The notes under the pieces: generated by a model
The model's input: the letters and a program-made list of their open reading frames with translations, nothing else
What the model was told of the DNA's origin: nothing
The model's database searches: none
NCBI GenBank assembly: GCA_037447605.1
Contig: CM074810.1
Location: 2,824,880 to 2,888,879, forward strand
From: Zygnema circumcarinatum SAG 698-1b
Lineage: Eukaryota > Plantae > Zygnematophyceae
Length of the DNA: 64,000 nt
Direction: 5' to 3'
Made by a program: the position numbers and the translations under genes
In this document: positions 1 through 64,000 of the stretch, in pieces
Numbering within the stretch: the first letter of the stretch is position 1
How the letters are laid out: each line of letters starts with the position of its first letter

Positions 1-413
1 AAGGCGGGTAAATACAAGGTGGCTAGACATGGCATGCATTAGAACGTGGAGGAGTAGTGCAACGCTTAGTACTTAAGTAGAGTTAGGCTTAGGTAATAGA
101 TATTTAATACGCTCGCAGCCTATAGCTCGTGCTGTTAAGTGCGCCGTTCCCGCCTCGTGATGGGCGCTAGGTCGGAGTTAGCCTTAGGCTGAAGTAGAAG
201 CCCGAGGGCTGAAACTTGTGCTTGTAACTTCCTTTACTTTATTAAGGAGTTTTGAGGCCGGGTGCTTTCTCCTTACATTTCCTTACGGTGTTTTTTTGCT
301 CGTTTGATTTCAGTTATCTTTCAGTGTGTGCACTTGAGAGCTTTCCTTGATTCAGATTGCAAACATGGCAGTGAGTGAAGTGAGTGAGACGGACCGGGCC
401 TTATTTTTCAACA
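1..413 (+). mobile_element. 3' portion of a Copia-type LTR, same family as the solo LTR at 36637-37562
   Basis: Ends ...ggaccgggccttatttttcaaca (CA end at 413). Collinear with the reverse complement of 36637-37000. Carries the AAGGAG...CTCCTT motif at 244-274. Confidence 0.75.
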
Positions 414-585
414 GTGTGGTAGTCAGGGGCAGCCGCAAGCAACGCTTAGTAGAGCGTAGGATAGAGCCAGAGTCAGGAGTAGAATACTGCCTGCACCTGT
501 TGTAGCTTTCATTGTATAAAGAAGAGGTTTTCGGCCGGTGGGCTTTTCTCTTGCACACTGTCTCTCGGTTCTTGCTTGGCTCACG
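414..585 (+). mobile_element. Fragment of a second LTR (R/U5-like region) interrupted by the upstream LTR
   Basis: Has the variant motif aagaggttttcggccggtgggcttttctctt (522-552) seen in the other LTR families. Right boundary approximate. Confidence 0.5.
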
Positions 586-1403
586 GTAGTCATCATGTCC
601 GAGAGCAACACGGGAGAAGACACGACCAGAGGGGGCTCAGTTTTTGACCCCTCAATCTCAACAAAACTTGACGTGGTCCTCCGCGTCACCATGAGCTCTG
701 ATACCACTTGTTGGTGCAGTGACTCCTCCACTGCTGCCGGCTTCTCCACTCGCATCACCTTCCATCGGAGTTCGCGTTCCAATCGATGATGACATTTCCC
801 AAACTCTCACTTGCACTCATAGCCCATTTTACTCACAGAGTGAACCTCACAGAATATGCACAGCGGAATAACAGAGAGAAAAGGATAGGAGAAAGCTCTC
901 GGCTTTAAAACTCCTTAATAATAAACTTATCAACACAAGTGAGAGACCCCCTCTCAAATAGCCCAATAAACTCAAAAGCCCACTACATCGCAGCACGAGC
1001 AAGTGTAGTGTTAAGCAACACGAGCAACAGCTTCTCAGAGTCTACAATAGCTACGTTGATAATCCAGAAGTTGAAGATTAATAACCAAACAAAACAACAC
1101 ACTATATACTATGTCACAACATCCGTGACACTACCATGCTACGAAGCCCACAACATCGGCTAGCGGCCCGCAAGGGCNNNNNNNNNNATTCGCTCCGCGG
1201 CCGCGTCCGCGCCACGTCACTTTCCGATTCGTCGCATCGCGCCTCGTCACTTCTGACTCCGTCGCGCCGCGCCTCTTCCACCGACCAAATGTCCGTACCG
1301 CCGCCTACTAACTTAGGCGCACACCCGCCGCCAAGGAAACACACAACACAAACACACAAAACTAATGTTCCAACAAAAACATGCTAACTATCGTACACTA
1401 ACG
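586..1403 (-). mobile_element. 5' end of a family-A Copia element: LTR 709-1403 (internal gap), PBS 695-706, start of gag (MVTRRTTSS...)
   Basis: The LTR is the reverse complement of the LTRs at 13212-13533 and 18270-19246. gctctgatacca is the reverse complement of the tRNA-iMet PBS TGGTATCAGAGC. It abuts the 5' LTR remnant of element B. Confidence 0.85.
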
Positions 1404-3329
1404 GCAGCCCCACCAAGGGAGGGCGCTGCAACAACAAGTGGTATCAGAGCCGAAGGCGAAGAAGACGTGAAGTTTACCATTCCAACTTTTGATGGGAAGA
1501 ACTACAAGCGGTGGAAGTTTCGCATGCTCACGGTGCTGGAGAACAAGCGGCTGTTGGGGTATGTGAATGGTTCCATTGTGGCCCCCGATTCAGATATTAA
1601 TCCACTTGAGTTTGAGAAGTGGAGGGTTAAGGATTGCAAGGTTAGGACCCTGCTTTGTGCTGGTGTTAGTGAGGAACCTACAGACTTGATTTCAGAGTTA
1701 AAGACAGCTCGGGAGATGTGGGATACTCTAGAGAAGATTTATGATGTGGTAGATAATGCCACTGTAGTGTATCTCTATACGGAGCTAGGAAAACTCAGTT
1801 TGGATTCAGGGGAGGAGCTGAAAGACTATGTGATCAAGTTTGATAATCTGATGCAAAAGTTTGATGGGATGAAGCAGCCCCTTCACTTGGATCACAAGAT
1901 TAGTCTATTCCTTGGAGGCTTGCCGGATAGATTTGACCCTGCTTGCACTGCTCTACGAACTCAGCTTTCTACGACTAAGATGACCTTTGAGCAGGTCAAG
2001 AGGAGAGTGGTAGAGGAGGATGGTCTTCAGGACAAGAAGCAGTACAGGTCAAGTTCGGAGAAGCTGTATGCTGCAACTGCTCGCCCATACAGGAACGGCA
2101 AGGGACCAAACGCAGCCAAGGATGGTGGAGAGCTGAAGACTCAGAGGACTTGCTACTCTTGTGGGAAGACCGGTCACTTCAAGAGGAACTGCCCCAACAT
2201 TCAGAATGGTGGTTCATCCTCGAATGCAGATGCTCCAAAAGAGCAAGAAGGGAGGAGGGGTGATGGCAGGTATCCCAGAGATGAACGCAAGAGGATTCAC
2301 GAGACGAACTTGATGTTCTCGGATTGGGGACCTAATGATGAGTTTGTCGGATGTCTTAGAGTTGAAAATTCAGCTAAACCTTGGGTGATTGATTCCGGTG
2401 CTTCAAGGCACATGTGCGTGGACGACTCACTCTTTGCAGAGAAGGAGACTTTGGAGGAAACCCGCTCGGTCTACTCAGCAACTGGAGAAGGAGTCTCGGT
2501 GACGCAAGGCGGAACAGTCAAGTTGGAGGTGCTCGGGGAGGGAAGCACGCAGAGGGTTGTCCATGTTGGCAACGTACTGCATACTCCCAGACTACAGATT
2601 AATTTCCTCTTTGTTAGTCAGCTGTGTGAGAAGGACTATGGAGTATGGTTTGAGAAGGGTAGTTGTGAGGTCATTCACAAGGAGACAGGGCAAGTCTTGT
2701 GCAAGGGAATCCAGCAAGGTGGGCTTTACTTTCTAAAGTGGAAGGAGGCTCAAGGGCTGAGCTATCCCGCCAAGGACCCTGTAGAGAAACCCATTCACCA
2801 TAAGATAGATCCAGTCCAGCTTGGAGGAGGAAAGGGGATGCTAGAGCAAGCATTGAGGCTCAAGGGAGCAGGGGATTATTTCGCCAACGACATTTCAGAT
2901 AGCCAGGCTAAGGAGGTTGAAAGACCCATCACCGAAAGGGTGGACATTAGTGGTGGTGAGAATGTGTGCGAATTCCAGGATCACTCAGAGTTAGTGAGCT
3001 CCAAGGAGGCCGGAAACACGGGCTTGTTGCATCCAAACAAGGATGGAGTTGAAGTGGAGGGGTCCTTTCAACCCAGGGAAGTTGAGCAGCCTGAGGACAA
3101 GGTTGCGGCTACAAAGGAATACCCGGTTGCTGGACCTATGAGGAGTTCAGCGGAAGCACCCAGGATCGAATGTGGAAGGCGACCAAGTGAGGATCAAGAG
3201 GGGGAAGATGATCTCTCGGGCCTTGAGATCAAGAGGGGGCAGCTTGTGAGGACAAGGGAGCATACATGTAGTTGTGGGACACTAGGGAATTGTAGTGGTC
3301 TCATGGAACTAGGGCCCATGGGGAACTAA
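1404..3329 (+). CDS. Copia Gag (UBN2-type with CCHC knuckle) plus aspartic protease, then an acidic tail with no pol domains
   Basis: IPTFDGKNYKRWKFRM, CYSCGKTGHFKRNC and WVIDSGASRHM. The stop lies 5 nt before the PPT. The true start codon is probably in the LTR; the ORF-track start at 1365 is chimeric. Confidence 0.85.
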   Translation, partial: AAPPREGAATTSGIRAEGEEDVKFTIPTFDGKNYKRWKFRMLTVLENKRLLGYVNGSIVAPDSDINPLEFEKWRVKDCKVRTLLCAGVSEEPTDLISELKTAREMWDTLEKIYDVVDNATVVYLYTELGKLSLDSGEELKDYVIKFDNLMQKFDGMKQPLHLDHKISLFLGGLPDRFDPACTALRTQLSTTKMTFEQVKRRVVEEDGLQDKKQYRSSSEKLYAATARPYRNGKGPNAAKDGGELKTQRTCYSCGKTGHFKRNCPNIQNGGSSSNADAPKEQEGRRGDGRYPRDERKRIHETNLMFSDWGPNDEFVGCLRVENSAKPWVIDSGASRHMCVDDSLFAEKETLEETRSVYSATGEGVSVTQGGTVKLEVLGEGSTQRVVHVGNVLHTPRLQINFLFVSQLCEKDYGVWFEKGSCEVIHKETGQVLCKGIQQGGLYFLKWKEAQGLSYPAKDPVEKPIHHKIDPVQLGGGKGMLEQALRLKGAGDYFANDISDSQAKEVERPITERVDISGGENVCEFQDHSELVSSKEAGNTGLLHPNKDGVEVEGSFQPREVEQPEDKVAATKEYPVAGPMRSSAEAPRIECGRRPSEDQEGEDDLSGLEIKRGQLVRTREHTCSCGTLGNCSGLMELGPMGN

Positions 3330-4371
3330 GTACCAAGAGGGGGATTGTTAGTGTAAAGTAGTTAGCGACTTGTTGTACACTAAGTTGTTGGTACTAAGTT
3401 CTAAGGAGGGGTGTGCTCATGATGTCTACATTGTACGGCGAACCGTCTAAGTGACCGTACAAGTCTTTAAGGGGTGTGCAAATAGCGCGCAGAGTTTGAT
3501 TTGGTAAGGCATGACATTAGAATATCGGTGCAGCCAATCAGTGGTACGATTTGTAAGGCCAAGACCTTGAATGTACGGACATTGGTCGGTGGCGCGGCGC
3601 GGCGTGGCGGAGTCAGATGTGACGTGGCGCGATGCGACAAATCGAGAAGTGACGCAGCGCGAATCAGAGCGCGGAGCAGAACTAACGAGGTACGGAGTTA
3701 GCAATGATTCATTTGGAGGACAATGGCGAATCGGAAGGCGCCACGTGTTGGGTTAAAGGGAAGGCCTGTACGGCCTAGGTCGGTGGCGCTCGTAGGCTTA
3801 CGGGGTCCCACATGCCGCCAAGTAATGAGGAGTCAGATCCTACGGTGAAGGACGCGGATGGAGATAAGGCTAAGGCGGATCTGACGGCAACGATGTGCTG
3901 GATCCGTGCAAGCCTACGAGGATCCGACGGCGCGAGATTAGGATCGGGATAAGGGTCTTGCAAGGCGTTGCATGTGCGGCTGTGACGTGACAATGTCACT
4001 AATGGCGCCATATTGTATTTAAGGCTTAGATTGTTTGGTAGAAGTTAACCTTCTCGTGACTCACAGTGGGGTGAGGCTATCTTGCTTAGGGCCTAGGAGA
4101 TAGTGGGAAGAGTTCAGCTTGTAGTGGGTGGTTTATTCACGTAGCTTGAGAGGAGGTGCTTGAAGCTTGGCTCTAGTGTTGTCAAGTTGTATTTCATCTT
4201 TATCTTAAGGAGTTTTAGGCTGGTGGCTTTCTCCTTACATTTTCATATTTCCGCTGAGTTGTTCTCTTGCATTTAGTGTGCTTTGTGTGATTGAGCAATT
4301 CATTGAAGATGTCGAGTTCTACCCAGGGTAGAGGAGAAGTGGCAGCCCCACCAAGGGAGGGCGCTGCAACA
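1404..4371 (+). mobile_element. Non-autonomous Copia derivative (element B, TR-GAG-like): 5' LTR remnant 1404-1436, PBS 1439-1450, gag-protease ORF, PPT about 3335-3345, 3' LTR 3346-4371
   Basis: gcagccccaccaagggagggcgctgcaaca ends both LTRs. PBS is tggtatcagagc and PPT is aagagggggat followed by TGTTAG. No integrase, RT or RNase H motifs lie between the LTRs. Confidence 0.85.
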
Positions 4372-4705
4372 TGTTGAAGCAGGGGTTTGCTCCCCACTTC
4401 TAGCGCCACCTCGGGTGTCGCCCTCCATTGCAACTTGAGTTCCCACGGATGAAGACATTCAAACACTCAAAGCTCTATCTTACTTCACTCATCGCCCATA
4501 ACAACAGAATGAAGCTACAAGACAAGCACAGCGGAAATCACAATGAGAGAGTGTCAAGAGAAAGCTCACGGCTCTAAAACTCCTTATAATAAAACTGTCT
4601 TCCCTTAATGAAGTTCTCCCACCACTTCAAGGTCCCTCTTACTCACTACCTCACGACACAAGTGTGGGCAGCCCAGCAGCACGAGCAGGCTCTGAATATG
4701 AGCAC
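4372..4705 (-). mobile_element. 3' half of a Copia-type LTR (element H)
   Basis: Begins TGTTGAAG directly after the B LTR and contains the reverse-complement hairpin motif at 4555-4585. It joins Gypsy sequence from the LTR interior. Confidence 0.65.
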
Positions 4706-5422
4706 GAGCTTGTTCTTATAGCCATTGCCTTGGCCGTCCAGGAACAAAGGATCACCAATGTACCCCTCCTGAATCATCTGTCTGAAATTAGAGAGAGCAG
4801 GAGAGTTGACTGCGTCACTGGTGGAGGGGTTTATGACAAAACATACTGGAGATGTAAACGCTGGGTTGGCCGGCCCTTCGTCTCCACCATCTCGTACCAC
4901 CAACACTCGAGTCGACGAGCGCATCATCCAGGCTAGATGAATGGGTTGCCTGCTCAGTGGGTCCGCTACATTTAGCCATCTAGGCCTGTATACCCACTTG
5001 CAGTCGAACCGTTGGAGGAACTCACACCAACGTGCCTGCCGCCTCGAAAGAGTTTGCTGCGTGGAGAGGAACGTCAGTGGACGGTGGTCTGTGACCAGCG
5101 TGACTGCCACCGCCCCCTCCAAATAGCAACGCCATGTCCTCAGGGCGTGAACCACGGCCAAGAGCTCTTGCTCTGTGGCGGAGTAGTTTCGCTTAGCTGG
5201 GTTCATCTTGCGACTTTCGTAAGCAAGAGGTTGGTCGTCTTGGAACAAGACCGCACCCAAAGCGAACCCAGAAGCGTCACAGACCACCTCATATGGTAAG
5301 GTGGGATCAGCTAACCTCAACGTAGGCGCTGTCACAAGTGCATGTCTAACACCATCAAAGGCCACCTGGCACTCTGGTGTCCATGCATACGCGACACCGG
5401 AACGTGTCAAATTGGTAAGAGG
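4706..5422 (-). pseudogene. Ty3/Gypsy pol fragment: RT connection and RNase H
   Basis: PLTNLTRSGV, YEVVCDASGFALGAVLFQ, AYESRKMNPAKRNYSATEQELLAVVHAL, TDHRPL and RRQARW. Confidence 0.9.
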
Positions 5423-5432
5423 TGTTTGTTAG

Positions 5433-6100
5433 TGTTAGTGTATGATAGTTAGACATTGTATGGCACACACTAACTTGTTGTGGTACTCAGTTTGTAGAAC
5501 ATGAGATCTGCTAGGCGTAGTACTCTTAGATTTAGGAATGTCGGTGCTCTGACTTATGGTGAGTGCGCCGCGAGTGCACGGAGTACGAACGAACGGCGCT
5601 GATTGGTCGCGGCGCTGACACACGTAAGTGGAGTACGGACGAGCAACTTTGATTGGTCGAGGCGCGGCCACGGATTCGCGAAGTACGGACGCGCGCGACT
5701 CTGATTGGTCGCGACACGGGCGCGAAACATGGAGCGCGAAGTTGCGGCGCAAAAACGACATGGAAGATATTTGGCAGCGAACCGGAATGCGCCACGTGGA
5801 CCACTCGCGATGTGGGTCCGCGAGTTCGAGTGTACGGCCGAGATGTCGGCGGGCGAAGACTGCGAAGGAGCGCTGGCGAAACGGCAAAACAGTACGGACG
5901 GATGTACGATCCGACAAGAACTAGGTCGGCGCCGCCGTAGGTTTACGAGGCAGCTAGCTAGTCGTTATTTCTGAGTGCGCCCACTCAGACTCGGTGCATG
6001 GGTTTGCAATGGCGGACGTGACGTGACATGTGTGTCACGTCACGGACGCCATATTTTATAGTGCGTAGTTTTACTATGGGAAGTAACCCACCCACACTAC
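5433..6100 (+). mobile_element. 5' half of a Copia-type LTR (element H), inverted relative to its 3' half
   Basis: Starts tgttagtgtatgatagttag like the family A/B LTRs, has the gtgacgtgac...gtcacgtcac palindrome near 6017-6042, and ends in the LTR interior. Confidence 0.65.
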
Positions 6101-6104
6101 TCTG

Positions 6105-7330
6105 TCCTTTTTGGTACCACGATAAGCAGTTAGTCGTACCCAAGGCTGGATCCGTACAGCAGCTCATACTGAGTGAGATGCACGATCCTCCGTACAGAGG
6201 CCATATGGGAGTTGCCAAAACCCGTGAAGCACTGCTCCAAGAATTCTGGTGGCCCGGAATTACAGCGGACGTGGAGGCGTATGTACTCGCATGCCCAACT
6301 TGTCAACGCGATAAGCCTCGTACCGGTCCGGTGCCTGGCTTGCTTCAGCCCATTGCTCCTCCTTACAGGAAGTGGGAGAGCGTGGGGATGGACTTGATCA
6401 CAGATTTACCTGTGACAGCTCGGGGTTTTGACTCCATCCTCGTGTTCGTCGACCGGCTGAGCAAGATGGTGCATTTTGCACCTACTGCTAAGACAGCTGG
6501 AGCCGATGAAGTAGCACGACTCTACGTTGACAAGGTCTGGAGTCAACATGGACTTCAATCTGAGATCATCTCAGATAGAGATACCCGATTCACGGGGCAT
6601 TTCTGGAAAGAAATCCTCCGTATTATCGGGACTAAGCAGGCTATGAGTACAGCCTTCCACCCTCAGACAGATGGGCAGACGGAGAGGGTTAACCGGATTC
6701 TGGAAGACTATTTGAGGCATTATGTGGGACCCGTCCCGGATGGATGGGATGAACTGCTCCCGGTGGCTGAGTATGCCATTAATAATGCATTCCAGGAATC
6801 AATCGGTACCACTCCATTCTTTTTGAACTTTGGTCAGCATCCTCTAAATCCCCTGCAGCCAAGAGATCAGCAGCCAGATGTGTGGAACATGGATGTTCAC
6901 AGGCTCCCGGATCCTTGGGGCATGAGAGGAGCTGGCGGGAGTCAACCTCCCGCCGTTAGTGCTTTCACNNNNNNNNNNTGTGGCCTCGCTTCATGGGACC
7001 GTTTTCGGTCGTGAAGCGAATCGGCGAGGTCGCTTACCGGTTGGCTTTACCAGCTCATATGAAGGTGCATCCGGTCTTTCATGTGGGTCTTCTTAAGGCA
7101 TACCACAGCGACGGGAGAGTCCAACCACCTCCCCCTCTAGTGGAAGTTGAAGGCGACCTCGAGTATGAGGTGGAGGCCATCCAAACCCACAGGACTGTGA
7201 GTAGAGGTTAGACTTCCCGCCACGAGTATCTAAAATGGTTGGGCTATGGGGTTGAACATAGCACGTGGGAACGTGAGAGCAATCTAACAAATTGCACGGA
7301 GCTCCTGAGATTCGACTGGGAGGCGCAGAC
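6105..7330 (+). pseudogene. Chromoviral Ty3/Gypsy integrase with GPF motif and C-terminal chromodomain (gap and stop/frameshifts)
   Basis: HHCC zinc motif HDPPYRGHMG...CPTCQ. Core VGMDLITDL, IISDRDTRF, HPQTDGQTERVN. GPFSVVKRIGEVAYRLALP...HPVFHV. Chromodomain EYEVEAI...KWLGYGVEHSTWERESNL. Confidence 0.9.
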
Positions 7331-7505
7331 CGCTGGTGAGCGGGGGAGGGCGGCTAGGGGGGTTCCCGAACCGTCCACGCGCTACTCAGAAAGGGACTTG
7401 ACTGGGATTAACGCTGAGCCCTCCCGTACACCCCGCAGACAGAGGCGCGTACCTCTTAAACTGCGGGCTGCCAAGGTTACTTTTCCCCAGTAAACGAGGG
7501 CGTTC

Positions 7506-10500
7506 TGTGAGAGGGGCAGAGGGATGAGAAGCAAATTCACCTTCCACCCTTTCTCCCTCTTCACTGTCCATGGAAACTTCCCTCCTGGTGCCCGCAGCAC
7601 TCTCACTCATTTTTCACTCACGTGCATACACAACACACGAGAGGCGGAATAGAAAAACGTAGGAGAAAGCTCCCAGCCTAAAACTCCTTTATGATGACAA
7701 GCTTTCCAACTCAAGCCCCCATAAGCCTAGTCAAGCTTTCACCACATGATCACTTCACCTTCACGTGAGGCAGCTCTCCACACACGGAGACTCCTCACAA
7801 AGGTCCACCTCCTGTTGCCAAAGCCATGCCTTCAAACTGCCATAGCCTTGCAATGCATATCAAGAAGGTTTGTATCTTACACACCTACTCCTCAATATAT
7901 AGTATGAGGCTGTGACGTGACAATGTCACGTCACATACGCCGGGACCATGCATGCGACAACCTTAATTCAAACAACCTTAAACTACTTCGTGTCTTGCTA
8001 TGCAAAGTACATCTAGCCTGGCAACGTACCAACACCAACGTACTAATCCAGGTGGGCATGCACTCTACCGTCGGTTACACATCCCGCCGTCCTAACAAAG
8101 ACTAACTCCGTACTCCTCGAGGTACACTCCGCCGACTCCTTGCCGCCACAACATTCCAAGACTCCACACTCTAGAAAAGATTCCTCAGAGCAATGTTGAT
8201 TGGCAGACTCCCGACCGCACGATCCGCATCGGTCCCTTGGTCGGTCTTGCCTCCGTGGCCGTACGATCAGCATCGGCCGCTCGGCCGGTCTCGCCTCCGT
8301 GCGCACGCTCCTGAGTCGTACGATGAAGCAAGCCTGTCCCCATACAGTTCGCACCTGACACGTGGCGCCTTCCGATTCGTCACTATCTTCTAGATGTAGA
8401 CGTTGCTAACTCAGCGCCTCCTCATGCTGATTCGTCGCGCCGACATCTCAGCACCGACCAACGTCCGTACCTCTAAAGTACATACTGTACCGAATCATGC
8501 TTCATGTCACGCTCGAAGATCACGCTGCGATTTGCGTGCTGTCGCGACCAATCATGTCGCTTCACGCAAATCCGCCTCTCGCGTCCAAAATCACTGAGTC
8601 CGTACATTTCCGCTTCGTCCGTACAGTCGCGCGCCGTCCGTACGGCCGCGCTCCATTCAATCAAGGCGCATCCCGCGCACCCCCTTTGGTACGGTCTAAG
8701 CCTAAGCCTTAACCCTAAGACTCTAGACCTTCCCTAGACCTATCGTACCATGCCCTAACGATACGGGCACCCCCCATGTTCGGTCCTACACCAAACATGA
8801 CCATCCATGCATGACATTGTCCCAACAAAACATTGTTCTCATGGACAACACTCATGCGAGGAACTAAGTACCAACAACCTGATGTACCTATACATCAACA
8901 ATCCCCCTCTTGGTACGTAAGTTCCTTGCAAGCTATACTAGCACAACACCCTAAGCTTAGCAACATCTAACTTAGGCATACCTTGCCGCTTGCACACCAA
9001 TTCCCTTGAATTGATTCCACCATGAATGCAATAGCCATTGCACCCTCCCTCGTGCCACCTCGTCCAATAGATGGTCTTCACTCAGCATGCGCATCGGTTG
9101 CACATCTGAACCTCCTTGAGCGCAGTTGACACCTTGTCAACAATGTAGTGGGAACCTTCAACTACAAAGTCATTCTCCAAGGTAAACTCGAGAAGTCCCT
9201 ACTTCTCCTCCTAACTAACATATCCATGAAGTCGTCTTCTTCATTGCCGCTCACCCCCTCATAAACATGAGGTCGTCCATAGCTGTCCTCCAAGTCCTCC
9301 TCAGGGTACTCTCGCCATTTGTTGTAGGCCTCCACCCAAATGAAGTGCCATCTTCACCAACATCTTCCTCTTCACGATCCTGGGACCTCACACTATGAAC
9401 TCACATGTCCACCATGGACAAGCTCTCCTTAGCACCATCTGCCAAGTCCACATCTGAACACCTTGTCTACCCCCTCTTAAGCTCAACAGCTTATCTGTAC
9501 AAAGACTGGTCCTCCAAAGCCAACTTTAGCTTCATCATCCGGGCACCCTCCTCTTGTACTCCACCTATGGGGTCTTGTTTCTGCTCACTTACTCCATTAA
9601 TGAGCTAGCGAATCAGATGTCCCTCTTCCTTTGTCAGAGTCCTACAAACCCTGCTTGACACTTTCTCGATTGCATGTCAATTTCCAAAGAATGTCATTCC
9701 TGCACCTTTCATATGCATCTGAAAAACACCTCACTCTAGCTGTAGTGACTTTCTAAGGAATTCCTAGACGGGGAGTGTACTGCACCAGCATCATGATGAT
9801 AGTCTCCACACTCTGCATGTCCCTTGATTCCGTTGCCACCAGCCGCGCCTTCAAGCGCTCCTTGCAATAGCTTCCACCAGCCGCGCCTTCAAGCAATCCT
9901 TGCCACTGCTTGATCCAGCCGCGCCCTCAAGCGCTCCTTGCCTACCGCTTGATCTCCATGATCACTGGCAGCTCTTCAAACATTCGAGTTCTTCTCTTCA
10001 ACACTTCAAGACTGCTCAGCTTCCACTATCATAGCATCTTCCACATTTCTCCCACTCGAGAGAGAAGTCATTTGAAGTGAGCATCAAAGATCTGTTGTCT
10101 TGCTGCTCCTCTGCTAATGATAAGCATGATTGGGCTTATTGGGCTACCCTTGTAGCATCCTCCTCCAACCATGTCCCTGAGTCTTACAATCTTCTTCTTT
10201 TGAGGAAAACAAAAAACCTCTTCCTCAAACTCTATCACACAAAAGGTCTGCAAGATTGCGGTACCTTGCTTCTGGCGCCATCCCTTCATGAGTGCGACCT
10301 CGCCAGCTCCATGTCGACATCTCTTCCTCTTGTGACTTCGAGACCTAGGCACCTCTCAAGATCCTAGTCCTTGCAGGCAATTTCAAGCTCTTCAAGCTTG
10401 GGTGTCCGAGTTCTTCGATGCCGAGCTCCACAAGCTATCATGCCAACGTCCACCGCTGCACCTTCCCCTTTCTGAGAAGTACAAGCTACTCTGCTCTCTT

Positions 10501-12912
10501 TCCCATCACGAGGGTCTCCATTTGCATGTGACAAAAAAAATCACAGCAACCTCCATCTAACTCCACCTACTTGCCTCCTAAATATTTTCACCTTAAAAGG
10601 TAAATTTCAAACAAGATTTTGTGGTCTAAAAGAACTGCACCTTGTCTTCCAAGGCAGTTGTACGCCACTTCTCCTTTCGAGATCCACCAGCTTCTCTTGC
10701 CTCCTTTTGAGATCAACAACTCGGCTCGTCCTCCAAAAATCTCTATCCCATGTTGTTGAGTAAACCAGGCGTGCACTCCCAGCAAACTCTTTAGACACAG
10801 ATCAGGTCCACGTCTGGACACACTTGAGCCACCATGCTGACATCTCCTTGGATCCGAATGATCCCTCACTCCTGCAAGTTCGTTAGCAATGTGATCTCCT
10901 GAGAACTTCCATCTAACTCTTGGCTTCTTCATGTCAACTTGGAGTGCAATCCTCCTTGTTCGACTTCAGCCTTGCCCCTCCTTGAATGGTTGGTTGTCAA
11001 TGTCTCTTGACTCTATCCATTCTACTCCTTTGCTCCATCTACTCCTCCTTGAAGTAGACTCCTTGTAGAAAGTTGCGACCTTCCTACCTCTGAATTGATC
11101 TCCTCCATCACTCCTTGGGGAATTCCCTCAACTCCTCCTTAGTGGTCCATCACTAACAACTTAGTGGCTATCAATTCCACTAGCTCTATCCACTAGACTA
11201 GTCAAGATTTCAGCAATGGTTCCTTGGGCAACTTACTCCCTAGATTCTAGATCTTGGGCCTCCTTTACTCCAAAAACGCATCTGAAGTAAACTATTTCCT
11301 CACGTGACACTCCTTGCCACTCTCCAGCTCTCCTAGTCTCTCCCACAGCCTATGTGAAGATTCTAGTTCATTAGTCTCTAACTTGCAAGCTAGTCTCTAA
11401 TCCCAAGAGCGTGCAGGAAGGGTCGTCCCTTCCATGTACCATGGCAATCTCGATATGGCACTGGAGCCTCCTCCACTTCTCAAAGTGCTGACAAGTCCTC
11501 CCCTCGAATCCTTTGATGAAGCAACTTTGCCTTCGACATATCCGAGCATACAAGCTTCCAAAAGGTTAATCCAACCTTGCTTGTGCGTCTCTCACGCTGC
11601 CTCCTCCAACTCTGATGAGTTGGGTCGCCTCAAGTGTGTGCACATCATCAATGCACCATCTCCACGCGCCAAACGTTGACTCCCTTGAGCCAAGTCTCTC
11701 ACAACAGCGCCAATTCCAATGCCGTTAAACTAGCCTCCTTTCGCACTCTGTCCATTGAGCTGTCAAGACTAGAACTCCAAACGCATCTTCTCCTTCCTGT
11801 AGCTCCTCCAAGCTGAGTCTTTTAAACAACTTGCTTGCTACAAACGAAACCATCAACATGGCTAAGAGTTTGACCATGGCTATCCTCTTGAGTACCTTTC
11901 AGCCAACCATTAGGCTCCCCCAAAGAACTATTCCTTTAGCTCTTTCTTTAGTCAAGGATCTATCCCTTTGGAACCCATACTATCAAGGAACTAAACCCCT
12001 TCACTTTAGTATGCTCCAAGACCCTCACTCTAACTTGGTACTCCTCAGGATTTCAACCATAAGATCTAGGACTGAACCTTAAGCACCAGATGCTCCAAGA
12101 CTTCAACCATAAGCTCTGATACCACTTGTGAGAGGGGCAGAGGGATGAGAAGCAAATTCACCTTCCACCCTTTCTCCCTCTTCACTGTCCATGGAAACTT
12201 CCCTCTTGGTGCCCGCAGCACTCTCACTCATTTTTCACTCACNNNNNNNNNNCTTTATGATGACAAGCTTTCCAACTCAAGCCCCCATAAGCCTAGTCAA
12301 GCTTTCACCACATGATCACTTCACCTTCACGTGAGGCAGCTCTCCACACACGGAGACTCCTCACAAAGGTCCACCTCCTGTTGCCAAAGCCATGCCTTCA
12401 AACTGCCATAGCCTTGCAATGCATATCAAGAAGGTTTGTATCTTACACACCTACTCCTCAATATATAGTATGAGGCTGTGACGTGACAATGTCACGTCAC
12501 ATACGCCGGGACCATGCATGCGACAANNNNNNNNNNCTGCGATTTGCGTGCTGTCGCGACCAATCATGTCGCTTCACGCAAATCCGCCTCTCGCGTCCAA
12601 AATCACTGAGTCCGTACATTTCCGCTTCGTCCGTACAGTCGCGCGCCGTCCGTACGGCCGCGCTCCATTCAATCAAGGCGCATCCCGCGCACCCCCTTTG
12701 GTACGGTCTAAGCCTAAGCCTTAACCCTAAGACTCTAGACCTTCCCTAGACCTATCGTACCATGCCCTAACGATACGGGCACCCCCCATGTTCGGTCCTA
12801 CACCAAACATGACCATCCATGCATGACATTGTCCCAACAAAACATTGTTCTCATGGACAACACTCATGCGAGGAACTAAGTACCAACAACCTGATGTACC
12901 TATACATCAACA
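7506..12912 (-). mobile_element. Non-autonomous Copia derivative (element C): 5' LTR 12127-12912, PBS 12113-12124, degenerate gag-like interior, PPT 8901-8911, 3' LTR 7506-8900
   Basis: Matching LTRs with TG...CA ends, perfect TSD CGTTC at 7501-7505 and 12913-12917, PBS and PPT in the expected places. The interior has no long ORF but retains a gag-like MLGYVEGKV remnant near 11520-11560. Confidence 0.9.
9841..9940. repeat. Three imperfect tandem copies (about 39 bp) of agccgcgccttcaagcgctccttgc inside element C
   Basis: Direct repeats starting at 9841, 9879 and 9917; they read KERLKARL-like on the minus strand. Confidence 0.7.
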
Positions 12913-12927
12913 CGTTCATATACTCAT

Positions 12928-13860
12928 AGGGGGGAGTAATGTAGCGTAACGCTACAGCGTGACCCTGGGAGGCGTATAGATAGTACTTATTGTGCATACC
13001 TCCTCGTCCTGGCACCTACCCAAGGGGTAAGGTCTTTAGGATACTATGTTGACCGCTAAGAGGTCCTCGGCTCGAACCGCCAAAGGTTCGGCAGCTGTAC
13101 CGTCCGCACCCCGGGTCAACTAAGATTGTTGATTCCGAGGGTTGTACGGACCTACGCGGGAGATCCTGTGGGACCCCGCGTCCCTCTTTTTGGATCGTAC
13201 TGGTCGACCGTTGTTAGTGTATGATAGTTAGCATGTTTTGTTTGAACATTAGTTTTGTGTGTTTGTGTTGTGTGTTTCCTTGGCGGCGGTGCGCGCCTAA
13301 GTTAGTAGGCGGCGGTACGGACATTTGGTCGGTGGAAGAGGCGCGGCGCGGCGGAGTCAAAAGTGACGTGGCGCGGACGCGGCCGCGGAGCGAATTGAAG
13401 ATGTGGCGCGACGCGCGAATCTNNNNNNNNNNGTGAGAGTTTGGGAAATGTCATCATCGATTGGAACGCGAACTCCGATGGAAGGTGATGCGAGTGGAGA
13501 AGCCGCAGCAGTGGAGGAGTCCCTCCACCAACAACCGTACATCTGTACGAGCGAACCGACATACGGATCCCGCGGCCGAAGATTCGACCACGCGCCGCCG
13601 CACGCCGGCGCGCCGCGTCGCGGCGCGTCCCGCGGGATGCGGCCGTGCCTTAGACAATTGTCGTCCGTACTGTACGAACGGGCTGACAGGTCTCACTCTG
13701 TCAGATCTAGCCGTACGCCGCTGCACGACGGCGCGCCGCGTCGCGACGCGCCCCGTGGGATGCGGCGAGACCACGGGCTTGTCCTTAGCTGATAACTCGG
13801 CTAAAGATCTCCGCCATGCGGCGGGCTTTGATTGGGCAGTCCCGCTCCCGGTCCCCCATG
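12928..13860 (+). mobile_element. PPT (agggggagtaa-like) and 3' LTR (starts TGTAGCG at 12940) of the chromoviral Gypsy, interrupted by a solo LTR
   Basis: Continues the Gypsy 3' region across the element C TSD. A purine tract directly precedes TG. The right end is not defined; 14540-14656 may belong to the same LTR. Confidence 0.6.
13212..13533 (+). mobile_element. Family-A solo LTR (internal N gap)
   Basis: TGTTAG...CCAACA ends, TSD ACCGT at 13207-13211 and 13534-13538, near-identical to 18270-19246. A larger element could be hidden in the gap. Confidence 0.85.
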
Positions 13861-13869
13861 CTGGTAGGG

Positions 13870-14540
13870 GTTTCAACGAGGGGAGCATAAGAGGGCTGCG
13901 CCCGGATGGGAGACCATCCGAGCTCTTTGTACCAGCATTGAGCTCTTTCTCCTCCCTCTCTCCTTCTCTCTTTGACACTTAGACATTCAGAGCAGCCTGC
14001 CAAGGGGGGCAGGTTGTTACACAACCTCATCATGAGGTTCATCTCGGTAGCGCCGCCTCGAAAAACAGCGGCTTTGTGACCCTTCTTGCCACACTTGAAG
14101 CAAGTCCCTCGAGAAATGGACCTCTCGGTGATTTCCTCGTCACTAAAAGGCTCTTCCGAGCTCTCGGGTCGTCCCTTGTTTTGGTAGCAGTCCGTTGACA
14201 AGTGCCCAGGCTTGCCGCAAGTAAAACATGTTGGGGTGGGTCTTCGATCATTCCTCCCCTTTTTCTTAGCCTGGATAAGAAACACATTGTCTACACCTGA
14301 ACTCTCTTTTTCTAACAGTGAGTCAGCCTCTCTTATCCTCCCTTTGACTTGCTCCATGGTCATGGGCAAACTAGAAAGATGAGTCCTCAATGACTCCACT
14401 GTTCTCTCATATTTGCTTGGCAATCCTACCAGAAATTGGTGAATTTTTGCTAGGTAATGGAATCGGTTGCTTAGCCACTACACACCTCTGCATAAGGCTA
14501 TCAAATTTTACTATATAATTGGTTAATGTTTCTGTAACAG
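13870..14540 (-). pseudogene. Isolated Copia gag fragment related to element E gag
   Basis: ETLTNYIVKFDSLMQRCVVAKQPIPLP, VESLRTHLSSLPMTMEQVKGRIRE and two CCHC knuckles (CFTCGKPGHLSTDC, CFKCGKKGHKAA); frameshifted. Confidence 0.85.
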
Positions 14541-14666
14541 ACCGCGGGGCTAATCCCTCCTCGGTCGTGCGCGGAATCTCCCTCAGCCTGCACTCAGCGT
14601 CTGAATCAAGAAAACGAGTGAGAGAGAGAGAGAGCTTCAGAGGGTGGCGCAGCCCNNNNNNNNNNG

Positions 14667-17600
14667 AGAAGGGAGGAAACGCGACTTCATCCGGCAAGAA
14701 GGAGAAGAAGGCGTTCAGCGGCACTTGTTTCAAGTGCAAGAAGAGAGGTCACAAGAGTTCAGACTGCAAGGTAGCAGTTGAGAGCAACCTCATGCTGGCT
14801 GAGAATACTGAGCACGATTTTGTGGGAAGGATTCAGGCAGAGGACCTGAAGCGGCCGTGGCTGATTGACTCCGGCGCATCCACACATATGTGCGGGGACA
14901 CATCGATGTTCTCCAAGCTCGACACCTTGGAGCAGACTCGCTCAGTTCATTCAGCAACCGGTGAAGGAGTCACCGTGACGAGAGGTGGAGCCGTGAGGAT
15001 GGTCCTCGGAGACGGCTCAGTCATCAATGAAGACGATGTTCAGGAGAAACTGCACATTGGTGATGTTCTTCACACCCCTGGCCTCATGCAGAATTTCATG
15101 TCTGTGAGCCAAGTGTGCAAGAAGGGATACAGTGTTCTGTTTGAGGAGAAGTCATGCGTGGCTATCCACTCAGAAACTGGGAGACAGCTGTTCAGGGGTT
15201 ATGAGAGAGGAGGGCTGTATTATCTTGATTATAAGAGGGAGAATCATGAGGAGGTGAATGCAGTTTCAGAGAATGCCGTAGATGTATGGCATCGTAGACT
15301 TGGTCACTTACACCACAGAGGCATGAAGCTGTTGGCTGAGAGGGGGCTAGTCCGTGGGCTAGACCCGGGTGTAGTGGAGAAGGAGTTGGGGGTTTGCCGA
15401 GAATGTGTGGAGGGCAAGGCGCACAGGAGACCATTTGTGAGGAGTGGAGACGAGTCCTATCGAGCGCGAGAGAAGTTGGAATTGGTACATTCTGACTTGT
15501 GTGGCCCGGTTACACCGGCGACCAGTGGCGGAGCGAGGTACTTCGTCACCTTCCTTGACGACTATTCGAGGAAGATTTGGATCACACTCCTGAAGAACAA
15601 GTCAGAGGCTTTCGGAGCCTTTCGAGACTGGCTGAACCAGGCGGAGACAGAGACGGGACTGAAGCTGAAGGCTTTCCGTTCGGACAATGGTGGCGAGTTC
15701 AAATCGAAGGAATTCGCAGCGTTTCTGAAGAACCGCGGTATAAGGCATGAATTCTCAGCCCCCTATTCCCCACAGAGTAATGGAGCAGCTGAACGTGTGA
15801 ATAGGACATTGGGGGACATGGCCAGGACCATGTTGATTGATTCCCCCTTTCCGGCTTCCTTTTGGGGAGAAGCAGTTTCTACGGCTGCTTACATTAGGAA
15901 CAGATGTCCGCCTGGCTCGAAAAGACCAGGTCCTCGAAAGCAGAGATGTGGATGGGAGGAAGCCCACAGCTTCCACCCGAGATCTTACGCAAGGAGCGTT
16001 GGGCTGGCCGTAATCGCCTAAGGCTGCATAAGAAGAAATTCGACCGAGCCGAGTGGCTACGTGTTCGGCTACAACACCCTCAGCCGCACCTACAGGGTTT
16101 GGAACCCTCGACTGAAGGAAGTTCTCCAGACGAGAGACATTACAGTTGATGAAGATAGTGTGGTTGAGCGTGTTGCAGACTCTCAGATCTTACCTCCGTC
16201 GAAGACCGACCTCGAGATCGTGTACGAGGAGGGAGAAACAGTTGGAGAGAAGGGTGGTGCTGTGCAGGGTGCCAGCACGTCGGCAAATGAAGGAGCCGAG
16301 CCAGCGGCAGCGACAAGTGAGCCGGCTGATGATGGAGAGACGCCCGTGGAGGCGCATGCGGAGGAGCCGCACAGTTCAGCGGAGACGATTCCCCTTCACA
16401 CTCACTCCAGTGGTGAAGAGGAGAACTCAGTGGAGACGGTCCCGCTTCACGCGCAAGATTCAGAGGATCTTGAAGCGGCCGAGAGGGAGGCAATGTTAGC
16501 GAACATGCCCCCAGGTTTTGTTCCTGGACTCTACTTCTACCCGAGAGGACGAAGTGCGAAGACAGTCCGGAGGAGCGGCCGAGACACGAGGCGACCAGAT
16601 CGGTTTTCGCCTGGTACCAATCTGATCCAAGAGAGAGTGCCATCAGATTCAGCTGACCTTGTGGGAGTTGCCCACTGTTTCATGATTACCGAGCCACAGA
16701 CCTTTGAGGAGGCGCACGACGGAGTCGATGGCGATAAGTGGCGGGTTGCGATTGATAGCGAATGGGACAGCCTGATCGAGAACGGCACGTGGAGATTGGA
16801 AGAGCTGCCTCAAGGGAGGCGAGCTATCGGCTGCAAGTGGGTCTTCAAAGTGAAGAGGAAGGCAGACGGAAGCGTGGATAGGTACAAGGCGCGGTTAGTG
16901 GCGAAAGGATACGGCCAGCAGTATGGGATTGACTACATGGAGACGTGCCTCGCCCGAAGGGTCGTTCACCCTTGAGAGCCTTGATTTTACCGCGCAATGG
17001 GCCGGAAGGAATGCAATCAGCCCATCAATTGACATCAAGACGCATTGCATGGTGATCCCCACGGAAGAGATTTTTACATGGATCAGCCGGAGGGGAAGGT
17101 CGTCCCTCGGGAAGGAGCACCTAGTCTGTCGACTGGTGAAGAGCCTGTACGGCTTGAAGCAGGCGCCGAGAGTGTGGTACGAAAAGATTGACGATCTTTT
17201 GAGGAGGAATGACTTTGCTCGGTTTGAGACAGATCATTCAGTGTACCGTCAAGGAGAGGGGGCAGACATCATGTTCGTTGGGATCTATGTCGACGATCTC
17301 ATCATGGTGAGCCTCCCTTGAAAGAACGTAGATCTCTTGAAGGAATTCGTCGCAAATTCCCTTCAAAATGTCGACCGGAGAGGGCGCAGTATCTGCCGGA
17401 ATGCACCAAGAGGGGCAGTGGATGGAAGCTTGTTTCTATGTCAAAGGAAGTATGCTTCAGATGTGCTTGCCCGATTTCGAATGGAGGATGCTAGGCCGTG
17501 TTCCAGCCCCATGGAGATCGGCACTAGGCTTTCGAAGGAGATGTCACCTTCGTCGGATGCGGAGGCACAAAAGATGTTCGGAGTGCCATACAGATCCGCG

Positions 17601-19246
17601 ATTGGGAGTCTAATGTACTTGATGATCGGAACGCGTCCGGACTTGGCGAAAGCGGTGAGCTCGGCCAGCCGATTCATGGAGAATCCGGGCCTCGAGCATT
17701 GGGAGGCAGTGAAGAGGATTTTCAGATATGTGAAGGGGACGCTCGATTATGGAATCAGGTATGAGAGGGGGCCAACCAGAGTGATTGGCTATACAGACTC
17801 AGATTGGGGAGGAGATGTCGATACGTCACGCTCGACTTCGGGTTTCGTTTACCTGAATGGAGGAGGAGCGATTTCGTGGAGTTCCAAGTTGCAGGACTCG
17901 GTGGCGTTATCGAGCACGGAGGGCGAGTACATGGGTGCTTGTCATGCTTCGAAGGAAGGAGTGTGCTTCATGCAGTTCTTTGAAGAATGCAAGAGGGACC
18001 AACGACCGATTACCTTGTTTACCGACAATCAATCGTCGATTGCCCTGGTGGGAAACCCTGTGTTCCACAAGAGGACCAAGCACATTCGGGTGCAGTACCA
18101 TTATGTACGGGAGTTGGTCGAGGAGGGCTTGATTGAGGTGAAGTTCGTAGGCACCAAGGAGCAGGCCGCAGATATGCTAACAAAGGGAGTTAGTGGGGAA
18201 ACACTATTAGTCAACGGAGGTTGATTGGGCTGGGGCCCGCGCAAAACTAGAAGTTCCAAAGAGGGGGATTGTTAGTGTATGATAGTTAGCATGTTTTGTT
18301 GGAACATTAGTTTTGTGTGTTTGTGTTGTGTGTTTCCTTGGCGGCGGTGCGCGCCTAAGTTAGTAGGCGGCGGTACGGACATTTGGTCGGTGGAAGAGGC
18401 GCGGCGCGGCGGAGTCAAAAGTGACGTGGCGCCGGACGCCAGCGAGCGAATCAAGATGGCGCGACGCTACGACCAAGGGCTGGCCAGCCGACCTGGTGAC
18501 GCTGCCGCACACAACCTTGATTGAACGATTCTGACTTGACGCCGATGCTATTGGCCAAAATGTCGGGCGCTGGCGATTCATCATCAGACGCGAGCGGCCG
18601 ATGTCGGTGGAAGCGCGCGACGACGCTGAGTTTGACGCGCCACGTACCCCGGAGCGGGGTCGACCCCTACTACAAGACGGATTACCTAGAGGCCGAGCTC
18701 CGATCCGACGGAGGAAACGTGCACGGATCCGTGTGAGCCGACGAGGATCAGACGGCGCAGGATTAGGATCGGGATAGGGCCCTTGCGGGCCGCTAGCCGA
18801 TGTTGTGAGCTTCGTTGTATGGTAGTGTCACGGATGTTGTGACATAGTATATAGTGTGTTGTTTTGTTTTGGTTGTTATCTTAACTTCTGGATCACCAGC
18901 GTAGCTATTGTAGACTCTGAGAAGCTGTTGCTCGTGTTGCTTAACACTACACTTGCTTGTGCTGCGAGGTAGTGGGCTTTTGAGTTTATTGGGCTAGTTG
19001 AGAGGGGGTCTCTCAATTGTGGTGTTAAGATCATTATTAAGGAGTTTTAGAGCCGAGAGCTTTCTCCTATCCTTTTCTCTCTGTTATTCCGCTGTGCATA
19101 TTCTGAGAGGTTCACTCTGTGAGTAAAATGGGCTATGAGTGAATGTGAGAGTTTGGGAAATGTCATCATCGATTGGAACGCGAACTCCGATGGAAGGTGA
19201 TGCGAGTGGAGAAGCCGGCAGCAGTGGAGGAGTCCCTCCACCAACA
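14667..19246 (+). mobile_element. Family-A Ty1/Copia element F: gag end, protease, integrase, RT and RNase H (frameshifted), PPT about 18258-18269, 3' LTR 18270-19246
   Basis: CFKCKKRGHKSSDC, WLIDSGASTHM, WHRRLGH, VHSDLCGP, RSDNGGEF, PQSNGAAER, CKWVFKVK...YKARLVAKG, KSLYGLKQAPR, IYVDDL, TRPDLA, GYTDSDW, TDNQSSI and ADMLTKG in Copia order (IN before RT). The 5' end is lost at the gap. Confidence 0.95.
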
Positions 19247-21379
19247 ACTAGCACTATGCACTAAGCAAACTAAATACTAGCCGCTGAAGCACCTCCACGT
19301 TCCACCGCGTGCCACCGCGTTCCACCTCCATGTCGTCGAGGTCGCTCCGCGCCTTCTGGAGTTCGCTCCGCGCCGCGCGGGAGCTCAGCTCGAGAGGCCG
19401 CCATGGGGAGGGGAGTGTCCGTACCGAAACTCCCCTCCGAAAAGCTCCTCCGTCGCTCCGAAGCTTCCGCGCTCCTTCGCGCCTCCAATAATCTGTACTA
19501 AGCTAACTCATAGCCGCGCGACCTACCGTCGCGCGCCACGTGTCTACACAACACTTATAAAACTAAGCGGACTCCATTGGTGGCGCGGCCTATCGCCGCC
19601 CGCCACGTGTCCTATTCAAACCCGAACGTCTTCCGACTCAGAACAGCGCTCTACCGCACTGTTCAGACTGTGACCGTATCTACCAAGGACCGCCGACACT
19701 AGCTAAGGACCGTAAAGTGTACTACGCTGTCCTATACCCCTATTGTACACTACATTCCCCCTCTCGGTCCGCTAGCCACTAAATGGTCCGACGCCAATCA
19801 GTACGGAATTCTTCCATACCGTTTCCCCGTTGGCCCCCTTGGTCATCATGTCGGCCGCTTGTTCTTTTGTGCCGACAAATCCAATGGTCAGCAGTCCGTC
19901 TTCGACCTGCTCCCTAACGTAAAGGTACTGGAGCCTGATATGCTTTGATCTCTTGTGAAATATTGGATTCTCTATCAAAGCAATCGACAACTGGTNNNNN
20001 NNNNNGTACGGGATCCGTGTGAGCCGACGAGGATCAGACGGCGCAGGATTAGGATCGGGATAGGGCCCTTGCGGGCCGCTAGCCGATGTTGTGAGCTTCG
20101 TTGTATGGTAGTGTCACGGATGTTGTGACATAGTATATAGTGTGTTGTTTTGTTTTGGTTGTTATCTTAACTTCTGGATCACCAGCGTAGCTATTGTAGA
20201 CTCTGAGAAGCTGTTGCTCGTGTTGCTTAACACTACACTTGCTTGTGCTGCGAGGTAGTGGGCTTTTGAGTTTATTGGGCTAGTTGAGAGGGGGTCTCTC
20301 AATTGTGGTGTTAAGATCATTATTAAGGAGTTTTAGAGCCGAGAGCTTTCTCCTATCCTTTTCTCTCTGTTATTCCGCTGTGCATATTCTGAGAGGTTCA
20401 CTCTGTGAGTAAAATGGGCTATGAGTGAATGTGAGAGTTTGGGAAATGTCATCATCGATTGGAACGCGAACTCCGATGGAAGGTGATGCGAGTGGAGAAG
20501 CCGGCAGCAGTGGAGGAGTCCCTCCACCAACAACTAGCACTATGCACTAAGCAAACTAAATACTAGCCGCTGAAGCACCTCCACGTTCCACCGCGTGCCA
20601 CCGCGTTCCACCTCCATGTCGTCGAGGTCGCTCCGCGCCTTCTGGAGTTCGCTCCGCGCCGCGCGGGAGCTCAGCTCGAGAGGCCGCCATGGGGAGGGGA
20701 GTGTCCGTACCGAAACTCCCCTCCGAAAAGCTCCTCCGTCGCTCCGAAGCTTCCGCGCTCCTTCGCGCCTCCAATAATCTGTACTAAGCTAACTCATAGC
20801 CGCGCGACCTACCGTCGCGCGCCACGTGTCTACACAACACTTATAAAACTAAGCGGACTCCATTGGTGGCGCGGCCTATCGCCGCCCGCCACGTGTCCTA
20901 TTCAAACCCGAACGTCTTCCGACTCAGAACAGCGCTCTACCGCACTGTTCAGACTGTGACCGTATCTACCAAGGACCGCCGACACTAGCTAAGGACCGTA
21001 AAGTGTACTACGCTGTCCTATACCCCTATTGTACACTACATTCCCCCTCTCGGTCCGCTAGCCACTAAATGGTCCGACGCCAATCAGTACGGAATTCTTC
21101 CATACCGTTTCCCCGTTGGCCCCCTTGGTCATCATGTCGGCCGCTTGTTCTTTTGTGCCGACAAATCCAATGGTCAGCAGTCCGTCTTCGACCTGCTCCC
21201 TAACGTAAAGGTACTGGAGCCTGATATGCTTTGATCTCTTGTGAAATATTGGATTCTCTATCAAAGCAATCGACAACTGGTTATCGGTGAGGAGATGTAC
21301 CGGATACTGAGGGCGCTGGCACTCATCGAAAAAGTTCTGAAGCCAGATTCCCTCCTTGGACGCGTGGCAGGCCGCGATG

Positions 21380-24300
21380 TGTTGGTGCAGCGGCCTCCGT
21401 GCGAGGTGCTGCCACTTCTCCTCTGCCCTCCGTAGAGCTCGACATCTTCAATGACTTGATCAACCACACTCCTCAAAGATGTAGACACACACACAAGACT
21501 GAATGCAGTAGAACAGATCAGCGGAAATAAGAAGATGTAAGGAGAAAGCCTCCAGCCTAAAACTCCTTAATATAAAGATGAATACAACTTGACAACTCTA
21601 GAGCCAAGCTTCAAGCACCTAAACTCAAGCTACGTGATTACACTGTTGATGTATAGGTACATCAAGGTGTTGGTACTTAGTTCCTAGCATGGATGTTGTC
21701 CAAGAGATCATGTGTTGATGTAGGGGCAATGTCATGCATGAATGGTCATGTTTGGTGTTGGACCAAACATGGGGGGATGCCCAAAATGTTAGGGCAATGT
21801 ACGGAAGGTCTAGGGAAGCTCTAGGGTCGTAGATTTACGGCTTAGGCTGAGACCGTACCAAAGGGGGTGCGCTGGATGCGCATTAATTGGTCTGGAGCGC
21901 GACTGTACGGACTGCGCGCGACTGTACGGACGACGCGGAAATGTACGGACGCGGAGGTCGTTTGGCGCGAAAGGCGGATCTGCACTAAGCGACATGATTG
22001 GTCGCGCCAGAGTGCAGATCGCGACGCAATCTCCTTGCGGGACATTTCGCATGATTAGGTATGTCCTTTCGAAGTACGGGTTTTGGTCGGTGCTGAGGCA
22101 CATCGCATTGGAGTCAGAAGTGACGTGGCGCGACGCGGCAGATTCGAAAGTGACAAGGCGCGACATCAGAATGTCGGCGCAGTGAATCAAGAGTGAGGAG
22201 GCGCTGCATCAGCAGTGTCTCATGTGGAGGACAGTGGCGAATCGGAAGGCGCCACGTGTCAGATTCGNNNNNNNNNNNNNNNNNNNNNNNNNNNNNNNNN
22301 NNNNNNNNNNNNNNNNNNNNNNNNNNNNNNNNNNNNNNNNNNNNNNNNNNNNNNNNNNNNNNNNNNNTGAAAGACCATCTATTGGAAGAGGTGGCCCGGG
22401 GGAGAGTGCAATGGCTGTTGCATTCACGGTGGAGTCAATTCAAGGGAATTGATGTGCAAGCGGCAAGGTATGCCTACTTAGTTGTTACTAAGCTTAGGGT
22501 GCCATGTTAGTATAGCTTGCAAGGAACTTACGTACCAAGAGGGGGATTGTTGATGTATAGGTACATCAAGGTGTTGGTACTTAGTTCCTAGCATGGATGT
22601 TGTCCAAGAGATCATGTGTTGATGTAGGGGCAATGTCATGCATGAATGGTCATGTTTGGTGTTGGACCAAACATGGGGGGATGCCCAAAATGTTAGGGCA
22701 ATGTACGGAAGGTCTAGGGAAGCTCTAGAATTAGGTAGATTTACGGCAGGCTGGGGCCGTACCAAAGAGGCCGGCCGGATGCGCGTGGTGGTCTGGGCCC
22801 AGCGGCATACGGACTCTTGGCGGCCCCATGCGGGCAACCTTGAGATATGCGGTGCTGGAGGTCGTTGCAGCGACGAGATCTGCACTAGCGACATGATTGA
22901 AAATTACCTTGATCTTGGTCAGCAGCGCGAAATCTCCTTCGCGGGACATTCATGATTAGGTATGTCCTTTTCAGTCACGGGTTTTGGTGGTCTTTGGGCA
23001 CATACTTGTGGAGTCAAGTGGCGTGGTAGCGGCAGCGGCGGTCCCGAAAGTGACAAAGTAGCGACATGAAGACTCTTCGACACTTGATGAATCAAGAGTG
23101 AGGCTATTTGCATCAGCGGTGTCTCATGTGGAAGACGATGCTTGAGTCGGAAGCGCCCGCGTGTCGGATGAGGGGTAGGCACGTAGAGCCTAGGTGGAGG
23201 TGGCGACCATAGGCTTCACGGGGTCCCACATGCAGCTGAGTTGGTAGCGAGGGGAGTCAGATGATGCAGTGCGGAGGCGAGGATGAGATGAGGCTGAGTT
23301 GGATCCGGCGGTGAGGCTGGATCGTGTGAGCCAAGGAGGATCCGGCGAACACGATTGGAATCAGAGATATGAGCGCCTGCTGCATGGAGTAGCCGTGACA
23401 TGGCGGTCACGTGACAAAACGCCATGAGTATATGAGAGCAACGGCTTCCCTGCCTCACTCCTCACTCTGAGCGTTATCTTTGCTCAACGCCGTGTTAGGA
23501 AGAGTAGCGGAGGCCTTGAGGTCGGCCTTGTGTAGGGGTCGTGAAGAACTATCTCTATCATGGTTAACTCTAGTGAAAGAGTTAGAGATGTGTCCCTCTC
23601 GTGTTGAGGTAGAGGAGAAGTTCCAGCAAGCATATAGTGCTTAGCTACTACAGTTGGGGTGTAAGCTATCTATCAGAGGATAGGGTAGTGCTCATGAAAG
23701 GAGGAGAATCGGGCATAAGGTTATATGTAGATTTCCTAAGAGAGCTTGTATTACACTTATGAATGTTAAGGAGTTTTAGGGCCGAGGGCTTTCTCCTTAT
23801 ACTTGTGTCATTTGTCACATGTGAATCCTTGTNNNNNNNNNNGGAGGAGCGTGGAGTTGAGGAGCCGAGACCATGGAGGAGATGAAGAAGTGTTCTTGTA
23901 GGTGGCGCGTTTTGTTTTCCGCTGTGCGCACCTGGTGAGGGGAGGAAGAGAAGGCATACTGTGGCGGATGCGGTATGTGGCCTAAGTAGAAGTGGAAGAA
24001 GTTTTAGAGTTTCACTAAAGCTTGTTTTTATCCTTCCACTAGGTCTCTCCTTCTGCCCCCTCACACCAACATACACCACCCCACTACAAGCTGAACAGTT
24101 CCCACTATCTTCTAAGCCCAAAGAAAGATAGCCTCACTGCCTACGTGAGTCCCGAGAAGGTTAACTCCTTCAAAACAGACCTCTATCATATACAACAATG
24201 GCCGTGTGACGTGACACAAGTTGTCACGTCGCGTCCGCCATTGCAAGCCCATGCACTATCTCAGTGGGCGCACTCAAGAATAGCGACCAGCTAGTGCGCC

Positions 24301-24486
24301 TCGTAAACCTACGACAGCACCGACCTAGTTCTTGTCTATTCGTACATCTGTCCGTACAGTTCTGCCGCTTCGCCAGCCCTTTTAGCGACTTTTGTCTGCC
24401 GACATTTCGGCCGTACGATCGAACCAGCGGACCCACTATATAAGTGTCCACGTGGCGCGTCGCGATTCGCCGCCGACATTCCTTCG
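21380..24486 (-). mobile_element. B-related LTR (element G) inserted in the RNase H of element E and itself interrupted by element D
   Basis: 21380-21643 and 24072-24480 are the reverse complement of consecutive parts of the B-type LTR (about 3960-4371). The RNase H frame resumes at 21379. Confidence 0.8.
21644..24071 (+). mobile_element. C-related non-autonomous element D: 5' LTR from 21644 (gap), internal end 22368-22536, PPT, 3' LTR 22548-24071
   Basis: TGTTGATG...CCAACA ends and perfect TSD TACAC at 21639-21643 and 24072-24076. The pre-PPT sequence matches the reverse complement of element C 8912-9070. Confidence 0.85.
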
Positions 24487-24496
24487 NNNNNNNNNN

Positions 24497-26028
24497 TCGT
24501 ACACGGAGGAGCTGTAGCGGTTGGACGGCCTCCGGTGCCGTGCTCCCCGAGTTCCTCCCTGCTGTACGGCTACAGCGGGTAGAGGCACATCATTCTGTTC
24601 GAACTGAGAAGGTGATGATTCAGAATGTACGGACGGTTGATCCGGAAGTGGTCGGTCAAGGGACGCAAAAATTTCGCGTAAGGATCTCTCGCGTCGCGCC
24701 ACCGCTTCGTGACTTGGACCCGTCCGTCGGACAGTTGTCGGTGAATCCTGTCTTGTCAGTGAATCAATCTCAACAGTCGGTGCAGCGCCGACCAACGCAT
24801 CTCCATTGTCAAATTCGTCGCGAACTGGTGACGTGACGCCCACTGGCGTATCTCCACCGTTCGTTCCTTCTCGCGCCGCCGAATCTTCGCCGTCCAAATC
24901 ATAAAAGATCTCGAATGTATCTTTTGGCGCGCTCTCTCCACTCGGGTTCACGGAAACCTGATCCGAGTGATCTTCTTGAAACTGGAGGTCTCGGCTCCGC
25001 TCCACTTGCTTCGTTGCCGGATTCCACACTCGATATGTGGGGCTGTCCTCATTGTAACCTATCAAATAACCTGGAGTGGATCGCTTCTCAAACTTTGAGT
25101 TTCTCCTGGCCTTGAGTACGGTCACGTAACACCGGGCGCCCCAGACTCTGAAATACGCCACCGAGGGCTTTCTCCCGCTCCAGACCTCCTCCGGCACCTT
25201 GTCTTGGAGGACTCTCGACGGGCATCTGTTTCTGATATGGGCAGCCGCCATCACGGCCTCACCCCAGAATGATAGGGGAAGTGTAGACTCACTCAACATC
25301 GTCCTTGCCACGTCCCCTAGCGTGCGGTTCACGCGCTCTGCTGCTCCATTACTCTGAGGGGAGTAAGGGGCAGCAAACTGGTGCTTCATACCAGTTTCCT
25401 CGAAGTGGTCCTTGAAGGTCTTCGAGATGTACTCGCCTCCATTGTCAGACCGAAGTATCTTGACCTTGAGGCCGGTCTCCCTCTCCACCTCAAGCTGCCA
25501 CTTCTTGAATGCATCAAAAGCCTCACTTTTGCTCTCTAGCATCCGCACCCAAATCTTCCGAGAAAAGTCATCCAAGAATGTGATGAAGTACCTCGAGCCT
25601 CCATTGCTTGTGGGGGTAATCGGTCCACACAAGTCACTATGGATAAGCTCGAGCTTCTCCTTGGCTCGGCTCTCCTCGGTACTCCGGTGGCTGAAGGGCT
25701 GGCGATGAGCCTTTCCAGCGAGGCAATCTTCGCAGACTCCTTCCTTCGCTCCCTTCATCCGCATCCTGATGCCTCGTACAAGGCGCTTGTTCACGAGCGT
25801 CTTCAGGCTCTGAAAGCCTAAGTGGCCCATTCTCCGGTGCCACAAAGCTGCCGCTGGATTTTCAGAGATCGTGTTCACTTGGATGGTGGGGGGTCTTACT
25901 CCGTTCAGGAGGTAAAGACCGTTTTCTTCTGTTCCCTTCAGAACCACCTTCCCGGTTAGTGTGTCAAACACTTCACACTCCTCTCCATTGAACCACGATA
26001 CATACCCTTTCTTTCCTAGCTGGCTCAC
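24497..26028 (-). CDS. Element E GAG-pre-integrase and integrase core
   Basis: LWHRRMGH, CEDCLAGK, IHSDLCGP, LRSDNGGEY, PQSNGAAERVNRTL, FWGEAV and RVWGARC. Confidence 0.9.
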
Positions 26029-26043
26029 TGAAACAAAGTTATT

Positions 26044-27294
26044 CTAGAGCCCTGGGGTATGGAGGACTTCGCCCATGACGACTATCCTCTTTGTCTCTCC
26101 TTCGTGGGTCTCAAACGCCACGGATCCACCTTGAGTGACCTGCACTCCTTCTCCCGTTGCAGCATAGACGGAACGTGCAGTTCCCAACGTCTTCAGATCT
26201 GCAAAGGAGGATGCTTCCGAGCACATATGCTTGGAAGCTCCCGAGTCAATCAGCCATGGAACAGCGGGTTTCTTGTCACGTACCCTTCCCACGAATTCTA
26301 CCCTCTCAACGGGAGCACGTGGGCCTTCCTTCATCATCAGGACTGTCTCCTTGGCCTCACTACGGCAAACTGCCGACTTGTGGCCTTTCTTACCACACTT
26401 GAAGCATGTTCCACCAAAGGTGGTCTGCTTCTTGCTCGGTTCTCCACTGGGTGCCTCGTCCTTCTTCACGGGTCTTCCCTTGTTCCGAAAGCATTCCGTC
26501 GAGAGATGGCCGGGCTTCCCACAGGTGAAGCATGTGAGGGCCTTCTTGTCTCCCCGGTCACTCTTCCCCTTGTTCCTCCCAGAAGATGCCGACCGTATTA
26601 GAAGGACGTTATCAGGGCCTAGCTTCTCCCTTTCAAACAGCAACTCACATTCTCTGATTCTCCCCTTTACTTGCTCCAACGTCATAGGCAGACAAGTTAG
26701 TTGGGTCCTCAAAGATTCTACTGCATGAGAATATTTGCCTGTTAGTCCTACCAGAAACTGATGAATCTGACTAGGTAAGGGAATGGGCTGCTTCGACACT
26801 ACGCACTTCTGCATAAGGCTATCGAATTTGACCATGTAATTAGTCAGGGTCTCACCCTTCTCCATTTTGAGTGCACCCAATTCAGCATACAGATTAACGG
26901 GCAGCCCCCCCTCTGCAACTTCATACACCGCCTGAAGACTCTTCCACATTTCAGCAGCAGAAGTCAGGTCTACCAGCATGGCTGAAGGTGCATTGCCTAC
27001 GCTCATGGCAATGTAACCTGCGGCTTTGTAGTTCTTCTCTCGCCACAGGTCGTATGCCTTCTTAACCGCCGCCCCCTCAGAGTCGGCCGGAAGAGATGGT
27101 TCTTGGATGGTGCCGTCAACGTACTTGAGCAGTCCCTTGCTCTCAAGCAGATACTTCATCCTCCACCTCCATGTTCTGAAGTCTGTCCCCTCGAAGATCG
27201 GGACCTTGTACCTGGGTTCCTCCTCGGAGGATGCTCTGATACCACTGTTGGAAACTAAAGCCTGGTCTCCCTCTCTCACTGCACTCTCAGACAT
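26044..27294 (-). CDS. Element E Gag plus protease; the ORF starts in the LTR and reads through the PBS
   Basis: MSESAV...SGIRASSEEEPRYKVPIFEGTDFRTWRWRM, two CCHC knuckles and WLIDSGASKHM. A frameshift near 26040 separates it from integrase. Confidence 0.9.
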   Translation of the reverse strand: MSESAVREGDQALVSNSGIRASSEEEPRYKVPIFEGTDFRTWRWRMKYLLESKGLLKYVDGTIQEPSLPADSEGAAVKKAYDLWREKNYKAAGYIAMSVGNAPSAMLVDLTSAAEMWKSLQAVYEVAEGGLPVNLYAELGALKMEKGETLTNYMVKFDSLMQKCVVSKQPIPLPSQIHQFLVGLTGKYSHAVESLRTQLTCLPMTLEQVKGRIRECELLFEREKLGPDNVLLIRSASSGRNKGKSDRGDKKALTCFTCGKPGHLSTECFRNKGRPVKKDEAPSGEPSKKQTTFGGTCFKCGKKGHKSAVCRSEAKETVLMMKEGPRAPVERVEFVGRVRDKKPAVPWLIDSGASKHMCSEASSFADLKTLGTARSVYAATGEGVQVTQGGSVAFETHEGETKRIVVMGEVLHTPGL

Positions 27295-28068
27295 GCTTGT
27301 ATCTCAGCGATCACACCCACCTCCAATGCACACACCGGAAGGAAGGAATGAAAACTGAAAAGAAAAGACACCGAGAAATGAAGTAAGAGGAGAAAGCCCC
27401 ACCGGCTCAAAACTCCTTAAAATAGATAAGAAGGGTTACACACAGAAATTCAGCCCTCAGGCGATTCCTACTGCTCTGCCCTACACTCCTATCTACTGCT
27501 GCCCATACAGCAGGCCTCTACACTCAGCACCACAAGCCGAGATGCAAGGTTCTAAGGGTAACTAGCACTATGCACTAAGCAAACTAAATACTAGCCGCTG
27601 AAGCACCTCCACGTTCCACCGCGTGCCACCGCGTTCCACCTCCATGTCGTCGAGGTCGCTCCGCGCCTTCTGGAGTTCGCTCCGCGCCGCGCGGGAGCTC
27701 AGCTCGAGAGGCCGCCATGGGGAGGGGAGTGTCCGTACCGAAACTCCCCTCCGAAAAGCTCCTCCGTCGCTCCGAAGCTTCCGCGCTCCTTCGCGCCTCC
27801 AATAATCCGTACTAAGCTAACTCATAGCCGCGCGACCTATCGTCGCGCGCCACGTGTCTACACAACACTTATAAAACTAAGCGGACTCCATTGGTGGCGC
27901 GGCCTATCGCCGCCCGTCACGTGTCCTATTCAAACCCGAACGTCTTCCGACTCAGAACAGCGCTCTACCGCACTGTTCAGACTGTGACCGTATCTACCAA
28001 GGACCGCCGACACTAGCTAAGGACCGTAAAGTGTACTACGCTGTCCTATACCCCTATTGTACACTACA

Positions 28069-30660
28069 GAATGTTTGAGGGCAAAACAATCCTAACTCCC
28101 AACAATTTCCAAGGCACTCGCGGGTAAGTAGTGTCCCAACCTGCTTTGTTGCCACTTGAGCGGTTCTCCTTCCAGCAATCCTCTTCTGACCGTTGCTCCC
28201 GCTTTTTCATCCTCCGCGAGTTTGTTGATGTTTATTTGGGCTTTGATAGCGGATATACGACTTTATAAAAGACGGATCTACTCATCTGCTAAGGTCTCCT
28301 TTCGCTGGTTCCTGTCAGGCACATGGCATTGGACTACGCACGAAAGGGGTTGCTCACAGCCAGTGCCGACGTGTACGCCCTCGGCCTCATCATTTTGCAG
28401 CTATTCACGGGCGAATACAAGATAAAGAAAATCCATGACCTCCTCGAGGGCTGTTGGAGAAGGCGACAGCTGTCTTCATGGCGAGGCTGGACCCGCGGGG
28501 AGGGGCGTGGGGGCGCGACCACACAGAGGCAGTTGTCCACGTGGCGCTGCACTGCGTGGAGGAGGACAGGGCGGCTCGCCCGAGTCTTGAAAACGATGTT
28601 GTGCCTCGCTTGCAGAGGGCAGCGGAGAATGCAAAGAAGGAAAATCAACCGGATCCAATGGCGTCGTCCAGTTGCCGTGTATCTAATGCCATTTCCGAGA
28701 AAAATCAGGTAACCATCCCTCTCTCCCTCTCTACCTCCCTCCCTCCGTCACGTATTTCCTCATTTATATCCCACTCCTTTCATCCTTCCTCCTTTCATTT
28801 CCAACTCCTCGTCTCTCGCCCTCCCCCCCTCCCCTCTCCCCCCCTCCCCCCTCCCCTCCCAGCCTCGCCAGTTTCGGTCTATCATTATGAGGGCAATCAA
28901 AGTTGCAGAGAAATGCAATCAGAGCACTCCGTACCGAGTCATGTTTGCTTACAGGATTTCAGCAGACCTTGCAAAAATACAAGCTGACTTGAACACCTTC
29001 CAGGTGTCATTTCTGGTGGTGAGAGAAGCGAAGAGAGGCGGTCAACCACCTTCTCCGAGCCCAAAAACCGATCAACGAACGGAGGATGAAGACGAGGAGG
29101 ACAAAGATGTTCGATGGCTTGGTGAAGAAGCGCTGAAAGATCCTGATGTTGAGGTGCGTTCCGGGGTGGGCTTGGAGAATCGTTGTGATGGCATGTTGTT
29201 TGTTTCCCGGATGGCTTTGAAAGCTTATGCACGCGCAGATTCACCTATCGCTGTGGGTAATTGACTTGTCTGCCAGGATAAAGGCTTTTCGTATGTTGAT
29301 TGAGGAGAGATTTGAAACGTCGCCCAGTGAAGAAATTGTCTTAGAATGCGTAAAGAAATTGTCAGAACCCGAGTCTGTGGACCCTAAGTTTTTGCCTGTA
29401 TCCGTTTACTCAAGCATTTCCGACAATTTTGACTTGTGACTCCCCTCCTTGCCTTGACTCAGGTGGCAACCCTTAAAGACGGTGAGGCAGAATTCTTCTT
29501 AGGTCTGCGCTACGATTTCGGATATGGAGTCCCAAAGGACATTAAAAAGGCCGTTCAGTTTTACATGTGCGCTGCAGAGAATGGCCATCCTGAGGCCCAG
29601 TGCTGTTTAGGTCTGTGCTACGCGAATGGGGATGGAGTCCCCAAGGACATGGAAAAGGCCGTCCAGTTCTATATGCGCGCTGCGGAGAATGGTTATTCTC
29701 TGGCCCAGTACAATTTAGGTGTGAGCTACGAGATAGGGAATGGAGTCCCCAAGGACATGGATAAGGCCGTTCAGTTATATTTGCGCGCTGCAGAGAATGG
29801 TTATTCTCTTGCCCAGTACAATTTAGGTGTGTGCTACGCGCATGGAAATGTAGTCCCGAAGGACATGAAAAAGGCCATTCAGTTTTATATGCGTGCTGCA
29901 GAGAATGGCAATCCTCTAGCCCAGAATAATTTAGGTGTGTGCTACAACAACGGGGATGGAGTCCCCAAGGACATGGAAAAGGCTGTTCAGTTTTATATGC
30001 GCGCTGCAGAGAATGGCAGTCCTGAGGCCCAGTCCAATTTAGGCAAGTGCTACGAGGATGGAAACGGAGTTCCCAAGGACACGGAAACGGAGTTTCCAAG
30101 GACATAGAACAGGCCGTGCAGTTATATGTGAGCGCTGCAAAGAATGGCAGTCCTATGGCGCAGTATAATTTAGGGCGGCTGTACATGACCGGTAGTGGTG
30201 TTACAAAAGACATGAATCGCGCAGTAGAGTTGCTTCAAAAGGCGGCGGATCAAGGAGTTGCAAACGCACAATTGCAGTTGGGCAAGATTTTTGTCGACAG
30301 GAACGAAATCATTCAAAAGGACATGGAACGAGCAGTGAAAATGCTCTCAAAAGCGGCAGACCAATCCCATGTTGAGGCTGCAAATATGTTGAGGATACTA
30401 ACACGGGGGACAGGGTGTAGTGTTCAGTAGTATTGAATGAAGAGGTGGGTAAGTTAGTGAGAGAGACAAGGCTCAAAATGACAGCTCAGGGGTTCAATGT
30501 CGCTCAGTTTAACATGGAAGTATGCTTTTTAAATGAACTAGGCTTAACGAGAAACGTAGGAATGGTGAGAGATGATCTGCAGAGGGCAGGGGGTGAAGGC
30601 CACTTGAAGGCGGAGTCCACTCTGGCGTTGATCGATAACCCCTTTTGGAGAAATGGACTA
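28069..30660 (+). pseudogene. Paralog 1: kinase C-lobe, partial MCAfunc-like helical domain and about 8 Sel1-like repeats; disrupted by the LTR nest, indels and stops
   Basis: Exon MFEGKTILTPNNFQGTRG|gtaagt, then cag|HMALDYARKGLLTASADVYALGLIILQLFTG and VALHCVEEDRAARP...EKNQ|gtaacc (28708). Acceptor at 28862 is in frame with IKVAEKCNQSTPYRVMFAYRISADLAKIQ. Repeats AQYNLGVCYxxGxGVPKDMxKAVQFYMRAAENG span 29480-30400. Confidence 0.85.
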
Positions 30661-31216
30661 TTGTTCCTTTTGAACTCTTCTTTTGTCTACTTCTGTTTTT
30701 GGCACTCCAAACACAGCACGTAATTCACCTCGAGCGGAGTCAGTCTTTCAGTGAATGTGAATGTTCGATGCAAAGCGTGTCTGAGAGGCTTTGGAAGCCT
30801 AAAGCCTAAAGGTTCGGATTGGTAAGATTTTCCTACAAGAAAAGCCGAAGTATAAGATAATAACGACCTAAGATTCCAAGTGCGTAATTATCTGAGTCAA
30901 CATCTGTCCATAACTTTTCGGGCAGCAGTCGATCTCACTCTGCTCCTCCCTTCGAAAAAATAAAGGGGAGTGGCTTTCTATGCTGTCGGCCGTAGTACTT
31001 GAGTTAACGATAGCTACTTTAGGCTCACAAAAGTGGGTCAAAATTTAATATTTAAAGTGCCCAAAATAATTTCCAATGGAATCCCCTTAAGTCACACATA
31101 CCAGAGACAAAAAAGGGAAAGAAGAAAAGGAAAGGGGAATCGGCAAAAGGGGGGGAGAGAAACAAAAAAAAAACGCAACAATGAACCCCTTTACCTTGTT
31201 TAGCTCTCCCTCCCTG

Positions 31217-31280
<64 letters not shown>

Positions 31281-31325
31281 CCTACTTCAGTACGGCGCTC
31301 CTCCACTGCCACCTCCTCCCTCTCT

Positions 31326-32130
31326 TCAGGAAGTCCCACTGATGTTGAATGCCTGCAGCAGGCTCTGTGCAGCCTGTAACTGATCCGCAGTTCCGTTCCG
31401 TTCTGTTCCGTTCCGTTCCGTTCCGTAAGTCCCAACCGTCCGTTCAACTGAACCGTCCTGCACCTCATGGAGCTTCCCTCTCGCCCCCGAAATGTTCCGA
31501 ATTTGTGCGATATTTGCTCCCGCCTTTCCTATGATTGAACCCACTGAAGCTACCGCAACCTGAACATTGATAGTAGAGAGAGAGAGACCCCTCAGACCGG
31601 CGATAGGGAGGAGGAGGCCCTCGGCAGAGGGAGGGGGCCCTCCCGCACTCTCACTATCATGCCAATTCCCTCCCGCTCCCACCTGCCCATATACCGTACA
31701 AGCAGTCTGCGGGAAATTCGGAGTCGAAAAGTAGCTCTCTCCTCCTCCGCCTCCCACTACCACTGCGTTCTGCCTCCCTCCCACTCTCGCTGCTTTGTGT
31801 TCCTCTCTCGGAGGGTTCGCTCGCAGTCATTTTGAGACCTGCTGAAGGGTGATTCTTGCAGCATTTGGACCTCCCATGACCTGCATAACTTCATCGCTTT
31901 CTAGGGGGCATTCAGGAATTGCTCTTTGGGGAGAATGCGGATATTTGCGAGAGAAGTTTTTCTCATTTCTGAGATAATAGAGCCTCCCTTTGCAAGAGGG
32001 CATTCGATTTGGTTCGACGGAACGAAAAAGTTTTCCTGTTCAAGGAGGAGGGATTGGATGCGGTAGAGGGCGGGCTTCTTGGGCAGAGGGGAATTGGAAC
32101 CCCGGAATATGGGAGGGAAGAGAGGAGGAA

Positions 32131-32161
<31 letters not shown>

Positions 32162-32990
32162 AGAGAGATAGGGCGAGAGAGGGAACAAACAGCAAGAGAG
32201 CTGGGTTACTGAGTGCATTCGAAAGAATGAAACTTTGAACTTCCGGCCTGCATTAGCAATTATCACTGCCGCCCTCTTCCCCGCTCTCGTCTACTCCCGC
32301 CCACCCTCTGCCCCTTTCTCCCTCTTTTCTCCCATACCATCCACTTCCCCCATTCCCCCCGTCCCTCCCCCTCCCCAACTTCACCTCCCCCTCCCTCCCC
32401 TCCCCTTCCCCTCCCCTTCCCCTCCCTTCCCCTCTCTCTCTCCCCCCATCCCCTCCCCTTCCCCAGCTTCTCGTCTCCCTCCCTTCCCTCCTCCCCTCCA
32501 CCTTCCCGTCTTCCTGGCTCTCTCCCTCCCTCCCTCCCCCCTCCCTCCCTCACCTCAGTTCCCGAAAGTATAACCACACACTCCTCTCCGTCCGCACAGC
32601 ACCTGCGATTTTGATCCTTGACCAGTCTCCTCCCGCACCTGCTTCATACTCGACCCCCCCTTTCCTATCAGACTCCCGATCTTCCCTCCTTACACAAAAT
32701 ACGGAACACCACTTGGTAGGAGAGAAGAGAGACGAGAGAGAAGAAGGGGCCCAAATGTGCCACGTGTTGCCCCGGGATAGGCTGCCAGGAGGCCACAGGT
32801 GACGTGGCGCTTCCTGGTAGGCTCTGGAAGGTGGGCCCGGCCACATGGGCATGGGGATGGGTGATGGGGAGATGGGGCATGCCGCCATGGGAGGCATCCA
32901 TGGAGGGGAAGAGGGAGGAGGGGGCATGGGGGGGGGCATTAGGGGATGGCCGTTAGGGCGAGCACCACGGCGGCCACCTCGCCACTCACC
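31326..32990 (-). pseudogene. Degenerate KH-domain RNA-binding protein (HEN4/PEPPER/FLK-like)
   Basis: KGGSIISEMRKTSLANIRILPKEQ, DEVMQV...ARITLQQVS and VQVAVASVGSIIGKAGANIAQIRNISGAR...GTADQLQAAQSLLQAF. It has frameshifts, a stop and microsatellite insertions. The upper boundary is uncertain. Confidence 0.75.
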
Positions 32991-33959
32991 TGCCAGAGAG
33001 GGAGAGGGAGGGGGAGAGGAGGGAGGTCAGAGGGAGGGAGAGAGAGGGAGAGGGAGGGAGAGGGAGAGAGAGAGTGGCCGGGGGAGAGAGCGGGGAGAGA
33101 GAGGGAGAGGGAGGGGGAGTGGAGGCAGGTCAGAGGGAGAGAGAGAGTGGGCGCGGGCGGGGGGGGAGGAGAGGGGGAAGAGGAGTGGGGGGGGGTCAAA
33201 GAGAGAGAGAGAGAGAGTGGGGGCCGGGGGAGAGAGCGGGAGAGGGAGAGGGTGAGGGAGGGGGAGTGGGGAAGAGGTCAGAGAGCGACAGGGGGCGAGG
33301 GGGGAGAGGGAGATACAGGCGGAGTGAGGGGGTGAGAGAGAGAGAGAGAGCGCGGGCGAGGGGCAGAGGGGGATGGAGGGGGAGAGACTAGCTCAGAAAG
33401 AGAGCGGGCGGAAGGGAGAGGAGGAGAGGGAGGGAGTGGGGGAGAGGGTAGAAAGAGAGACAGAGTGGGGGGCGCCGGGGGGGGGGGGGGGGAGAGAGAG
33501 AGAGAGAAATGAGAAAAATATGAGAGGTAGGCAGGGAGCGAAGATAAGAAGGGGTGAGTTTTGGTGGGTTTGACTTTATACAAAAGAATCTTCATGTTTT
33601 AGACTTTTAATTTAAAATACTTTATATCAACCTGTAAAGATCTATTCAGTTATCGAATGGGCCCGAGAACAATATTTCAAATACGGTAACGATTATCAAA
33701 TACTAGTGAGTAAAGTAAACATTCATCTTTTCACGTTAGGACGCACTAGTTTTGACGAGCAAGAAAAATATCATATTTTCCGTCAACTTGGGCACTCAAC
33801 AACAAATAATTAAACGAGTATGAGAAAAAAAATAAGATCTTCTTCTCATTATACCCAATAAATATAAGATTAGCTCTCTGCTGACAGCAGAAAAAAATGT
33901 AGGTACACTAGCGAGATTAATTTGGGTAAAAGAAAATAATTTAAAAGAAATCAAAGAAA

Positions 33960-34425
33960 TTTACTTACACGGAGGAGAACGAGTTGAAATAGGAGAAATT
34001 AAAAAGGTTGCAGTAATTGATCTTATTTTTCTTATTGACGAATTTGATAAAACTTCACAGGTTCAACGAGGTGATCCTCTTTATGCTCGTTTTGAATTTG
34101 GAACAAAACAAAAAAGTTGTAGATAATTATTCAGGAGAGGATGTACCTTATAATCTTTCTGAGGTTATGTTTACTTGTACTTCTAGTTATGATTTGCCTT
34201 CGCCTCTTTTAGACCGAATGAAATTATTAATCTTTCTTTTCCTGATACAGAAATTGAAAATTTTTATCTTGCCAGAGATTACCTAGTTCCGGGGGCACAG
34301 CAAAAATATGCTCTAAAAAAAGAAGAAATAGAATTTGAAGATGAAGCTTTGAAAAACATCATTAAGCATTATACAAGAGATGCTAGTGTGCGAGAGTTGG
34401 ACTCTAAAATTCAGTTGATTTTCCA
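33960..34425 (+). pseudogene. lon: Degraded, intronless, AT-rich Lon protease AAA+ fragment
   Basis: Across frames: LIDEFDK (Walker B), QRGDP, PYNLSEVMFTCTS, LPSPLLDRMK (Arg finger), LARDYLVP and FEDEALKNIIKHYTRDASVRELDSKI. Confidence 0.75.
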
Positions 34426-34870
34426 TGAGGGGAGGGAGGACTTGGGGACGCCACCCGGGGGGAGGGAGGGAGGGAGGGAGGGAGGGAGGGAGGGAGGGGA
34501 GGGAGGGAGCAAGGCAGAAGAACGAGAAGAGGATGGAGACGAAGGCGTGGAGAGGGAGAGGGGGGAAATAGAATTAGAGAAGGGGGAGAGATAGTGAGAA
34601 GGAGAGAAAAGGTGAGCGATGAACAAAAGTGAAAGAAAAAGAACACGGAGGGAAGGGAGGGCGAGCGGGAAAGCTCACAGATCTCAGAGCGAAGGGAAAG
34701 AGGAAGGCGGAAGAACGAGCAGAGGGTGGGGACGATGGGGATGGCGTGGAGTGGGAGAGGGTGGAAAGGGAAGTAGAGAAGGGAGGGAGAGAGAGAGAGA
34801 GAAAACGAGAGAGATGGACAGAGGTGGGATAACAGGAGGGAGGAAAGGGAGGGCGGGCAAGGGAACTCAC

Positions 34871-35138
34871 ATATCTCCAAGTCCATGGTCAGCCACGGAG
34901 ATGCCGTCATGGAGCAGCAGTCGAACAGCCCCGTCTGCCATGGAATGCGCGCTGCAGTCAGCGCTCCCCTCTCCTCCTCCTCCCCTTCTCTCCCTTCTCT
35001 CCCTTCTCTCCCTTCTCTCCCTTCTCTCCCTTCTCTCCCTTCTCTCCCTTCTCCAGCTACTCCATCTCTCCCACGTAGGAGCTTCTTGTCCTCCGACTCC
35101 AACAGGGCCATGGCTTCCGAATTCTCTTGCTTCTCCAT
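34871..35138 (-). pseudogene. PLAC8/CNR-like gene copy B, exon 1 only
   Basis: MEKQENSEAMALL...[27 protein letters not shown] then a gtgagt donor. Paralogous to 45380-45600; no downstream exons found. Confidence 0.75.
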
Positions 35139-35649
35139 GACGATTTCTCTTTCTCCATCTCTCTCCCACTCGCTTTTTGACTCTTTCTCTCTCTGTGGCC
35201 TTCTTGCTTGCGGCCTACTACTAAAAGCTACCGAGTGTGTCCATCTTAAACCCGAATCCTGACCTTCAACCCTAGCCCTTGTGACGGAAATGACATTATT
35301 CACACTTAATGCATACACACACAACACATGGTTCCATTGGATCAACACAAAAACACTCTTTATTTACGAGAGGCCTCCTTACAATTCACTTCATCCTTCT
35401 TTCTCTCTTCCTCTATTTCTCTGCTTTTACGCAACACTTCTATTCTACTCACTGTCTACGCTTCCAGAACATTCCTCCTTGAATCCTCCTTCCTGAAGCT
35501 CATACACTTGCGACGCTTCACCTGACACTTTTCTTCCTCCTCCGGCCGCGGTCCCTTCTCATCAGAACAATCTTCGTGCATCATCCGTACACCAACCCGT
35601 ACTGTACATCAGCCCGAACAACGTCCGTACAACCCGCAGGATCATCATA

Positions 35650-35790
35650 TATCACAACTCTAACCCTTACCCCTATGCCCTACATACTATACCCTAAACC
35701 TGAACCCTAACCCTATCCGTTATCCAAAACCTAAACCCTAAACCCTTACCCCTACAACCTGCATCCTAAACCCTTACCCCTACACCCTAT
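35650..35790. repeat. Degenerate telomere-like (CCCTAA/CCCTAAA) tract just 3' of paralog 2
   Basis: aaccctt, ccctaaacc and cctaaaccc units; the equivalent tract is at 45720-45945. Confidence 0.65.
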
Positions 35791-36636
35791 TCAGCCTCAA
35801 CATCGCATGCTTCACTGGCCTCTCGCCCTGTCGTACCACTCAGCAGCCCTCCTCCCATCCTTAGGAACCCCTCGTCCATGTTCGTAACAATATCCCATCG
35901 AGAGATGAGATTCAGCATGGCCGTGCTCCGCCGCCCTCTCGTACCACTCGACAGCCCTCCTCTCATCCTTGGAAACCCCTCGTCCATTGTAGTAACACTC
36001 TCCCAACATGTATTCAGCCTCAGCATGGCCTTGCTCCGCTGCCATCTTGTACGACTCGAAAGCTTTCCCCTTATCCTCACGAACCCCACGTCCCTTTTCG
36101 TAACACACTCCCAACTTGTATGCAGCCGCAGCATGGCCATGCTCCGCCGCCCTCTTGTACCACTCAAGAGCCCTCTTCTAATCCTCAAGAACCCCTTTTT
36201 CGTGTCCATAGAAGTAACACATTCCCAACTCGTATTCAGCCTTAGCATGGCCTTGCTCTGCCGCTTTTGTAAACATTTCCACTGCCTGAACCATGTCCTG
36301 TTTAATAAATTCGTTGCTCTTTCTGAAAATCTCTCCATCAGCAAATATTTCGCCCAACTGACACTGGGCTTCTGCATGTCCTTGATTTGCCGCTTTCTGA
36401 AGCAGCTCCACGGCTAGTGGAATGTCGTCAAGGACTCCCAAGCCCTGCATGTAACACGATGCCAACTCAGCTTGAGCGTCTTCCAAACCCTCATCGGCTG
36501 CCCTCTCTAGCAGCTCAACAGCCTTTACTAGGTCTTTTTGCACCCCATTCCCGGTCTTGAAACACAACCCTAACTTGCACTGTGCCTTCAAATCACCCTT
36601 CTCTGCAGCACGTGTGTAAATCTGAACGGCCTGTTC

Positions 36637-37562
36637 TATTGAAAATTAAGGCCCGGTCCCTCTCACTACTCTCACTCTCTGACATGCTTGCAATGTCTGA
36701 ATCACGACAACCCTCAAGTGCACACACTGAAAATCAAATGATCCAATCAAGCAAACATCGAAAGAGAATAAGTAAGGAGAAAGCTCCTCGGCCTCAAAAC
36801 TCCTTAATAAAGAAATGAAGAGAAACAAGCATTAACGTCAAGCCCTCAGGCTTCCACTTATGCTCTGACTAACTCCCCTACTTCCTGCTGCCCATACAGC
36901 CAGGCAACTGCACTCGGCATCACGAGCCAAGCTACAGCTGAATTAAGTTGAACTCTCAGGTTAATTAACTCCTAATCAACTCCTACTTAAATACTAAGCG
37001 CTGCACTCCTCCACGTTCTACGGGCACGCCGCCGCGCGCCACCGCGCTCCACCGCACAGCGCACCTCCATGTCGCTGGTGATGCTCCACGTCTCCGAAGC
37101 TCGCCCCGCACCGCGCTGGAACTCACCCTCAGGGTCGCCATGGCCAGGAGGGAGAAGGTCCGTACAGTTTACTCCTTCCAAAGGCGCACCGACCTTCTCG
37201 AAGCTTCGCATCCACGCGCGCGCTTCTCCAGCGCCTCTGGTCGTCCGCACACCCATGCATCTCGTACGCTCCGGACATTTCGTACGGTCGTCCACTAAAG
37301 CAATAAGCAATACAAAGCTGACCGCGCAGCCTATCGCTGCGCGCCACGTGTTCAACCTATGCTTACCAGTTCTAAGTAGACTCCTGTGGTGGCGCGACCT
37401 ATCACCGCCCTCCACGTGTCCTACTCAGACTTCCCGTGTTCCCACTACGAACAGCGCCCTAGCGCCCTGTTCAGACTGTGACCAAATCTCCTAAAGACCG
37501 CAGACAAAGGCTAAGGACCATACAGCGTACAATTCTAGGCTATACCCCTATTGTACCCAACA
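36637..37562 (-). mobile_element. Solo LTR (E-related family) inserted in a Sel1 exon
   Basis: TSD TGTTC at 36632-36636 and 37563-37567, one end mutated (TA instead of TG). Similar to the element E LTR and to 1-413; the Sel1 reading frame is continuous across the site. Confidence 0.9.
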
Positions 37563-39735
37563 TGTTCCATGTTCTTGAGAACTCCTCTTCCGTTCTCGTA
37601 GCACAGACCTAAACGGAAAAGTGCGCCCAAATGTCCCTGATTCGCCGCATTCCTGTAAAAAGTCGCTGGCTGCTCGAAATCCGGCCAAAATCCACGCATC
37701 CCCTCCTCACATTGTACCCCGAAGAGGTAGGACGAATCCCCTTGATCTCCACTTTCTACTACCAAAGAATTTCCCTCACCCCTAATATCAATTTTCCCAG
37801 AATTCGGTTGATCGTCGACTACATTGCCTGCCACTTTGGAAGCAAGAAGTTTCATAACCGCTTGAATGTAGTGCTCCTCTTCTGATTGCTTGTCGGATAC
37901 AGCGCGCCCCATGTCCGCCTTCACCTCTTCCATGAACTTTCCGATCTTCACAAGAACATGCCATGCATAATGGATTTGTTGATAATAAGTGAGCAATACC
38001 TTGACATAATGCATGGTTATAGGCTATTTATGCGCACAAACATGACAAAAATCCATGACGGCATTCAATGCATATGGAATGTCAATCACACTCGGATGTA
38101 CGTGGAGTTCAAAGCCCAATCTCACTAAACTAAGTCCACCCCCTTGAGAAAGAGCTGCTCCCACCTCCTGCTGCGTGACCTCCCTCTCCTCCAGAAGGCG
38201 GCTCACAAGCGCGTCCACCGACTCCGGCTTGTCCACCGCCGCCCCCCCCAACAGCGCCGCATTCTGCGCCCTCTCCTCCTCCCCCGCCCTCCACACGCGG
38301 TCCATCTCCTTCCGCTGCTCTCTGCTCTCTGCTCTCTGCTCCTCCCTACTCAGCTCCCGCGGCAGCAGGAAGTCCTGCTCGCACTGCGAAATGCAGAAAT
38401 GGATGTCCTTTATGTCCTCGGAGATCTGGTCGTGGAAGAGCCGGCGGTAGAGCGCGGTCCGGTTGCAGCGCGCGGCCACTTCTGTGGCGGAGTGCACGTG
38501 CTGCAGCACCTCCCGCAGGCCCTTCTCTTCCGGCAGGCGGCCCCTCTCCCTCTCCCTCTCCCTCTCCCTCTCCCTCTCCCTCTCCCTCTCCCTCTCCCTC
38601 TCCGCCATGCGCCCCTCCAGGAGGAAGGAGAGCCGCTCCACGCGCCGACAAAGGACCCCGCCCATTTTCTTGTGTGACGTCACGTTCTCCCACGCGCGCC
38701 GCAGGGCGCCTACCGCCTGGAGAATCGAAATCGCCGTCTCCATCTGTGGAAAAAGGAAGTGGTGAGGAGAAGGGAATGAGAGAGGGGGAGGAGGAGGGGG
38801 AGGGGGAGGGGGAGGGGGAGAGGGGAGGGAGAGGGGAGAGGGGAGAGGGAGGGGGAGAGGGAGGGGGAAGGGGGAGGGGGAGGGGGAGGGGAGAGGGGAG
38901 AGGGAGGGGGAGAGAAGAGGGGGAAGGGGGAGGGGGAGGGGGGGAGGGGGAGAGGGGAGAGGGGAGAGGGGAGAGGGAGCGGGGAGGGGGGAGGGGGAGG
39001 GGGAGGGGAAGAGTGGGGGGATGGGGGAAGGGGAATGAGAGAAGGGGGAGGGGGAGCTAGAGGGGAGAGGGGAGGAGAGGAGTGGGATGTAGAAAGAGGA
39101 AAAAGGTGTCGGAGGGATGGGAGGTAGAGAGAGTGAGAGAGGGGATGGTTACCTGGTTTTCCTTTGAAATAGAATCAGATACACGGCGGGACGGCGCCGC
39201 TAGATCCGGTTGATTTGCCTTCTTTGCATTCTCCGCTGCCCATTGCAGCCGAGGCAGAACATTGCTCTCAAGTTTCGGCCGAGCCGCCCTGTCCTCCTCC
39301 ATGCAGTGCAGCGCCACGTGGACAACTGCCTCTGTGTGGTCGCGCCCCCACGCCCCTCCCCGCGGGTCCAGCCTCGCCATAAAGACAGCTGTCGCCTTCT
39401 CCAACTCGCGCTCCGGTGGAGCCGCGTCAACCTCGAGGAGTCCATGGATGTTCTGATCTTGGACCACCGCTGAATAGTGTAACGACGAGGTCGGGTACTG
39501 GGTACGCGCAGGAGCTGGTGAGCGAGGGGTGACGCTGGGGCGTCGCCTGGAAACCAAAGGAGCGGCAGGGGACGTGAGAGGGAGGGTGGCCACGGGAGTG
39601 GCACGACAGGTTCAGGCGGGGGACCGAACCCCAGGGGCCAACGGAGGGCGCTCGCCAACACTCACCGCGCCAGCGGGCGGAGGGACAGGACGGCGCGGAA
39701 GCGGCCTCCCTCCCATCCAGAGTGGGACAGCGCCC

Positions 39736-40163
39736 TCACGTGAGTCTGCTCCTTATACTGAGGCAAAAAAGGCCGCCAGGAGACTTGGACGGGAGAGAGT
39801 CCATTGAGAGCGGACGTGTGGGAGGATCTGAGGGTGCAACCCCTCCCTCCTCGTTCAAAGAAGGTCGGGCCAGATCAGTGACGGTTAGTGAGATCGAGGC
39901 AGCATCAATGGACGAGATGAAGGACCGGAAAGAGTCGGGCAGCCCGCCCAAGAGATTACAGATGATCTCATCATCATGCACTACGCAATCAATGCTGCGA
40001 AGCCGTCTAGCAAAAGATTTGACGCGGTCAGTATAAGTTAGCATGGTTTCAGAGGATTCCTTTACGCAGTTAGGGAAGGCACGCCGCAAACAGAGTTTGT
40101 GAGACCACTTCCGAGGTTCGTATGCATTGATCAGAAGAGTCCAAGCGTCGTGGGAGCTGGTGG
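39736..40163 (-). pseudogene. Copia gag (UBN2-like) remnant inside the kinase gene
   Basis: SSHDAWTLLINAY and ETMLTYTDRVKSFARRLRSIDCVVHDDEIICNLLGGLPDSF. Confidence 0.7.
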
Positions 40164-40574
40164 TGTAACAAACCGGCCTCCAGCAAGGTTTGATCTCAGG
40201 ACCTCCCGGTATTCACCTAAGTGCTTTACCATTAAAAGGCAACCGCGGATGTAAGTACTAGGTCATACACTCCATGTATACCGTTCGTTACATTCCTCCC
40301 CACCTAAACCGTGCTCGTCCTCGAGCACCATGCGGGTTTTCACGAGACTTGGCTGTTCCAGCTCAACCAATCTATACCATGCTCAGAGATCACGGTGTTT
40401 TTAGGGTGGATTGCAAATACCAGTCCTTAGGCTCTGATACCAATGTAACAAACCACTGCCTGTAGCAGGGTTCGAACTCAGGACCTCCTGGTATTCACCT
40501 AAGTGCTTTACCATTAAAAGGCAACCGCGAATGTAAGTACTAGGTCATACACTCCATGTATACCGTTCGTTACA
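40164..40574 (-). mobile_element. TRIM (411 bp): LTRs 40444-40574 and 40164-40292, PBS 40431-40442, PPT 40293-40301; LTRs contain a tRNA-like sequence
   Basis: Two about 130-bp direct repeats with TG...CA ends, tRNA-iMet PBS, PPT ggggaggaa and a 151-bp non-coding interior. No matching TSD (ggtgg versus gctac). Confidence 0.9.
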
Positions 40575-40579
40575 GCTAC

Positions 40580-40919
40580 CTACACTCGCGAAGCACTGCT
40601 CCGAGTGCAGTAGCAGTAGGCATGAGCCTCCCCATAAAGGCTCGGGTGATTCTGGATGCTAAGCTTCTCCCCGTGGAGCAGCTTATGTAGCTCGCCGGGC
40701 CGTGACCCGGTCACGGCCGCCAGCATGCACAGGCTGTACAGACCCCTACGTGGGCTTGTGTCCGCCATGGCATTCTCAGTGTGCCTTAGTGCGCCCCTGT
40801 GCAGATGTCTCTGCACATGGTGGCAAGGCTCAGTGGGAGGGGAGCGCACTCGCTCTGACGCCGCCGCCTTCGCGCGAGTTTTCGAAACGCGGCTTTCCCG
40901 GTGTGCGCGTAAACCTTTG
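40580..40919 (-). pseudogene. Possible tyrosine-recombinase remnant
   Basis: RRGLYSLCMLAAVTGSRPGELHKL resembles the box I motif TGxRxxEL; the rest is cut by a gap and the TRIM. Confidence 0.4.
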
Positions 40920-41616
40920 NNNNNNNNNNCGGCTTCAAGTCGCAGTGCATGATACCTTTCTAATGCATGAACAGAAGAGTGGTCGCCATCTCGTATGATA
41001 TCCGGACGCGGTCCGCCCAACCAAGGGGGGGGTACTTGTTAGCAGGACCGCTCAGGCGGTCGTGGAGGCTCCCTCCGCTCATCAGCTCGCTCACAAAGCA
41101 ACGCGCTTCGGGGCTCCATCCCATGAACTGCACAATGTGGGGATTGTTGGGTACCCCGCGTAGAGCCGCCACCTCCTCCTCGAACCCCTCCGGGGGGGCG
41201 CTCTCATGGAGCCTCTTAACCGCCACAGGGGTGCCGTACAGCATGCCTTTGTAGACCAATCCATAGCGTCCTTTTCCGAGCAGGTTTGTGTCGGAGAAGT
41301 TGTCGGTGATCTCCACCATAAGCTTTTCCGGGAAGAGGAATGCATCAGGCATTTCCATTCCGGCTTTTCTTTCTTTGTCTTTCACTCTCTCTCTTTCTTT
41401 CTTTCTTTCTCTCTCCCAGTCTCTGCCTCTCTTTTTCTCGTTCTCTCTCTCTCTTTCTCGTTCTCTTTCTCTTTCTCTCTCTCACTCTTTCCCTCTCTCT
41501 CTGTGACCTTCCTGCTTGCGCCTTACTGCTAAAAGCCTCCGAGCGGGTCTATCTTGACTACCTGCAAAAACGCCGCCGGTCTTGGAAGAAATCGAAACTT
41601 GTTGGCGAATGCATGC

Positions 41617-41940
41617 GACTCTTTTGGAGAATGCGATTCGCCTGCATGCCATGCCATGCCATTGCTGTTCATAGGCGACTCCACGCGACGCTTTTGGAGA
41701 ATGCGATTTGCCTTCCCTGCATGCCATGCCATGCCATGCCATGCCACGGTGTTTACTGGCGACTCCATGCGACGCTTTTGGAGAACGCGATTGGCCTTCC
41801 CTGCATGCCATGCCATGCCATGCCATGCCACGGTGTTTACTGGCGACTCCATGCGACGCTTTTGGAGAATGCGATTGGCCTTCCCTGCATGCAATGCCAT
41901 GCCATGCAGAGTGTTCATCGGCGACTCCATGCGACGCTTT
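41617..41940. repeat. Minisatellite of about 80-84 bp units (about 4 copies) with internal (CATGC)n
   Basis: cgactccatgcgacgcttttggagaatgcgattggccttccctgcatgccatgcc... repeated near 41676, 41760, 41844 and 41922. Confidence 0.85.
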
Positions 41941-42927
41941 CGACTCCCGTGGGCTTCCCCTCGCATCCCCGCCAATGGTTGGCACTCTCGCGTTGGCTCT
42001 TGCCGGAAGCAACTGCCCCATTGGTTCCGCGAGCGGCCACCGTCCGCGGACTCGACCGCGTGCCATGATGCCATCCCGTCCGCCGCAGCGGCAGCGCGTG
42101 CGCGTACCGCTCGCTCTCGCGCCCACGGGCCACGTGGCAGCAACGCATTGACTGGCGAGGCTGCAGCGTGCTGTTACCGCTCGCTCTCGCTCCCGTGGTG
42201 ACACTCTCAAGACCTACCGTCAAACTCACGCGCTTTGACAACATCAAGACAGAGAATTCAAATAAAAGTCGGAAGAATCAAACCAATGGCAGCACGCCAC
42301 GTGTCCTCATAACACTTGGCAACCCGTGGTTGGCTGAAGTTCCGTTGTTATCCACCTTTATATATCTCAGAAACTCAGAAACTGAGATGAACACCCATGG
42401 ATCAAAATACTACAACGAAAAGAAAAACAACATTCTTGTCCACTTTCATTCTCAAACAGAAACTCTTTTAATTGACAAGCAGCGAGTTTCTTGATTCATC
42501 CGTCGTCCGTACAGCATACAATAGAATACAGCTAGAAGTGATCCGTTCCACCTTCTTCCTTTACTACTTCTAAAAAACAGAGAGAAAACAAAACACCAGC
42601 GACCTCTTCGTACAGATCCTGTTCAACATCACAAAAGGCCGACTTTTTGCAAAAATACGTATGCGCTCAAGCCCAATTTCTTACTATGGTACAGAGCCCT
42701 CCCCTCCCTCGTTCTCCCTCTCCCTCCTCCCCTCCCTTCTCCACTCCTCCCATCCTCACTCCTCAAAATAAAACATTCGCTCCTTCAAACATACACACAC
42801 TCTAACTCCCATCATGTTAAATCCTACCTCTCCGCCCCTCCCTTCCCTTTCTCTCCCTCCCTAATAGCACACCCTCCCTCCTCCCCTCCCCGCCCCTCTC
42901 CCTTCCCACTCTCCCTCTCTCTCCCCC

Positions 42928-45600
42928 TTACGCCATAGCCTGCTCCGCGGGAGCCATGACCTGCACGCTCTGCGAGGCGGCCATGGCTGCCGGGCCGGGC
43001 AGGGTCCCAGTTCTGCGGCGGAGCTCCCGCGCCTCCTGACAGAGCGCGCAATTGTGGCAGAAGAAGGGAAGGAAGAAGTCGCAGAGGGCCTCGAAAGACC
43101 CCGCCTTCACTCCGCAGCACCCCCCCACCATACAGAGGCAGAGCTCCGCATCACCCTGCAGAGGGTAAGTAGATGCAAACACATCAGCATTGGGAATCTC
43201 TCTCTTCATCTTTCTCTAACTCTCTCTCTCTCTCCCCTTCTAATTTTCTACGGGACTCTTCGTCTCTCGTTCAAGGAGAGTCGGAACATTCAATCTTTCG
43301 ATATCAATCTCTGTCCATCTAATTTCTTCGTGGTTCAGCGCCTTGCACTACTCTGAACTCTCCGGTTCAATCCAATTCCACAAAAGTCTCAGTTATCCCA
43401 GGAACCGAAAGTCCACAAAAAAGCCCAATTCCCATTTCCTCAACAAACGGATTTCTCCGAAAAGACTCTCCCACAAAACCATCCCAAAAAGCTCCGAATG
43501 CAACTTTGCACGACCCGCCTGCAGGCTCCCTCGAACTCACCCCAAAACGACCCAAATCCCACCTTTAATGAACCACCTGCAAACCTTTCTCAAACCCACC
43601 CCCAAAATATCCGAATCCCATCTTTCAAAACCCACCTGCAGGCCGTACTTGCGGCGAAGCTGCGTGCGGGTGAAAGGAGGGGGAGGAAAGAAAGGGGGCG
43701 AACACATTGACCCGGGCTGCACCTGCAATCACTTGCATGCACAGAGCATGCTGGTTTAGGTCGCAGAGGCAAGTCTAACCCACTGGGCCACCTGCCAAAA
43801 GCAATGGCCGCTGCGAAAAAAAGCCTGATCACTCATCTCTCTAACTTCATAGAGGAGAAATCGCTACTTTCTTTAAAACAATTGTGTTCAAATCGTGAAT
43901 GACCAACTCCCTTTCATCATTATGCTGGTCTATGTTGCAGGAGAGCTCCAACACCAATTCATGATAGAAATACAACACAAAGTCGCCAATGAACGGACAA
44001 AGGACAGCCAAGCAGCAGATCATGTTCAGTTCAGTTCAACCAAAACAAAACAACCTTTTTCAACTCCTTTCTCAGGGAGTGAGAAAGTCATACTGGGGGC
44101 TGTGTGCATCCTCCAAAGTTGAATAAGTTTCGAGGTGGGGGATTGTTGGTGGTCGCAGTCACTGCGCTGCATGCTATAAGTCATGTTCCCCGATTCCCCA
44201 TTCCCTCCTGGTATTCGTTTTTGATTCTCGCCCTTCACCGCTGCCTGCAATGTCAATGCAACACAACTTTGCATGTAAGTGCGAGGCAAAATCATCCCCA
44301 ACATGTGTCACAAGAAGTAGGCAGCTCTGCATAGCACATAGGCATTACAATGTAAATATTTGTGTTCTGCTGTTATGATTCTGCTATCTTAAAGGTCATA
44401 AGTTTGTATTTCCTCAATATCACATTCTAATGACACGTCTGTCTCTGACTCGTTCGATCTTAACTTACGATGAAGCAAATGAAGTAGTTACCATTCGTAG
44501 ACTTCGGAAGATCCACTAACTCTGTGTGCGAAACAGATGTTGTTGATGTAACCTGAAGATCGGGCATCTAAACCTACGATTCAGCAATGTTATCTTCTCA
44601 CACTAAAGTCAAGTAACAACGGACACATTTTCTGCCCATTCTAGATCATCAACGATGTGCTCCATTCCATCAAAACATTGGTTTCCTTTCGTGGTCCATG
44701 TAGGCTTCGTTTCCCATCCAACTATAATTGTACTTCAAAAATACACGAGTTCATTTTGATGGGGAACCGGCCATTGATGCGTCTGTTGAGCTATGAATAA
44801 TGGCCACAACCGATATTCGCTGGACCCTCTCCAGATTACAGCTACCCCCAAAACCGGCCTCTACCACTTGCTTGTTGTCGCTCTCACTTTCGAGAGGGAG
44901 GGAGACGGAGAGGGAGAGGGAGAGGGAGAGGGAGAGGGAGAGGGAGAGGGAGAGGGAGAGGGAGAGGGAGAGGGAGAGGGAGAGGGAGAGGGAGAGGGAG
45001 AGGGAGAGGGAGGAGGGAGAGGGAGAGGGAGAGAGGGAGAGGGAGAGGGAGAGGGAGAGGGAGAGGGAGAGGGAGAGGGAGAGGGAGAGGGAGAGGGAGA
45101 GGGAGAGGGAGAGAGGGAGAGGGAGAGGGAGAGGGAGAGGAGGGAGAGGGAGAGGGAGAGGAGAGGGAGAGGGAGAGGGAGAGGGAGAGGAGAGCGAGGG
45201 GAGGAAGGTAGCAAGGCAGACGAACGAAATGAGGGTGGGGACGAAGGCGTGAAGAGGGAGCGGAGGGAAGGGAATAAGAGAAGGGAGAGTTTGTGTGTGA
45301 GAGAGAGAAAAAGTGAGCGATGGCCAGAAGTGAGAGAACAAGAACACAGAGAGAAGGGAGGGTGAGCGGGCGAACTCACATATCTCCATCCGTGGACTGC
45401 CACGGAGATGCCGCCATGGAGCAGCAGTCGAACAGCCCCGTCTGCCATGGAACGCGCGCTGACGGCAGCGCTCTCCTCTCCTCCTCCTCTCCCTTCTCTC
45501 TCTCCTCTCCCTTCTCCCCCGTCTCCATCTCTCCCACGGAGAGCTTCTTGTCCTCCGAATTCAGCAGGGCCATGGCTTCCGAACACTCGGGCTTCTCCAT
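42928..45600 (-). pseudogene. PLAC8/CNR8-like gene copy A (exons 45380-45600, about 43638-43725 and 42928-43163), probably disrupted
   Basis: [25 protein letters not shown] and GDAELCLCMVGGCC...LCDFFLPFFCHNCALCQEARELRRR. It has a 2-bp deletion versus copy B just before the first donor. An intact middle exon was not found. Confidence 0.8.
44891..45190. repeat. (GAGAGG)n microsatellite in a PLAC8 intron; a similar tract is at 54810-54995
   Basis: Long near-perfect hexamer run. Confidence 0.95.
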
Positions 45601-45627
45601 GACAATTTCTTTTGCTCCCTGTCTCTT

Positions 45628-45668
<41 letters not shown>

Positions 45669-45719
45669 CTCTGGTCTCCTTGCTTGTGCCCTACTACCCA
45701 AGCTACCGAGTGCGTCTAT

Positions 45720-45945
45720 CTGAAATCCTCACCCTTACCCTAAACCCTCACCCTTACCCTTAAACCTATACCCTACACCCTATTCCCTAAACCTAAACCT
45801 AAACCTAAACCTAAACCTAAACCTAAACCCTAACCCTAACCCTTATCCAAAACCTAAACCCTGAACCGTTACCCCTACACCCTGCAACCTACACCCTAAA
45901 CACTGAACACTAAACCATAAACCCTACACCCTGACCCTTAAACTA
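45720..45945. repeat. Degenerate telomere-like (CCTAAA/CCCTAA) tract just 3' of paralog 3
   Basis: (aaacct)n run at about 45790-45830 plus ccctaa variants. Confidence 0.75.
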
Positions 45946-48436
45946 ACCAGAAACCCAAAGGCTGTTTTTGTTGGCCCAACTTAACGTGTCCAACTTGTAG
46001 TCAGCCCGGAAGCTGCCGTTCTTCGACGCCATCTTGTACCACTGAAAAGCCCTCTTCTTATCCTTGGGAACCCCTCGTCCATCGTAGTAACACTCTCCCA
46101 ACTCGAATGCAGCCTCAGCATGGCCGTGCTTCGCCGCCCTCTCGTACCACTTAACAGCCCTCCTCTTATCCATAGGAACCCCTTCTCCATTGTAGTAACA
46201 CACTCCCAACGTGTATTCAGCCTCAACATGGCCTTGCTTCGCCGGCCTCTCGTACCACTCAAATGCCCTCCCCTTATCCATAGGAACCCCTTTTCCATGC
46301 ATGTAAGAAAATCCCAACATGCATTCAGCCTCAGCATGGCCTTGCTCCCCCGCCCTCTTGTACCACTGAAAAGCCCTCCTCTCATCCTTAGGAACCCCTC
46401 GTCCATGGAAGTAACACTGTCCCACCTCGTATTCGGCCACAACATGGCCTTGATTCGCCGCCCTCTCGTACCACTCAAAAGCCCTCTTCTCATCCTTAGG
46501 AATGCCCTTTTGGGGTCCATAGGAGTAACACACTCCCAACTCGTATTGAGCCTTAGCATGGCCTTGCTCTGCTGCTTTTGTAAACATTTCCAGTGCTTGT
46601 ACCATGTCCATTGCAATATTTCCGTTACTCTTCCGGAATATCTCTCCATCAGCAAACATCTCGCCCAACTGAAACTGGGCTTCTGCATGTCCTTGCTTTT
46701 TCGCTTCCAAGTACAGTATCATGGCCCAGAGAATGTCTTGACGGACTCCCAAGCCCTGCATGTAACACGATGCCAACTCAACTTTAGCGTCATCCAAACC
46801 TTGACCGGCTGCCCTCTCCAGCAGCTCAACAGCCTTTACTAGGTCTTTTTGCACCCCATTCCCGGTCTTGAAACACAACCCTAATTTGCACTGTGCCTTC
46901 AAATCGCCTTTCTCTGCAGCACGTGTGTAAATCTGAACGGCCTGTTCCATGTTCTTGACAACTCCTCTTCCGTTCTCGTAGCACAGACCTAAACGGAAAA
47001 GTGCTCCCAAATGCCCCTGATTCGCCGCATTCCTGTAAAAAGTCACCGCCCGCTCGAAATCCGGCGCTAATCCACGTATCCCCTCCTCACATTGTACCCC
47101 CAAGAGATAGGACGAATTCCCTTCATCTCCACTTTCCACGACTAAAGAATTTTCCTCACCCCTACTTTCAATTCTCCTAAAAAACCGTTCATCCCCTCTA
47201 CCCATACTTGCGGAATTCTCTGCAGGTGTTCTTTTCAGTTCAATAGAGCTGATGCTCCTCAAATCACTGATTTCCTTCGAGGACCGCCTCGAGCTCTTTG
47301 CCCGTTCTATGAGGCTACGAACACAAAAATTGTCAACAAGACGAAGTTCTCCAGTTCTGGGGTCAGTTTCAATACTTTCATTTGTTAATGGGTCGGTTCG
47401 GTGCCCTCCTTGAAACCACTCTTGAATGCATTTTCTGTCATATGTATGCCCGGAATCCAACATGACAGGATCCTCCATAATGTGGTAACATATGGGGCAG
47501 ATGAGCTCAGGAGAAGCGTTATCAGCGTCTGCCTCGTCGACTAAATTGCCTGTCACTTTGGAAGCAAGAAGTCCAATAATCACTTGAATGTAATGCTCCT
47601 CTTCTGATTGCTTGTCGGATACAACGCCCTCCATGTCTGCCTTCACCTCCTCGATGAAACTTCCGATCTAGCCAAGGACATGCCATGCATAATGGGTGAG
47701 CTGATAATTAGTAAGCGATACCTCGACATAATTCATGGCCATAGGCCAATTATGGGAAAAAGCTTGACAAAAATCCATGACTGCATGCAGTGCATATGGA
47801 ATGTCAATCACACTCGAATGCAAATGGAGTTCAAAATCAATTCTCACTAAACTAAGACAACCCACCAACGCAAAACAAGTCAACCCCCGCAAGAAAGAGC
47901 TGCTCCCACCTCCTGCTGCGTGACCTCCCTCTCCTCCAGAAGGCGGCTCACAAGCGCGTCCACCGACTCCGGCTTGTCCACCGCCGCCCCCCTCAACAGC
48001 GCCGCATTCTGCGCCCTCTCCTCCTCCCCCGCCCTCCACACGCGGTCCATCTCCTTCCGCTGCTCTCTGCTCTCTGCTCTCTGCTCCTCCCTACTCAGCT
48101 CCCGCGGCAGCAGGAAGCCCTGCTCACACTGCAAAATGCAGAAATGAATGTCCTTTATGTCTTCGGAGACCTGGTCGTGGAAGAGCAGGCGTAGAGCGAG
48201 CTACGTTTGCAGCGCGCGGACACTTCTGTGGCGGAGTGCACGTGCTGCAGCAGGTCCGTTAGGCCCTTCTCTTCCGGCAGCAGGCGGCCCCTCTCCGCCA
48301 TGCGCCCCTCCAGGAGGGAGGAGAGCCGCTCCACGCGCCCGCAGAGGAGGGCGCCCATTTCCTTGTGTGACTGCACGTTGTCCCACGCGCGCCGCAGAGC
48401 CACCACCGCCTGGAGAATTGTACTCGCCGTCTCCAT
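45943..48436 (-). CDS. Paralog 3: MCAfunc/MLKL-like helical domain, U-box and 10 Sel1-like repeats; one apparent 1-bp frameshift near 48190
   Basis: METASTILQAVVALRRAW...LCGRVERLSSLLE and EEEHYIQVIIGLL. U-box SPELICPICYHIMEDPVMLDSGHTYDRKCIQEWFQGGHRTDPLTNE. Ten repeats of the type HAEAAFELGECYYDGRGVPKDKKRAFQWYKMA. Probable intron about 47670-47900. Confidence 0.85.
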
Positions 48437-48960
48437 CTGTGGGATGGGGGAGAGGTGGGGAGGGAGGTGGGGAGGGAGAAGGGGAGGGGAGGGGAGGAGA
48501 GGGGAGGGAGGACTGACGGCTGATCGCGTGAACTGCCTTTGTAGTGTCTTCCGGCTCTCTGGCACAAAGGAACGCAAGGGCCTCAAAATCCAAAAGGAAA
48601 GGAAAGCGCGATGAACCCCTACTTCGGCCCAACCGCAGCCTTCCTCCCTCACTTCCCCCTTCCTCCCCGTCCCTCCTCCCCCCTCCACCCCCCCTCCACC
48701 CCCCCTCCTCCCCCNNNNNNNNNNTCCTCCCCGTCCCTCCCTCTTCCCCCCTCCACCCCCCTCCCTCCCTCCCTCTCGACCTCGTCCGTACGGACACGGC
48801 ACGCGGTTTCGTACACATGGTACGGATGACCATGTGTATCGGCATGGGAGATATATCGCGTGTCGATATATCGCGTAGCGTGCGGCGAAGCACGAGGTTG
48901 CATGCTGTCGGTTGTGCGAAGCGCCGCAACCAAAACAACACGGCCGCCGGCTGGAGCCAT

Positions 48961-49164
48961 TAGGGGGAGTCAGACCTTGACCATCGCCAAATCAATTTCG
49001 TAAGCCTGTCGGGCGAATTAAGCATTGGCTAGGTACGCATTTCGGTACGGCTGGGTACGGCGGAGGCACGGATCCCGATCCGGAATTCGTACACGAAAGA
49101 TGTGACTTTAAGTGTAAGGAATTCGGGAATTTCGTAAGCGATGGTCAAGGTCTGACTCCCCCTA
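48961..49164. mobile_element. MITE (about 204 bp) with 27-bp perfect terminal inverted repeats
   Basis: tagggggagtcagaccttgaccatcgc (48961-48987) and its exact reverse complement (49138-49164). TSD is TA or ATT depending on the boundary chosen. Confidence 0.85.
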
Positions 49165-50399
49165 TTATTGACTGGTCGCTGCTTCCCTCTTTTGAGGGAC
49201 TCCAGCTTGTACAAAATGAGGGTCAGTTTCCATCAGCGCGTTATTCCGACGTGGCGTCGTAATGGACGACGACCCATGGGTTCCATCAGGCCGTTTCCAC
49301 AAACGTGGCGCCGACGTGGCTGCCACGTGGTAACGAGGCACCGTTCCCCAGGACGGTCCGAAGAAGGGGGTGTAACGCCATTACGACCATTCGCGTGCCG
49401 GCACGTGGCTACCAAAGATCCGGCAGCGTGCGACTGCCACGCTGGCTGGAAGCCTCCTGCAAACCCTAAGGGTGGGTGTCCATCAGCGTTTGCCTGTACC
49501 GCCACATCGGATTAGAGTCATGAAGGGAGAATTGCGGGTTCCATCAGAGGTCGCGCGAGCCAATCATCGGACGCCACGTGGACACAAAAACTGTCGGCAG
49601 CGACGCGCGAAAGGTAACCGCAGTGGGCCACGGCGGACGCTTTCAAATCGTACACGTGGCGATCGCTGATTGGAAAACGGTGTTTTGATGGAACTCGTCA
49701 TTTTATCTGCAAAACGGCGTCCTACGTGGACCGTAATGAGCTCGTTACGAAACGGGCTGATGGAAACTGACCCTGAGTCCTTGGCACTTGGTCCGACATG
49801 GCACACTCTGACTGGCCCACGTGGCACTCCCTCGACGGGCCCACCCCGGGGAGGCGCTATCTCTCGTGGACCTACCGCGTGCCCAGACCGGAAACTTCCA
49901 CGCAGGCGTTTAAAGTCTCTTCTGTCGCGCTCGGCTGTCCGTACACTGGTGGCCTAGCCAGCTGGCGGAAATCGACGGTCGCTGTGCCACGTGACAAAAA
50001 GGTCCCTGACGTAGACGTGGCAAAAGCACCGTCCGAGCTGATTTGCACGTGTGAGGACCACGTCTGATTGGTCACGTTCCATCAAAATGCAGAAATTCAG
50101 CTTTCCGTATTGGCGTCTCGTTTCGTCACGTCACGGTCCCCAACATACTTGTCAAGTCATATGTTGCCGCGACGAATCATGTCGCTCCACGTGTTGCGCC
50201 CATACTTTGTAGACGCGCGCGCTTGGTACATTCACATCACCATCCGTACACCCGACGAAAAAAGGTCTGTATCTATTCTACAAAAGTATGAAACAGCATT
50301 TTTCGCTAAAAAATCCTTTGTAAAAGCTGCCCGGCGAAAAAGTGACTGTTTTCAGAAAAAAGGTGACTGTAAATAGTACTTTCCTAAACGAAATGTCAC

Positions 50400-50527
50400 T
50401 TTTCTCCTGTACGAATTTGGTTCGGGATCCGCGGCTCCGCCGAACCTAGCCGTACCGAAATGCGTACCTTATACGGCCGTCCGGCCTACGAAATTGACTT
50501 GGCCAGTGTTAAGTCTGACCCCCCCTA
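50400..50527 (-). mobile_element. Terminus of a related TIR element
   Basis: Its reverse complement aligns with 48961-49095 (tagggggggtcagac...caatttcgta...ggtacgcatttcggtacggct...cggatcccga). Confidence 0.7.
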
Positions 50528-50898
50528 TTTGTCAGATTTTCTGTTCATGGATTCTCACCCTATAGTTCCATTACCCGTAATGTTTCCTACATAGAACCAC
50601 ATGTAAACGCATAAAAAACCATCTTTTCCAGTCAGCGAAAACACGCAGGCACAGAGCATGGAAACCTGGCTGTTGCAGTTCCAAACGAACAGCCCCCATT
50701 TTAACTGGGCCAACCGTTGAACTAGTGCATAGAACAGCGTTCCACGGCCCCAGCCCACCCACCCCCCCCCCCTTCAAACCCTAATTCGCCCTCCCCCCCC
50801 CTCTCTATCTCTCGCTCTCTCTCCGCTGCCCGGAGCTTCGGCCGCTCTCCTCGCGCCACGTGGCTTGCCCCCGAGCCACCGCCTGCCCGCCTGCCCGC

Positions 50899-52318
50899 AT
50901 GTCCGGCGCAGCGCTTCTAGGGGGGCCCACAGGCGCTGCCACGTGGCTGCCCCTCGGGGAGCGCCAGCTGTCGCCCGCTCAATTCTTGACAGGTGGCAGC
51001 AGGAGAGGGGCTCTTGCAGGCCTCCCCGGGAGGAGGCCCGTCGCTAGGAGAGGGGCCTCGCGCGTTCGAATGGCGTTGCAGACCAATGGAGGTATGGGAA
51101 GTTCAGCCTCACCCCCCCCTCTCTCCCTCTCTGTCCCTCTCTCTCTCTCTCCCTCTCTCCCTCACTCTCCCTCTCTCTTTCTCTCTCCCTCTCTCCCTCT
51201 CTCACTCCCTCTCCCTTTTCCCTCCCCTGCTCCCTCTCCCTTTCTCTCTCCCTCTCTTCCTCCCTCTCCTTCCCACCCTCGTTTCCATGGACGGGCCTCC
51301 CCGCACCTCGGTTTCTGCCGTCCCGTGCATCATGCTGCTCCGGTTCCGTGCTGGCTCCCCCTCCCCGCGGGTTCCATGAGTTGACGCTGTTCCGTAGAAC
51401 TGACCGTTGCGCGTGACGGTTCCCTGCGCGCCTGGCAGAGGTGCAGACGCTGCACAAGCTCCGCGTGCTCCGATTGGAGGACCTCCGCCCGCCTCAAATT
51501 TCCGACCTCCTCGCGCGCCCCCGCATCGATTTCTCCAAAATATTCTCCATTGTAAGAAAAGGGAAGAGAATGGCAAGATGAAGATTATAATCATGATATG
51601 TTAAAAAATATATATATAAAATTGAAAAAGTAAATAAAGGGTAAAATAAAAGTAGATAACAGAGACAGAATATTTAAACAACTCTGAATTTGACGGACTC
51701 CCTATGCCGTAAAACTTAGCAAAGGAAATTTCTTACTTTTGATTCCCCAAATATTGCCCTTTTTGGGCTTAGCAGTTCGCCATTTGCGTTACTTCTTTTC
51801 CTTTTCCGCGGGCAGGTTGGTCCAATTGTGGAGGATGTAAGACAGCAGGGCGATGAGGCGGTGCGGAAGTACGTCTCGCTTTTCTTTATTTTTTCCTTTC
51901 AATTTTTTTCTCCCAGCCTTCTTGGATATCCAATAGCGGTTCCGCATATCAACCATCGTTTCCATTTATTGCATTCCTCCTCCACCCTCCTTTTCCCCGT
52001 CTTGCTGGCAGTCAGTTATTGTCAAAATATAAAAGAATTGCATTGAGTGGTTTCAGGTTTCTGACATCGTCTGTTTTTTGAAGAGAAAATTAGAGAAATT
52101 GCGGAGCAGAATTGGAATCTACTTTCTTCTCTCGCTGTACTCTCTCGGTCTCTCTCTTTCCCTCGGTCTCCCTCTCTCCCATCTTTACTCTCCTCTCTCC
52201 CTTCTCTTCCCCCACTCTCTCTCTCTCTGCTCCGGGGCAGAACAGATACACTGAAAAATTTGACCGCTGCCGTTTGGACGATGTGGTGGTCAAATTGGAG
52301 GATGTGCCGTACCCTCAG
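50899..52318 (+). CDS. HISN8: Plastid histidinol dehydrogenase, first four exons (50899-51091, 51439-51551, 51816-51868, 52246-52318); remainder presumably in the gap
   Basis: A transit-peptide-like N-terminus splices in frame with GT-AG introns to LRVLRLEDLRPPQISDLLARPRIDFSKIFSI|VGPIVEDVRQQGDEAVRK|YTEKFDRCRLDDVV, matching the plant HDH N-terminus. Confidence 0.9.
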
Positions 52319-53604
52319 GTGAGCAGTAACTAANNNNNNNNNNNNNNNNNNNNNNNNNNNNNNNNNNNNNNNNNNNNNNNNNNNNNNNNNNNNNNNNNNN
52401 NNNNNNNNNNNNNNNNNNNNNNNNNNNNNNNNNCCGCGAGACCGACCTACACTTGTCGGTGCCGCAGCGGTGCCGCCGCCGCCGCCGCCACCGACATAAA
52501 CCTTAACGTTGGCAGCTAGCGGAAGTGTCGGCAACGGTCGCCGCCACGTCTGTCGGTCGAATCCGATACGTCGGCGATATTGCGATTATGTTCACACTTA
52601 TCGCAAACGACAAACGGCCTACAAGTGTTTCTTTTTACTAGATGTACGGATGTTTTGTCTGCATTCGTACGGGCTCTCGACTGGCGTCAAATTTGTCTAA
52701 AAATCGATTTTACCGTTGCAGTTTTCTTGGCTGTGGAACTGGAGGGTTCTTTAGATGGAATACTCTGCTGGAGGCTGATCGCAATGTGCCAAGTACTCGT
52801 TTTGGTGTCGGATTGGCGGGCGGAAAGGGAGAGGGAAGGAAGGGAAGAAAACTGGAGAGAGGGAAAAAGGTAGGGTTAGGAGCAGGGGAGGGAGTGGGAG
52901 AGGGAGAGGGAGAGGGAGAGGAACACAGAGAGAGGGGGGAGAGGGCGAGAAAAGCGGGAGGAAGTGGGAGAAAGGGGAGAGATGGGTAGTGTGAGGTAGA
53001 GAGAGAGATAGAGGAGGGGAAGTTGGAAAAAGGGGGAGAGGGAAAGCGGGGGAGAGGGCGAGGGTGAGAGGAAGTAGAAGAGGGAGAAAGAGAGAGAAGA
53101 GAAGAGAAGGAGATGGAGAAGAGAGTGGGAGTTGAGGGAGGATGAGTGAGGATGGAAGGGGGAGGGAGAGCGAGATCGGAAAGAGAGTGAGAGAGGAAGA
53201 GGGATGAATGGAGAGAGCGACGTGCGAGGGAAAGAGAGAGAGACTGGGAGAGAGAGAGAGAGATGGAGAGGTAGAGGGGGATTGGGAGGGAGAGTGGGCG
53301 AGAGGGAGAGGAGTGGGAAAAGCGGGAGATGGAAAGTGGGGGAGAGCGCGAAGGAGCGAGTGGAGGGTGAAGGAGAGAGGGAGAGAGGGGGAGGGAGGGG
53401 AGGAGAGGAGAGAGGGGGGGAAAGAATACCACCGCCAACAGAAAAACACACAAAATGATAGGCCTCTAGTCTCGGTTGAATGAAATCCGTACAACAAATC
53501 TTCCAAGAGTGTCAATTATTATTTTTAATACACTTTACAACCGGGTGAAAAAAGGCGAAAGAAATGGAAAAAGCAAAAAGAAAGAGGAAGAAAAAAAAAA
53601 AAGT

Positions 53605-55336
53605 CTATGCATCGTATACTTTGATGACCTGGCGGATTGGCTTTCGGCAGATAGGACAAAGCGCAGGCTTCGCTTGGAGCAGCCTATACCCCATTTGTAC
53701 CCCATTTGCGCCACCACCCGCCACAGAACACAAAATTCAGTCAAAATTTTAACTCAACCCAAACCAGAATTTATAAAAAAAAACAAGAAAGAAAAGATAA
53801 AAAATATAGAGAGTAAATGAAAGCAATCTTTACACCTCCGAAGAGGAAATCGAAAACCAACACAGTGATCAACGGTACAGGGTTTTAGGATTTTTAGGGT
53901 TTTTAGGGTTTTCAGGGTTTTTACGGTTTTTGGGGTAGGTGTGAGTTTGAGTTGGAGAGAAAACATCGCCAGTGTTCCATGACCGTTTTTGGAACTGAAC
54001 GGAACTTACAAGTCACCGTTTCCAGGAAGCAAAAATAATCAGCAAAAAAAAAAAAAGAACCCTTCATACCTTTCTCCCTCAATTTCACACAAACAAACTC
54101 CCACACATGGTTGCACATGGAACCAGACCCCGTTCAGTTTCCGTTCAACCGTCGACACCACAGTTTAACGGTTTAACGGTTCAACGGTTGACCACTCACA
54201 TGTTTCCGCATGAATGACACGTGGCGCGATGCCCGCAGTCGATAAGAATCGAATCTTTTTTCGCGTCCATACAAATCGCGCACACGTCACTCTGGTCGCC
54301 CTCCTCCCCCTTCACTACCACCCCGTCATATGCGACCTGTTCCGTCGCAGGCAACGGAGGAGCCGACGGAGCAGCTCCTCCCTCTCCCTCCCTCTCTCCC
54401 ACTCCCCGTCCTACGTGGCCGGGTGCCACGCAAGCAGAAACTGTACTGCCAGATGTCGCTCCCTCATTGGTCGGCACCCAGCTTGGTGGAATAGGAGCGC
54501 CCGTTACTGCCCGAGATTCCGTTACAGACGACGGCCCGGCCTCCCGTTCCGTTCCGTTAAACGGTCGTTCTGTGGCTCGCAGGAACGGAAGTCGATTGAC
54601 AAACGGAATTTTTCTGAGGAACGAAAATTTTTCAATTGTAGGCTGCGCCGGCGGCAGCCTGGGGTCGATGAAAGGGGCGGAATCAGATACGACAAAATTT
54701 GGTGGGTATGCGCGGACGGCTGCCAGCTGGCGGAGTCTGCTTGATTCGCGCGCTTTGTAGATGTTGCGGGCGATTGTTGTTAGGAGAAATGTGAGTCCTG
54801 CGGGCGGGGAGAGAGAGAGAGAGGGAGAGAGGGAGAGGGAGAGGGAGAGGGAGAGGGAGAGGGAGAGGGAGAGGGAGAGGGAGAGGGAGAGGGAGACGGG
54901 AGAGGGAGAGGGAGAGGGAGAGGGAGAGGGAGAGGGAGAGGGAGGGAGAGGGAGAGGGAGAGGGAGAGGGAGAGGGAGAGGGAGAGGGAGAGGGAAAGAG
55001 AGATAGAGAGTGTGAGAGAAAACGAGACAGAGAGAGGGGAGGACAGAGAGAGGAGTTAGGGTAGGCAAGCAAAGCACATATAGGAGTGCGGGAAGGGTGA
55101 AGGGAAAGTGGGAGAGGGAAAGGGCGAGACAAGGCGAGGGGGGAGGAGGGAGAGAGAGCGAGAGACAGGGAAGGGAGGACGAGACGCAGGAAGAACAGGA
55201 TACAGGAAAAGAGGGAAGGGAGAGCGAGTCTCATCGCACCTAAAATTACGAACAAAGTCATCCAGCGGTGGCTGTACGCTACATCCACTGTCCAAACGGC
55301 TGTACTCTGTTCCATTTGCGAGAAGGGGGGGATAGC

Positions 55337-55368
<32 letters not shown>

Positions 55369-58300
55369 GGGAGAGAAAGAGAGAGAGAGAGGGACAGAGG
55401 AAGGGAGAAAGGAAACCAGGTCAGAAACCCTGAACAACAGTTTCCATGCGAAACTGTATGGAATGGCAATTTCCTGTTCAATTGCAGTTTCTCGTAGAGT
55501 CAACATCACTCAGTGCGCTCGTCTCACCATCTCCTCTTTCCTCCCCCTCTCTCCCCCCTCCCTTACGCCTCTCTCTCCCCGTCCTCTCCCTCCACCTCTC
55601 TCGCGCTCTCCTCCCCCTCCCTAAGTCCCACTCCTCCCTCTCTTTCTCTCGGTCTCTCGCTCTGGCTACCCTCTCCCCACTCCCCTCTCTCCAACCTCTC
55701 CCACTCTCCCTCCCCTTTCTCGCCCTCTCCTCCCTCATCATTCTCCCCCTCTCCCCCTCCCTCCCTCCCTCCCTCCCTCCCTCCCTCTCGTTCTCTCTTT
55801 CCCTGTCCCTCTCTCTCTCCCCCCTTCCCTCTTTCCCTCTACCCTTTTCCCTCGGCCTCTCTCCTTCTTCCTCTCCCCCTCTTTCCCTCTCCCTCTCGCT
55901 TTCCCTCTGACTCCCCCTCTCTCTCTCCCTCTGCCTCCCCCTCTCTCCCTCTCTCTCTCTCCCTCTGCCTCCCCCTCTCTCCCTCTCCCTCTCTCTCTCT
56001 CTCTCTCACCGCCTCTTCCTCCGCCGTGGCAAGCAGCGTCGTTCTCCCCCCCCTCAGCGGCAGCGCCACTTTGCACTTTCGGGCCGCGGAAAGTTCGCAG
56101 AAGCCCTCCGCCTTTGAGAGGTCGAACGTTGTGCTCCTAACGTCGATTTTAAGGGTGTGCGCCTGCCCTCGATTGTCAAAGAAGTACATGAGAAAATAAA
56201 CAGAAAAAAAAAGTAAGCAGAATGTATATATGGACGCTTGTGAGCGTACGTTATATGCTTTAAGAAATGTAGTTTTTTTTGAAGGAAATTTTGAATTTTG
56301 CGAGTGAAGTTATGCAAAACGGAGCTCTAGTGTAAACAACTTGCTATTCTTTTTTTTTTTAGTTTTCATTTCTAACTTATTTTGGTTTAGCTTTGAGTGG
56401 AATGACTAAGTTCTTACCACAACGTTGCGATTGTAGAAATTTCCGAGAGCGACATAGTACTCGCCATCGCTTGAAACTTGAAACTGATACGAGCCTTTTC
56501 CTGCAGGTTCCATGTGCACTAAAATTAGAAAAATACGTTACAAAACGTTGAACTAATGGTCAATATGACCTTCCATTGACATCACTTTTTTACTCTGCAG
56601 ATCTCCTCTCTCTCCCAGCTATCCACTCCTCCCCTTTCTCGCTTCTCTCTCACTCTCCTATCCCCCTTCTGCTTTAACGTATCTTTCCTCTCTCTCTTTG
56701 TCTCTCTCTTATCTTTGTCTCTCTCCCTCTCTCCTCCCTTACAACACGGAACACATCAGGTTTCAGAACTGCTTCCTGCAATTCATTAACAAATTCACAT
56801 ATGAAGTAAAGAATGTGTTAGAAGTGGATGAATGAAGAGAAGTGGGAGGAGAGAGAGAGAAAGGTCGAGAGAGATAAGGAGATAGAGAGAGGGGAAGAGG
56901 GAGAGGAAGAGAGAGACGGAGAGTGAGGGAAAGAGTTATTCGATTTACTTGACAGGGTCCGGCGCATTTCATATTTGAAAAACGCTTCAGGATCATACTT
57001 CCACTGCTCCATCCGATCTTCACCTACTCACAAAATATGTAAGAAAAAAAAAGATAAATAAGTAATTCATCAAACTGTCAAAGAAGTCAATTCTACCTTG
57101 AGGGAAAATTGACTTTTTTTTTTTCATCAACCCCTCCCTTAACCGCTTAAGTCCCTAACCTTCCCAAGGAGCCCTTTTCCTTGAAATTTCAGCGTTCTGG
57201 TTAGTTTCACAAGATAATAATTTCAGGAAAAGAAACACTCTAACATCCGATTTATGTAAATTCCCTTAAATGCTTTTAAAAAAATTCTAATTTCTGCATT
57301 CCTGGGCACTTATCCCTGAGTGCATTGTACCTTGAATTATTATGAGGAGGAGAGAGGCAGTTTCGTAACCCATGTCGTACTCGATTGTAAGCTGTGACCC
57401 GCGGTTGAGCCAAAACACCCAATTCTGCACAGCAGAGATTTCACTCAAAGTGAGAGAGAGAGAGAGAGAGGAGGGAGAGAGAGAGAGTGAGAGAGGGCGA
57501 GAGAGGGGGTGAGAGAGTGGGAGAGGGAGAGGGAGAGAGAGGGCGAGAGAGGGGGTGAGAGAGTGGGAGAGAGAGAGGGAGAGAGAGGACGAGAGAGAGG
57601 GAGAGAGAAGAGAGAAAGAGAAGAAAGAGAGAGATTGAGAGAATTTTTAGGCCTAAAACAAAACTGAAACTGATTAGACCTCAATTTAAACATGAAACTA
57701 AAAGATATCACTTGCCCTCATTTTGACAATCAATTAACGTTACCTCTACTCCGAACCTTAGCTCTACTTTGTCTTTAACCCTGAACCAGATCTTCTACAT
57801 AATGTAAAACTTAATACTAACCTCACTCAAACCCTAACCCTAACCCTACACCTAACCCTAAACGTAACTTCAACCCTAAAATTGGTCCTAATCCTGTCCT
57901 ATTCTTAGCCCTAAAATTATGATAGAGCACAAACTAAGGCAACAACTAATGATCCAAGGGGAGATTTCTCACCTCATACCCATAATTTCGAACCGTAACA
58001 GGAGAATAATTTTCAGTCCATTTCACTGTGTTCTTAAGTGCTGGCCGGGATGGAAAACTGTACAGAGTTGTGGGCGCCCCGGAAATTCCATTTGCATATG
58101 AAACCTGCGCTAAAAAAAATGGGGAAGCAGAAAAATTAAAACAGAAATTTCAGAAAGGATATGAAACGAATTGTTCGATAAGGACAGAGAAGGGACAAGA
58201 GAGTGGGGCGAAAGAGGCACAAAGAAATGTTGAGATGGATGAGCGCACAATTGGGATTTAAGAGAGAAAGGGAGAAGAGAGAGGGAGACCTGAATGCTTT

Positions 58301-59031
58301 TGACGAGAATGGAATTGGCTTGCAGAAGGCGCTGCTCGTTTACTCCGAGATTCAGTGATTCCGAGCTTTTGAAATTTACCAACAACCACAAGACCACTGC
58401 AAAAAACAGAAATAAAAGAACGGGGAAGGAAAGGAGGGAGGGGTAAGCGCAGGACGTGGGATTTGGTGACTGGAAGCCTATCCCTCCCTTCCTTTCCCTC
58501 CCCCTCCCCCCGCCCTTCTCTGCCTCCTTCTCCACCCTCCCTCCCCTCCCCTCCCCCTCCCCCCCCCTCCCTCCACTCACCCAGCACCGCTACCACATTG
58601 ACAGCCGTGAGACTTCGCATGAACCGCCTCCTCCTCTCCCCCTCCGCGTCTTCCGGAGACCTCACAACAACAGCGCGAGCCGCCCCGCGCCGCTGCATAC
58701 CTGCGGCCCCCGCCATGGCGGATGTCGCCACCAGGAAGGGCATGGCAATCATGCGATCCCCATGCATGCCATGCCCATGCCCATGGCCCGGCGCATGCCC
58801 ATCCCGCCGCCAGAAGCCATCTCCGAAGCTTCCGGAGCTTTCATGGGAGGAGGAACTCCTGCCTGCTCCTGCTCCCGCGTCGCCACCAAATCCGCCGCCA
58901 AATCCGCCCCCGCTCTGGCGGGAGGAGTTGGAGCTGAACCCTCCCGAGAACGGCCCTGACGCGCCACCAAAACCTCCGCCGCCGCCGCCGCCTCCTCCAC
59001 TGAAGCCGCCGCCGAAGCCGCCGCCGCTCAT
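53605..59031 (-). CDS. APD-like membrane RING E3 ubiquitin ligase, about 10 exons, apparently complete
   Basis: Exons encode LNLGVNEQRLLQANSILVKSIQ, TLYSFPSRPAL, NWVFWLNRGSQLTIEY, SDGEYYVALGNF, VRSTTFDLSKAEGFCEL and VWTVDVAYSHRWMTLFVILG. RING is CAICMDAKKDSILIDCGHRATCHSCG|...CPICRKPIRQVIKVYDA*. Last exons are 54200-54797 and 53605-53683. Confidence 0.85.
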
Positions 59032-59139
59032 AGCGAGAGGGAGGGAGGGAGGGAGAGAGAGAGAGAGAGACAGAGAGAGGGAGAGAGGAGGGAAGAGAGG
59101 GAAAGAGTGACGAGAGAGAGAGAGAAAAAGAGGGCGACA

Positions 59140-59198
<59 letters not shown>

Positions 59199-60112
59199 GG
59201 AGGGAGAGAGGGAGGGAGAGGAATTAGAAGCGGTCTCGCGAGCGTAGAGCGATTTCAGGGTTTGCTAAGGACCGTTTGACTCCGAAGGGCTACAAAAGTA
59301 TCTGACGGTGGACGATGGTTCTCGTTACAAGGGCAGCAATTGGACCCTCTGGAGGACGCTACCCGACGGATTTCGCAAGTGCGCGCTGAGCTGGCGGCGG
59401 TAGGATCCTTCGACGAAGGAACTGAGCGCAGTGACGTGCGATTTCACGCCACCGCCGATTTGTCGGTTGTGCCACGTCAACGTTCAAGTTTGTCCGTATC
59501 TGCGGAACGTACAGTATGGAATGTGGACAAAGACAGCTCAGCAGCACTGTACGAATGAGGCCAGGAATGCTATTTTAAAAAAAAATTATGAATTGTTCAA
59601 TTTTGGTCAATGCCGTTGCCCGAAGGGGCTAAAAATGAAATTTCTTTAGGTTCAATATTTGGCGAGAAATAGCCTATTCGCACCTTTTAAAAAAAAGAAA
59701 CCAAAAAGCCTAATAACCCTAAAATAAAATCTGACCGGCGAAAAAAGGCGCGAATCTAGCCAAAGAAGGTGTGTAAATAGACCATAAGTTTATTTACTTA
59801 TTTAATTGTACCGCACTCAGGGGTTGTTCAACATTCCCATGTCCATTGGTTTCACCAATTCTAATTTTCTTTTTTTGTTTCCTTTTCAACCAGTAGGACG
59901 CCAGCATTCTGCCAACATTTTTTTCTTATAGAATTTTCACTTTTTAAAAAGGCTGTACAGAACTTACGGCTCCGCATCGAAACGGCAAAATTTTTAGTTT
60001 TAGTTTAACTATTCACAGACCACGTCACATGGAACACGAACCATGCCGCAAGGAAACGACAAACCCTCAACGGATAGTTCAATGGAACGGAACGGAACTG
60101 CCAACAGCGACC

Positions 60113-61354
60113 TCATAGAGTCCAGCCCTTGGCCGCGACTGCCTCTCTCACACGTGCCGCAGCCTCGCTGTTGTCGCGGAGCGGCGGGTAGCTCCAGGCG
60201 TCGCCCATCTGCCACCTCGCCCGGGGGGAGGGGTCAGGGTTTAGGGTTTAAGGTTTAGGATTTAGGGTTTAGGGTTGAGGGTTAAGGGTTCAGGATTCAG
60301 GGATCGGGTTTGGGGTTTGGGGTTTGGGGTTCAGGGTTTAGGGTTTAGGGTATAGCGTTTGGGATTCAGGGTTTAAGATTTAGCGTTTAAGGTTGAGGGT
60401 TGAGGGTCGTAGGGTTTAGGATTTAGGGTTGAGGGTTTAGGGTTCAAGGTTCAGGGATCGGGTTTCGACGGTTTAGGGTTTAGGGTTTCGGGTTTAAGGT
60501 TCAGAGTTTATGGTTCAGGGTTTAGGGTTTAGGGATTAGGGTTGAGATTTCAGGAGTTACGGTTTAGATTCAGGTTATAGAGTTTAGAAACCAGGGTTCA
60601 GGGTTAAGGGGTTTAGGGTTCAGGATCCAGAGTTTAAGGTTTCGAGTTTAAAGTTTAGGGTTCAGGGCAGCCACTCACATTTTCAAAGCCTGTCAACGTC
60701 CGAATGGCTCCGCGCTTTTTTAGGGTTCCAATGAACTCTTTGAACTTCCACGTGCAGCGGTCGTCCCCCGCGACGTACACCGGCTTGCTGGACGGAAGGG
60801 AGAGAGGGAGGGAGGGAGGGAGGGGACAGAACCCGTCAGAACCCTAATCATAGCACGAGCCTCTCAAACCCTAAAATCATCTCAAGCCAAACAAGATAAC
60901 TCTGAACCCGCCATCCTAATCCTGAACCCTCAAACGTTAGCCAGGCCTACACCTTAGGCATAAACTCTAAACACTCAACCACGAACCCTGTAACCCTAAA
61001 CTGAAACCTCTGAACCCTAACCCTAGCCCTAACCCGCAACCCTAACCCTAACCCCAAACCACAGTTCTAACCCTCCACCCTGACCCTAACCCTGTGCCCT
61101 AAAAGACAAGCCCCTATCCCTAACCACTAACCGCTACCCTAGCCCCTACCCCCAAACCCCTCAATCCAAACCCTAACCCTAACCCTAACCCCTAAACCCT
61201 ACCCCTCCTAGCCCCCCTAGCCCCCCTAGCCCCCCTAGCCCCCCTCGCCCTAGGCCTGACCCTGTGCTGGCGGCCTCGCTGAGCATGCTCACGGAGTCGG
61301 CGGTGACCACAAAGGCATCCGCCCACGCGAGGTGGCCCAGATGGGGGTTCGGCC
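60113..61354 (-). CDS. ELM1: Mitochondrial fission protein ELM1, last three exons (61261-61354, 60679-60787, 60113-60208)
   Basis: PNPHLGHLAWADAFVVTADSVSMLSEAASTG|KPVYVAGDDRCTWKFKEFIGTLKKRGAIRTLTGFEN|MGDAWSYPPLRDNSEAAARVREAVAAKGWTL*, with in-phase GT-AG introns. Confidence 0.92.
60230..60665 (+). repeat. Degenerate (TTTAGGG)n tract in the last ELM1 intron
   Basis: gggtttag, gggttcag and gggttaag units. Confidence 0.85.
60835..61200 (-). repeat. Degenerate telomere-like tract in the opposite orientation (CCCTAAA on +) in the preceding ELM1 intron
   Basis: aaccctaa, aaaccct and ccctaaccctaacc units. Confidence 0.85.
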
Positions 61355-61359
61355 CTGGC

Positions 61360-64000
61360 GGGAGGGAAAAGAGGGAGGGAGGGGAAGGAGGGAGGGAGGG
61401 AGGGAGGGAGGGAGGGAGGGAGGGAGGGAGGGAGGGAGGGAGGGAGGGAGGGGGGGAGTGGAGGAGGGGAGGGAGGGAGGGAGGAGGGAGGGGAGGGAGG
61501 GAGGGAGGGAGGGAGGGAGGAGGGAGGGTGATTTGAGGGAGGGAGGGAGGAGGATTTGAGGGAGGGAGGGAGGGAGGATTTGTGGAAGGGAGGGAGGATT
61601 TGAGGGAGGGAGGAAGAGAGGGAGGGAGGGAGGGAGAAAGGGAGGGAGGGAGGGAGCGTGAGGCAGGGAGGGAGGGAGGATTTGAGGGAGGGAGGGAGGA
61701 GGATTTGAGGGAGGGAGGGAGGAGTGATTTTGAGGAGGGAGGGAGGAGGAGGGAGGGAGGGAGGGAGGGAGGGAGGGAGGGAGGGAGTGGAGTGGAGGAG
61801 GGAGGGAGGGAGGGAAGGAGGGAGGAGGATTGAGGGAGGGAGGGAGGGAGGCAGGGGGCGGAGGCAGGAGGAGGGAGGAGGATTTAAGGAGGAGGGAGGG
61901 AGGGTGGATTTGAGGAGGAGAGTGATGGAGGAGGGAGGAGGAAGTGGGAGGGAGGGAGGGAGGAGGGAGGAGGAGGAGGAGGAGGGAGGGAGGAGGAGGA
62001 GGGAGGGAGTGGAGGGAGGAGGGAGGGAGGAGGAGGAGGGAGGAGGGAGGGAGGGAGGAGGGAGGAGGGAGGAGGGAGGGAGGGAGGGAGGGAGGGAGGG
62101 AGGGAGGGGAGGGAGGGAGGGAGGGAGGGAGGAGGGAGGGAGGGAGGGAGGGAGGAGGGAGGAGGGAGGGAGGGAGGGGAGTGGGAGGGAGGGAGGGAGG
62201 GAGGGAGGGAGGGAGGGAGGGAGGGAGGGAGGGAGGAGGATTTGAGGGAGGGAGGAGGGAGGAGGAGGCAGGGGGCGAGGCAGGGGAGGGGAGGGAGGAG
62301 GATTTAAGGGAGGGAGGGAGGGAGGGTGGATTTGAGGGAGGGAGGGAGGGAGGGAGAGAGTGGGAGGGAGGGAGGAGAAAGGAGGGAGGGAGGGAGGGAG
62401 GGAGGAGGATTTGAGGGAGGGAGGGAGGGAGGGAGGGAGGGAGGGAGGGAGGGAGGGAGGGAGGGAGGGAGGGAGGAGGGAGGATTTGAGGGAGGGAGGA
62501 GGGAGGGAGGGAGGGAGGGAGGGAGGGAGGGAGGGAGGAGGGAGGGAGTGGAGGATTTGAGGGAGGGAGGGAGGGAGGGAGGATTTGAGGGAGGGAGGGA
62601 GGGAGGGAGGGAGGCAGGGGGCGTGAGGCAGGGAGGGAGGGAGGGAGGATTTAAGGGAGGGAGGGAGGGAGGGTGGATTTGAGGGAGGGAGGGAGGGAGG
62701 GAGGAGGGAGGGAGGGAGGGAGGGAGGGAGGAGGAGGGAGGGAGGGAGGGAGGGAGGGAGGGAGGGAGGGAGGAGGGAGGGAGGAGGAGGGAGGGAGGGA
62801 GGGGATTTGAGGGAGGGAGGGAGGGAGGGAGGGAGGCAGGGGGCGTGAGGCAGGGTGGAGGAGGGAGGATTTAAGGAGGGAGGAGGAGGGGATTTGAGGG
62901 AGGGAGGGAGGGAGGGAGAGAGGGAGGGAGGGAGGAGAAAGGAGGGAGGGAGGGAGGGAGGGAGGGAGGGAGGGTGATTTAAGGGAGGAGGGAGGGAGGG
63001 AGGGAGGGAGGATTTGAAGGGAGGGAGGGAGGGAGGGTGGATCGAGGGAGGGAGGGAGGGAGGGAGAGAGAGGAGGGAGGGAGGGAAGGAGGGAGGGAGG
63101 GAGAGAGGGAGGAGGGAGGGAGAAAGGGAGGGAGGGAGGGAGGGGGGGGCGGAGGCAGGGAGGGAGGAGGATTTGAGGAGGGAGGAGGGAGAGAGGGGAG
63201 GGAGGAGGGAGAAAGGGAGGGAGTGGAGGGAGGGGGCGTGAGGCAGGAGGAGGAGGATTTGTGAAGGGAGGAGGATTTGAGGGAGGGAGGAAGAGAGGGA
63301 GGGAGGGAGGGAGAAAGGGAGGAGGAGGGAGTTTTGGGAGGCAGGGTGCGTGAGGAGGATTTGAGGGAGGGAGGGAGAGAGGGAGGGAGGAGGGAGGGAG
63401 GGCAGTGGAGGCAGAGGGGAGGGAAGGAGGGAGGTGGGAGAGGGCGTGAGGCAGGAGGAGGAGGATTTGGAGGGGAGGGAGGGAGGAGAGAGGGAGGGTG
63501 CAGGAGGAGAGGCAGTGGAGGCAGGAGGTGAGGGGAAGGAGGAGTGGGAGAGGCGGTGCAAGGGGAGGCAGGGAGGATTTGAGGGAGGGAGGGAGGGAGA
63601 GAGGGAGGGAGGGAGGGAGGGGGCGTGAGGCAGGGAGGGAGGGAAGGAGGGAGGGAGAGGGCGTGAGGCAGGGAGGGAGGGAGGATTTGAGGGAGGGAGG
63701 GAGGGAGAGAGGGAGGGAGGGAGGGAGGGAGGGGGCGTGAGGCAGGAGGGAGGGAGGGAGGGAGGGAGAGGGCGTGAGGCAGGGAGGGAGGGAGGATTTG
63801 AGGGAGAGAGGGAGGGAGGGAGGGAGAAAGGGAGGGAGGGAGGGAGGGAAGGAGGGAGGGAGAGGGCGTGAGGCAGGAGGCAGGGAGGATTTGAGGAGGA
63901 AGGAGGAAAGAGAGGGGAGGGAGGGAGGAGGGGGCGTGAGGCAGGAGGAGGGAAGGAGGGAGGAGAGGCGGTGCAGGGAGGGAGGAGGATTTGAGGGAGG
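61360..64000. repeat. More than 2.6 kb of (GGGA)n-based low-complexity sequence, intronic to ELM1
   Basis: Purine-only runs with recurring ggatttgagg and gggcgtgaggca motifs; it begins at the polypyrimidine tract of an ELM1 acceptor. Confidence 0.9.

Follow-up and report, generated by a model that had tools for sequence, protein, structure and literature searches.

Three damaged gene copies and their domains

The 64-kb window, that is, the whole stretch of DNA analysed, holds three paralogues of an alga-specific modular family built from kinase, helical, U-box and Sel1 parts, all of them decayed and riddled with transposons. They are called P1, P2 and P3 here, and kinase residues are numbered according to P0013, a 769-aa uninterrupted kinase-Sel1 ORF on a transcript-like Logan contig. 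The features are as follows.

28069-30723, plus strand: P1, gene copy cut by an LTR
27560-28068: LTR copy truncating P1 at its 5' side, 99.4% identical to 19246-19754 and 20532-21040
28215-28708, plus: P1 kinase C-lobe remnant, activation segment to tail ...SEKNQ (P0013 and Pfam matches)
28709-28862, plus: P1 putative intron, GT...AG, CT-rich
28863-29063, plus: P1 helical remnant, helices 3-4 only (31% identity to the corresponding P2 helices)
29436-30430, plus: P1 Sel1 array (Pfam Sel1 E 1e-61), no U-box before it
41355-35787, minus strand: P2, clear pseudogene
40930-41355, minus: P2 kinase N-lobe to catalytic loop, with GKGRYG, VAVK and HCDLKP (Pfam, PDB and P0013 matches)
40920-40929: assembly gap in P2, abutting the final codon of the kinase (..KP)
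39456-40919, minus: P2 non-kinase insert, replacing kinase residues ~213-283
39153-39455, minus: P2 kinase tail, matching P0013 residues 284-352 and ending ...SKENQ before GT 39152
38744-39152, minus: P2 putative intron 1, entirely CT-rich, from GT 39152 to the CAG before ATG 38743
38165-38743, minus: P2 helical exon with ATG start and (RE)n insertion (translation, Atlas features, AlphaFold)
37565-37945, minus: start of P2 exon 2, linker and first Sel1 repeat without U-box (alignment to P3)
36637-37564, minus: transposon/LTR-like insertion in the first Sel1 repeat of P2 (repeat similarity)
35815-36636, minus: remaining Sel1 repeats of P2, with an in-frame TAG at 36180-36178
48436-45943, minus strand: P3, helical/U-box/Sel1 copy without kinase
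47910-48436, minus: P3 helical exon, ATG at 48436, 1-nt deletion near 48191
47668-47909, minus: P3 putative intron 2 in phase 0, GT...AG, with a conserved counterpart in P2 at 38164-37946 (83% identity)
45943-47667, minus: P3 exon 2, an uninterrupted ORF of linker, U-box, 10 Sel1 repeats and stop

None of the three copies in the window is intact, and none has all four domains. P1 has suffered LTR truncation, two stops and frameshifts, and is devoid of helices 1-2 and of the U-box. P2 carries an in-frame TAG inside the N-lobe (40962-40960), has lost ~70 kinase residues and the U-box, and has a transposon in its first Sel1 repeat and a second TAG. Both are unmistakable pseudogenes. In P3 the damage is a single 1-nt deletion, the rest being an open helical/U-box/Sel1 gene. 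The draft assembly is gappy, with 13 gaps in 64 kb, and could itself be the source of some lesions in the three copies. The parts listed by the initial annotation (the kinase of RLK/Pelle type, the all-helical segment, the U-box and the 10 Sel1 repeats) lie where it had placed them, and the lesions that it ascribed to every copy can be read in the sequence as stops, frameshifts, insertions and deletions. Each domain of its four-domain architecture is present in the window, but the architecture itself emerges only when the copies are superposed; since no copy here combines kinase and U-box, the four-domain ancestor is a reconstruction.

Exon 2 of P3 is a clean 567-codon ORF in which Pfam recognises a U-box (E 6e-13) and ten stretches of Sel1 (E 1e-94), in agreement with the annotation. 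Aligned with P3, P2 has lost its U-box by an in-frame deletion of ~118 codons. The insertion in its first Sel1 repeat is similar to 27245-27738, 27828-28068 and 19514-19755, and comparison with P3 reveals a GAAC duplication flanking the insertion point. The Sel1 array of P1 shows six stretches in a first ORF, then a frameshift near 30090 and a second ORF with further repeats.

P3 might be regarded as an intact, expressed gene whose frameshift is an assembly error, given its single 1-nt lesion, the clean exon 2 ORF, intact splice signals, the gappy assembly, and a run, guessed to be RNA, that contains exon 2 at 0.77 (0.94-0.96 in other runs). However, the deletion near 48191 (CTACCGCC in P2 versus CTACGCC in P3) falls outside any long homopolymer, and the divergence of P3 from P2 is close to neutral. 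Moreover, the kinds of run are uncertain: the helical exon plus intron of P3 is contained at 0.91-0.97 in runs of unknown kind, so the intron is present in their contigs and in most of the runs that contain the exon, and at only 0.36 in the one run guessed to be RNA. We therefore consider an intact P3 decidedly unlikely, and treat it as one more decayed copy.

The kinase and its possible junction with the helical exon

The N-lobe of P2 matches Pfam PK_Tyr_Ser-Thr/Pkinase (E 9e-12) and is 48% identical to residues 86-212 of P0013. Its best solved relatives in a PDB search are BAK1, IRAK1/4 and LysM-RK, which places it among RLK/Pelle kinases, as had been claimed. Judging from the surviving GxGxxG, VAVK and HCD motifs, the kinase looks catalytic and not like a pseudokinase. 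The catalytic loop is non-RD (HCD), which could be a CpG mutation within the pseudogene. HCDLKP stops at 40930, abutting the gap, and the gap plus ~1.45 kb of transposon DNA stand in for ~70 residues of the kinase. A kinase bridged by the gap was considered and rejected, the post-gap DNA being non-kinase in every frame; tblastn of 40919-39456 gave no kinase match at E up to 10 in any frame. Within this insert lie a TRIM-like element and a fragment of copia gag (39736-40089, Pfam E 4e-9), and two ~100-nt repeats near 40540 and 40240 look tRNA-like by eye.

The kinase remnant of P1 matches P0013 residues 247-353 and, in Pfam, positions 166-208 of PK_Tyr_Ser-Thr (E 0.004); it is interrupted by two TAA codons (28266, 28290) and, near 28455, by a frameshift. 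The kinase tails of P1 and P2 share 82% protein identity (Ka/Ks 0.46), and the tail motif, of the ...LD..(A/G)G.W...RP.L type, is presumably that of class IV U-box kinases. Upstream of P3, no kinase was found in the 280 nt before the gap at 48715-48724, nor beyond that gap.

In P2, the donor after the kinase tail and the acceptor directly before the helical ATG are where the initial annotation had put them, both in phase 0, and the acceptor is preceded by a CT-rich tract. For P1, the annotation was right that this donor recurs at 28709; an AG at 28861-62 leads in frame into the helical remnant, but this acceptor is not the homologous one, since P1 has no helices 1-2. The donor context CAG|GTAACCATCCC is common to P1 and P2. 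A plausible, putative kinase-to-helical splice is thus suggested by the sequence signals.

It is also conceivable that the kinase belongs to one gene and the helical/U-box/Sel1 unit to a neighbouring one, with the helical ATG as a true start and the GT after ...KENQ not joining them. The helical exon opens exactly at an ATG in P2 and P3, P3 has unique upstream sequence and is devoid of kinase, and domains of the UND/MLKL_N type are normally N-terminal; these observations are compatible with separate genes too. On the other hand, the phase-0 GT donor after the kinase tail is the same in P1 and P2, which are 16% diverged, and no stop past it is conserved. Furthermore, the spacer is only 154 nt in P1 and 409 nt in P2 and consists purely of a CT-rich tract that runs up to a consensus acceptor (CAG); this leaves no space for a terminator and a promoter and argues for a single transcription unit. 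Two genes are, on balance, unlikely, and we favour a single gene in which the kinase would be joined to the helical exon.

The helical segment

The language-model features of the Atlas place the P2 helical exon beside MCAfunc/MLKL_N/RPW8 (0.92, 190 shared features), and the first 82 aa of the P3 helical exon beside MLKL_N/DUF7792/MCAfunc/PUB10_N (0.94, 188 shared features). All top family matches of both pieces, one of which is free of the RE repeat, are MLKL_N/MCAfunc/DUF7792/PUB10_N clusters, and streptophyte clusters as well as PUB10_N and PUB2_N clusters are among the neighbours. Together with the plant-type kinase, the streptophyte clusters fit a streptophyte, probably zygnematophyte, alga as the source of the DNA. 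The MCAfunc domain is streptophyte-specific, with U-box and Arm as its ancestral partners (PMC8049495).

Profile and structure searches were less informative. A Pfam search of the helical pieces returned neither MCAfunc nor MLKL_N and nothing that reached a Pfam threshold, the sole related match being a weak one, in register, to DUF7792 (E 0.062). The PDB gave no significant match, and in a phmmer search of the helical segment against 1.84 billion representatives all matches were centred on the (RE)n repeat of the query; the two that were inspected are repeat-derived junk. AlphaFold predicted an all-helical chain in two models, both poor (pLDDT ~60), and all fold searches with them gave only generic helical matches or hairpins. 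Such results are what would be expected of a charged coiled-coil linker of a generic kind, not specifically related to MLKL_N, MCAfunc or UND, a reading that deserves some weight although we find it somewhat improbable: the shared features recur in two paralogue pieces, one of them RE-free, and the domain directly precedes the U-box, the position of the PUB N-terminal domain (PMC8049495). Hence the resemblance to MCAfunc/MLKL that was first proposed is upheld by the features of two paralogues but fails at the level of profiles, and the segment plausibly belongs to the MLKL_N/MCAfunc/PUB-N-terminal clan.

Duplication, decay and known relatives

Our results indicate that P2 and P3 come from a tandem duplication of ~10 kb, in which the downstream PLAC8 gene was copied too: 44966-48510 matches 34458-38831 at 71-89% identity. 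Because the duplication boundary lies ~75-90 nt upstream of the ATG of the helical exon, P3 would have been born without kinase exons. P1 is an inverted copy, older or equally old (28453-28860 matches 39405-38989 inverted, 84% identity); a copia gag/pol ORF at 26044-27294 adjoins the LTR that truncates it. Between P2 and P3, Ka/Ks is 0.45-0.82 and dS ~0.21, near the intron distance of 0.19. This divergence is near-neutral, which is what a pair with one or both members dead should show, and Ka/Ks below 1 and close to neutral gives no sign of positive selection. Two stretches point to gene conversion: the latter half of the helical exon, where dS is as low as 0.05, and the beginning of the Sel1 part, where 47 residues are identical. 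The birth-and-death picture drawn earlier holds. A PLAC8 gene with its own ATG begins ~340 nt after the P3 stop.

Taken together, there is a probability of roughly two in three that the locus contains three paralogues, all decayed, of a modular family that is specific to the lineage and whose ancestor was a kinase-fused U-box E3 ligase. We infer that the ancestral gene most likely had, in this order, a cytoplasmic kinase of RLK/Pelle type, a diverged helical domain of MLKL_N/MCAfunc/PUB-N-terminal kind, a U-box, and Sel1 repeats where plant U-box ligases have ARM repeats. It would have acted as a ubiquitin ligase, the Sel1 array binding substrates or partners. P2 decayed by loss of its kinase core and U-box, by transposon insertion into a Sel1 repeat and by two stop codons, P1 by LTR truncation, stops and frameshifts, and P3 by one 1-nt deletion.

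A kinase before a U-box has plant precedent in the class IV PUBs (UspA-kinase-U-box; AtPUB32-35, 50-55). The putative likeness is that of an RLK/Pelle-type cytoplasmic kinase N-terminal of a U-box within one family; here, however, a helical domain is interposed, Sel1 follows the U-box, no UspA domain is seen, and kinase and U-box meet in none of the three copies. PUB E3 ligases with UND/MCAfunc, U-box and ARM (type I of PMC8049495, e.g. AtPUB13) resemble P3 in having a helical domain at the initiator Met, a canonical U-box and a C-terminal alpha-solenoid, and PUB10_N and PUB2_N clusters are among the Atlas neighbours of the helical domain. They differ in that the solenoid here is Sel1 instead of ARM, the N-terminal domain is below the Pfam MCAfunc threshold, and some copies have an upstream kinase. 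In MCA mechanosensitive channels, MCAfunc is joined to PLAC8, and here an MCAfunc-like gene stands head-to-tail with a PLAC8 gene, the two duplicated together; nevertheless, these are separate genes, with U-box and Sel1 between the MCAfunc-like domain and PLAC8, and full MCA proteins have been reported in land plants only (PMC8049495). MLKL of animals and plants (four-helix bundle, brace, pseudokinase) likewise combines a kinase fold with a helical domain, and language-model features put the one described here next to MLKL_N; in the present family, however, the kinase comes first and looks catalytic, and the four-helix bundle is putative.

Fusions of kinase and Sel1 are common in fungi and bacteria. 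Those of Glomeromycotina/Mortierellomycota, the bacterial Ser/Thr kinase-Sel1 proteins and P0013 likewise have a kinase followed by a long Sel1 array, but they are without helical domain and U-box, and, P0013 excepted, none of their kinases is closely related (25-26% identity). The Glomeromycotina/Mortierellomycota genes lie in transposon-rich, copy-number-variable settings (PMC8647823, PMC8778642), as do the genes described here. P0013 attests to the modularity of the family outside this genome. Its contig also carries a TRAF/Sina zinc-finger ORF upstream of the kinase-Sel1 ORF.

A cell-death or immune role for the family is hypothetical. The initial annotation had envisaged a module of sensor (Sel1), kinase and executor (four-helix bundle) or ubiquitin, and the cluster could be seen as part of a working, fast-evolving receptor repertoire. 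Several features are in line with this: the resemblance to MLKL_N/RPW8/MCAfunc, the transposon-rich and duplication-prone region with its copy-specific domain loss, the non-RD loop of P2, the TRAF/Sina ORF beside a related kinase-Sel1 gene, and the expansion of kinase and Sel1 families in transposon-rich regions of arbuscular mycorrhizal fungi (PMC8647823; PMC8778642). Yet all three copies are broken, two beyond repair; the near-neutral Ka/Ks offers no hint of positive selection, the four-helix fold is only putative, and the HCD loop could reflect CpG mutation. As a working unit in the window the module does not hold, two copies being pseudogenes and the third having no kinase, and we judge an immune repertoire of this kind highly improbable compared with decayed remnants of a kinase-fused U-box ligase family.

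Three damaged copies and a partial duplication

Read from its sequence, the locus consists of pseudogenes and one nearly intact gene, devoid of a kinase, for a putative U-box/Sel1 ligase. The family to which they belong draws on a kinase, a helical domain, a U-box and Sel1 repeats, and its three paralogues are arranged as follows.

Paralogues in the window
28069-30723, plus strand: P1
41355-35787, minus strand: P2
48436-45943, minus strand: P3

Comparison of the window with itself aligned 44966-48510 with 34458-38831 at 71-89% identity, a downstream PLAC8-like gene included, and P2 and P3 are thus part of a tandem duplication of ~10 kb. The kinase tail of P1 is an inverted copy of that of P2 (28453-28860 against 39405-38989, 84%), and apart from the three paralogues, neither the kinase nor the helical exon nor the U-box/Sel1 exon recurs in the 64 kb. 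No kinase was detected in P3. Its homology with P2 on the 5′ side of the ATG amounts to only ~75 nt of a CT-rich tract, upstream of which lie unique sequence, a G-rich run and a gap (48715-48724), with nothing kinase-like beyond. Given that the homology ends within the CT-rich tract, the duplication breakpoint falls within the putative intron between the kinase and helical exons, and P3 was without a kinase from birth. The initial annotation had described an architecture drawing on all four domains. They occur together in none of the three copies, and this architecture is a superposition of different copies.

Lesions were found in every copy, that of P3 being a single nucleotide.

Lesions in the three paralogues
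P2, 40962-40960, minus strand: in-frame TAG
P2, gap and 40919-39456, minus strand: kinase interrupted
P2, minus strand: ~118 codons lost in frame, removing the U-box
P2, 37564-36637, minus strand: 0.9-kb LTR-like insertion in the first Sel1 repeat, with a GAAC duplication at its flanks
P2, 36180-36178, minus strand: TAG
P1, 28068, plus strand: truncation by an LTR, with 99.4% identical LTR copies at 19246 and 20532
P1, 28266 and 28290, plus strand: TAA stops within the activation segment
P1, near 28455, plus strand: frameshift
P1, plus strand: U-box missing, and helical domain without helices 1-2
P1, plus strand: frameshift in the Sel1 array
P3, near 48191, minus strand: helical exon shorter than that of P2 by a single 1-nt deletion, the remainder of the copy being open

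Between P2 and P3, Ka/Ks is 0.61 and 0.45 in the first and second halves of the helical exon, 0.74 in the linker and 0.82 in the Sel1 array; between P1 and P2 it is 0.46 in the kinase tail. There is no sign of positive selection in these comparisons. With a dS of ~0.21 and an intron distance of 0.19, the divergence of P2 and P3 is close to neutral, which is what the long-standing loss of function of one copy or both would produce. Two tracts are unusually similar. For the second half of the helical exon (47910-48188 against 38165-38443) dS is a mere 0.05, and the Sel1 part common to both copies opens with ~47 identical residues (from 36636 in P2). Gene conversion between P2 and P3, a pseudogene and its neighbour, is a likely cause.

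The kinase and its junction with the helical exon

That the family includes an RLK/Pelle-type kinase was borne out. The N-lobe of P2 is a protein kinase (Pfam, E 9e-12), and its nearest solved structures in the PDB are BAK1, IRAK1, IRAK4 and LysM receptor kinases, which place it in that type. The motifs GKGRYG (Gly-rich loop), VAVK (beta3 Lys) and HCDLKP (catalytic loop) can be read. The P2 kinase starts at the ATG at 41355, immediately 5′ of the kinase core and with no ectodomain, and is accordingly of the cytoplasmic type. The catalytic loop at 40945-40930 is non-RD, whereas P0013, a related database protein, has HRDLKP; the difference between HCD and HRD may be a mere CpG mutation in a pseudogene. 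Just 5′ of the kinase start, at 41600-41940, units of ~77 nt are repeated in tandem, with 81-86% identity among copies.

Neither of the two copies with a kinase domain has kept it whole. With P0013 as a ruler, the N-lobe part of P2 spans the equivalents of residues 86-212, and HCDLKP ends exactly at 40930, directly abutted by the Ns at 40920-40929. The 1.46 kb past the gap (40919-39456) gave no kinase match in any frame with E up to 10, but does include a fragment of a copia gag (Pfam, E 4e-9). The kinase picks up again at 39455, at the equivalent of residue 284. Since it ends at residue 212 and resumes at 284 with non-kinase DNA in between, the flanks of the gap are not continuous, and P2 lacks about 70 kinase residues, those between the DFG region and helix F inclusive. 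For the gap, which is unsized, to contain them, the transposon block would have to follow them directly. Within the insert, at 40164-40574, two direct repeats of ~100 nt have by eye a tRNA-like look (..GGTAAAGCACTTAGGTGAATACC.GGAGGTCCTGAG.TCGAACC..).

The proposed splice signals of P1 and P2 are present as claimed and can be read directly, with GT donors, AG acceptors and phase 0 at all sites. The P2 donor, CAG/GTAACC, follows ...SKENQ, and an identical donor in P1 follows ...SEKNQ; a purely CT-rich tract ends in CAG/ATG in P2, and the tract of P1 in CAG/CCT. The spacer between kinase and helical exons is 154 nt in P1 and 409 nt in P2, too short to accommodate both a terminator and a promoter, and there is no conserved stop past the donor. 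The lack of a stop and the small spacer give reasonable indirect support to the proposal that the two exons were transcribed as one unit in the ancestral gene. Two separate genes, one for the kinase and one for the helical/U-box/Sel1 unit, would account for the ATG with which the helical exon opens and for the lack of a kinase in P3, and on balance we consider this arrangement unlikely. In the run index, the big exon of P3 is covered to 0.77 by a presumed RNA run and to 0.94-0.96 by runs of unknown kind. Its helical exon plus intron 2 reach 0.91-0.97 in runs of unknown kind, so that the intron is contained in those contigs, and only 0.36 in the presumed RNA run, values in which spliced and unspliced forms are not separable.

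The helical domain, the U-box and the Sel1 array

The U-box and the ten Sel1 repeats attributed to P3 were both confirmed. The U-box (PF04564) occurs in P3 only, at residues 46-95 of the 567-codon exon 2 (Pfam, E 6e-13), being deleted from P2 and absent from P1; used as a query in a protein homology search, this part of P3 gave no match. The Sel1 repeats (PF08238) form 10 stretches in P3 (E 1e-94) and at least six in P1, and those of P2 align with those of P3, so that all three copies share the tandem PF08238 array of Sel1-like repeat (SLR) proteins. No Arm match was obtained in Pfam, and the C-terminal array is Sel1.

The helical region had been expected to match MCAfunc or MLKL profiles, and this did not hold in Pfam. 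No helical piece reached threshold, there was no match to MCAfunc or MLKL_N (PF22215), and the sole related family among five helical pieces searched with E up to 10 was DUF7792, in the correct register at E 0.062. A phmmer search of 1.84 billion cluster representatives with the P2 helical exon gave nine matches, in eight of which the best stretch lay on the (RE)n insertion; the matches P0001 and P0002 were rejected as low-complexity or repeat-derived junk. Neither a PDB profile search with the alignment of the three copies, which is poorly conserved, nor a metagenome scan with a helical piece returned a match. AlphaFold, run with a single sequence and with a 4-row alignment, gave an all-helical chain (helices at ~2-18, 24-60, 73-93 and 104-165) of low confidence (pLDDT 60-61). 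Fold searches with these low-pLDDT models (Foldseek against PDB, AFDB-SwissProt and Atlas; VIA-align wide) found generic helical or hairpin matches only, and no structural match to MLKL.

Language-model features support a kinship of the helical domain with these families. The P2 helical domain lies near the MCAfunc, MLKL_N, DUF7792, PUB10_N and RPW8 clusters (0.92, 190/256 features), and the ten best family matches of the P2 search all agree. An independent search with residues 1-82 of P3, a piece free of the RE repeat, gave a like placement (0.94, 188 features). The domain is located immediately N-terminal of the U-box, and in plant U-box ligases the N-terminal domain likewise sits directly before the U-box (PMC8049495). 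We put the probability that the helical domain is kin to the MLKL_N/MCAfunc/PUB N-terminal clan at about 0.7. The four-helix bundle is a candidate fold, and an executioner function is pure conjecture.

Outside relatives, significance and neighbouring genes

The family is a variant of plant U-box ligases in which Sel1 replaces ARM. P3 has the U-box in common with PUB E3 ligases. As to their UND/MCAfunc domain (PF19584/PF25055/PF25368), the helical pieces stay below the Pfam threshold, and language-model features favour the kinship; type I PUBs end in ARM repeats and P3 in Sel1. In MLKL the order is four-helix bundle, brace and pseudokinase, while here the kinase comes first and the helical domain follows. 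The family may resemble the class IV PUB kinases (AtPUB32-35/50-55), which unite kinase and U-box in one polypeptide, whereas no copy here has both.

With the P3 exon as query, thousands of Sel1 proteins were retrieved, many of them kinase-Sel1 fusions of bacteria and early-diverging fungi. The only true relative of this kinase among these matches is P0013, the identity being 48% for the N-lobe and 60% near helix F. Its ORF, of 769 aa, runs without interruption through kinase and Sel1 repeats on a Logan contig of 3.9 kb from SRR8128904, and has neither helical domain nor U-box. The pairing of kinase and Sel1 is therefore genuine, and modular, in one other source at least. A TRAF/Sina-type zinc-finger ORF at 51-650 of that contig, 130 nt 5′ of the P0013 ORF and in a different frame, could be an added module of the same transcript (through a retained intron or a frameshift) or a neighbour gene. 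P0022, with a U-box and Sel1 repeats, was rejected as a family member on account of its hydrophobic leader, lack of a helical domain and bacterial look. 'MLKL family' proteins of Glomeromycotina bear Sel1 repeats (PMC8778642), and kinase and Sel1 families are expanded and transposon-linked in Rhizophagus (PMC8647823). No description of proteins combining kinase, UND-like domain, U-box and Sel1 repeats was found in the literature.

The reading of the locus as an immune or cell-death family stands as regards its domain inventory and birth-and-death picture, and is not borne out as regards the fold, the function or a working module within the window, which holds pseudogenes and the kinase-less P3. 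Intact members elsewhere in the genome might act as NLR-independent immune or cell-death receptors of a streptophyte alga, with Sel1 sensing a ligand, the non-RD RLK/Pelle kinase signalling, and an MLKL/RPW8-like bundle executing membrane damage or docking a U-box ligase. The cluster would then preserve the dead members of a birth-and-death repertoire whose modules are shuffled by partial duplications, the one behind kinase-less P3 among them. We regard this scenario as highly improbable. Should the family prove real, with active members elsewhere in the genome, streptophyte algae would have swapped ARM for Sel1 and put a receptor-type kinase in front of U-box ligases. The MCAfunc/UND domain has a known mix-and-match history (PMC8049495), which would thereby be extended, and a candidate signalling or immunity module predating land plants would be at hand. 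By itself the locus is made up of pseudogenes and offers no evidence of function; its worth lies chiefly in domain shuffling via partial duplication. It records gene birth and death through segmental duplication with an intron breakpoint that strips the kinase, probable gene conversion, in-frame domain deletion and transposon hits.

Other genes and fragments lie among the three copies.

Neighbouring features
45600-45380 and 43209-42928, minus strand: PLAC8-like gene, ~340 nt 3′ of the P3 stop and duplicated along with P3
around 35150-34870: second copy of the PLAC8-like gene
31326-32266, minus strand: two KH-domain exons (KH_1 in Pfam, E 2e-7 and 1.5e-3)
34017-34594, plus strand: short Lon protease-like fragment (Lon_lid E 3e-4, with ...PLLDRM... 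in a piece before it)

The PLAC8-like gene opens with a separate ATG (MEKPECSE...); its exon 1 contains the motif W..GLFDCC, and its exon 2 is rich in Cys. Searched singly, its pieces gave no Pfam match. In MCA proteins, MCAfunc and PLAC8 form one polypeptide, whereas here the P3 ORF stops at 45943 and the PLAC8-like exon starts from its own ATG at 45600; we read them as distinct genes. The KH-domain exons, located between P1 and P2, represent a predicted RNA-binding protein gene, and the Lon-like piece is probably a gene fragment brought into a repeat-rich region.
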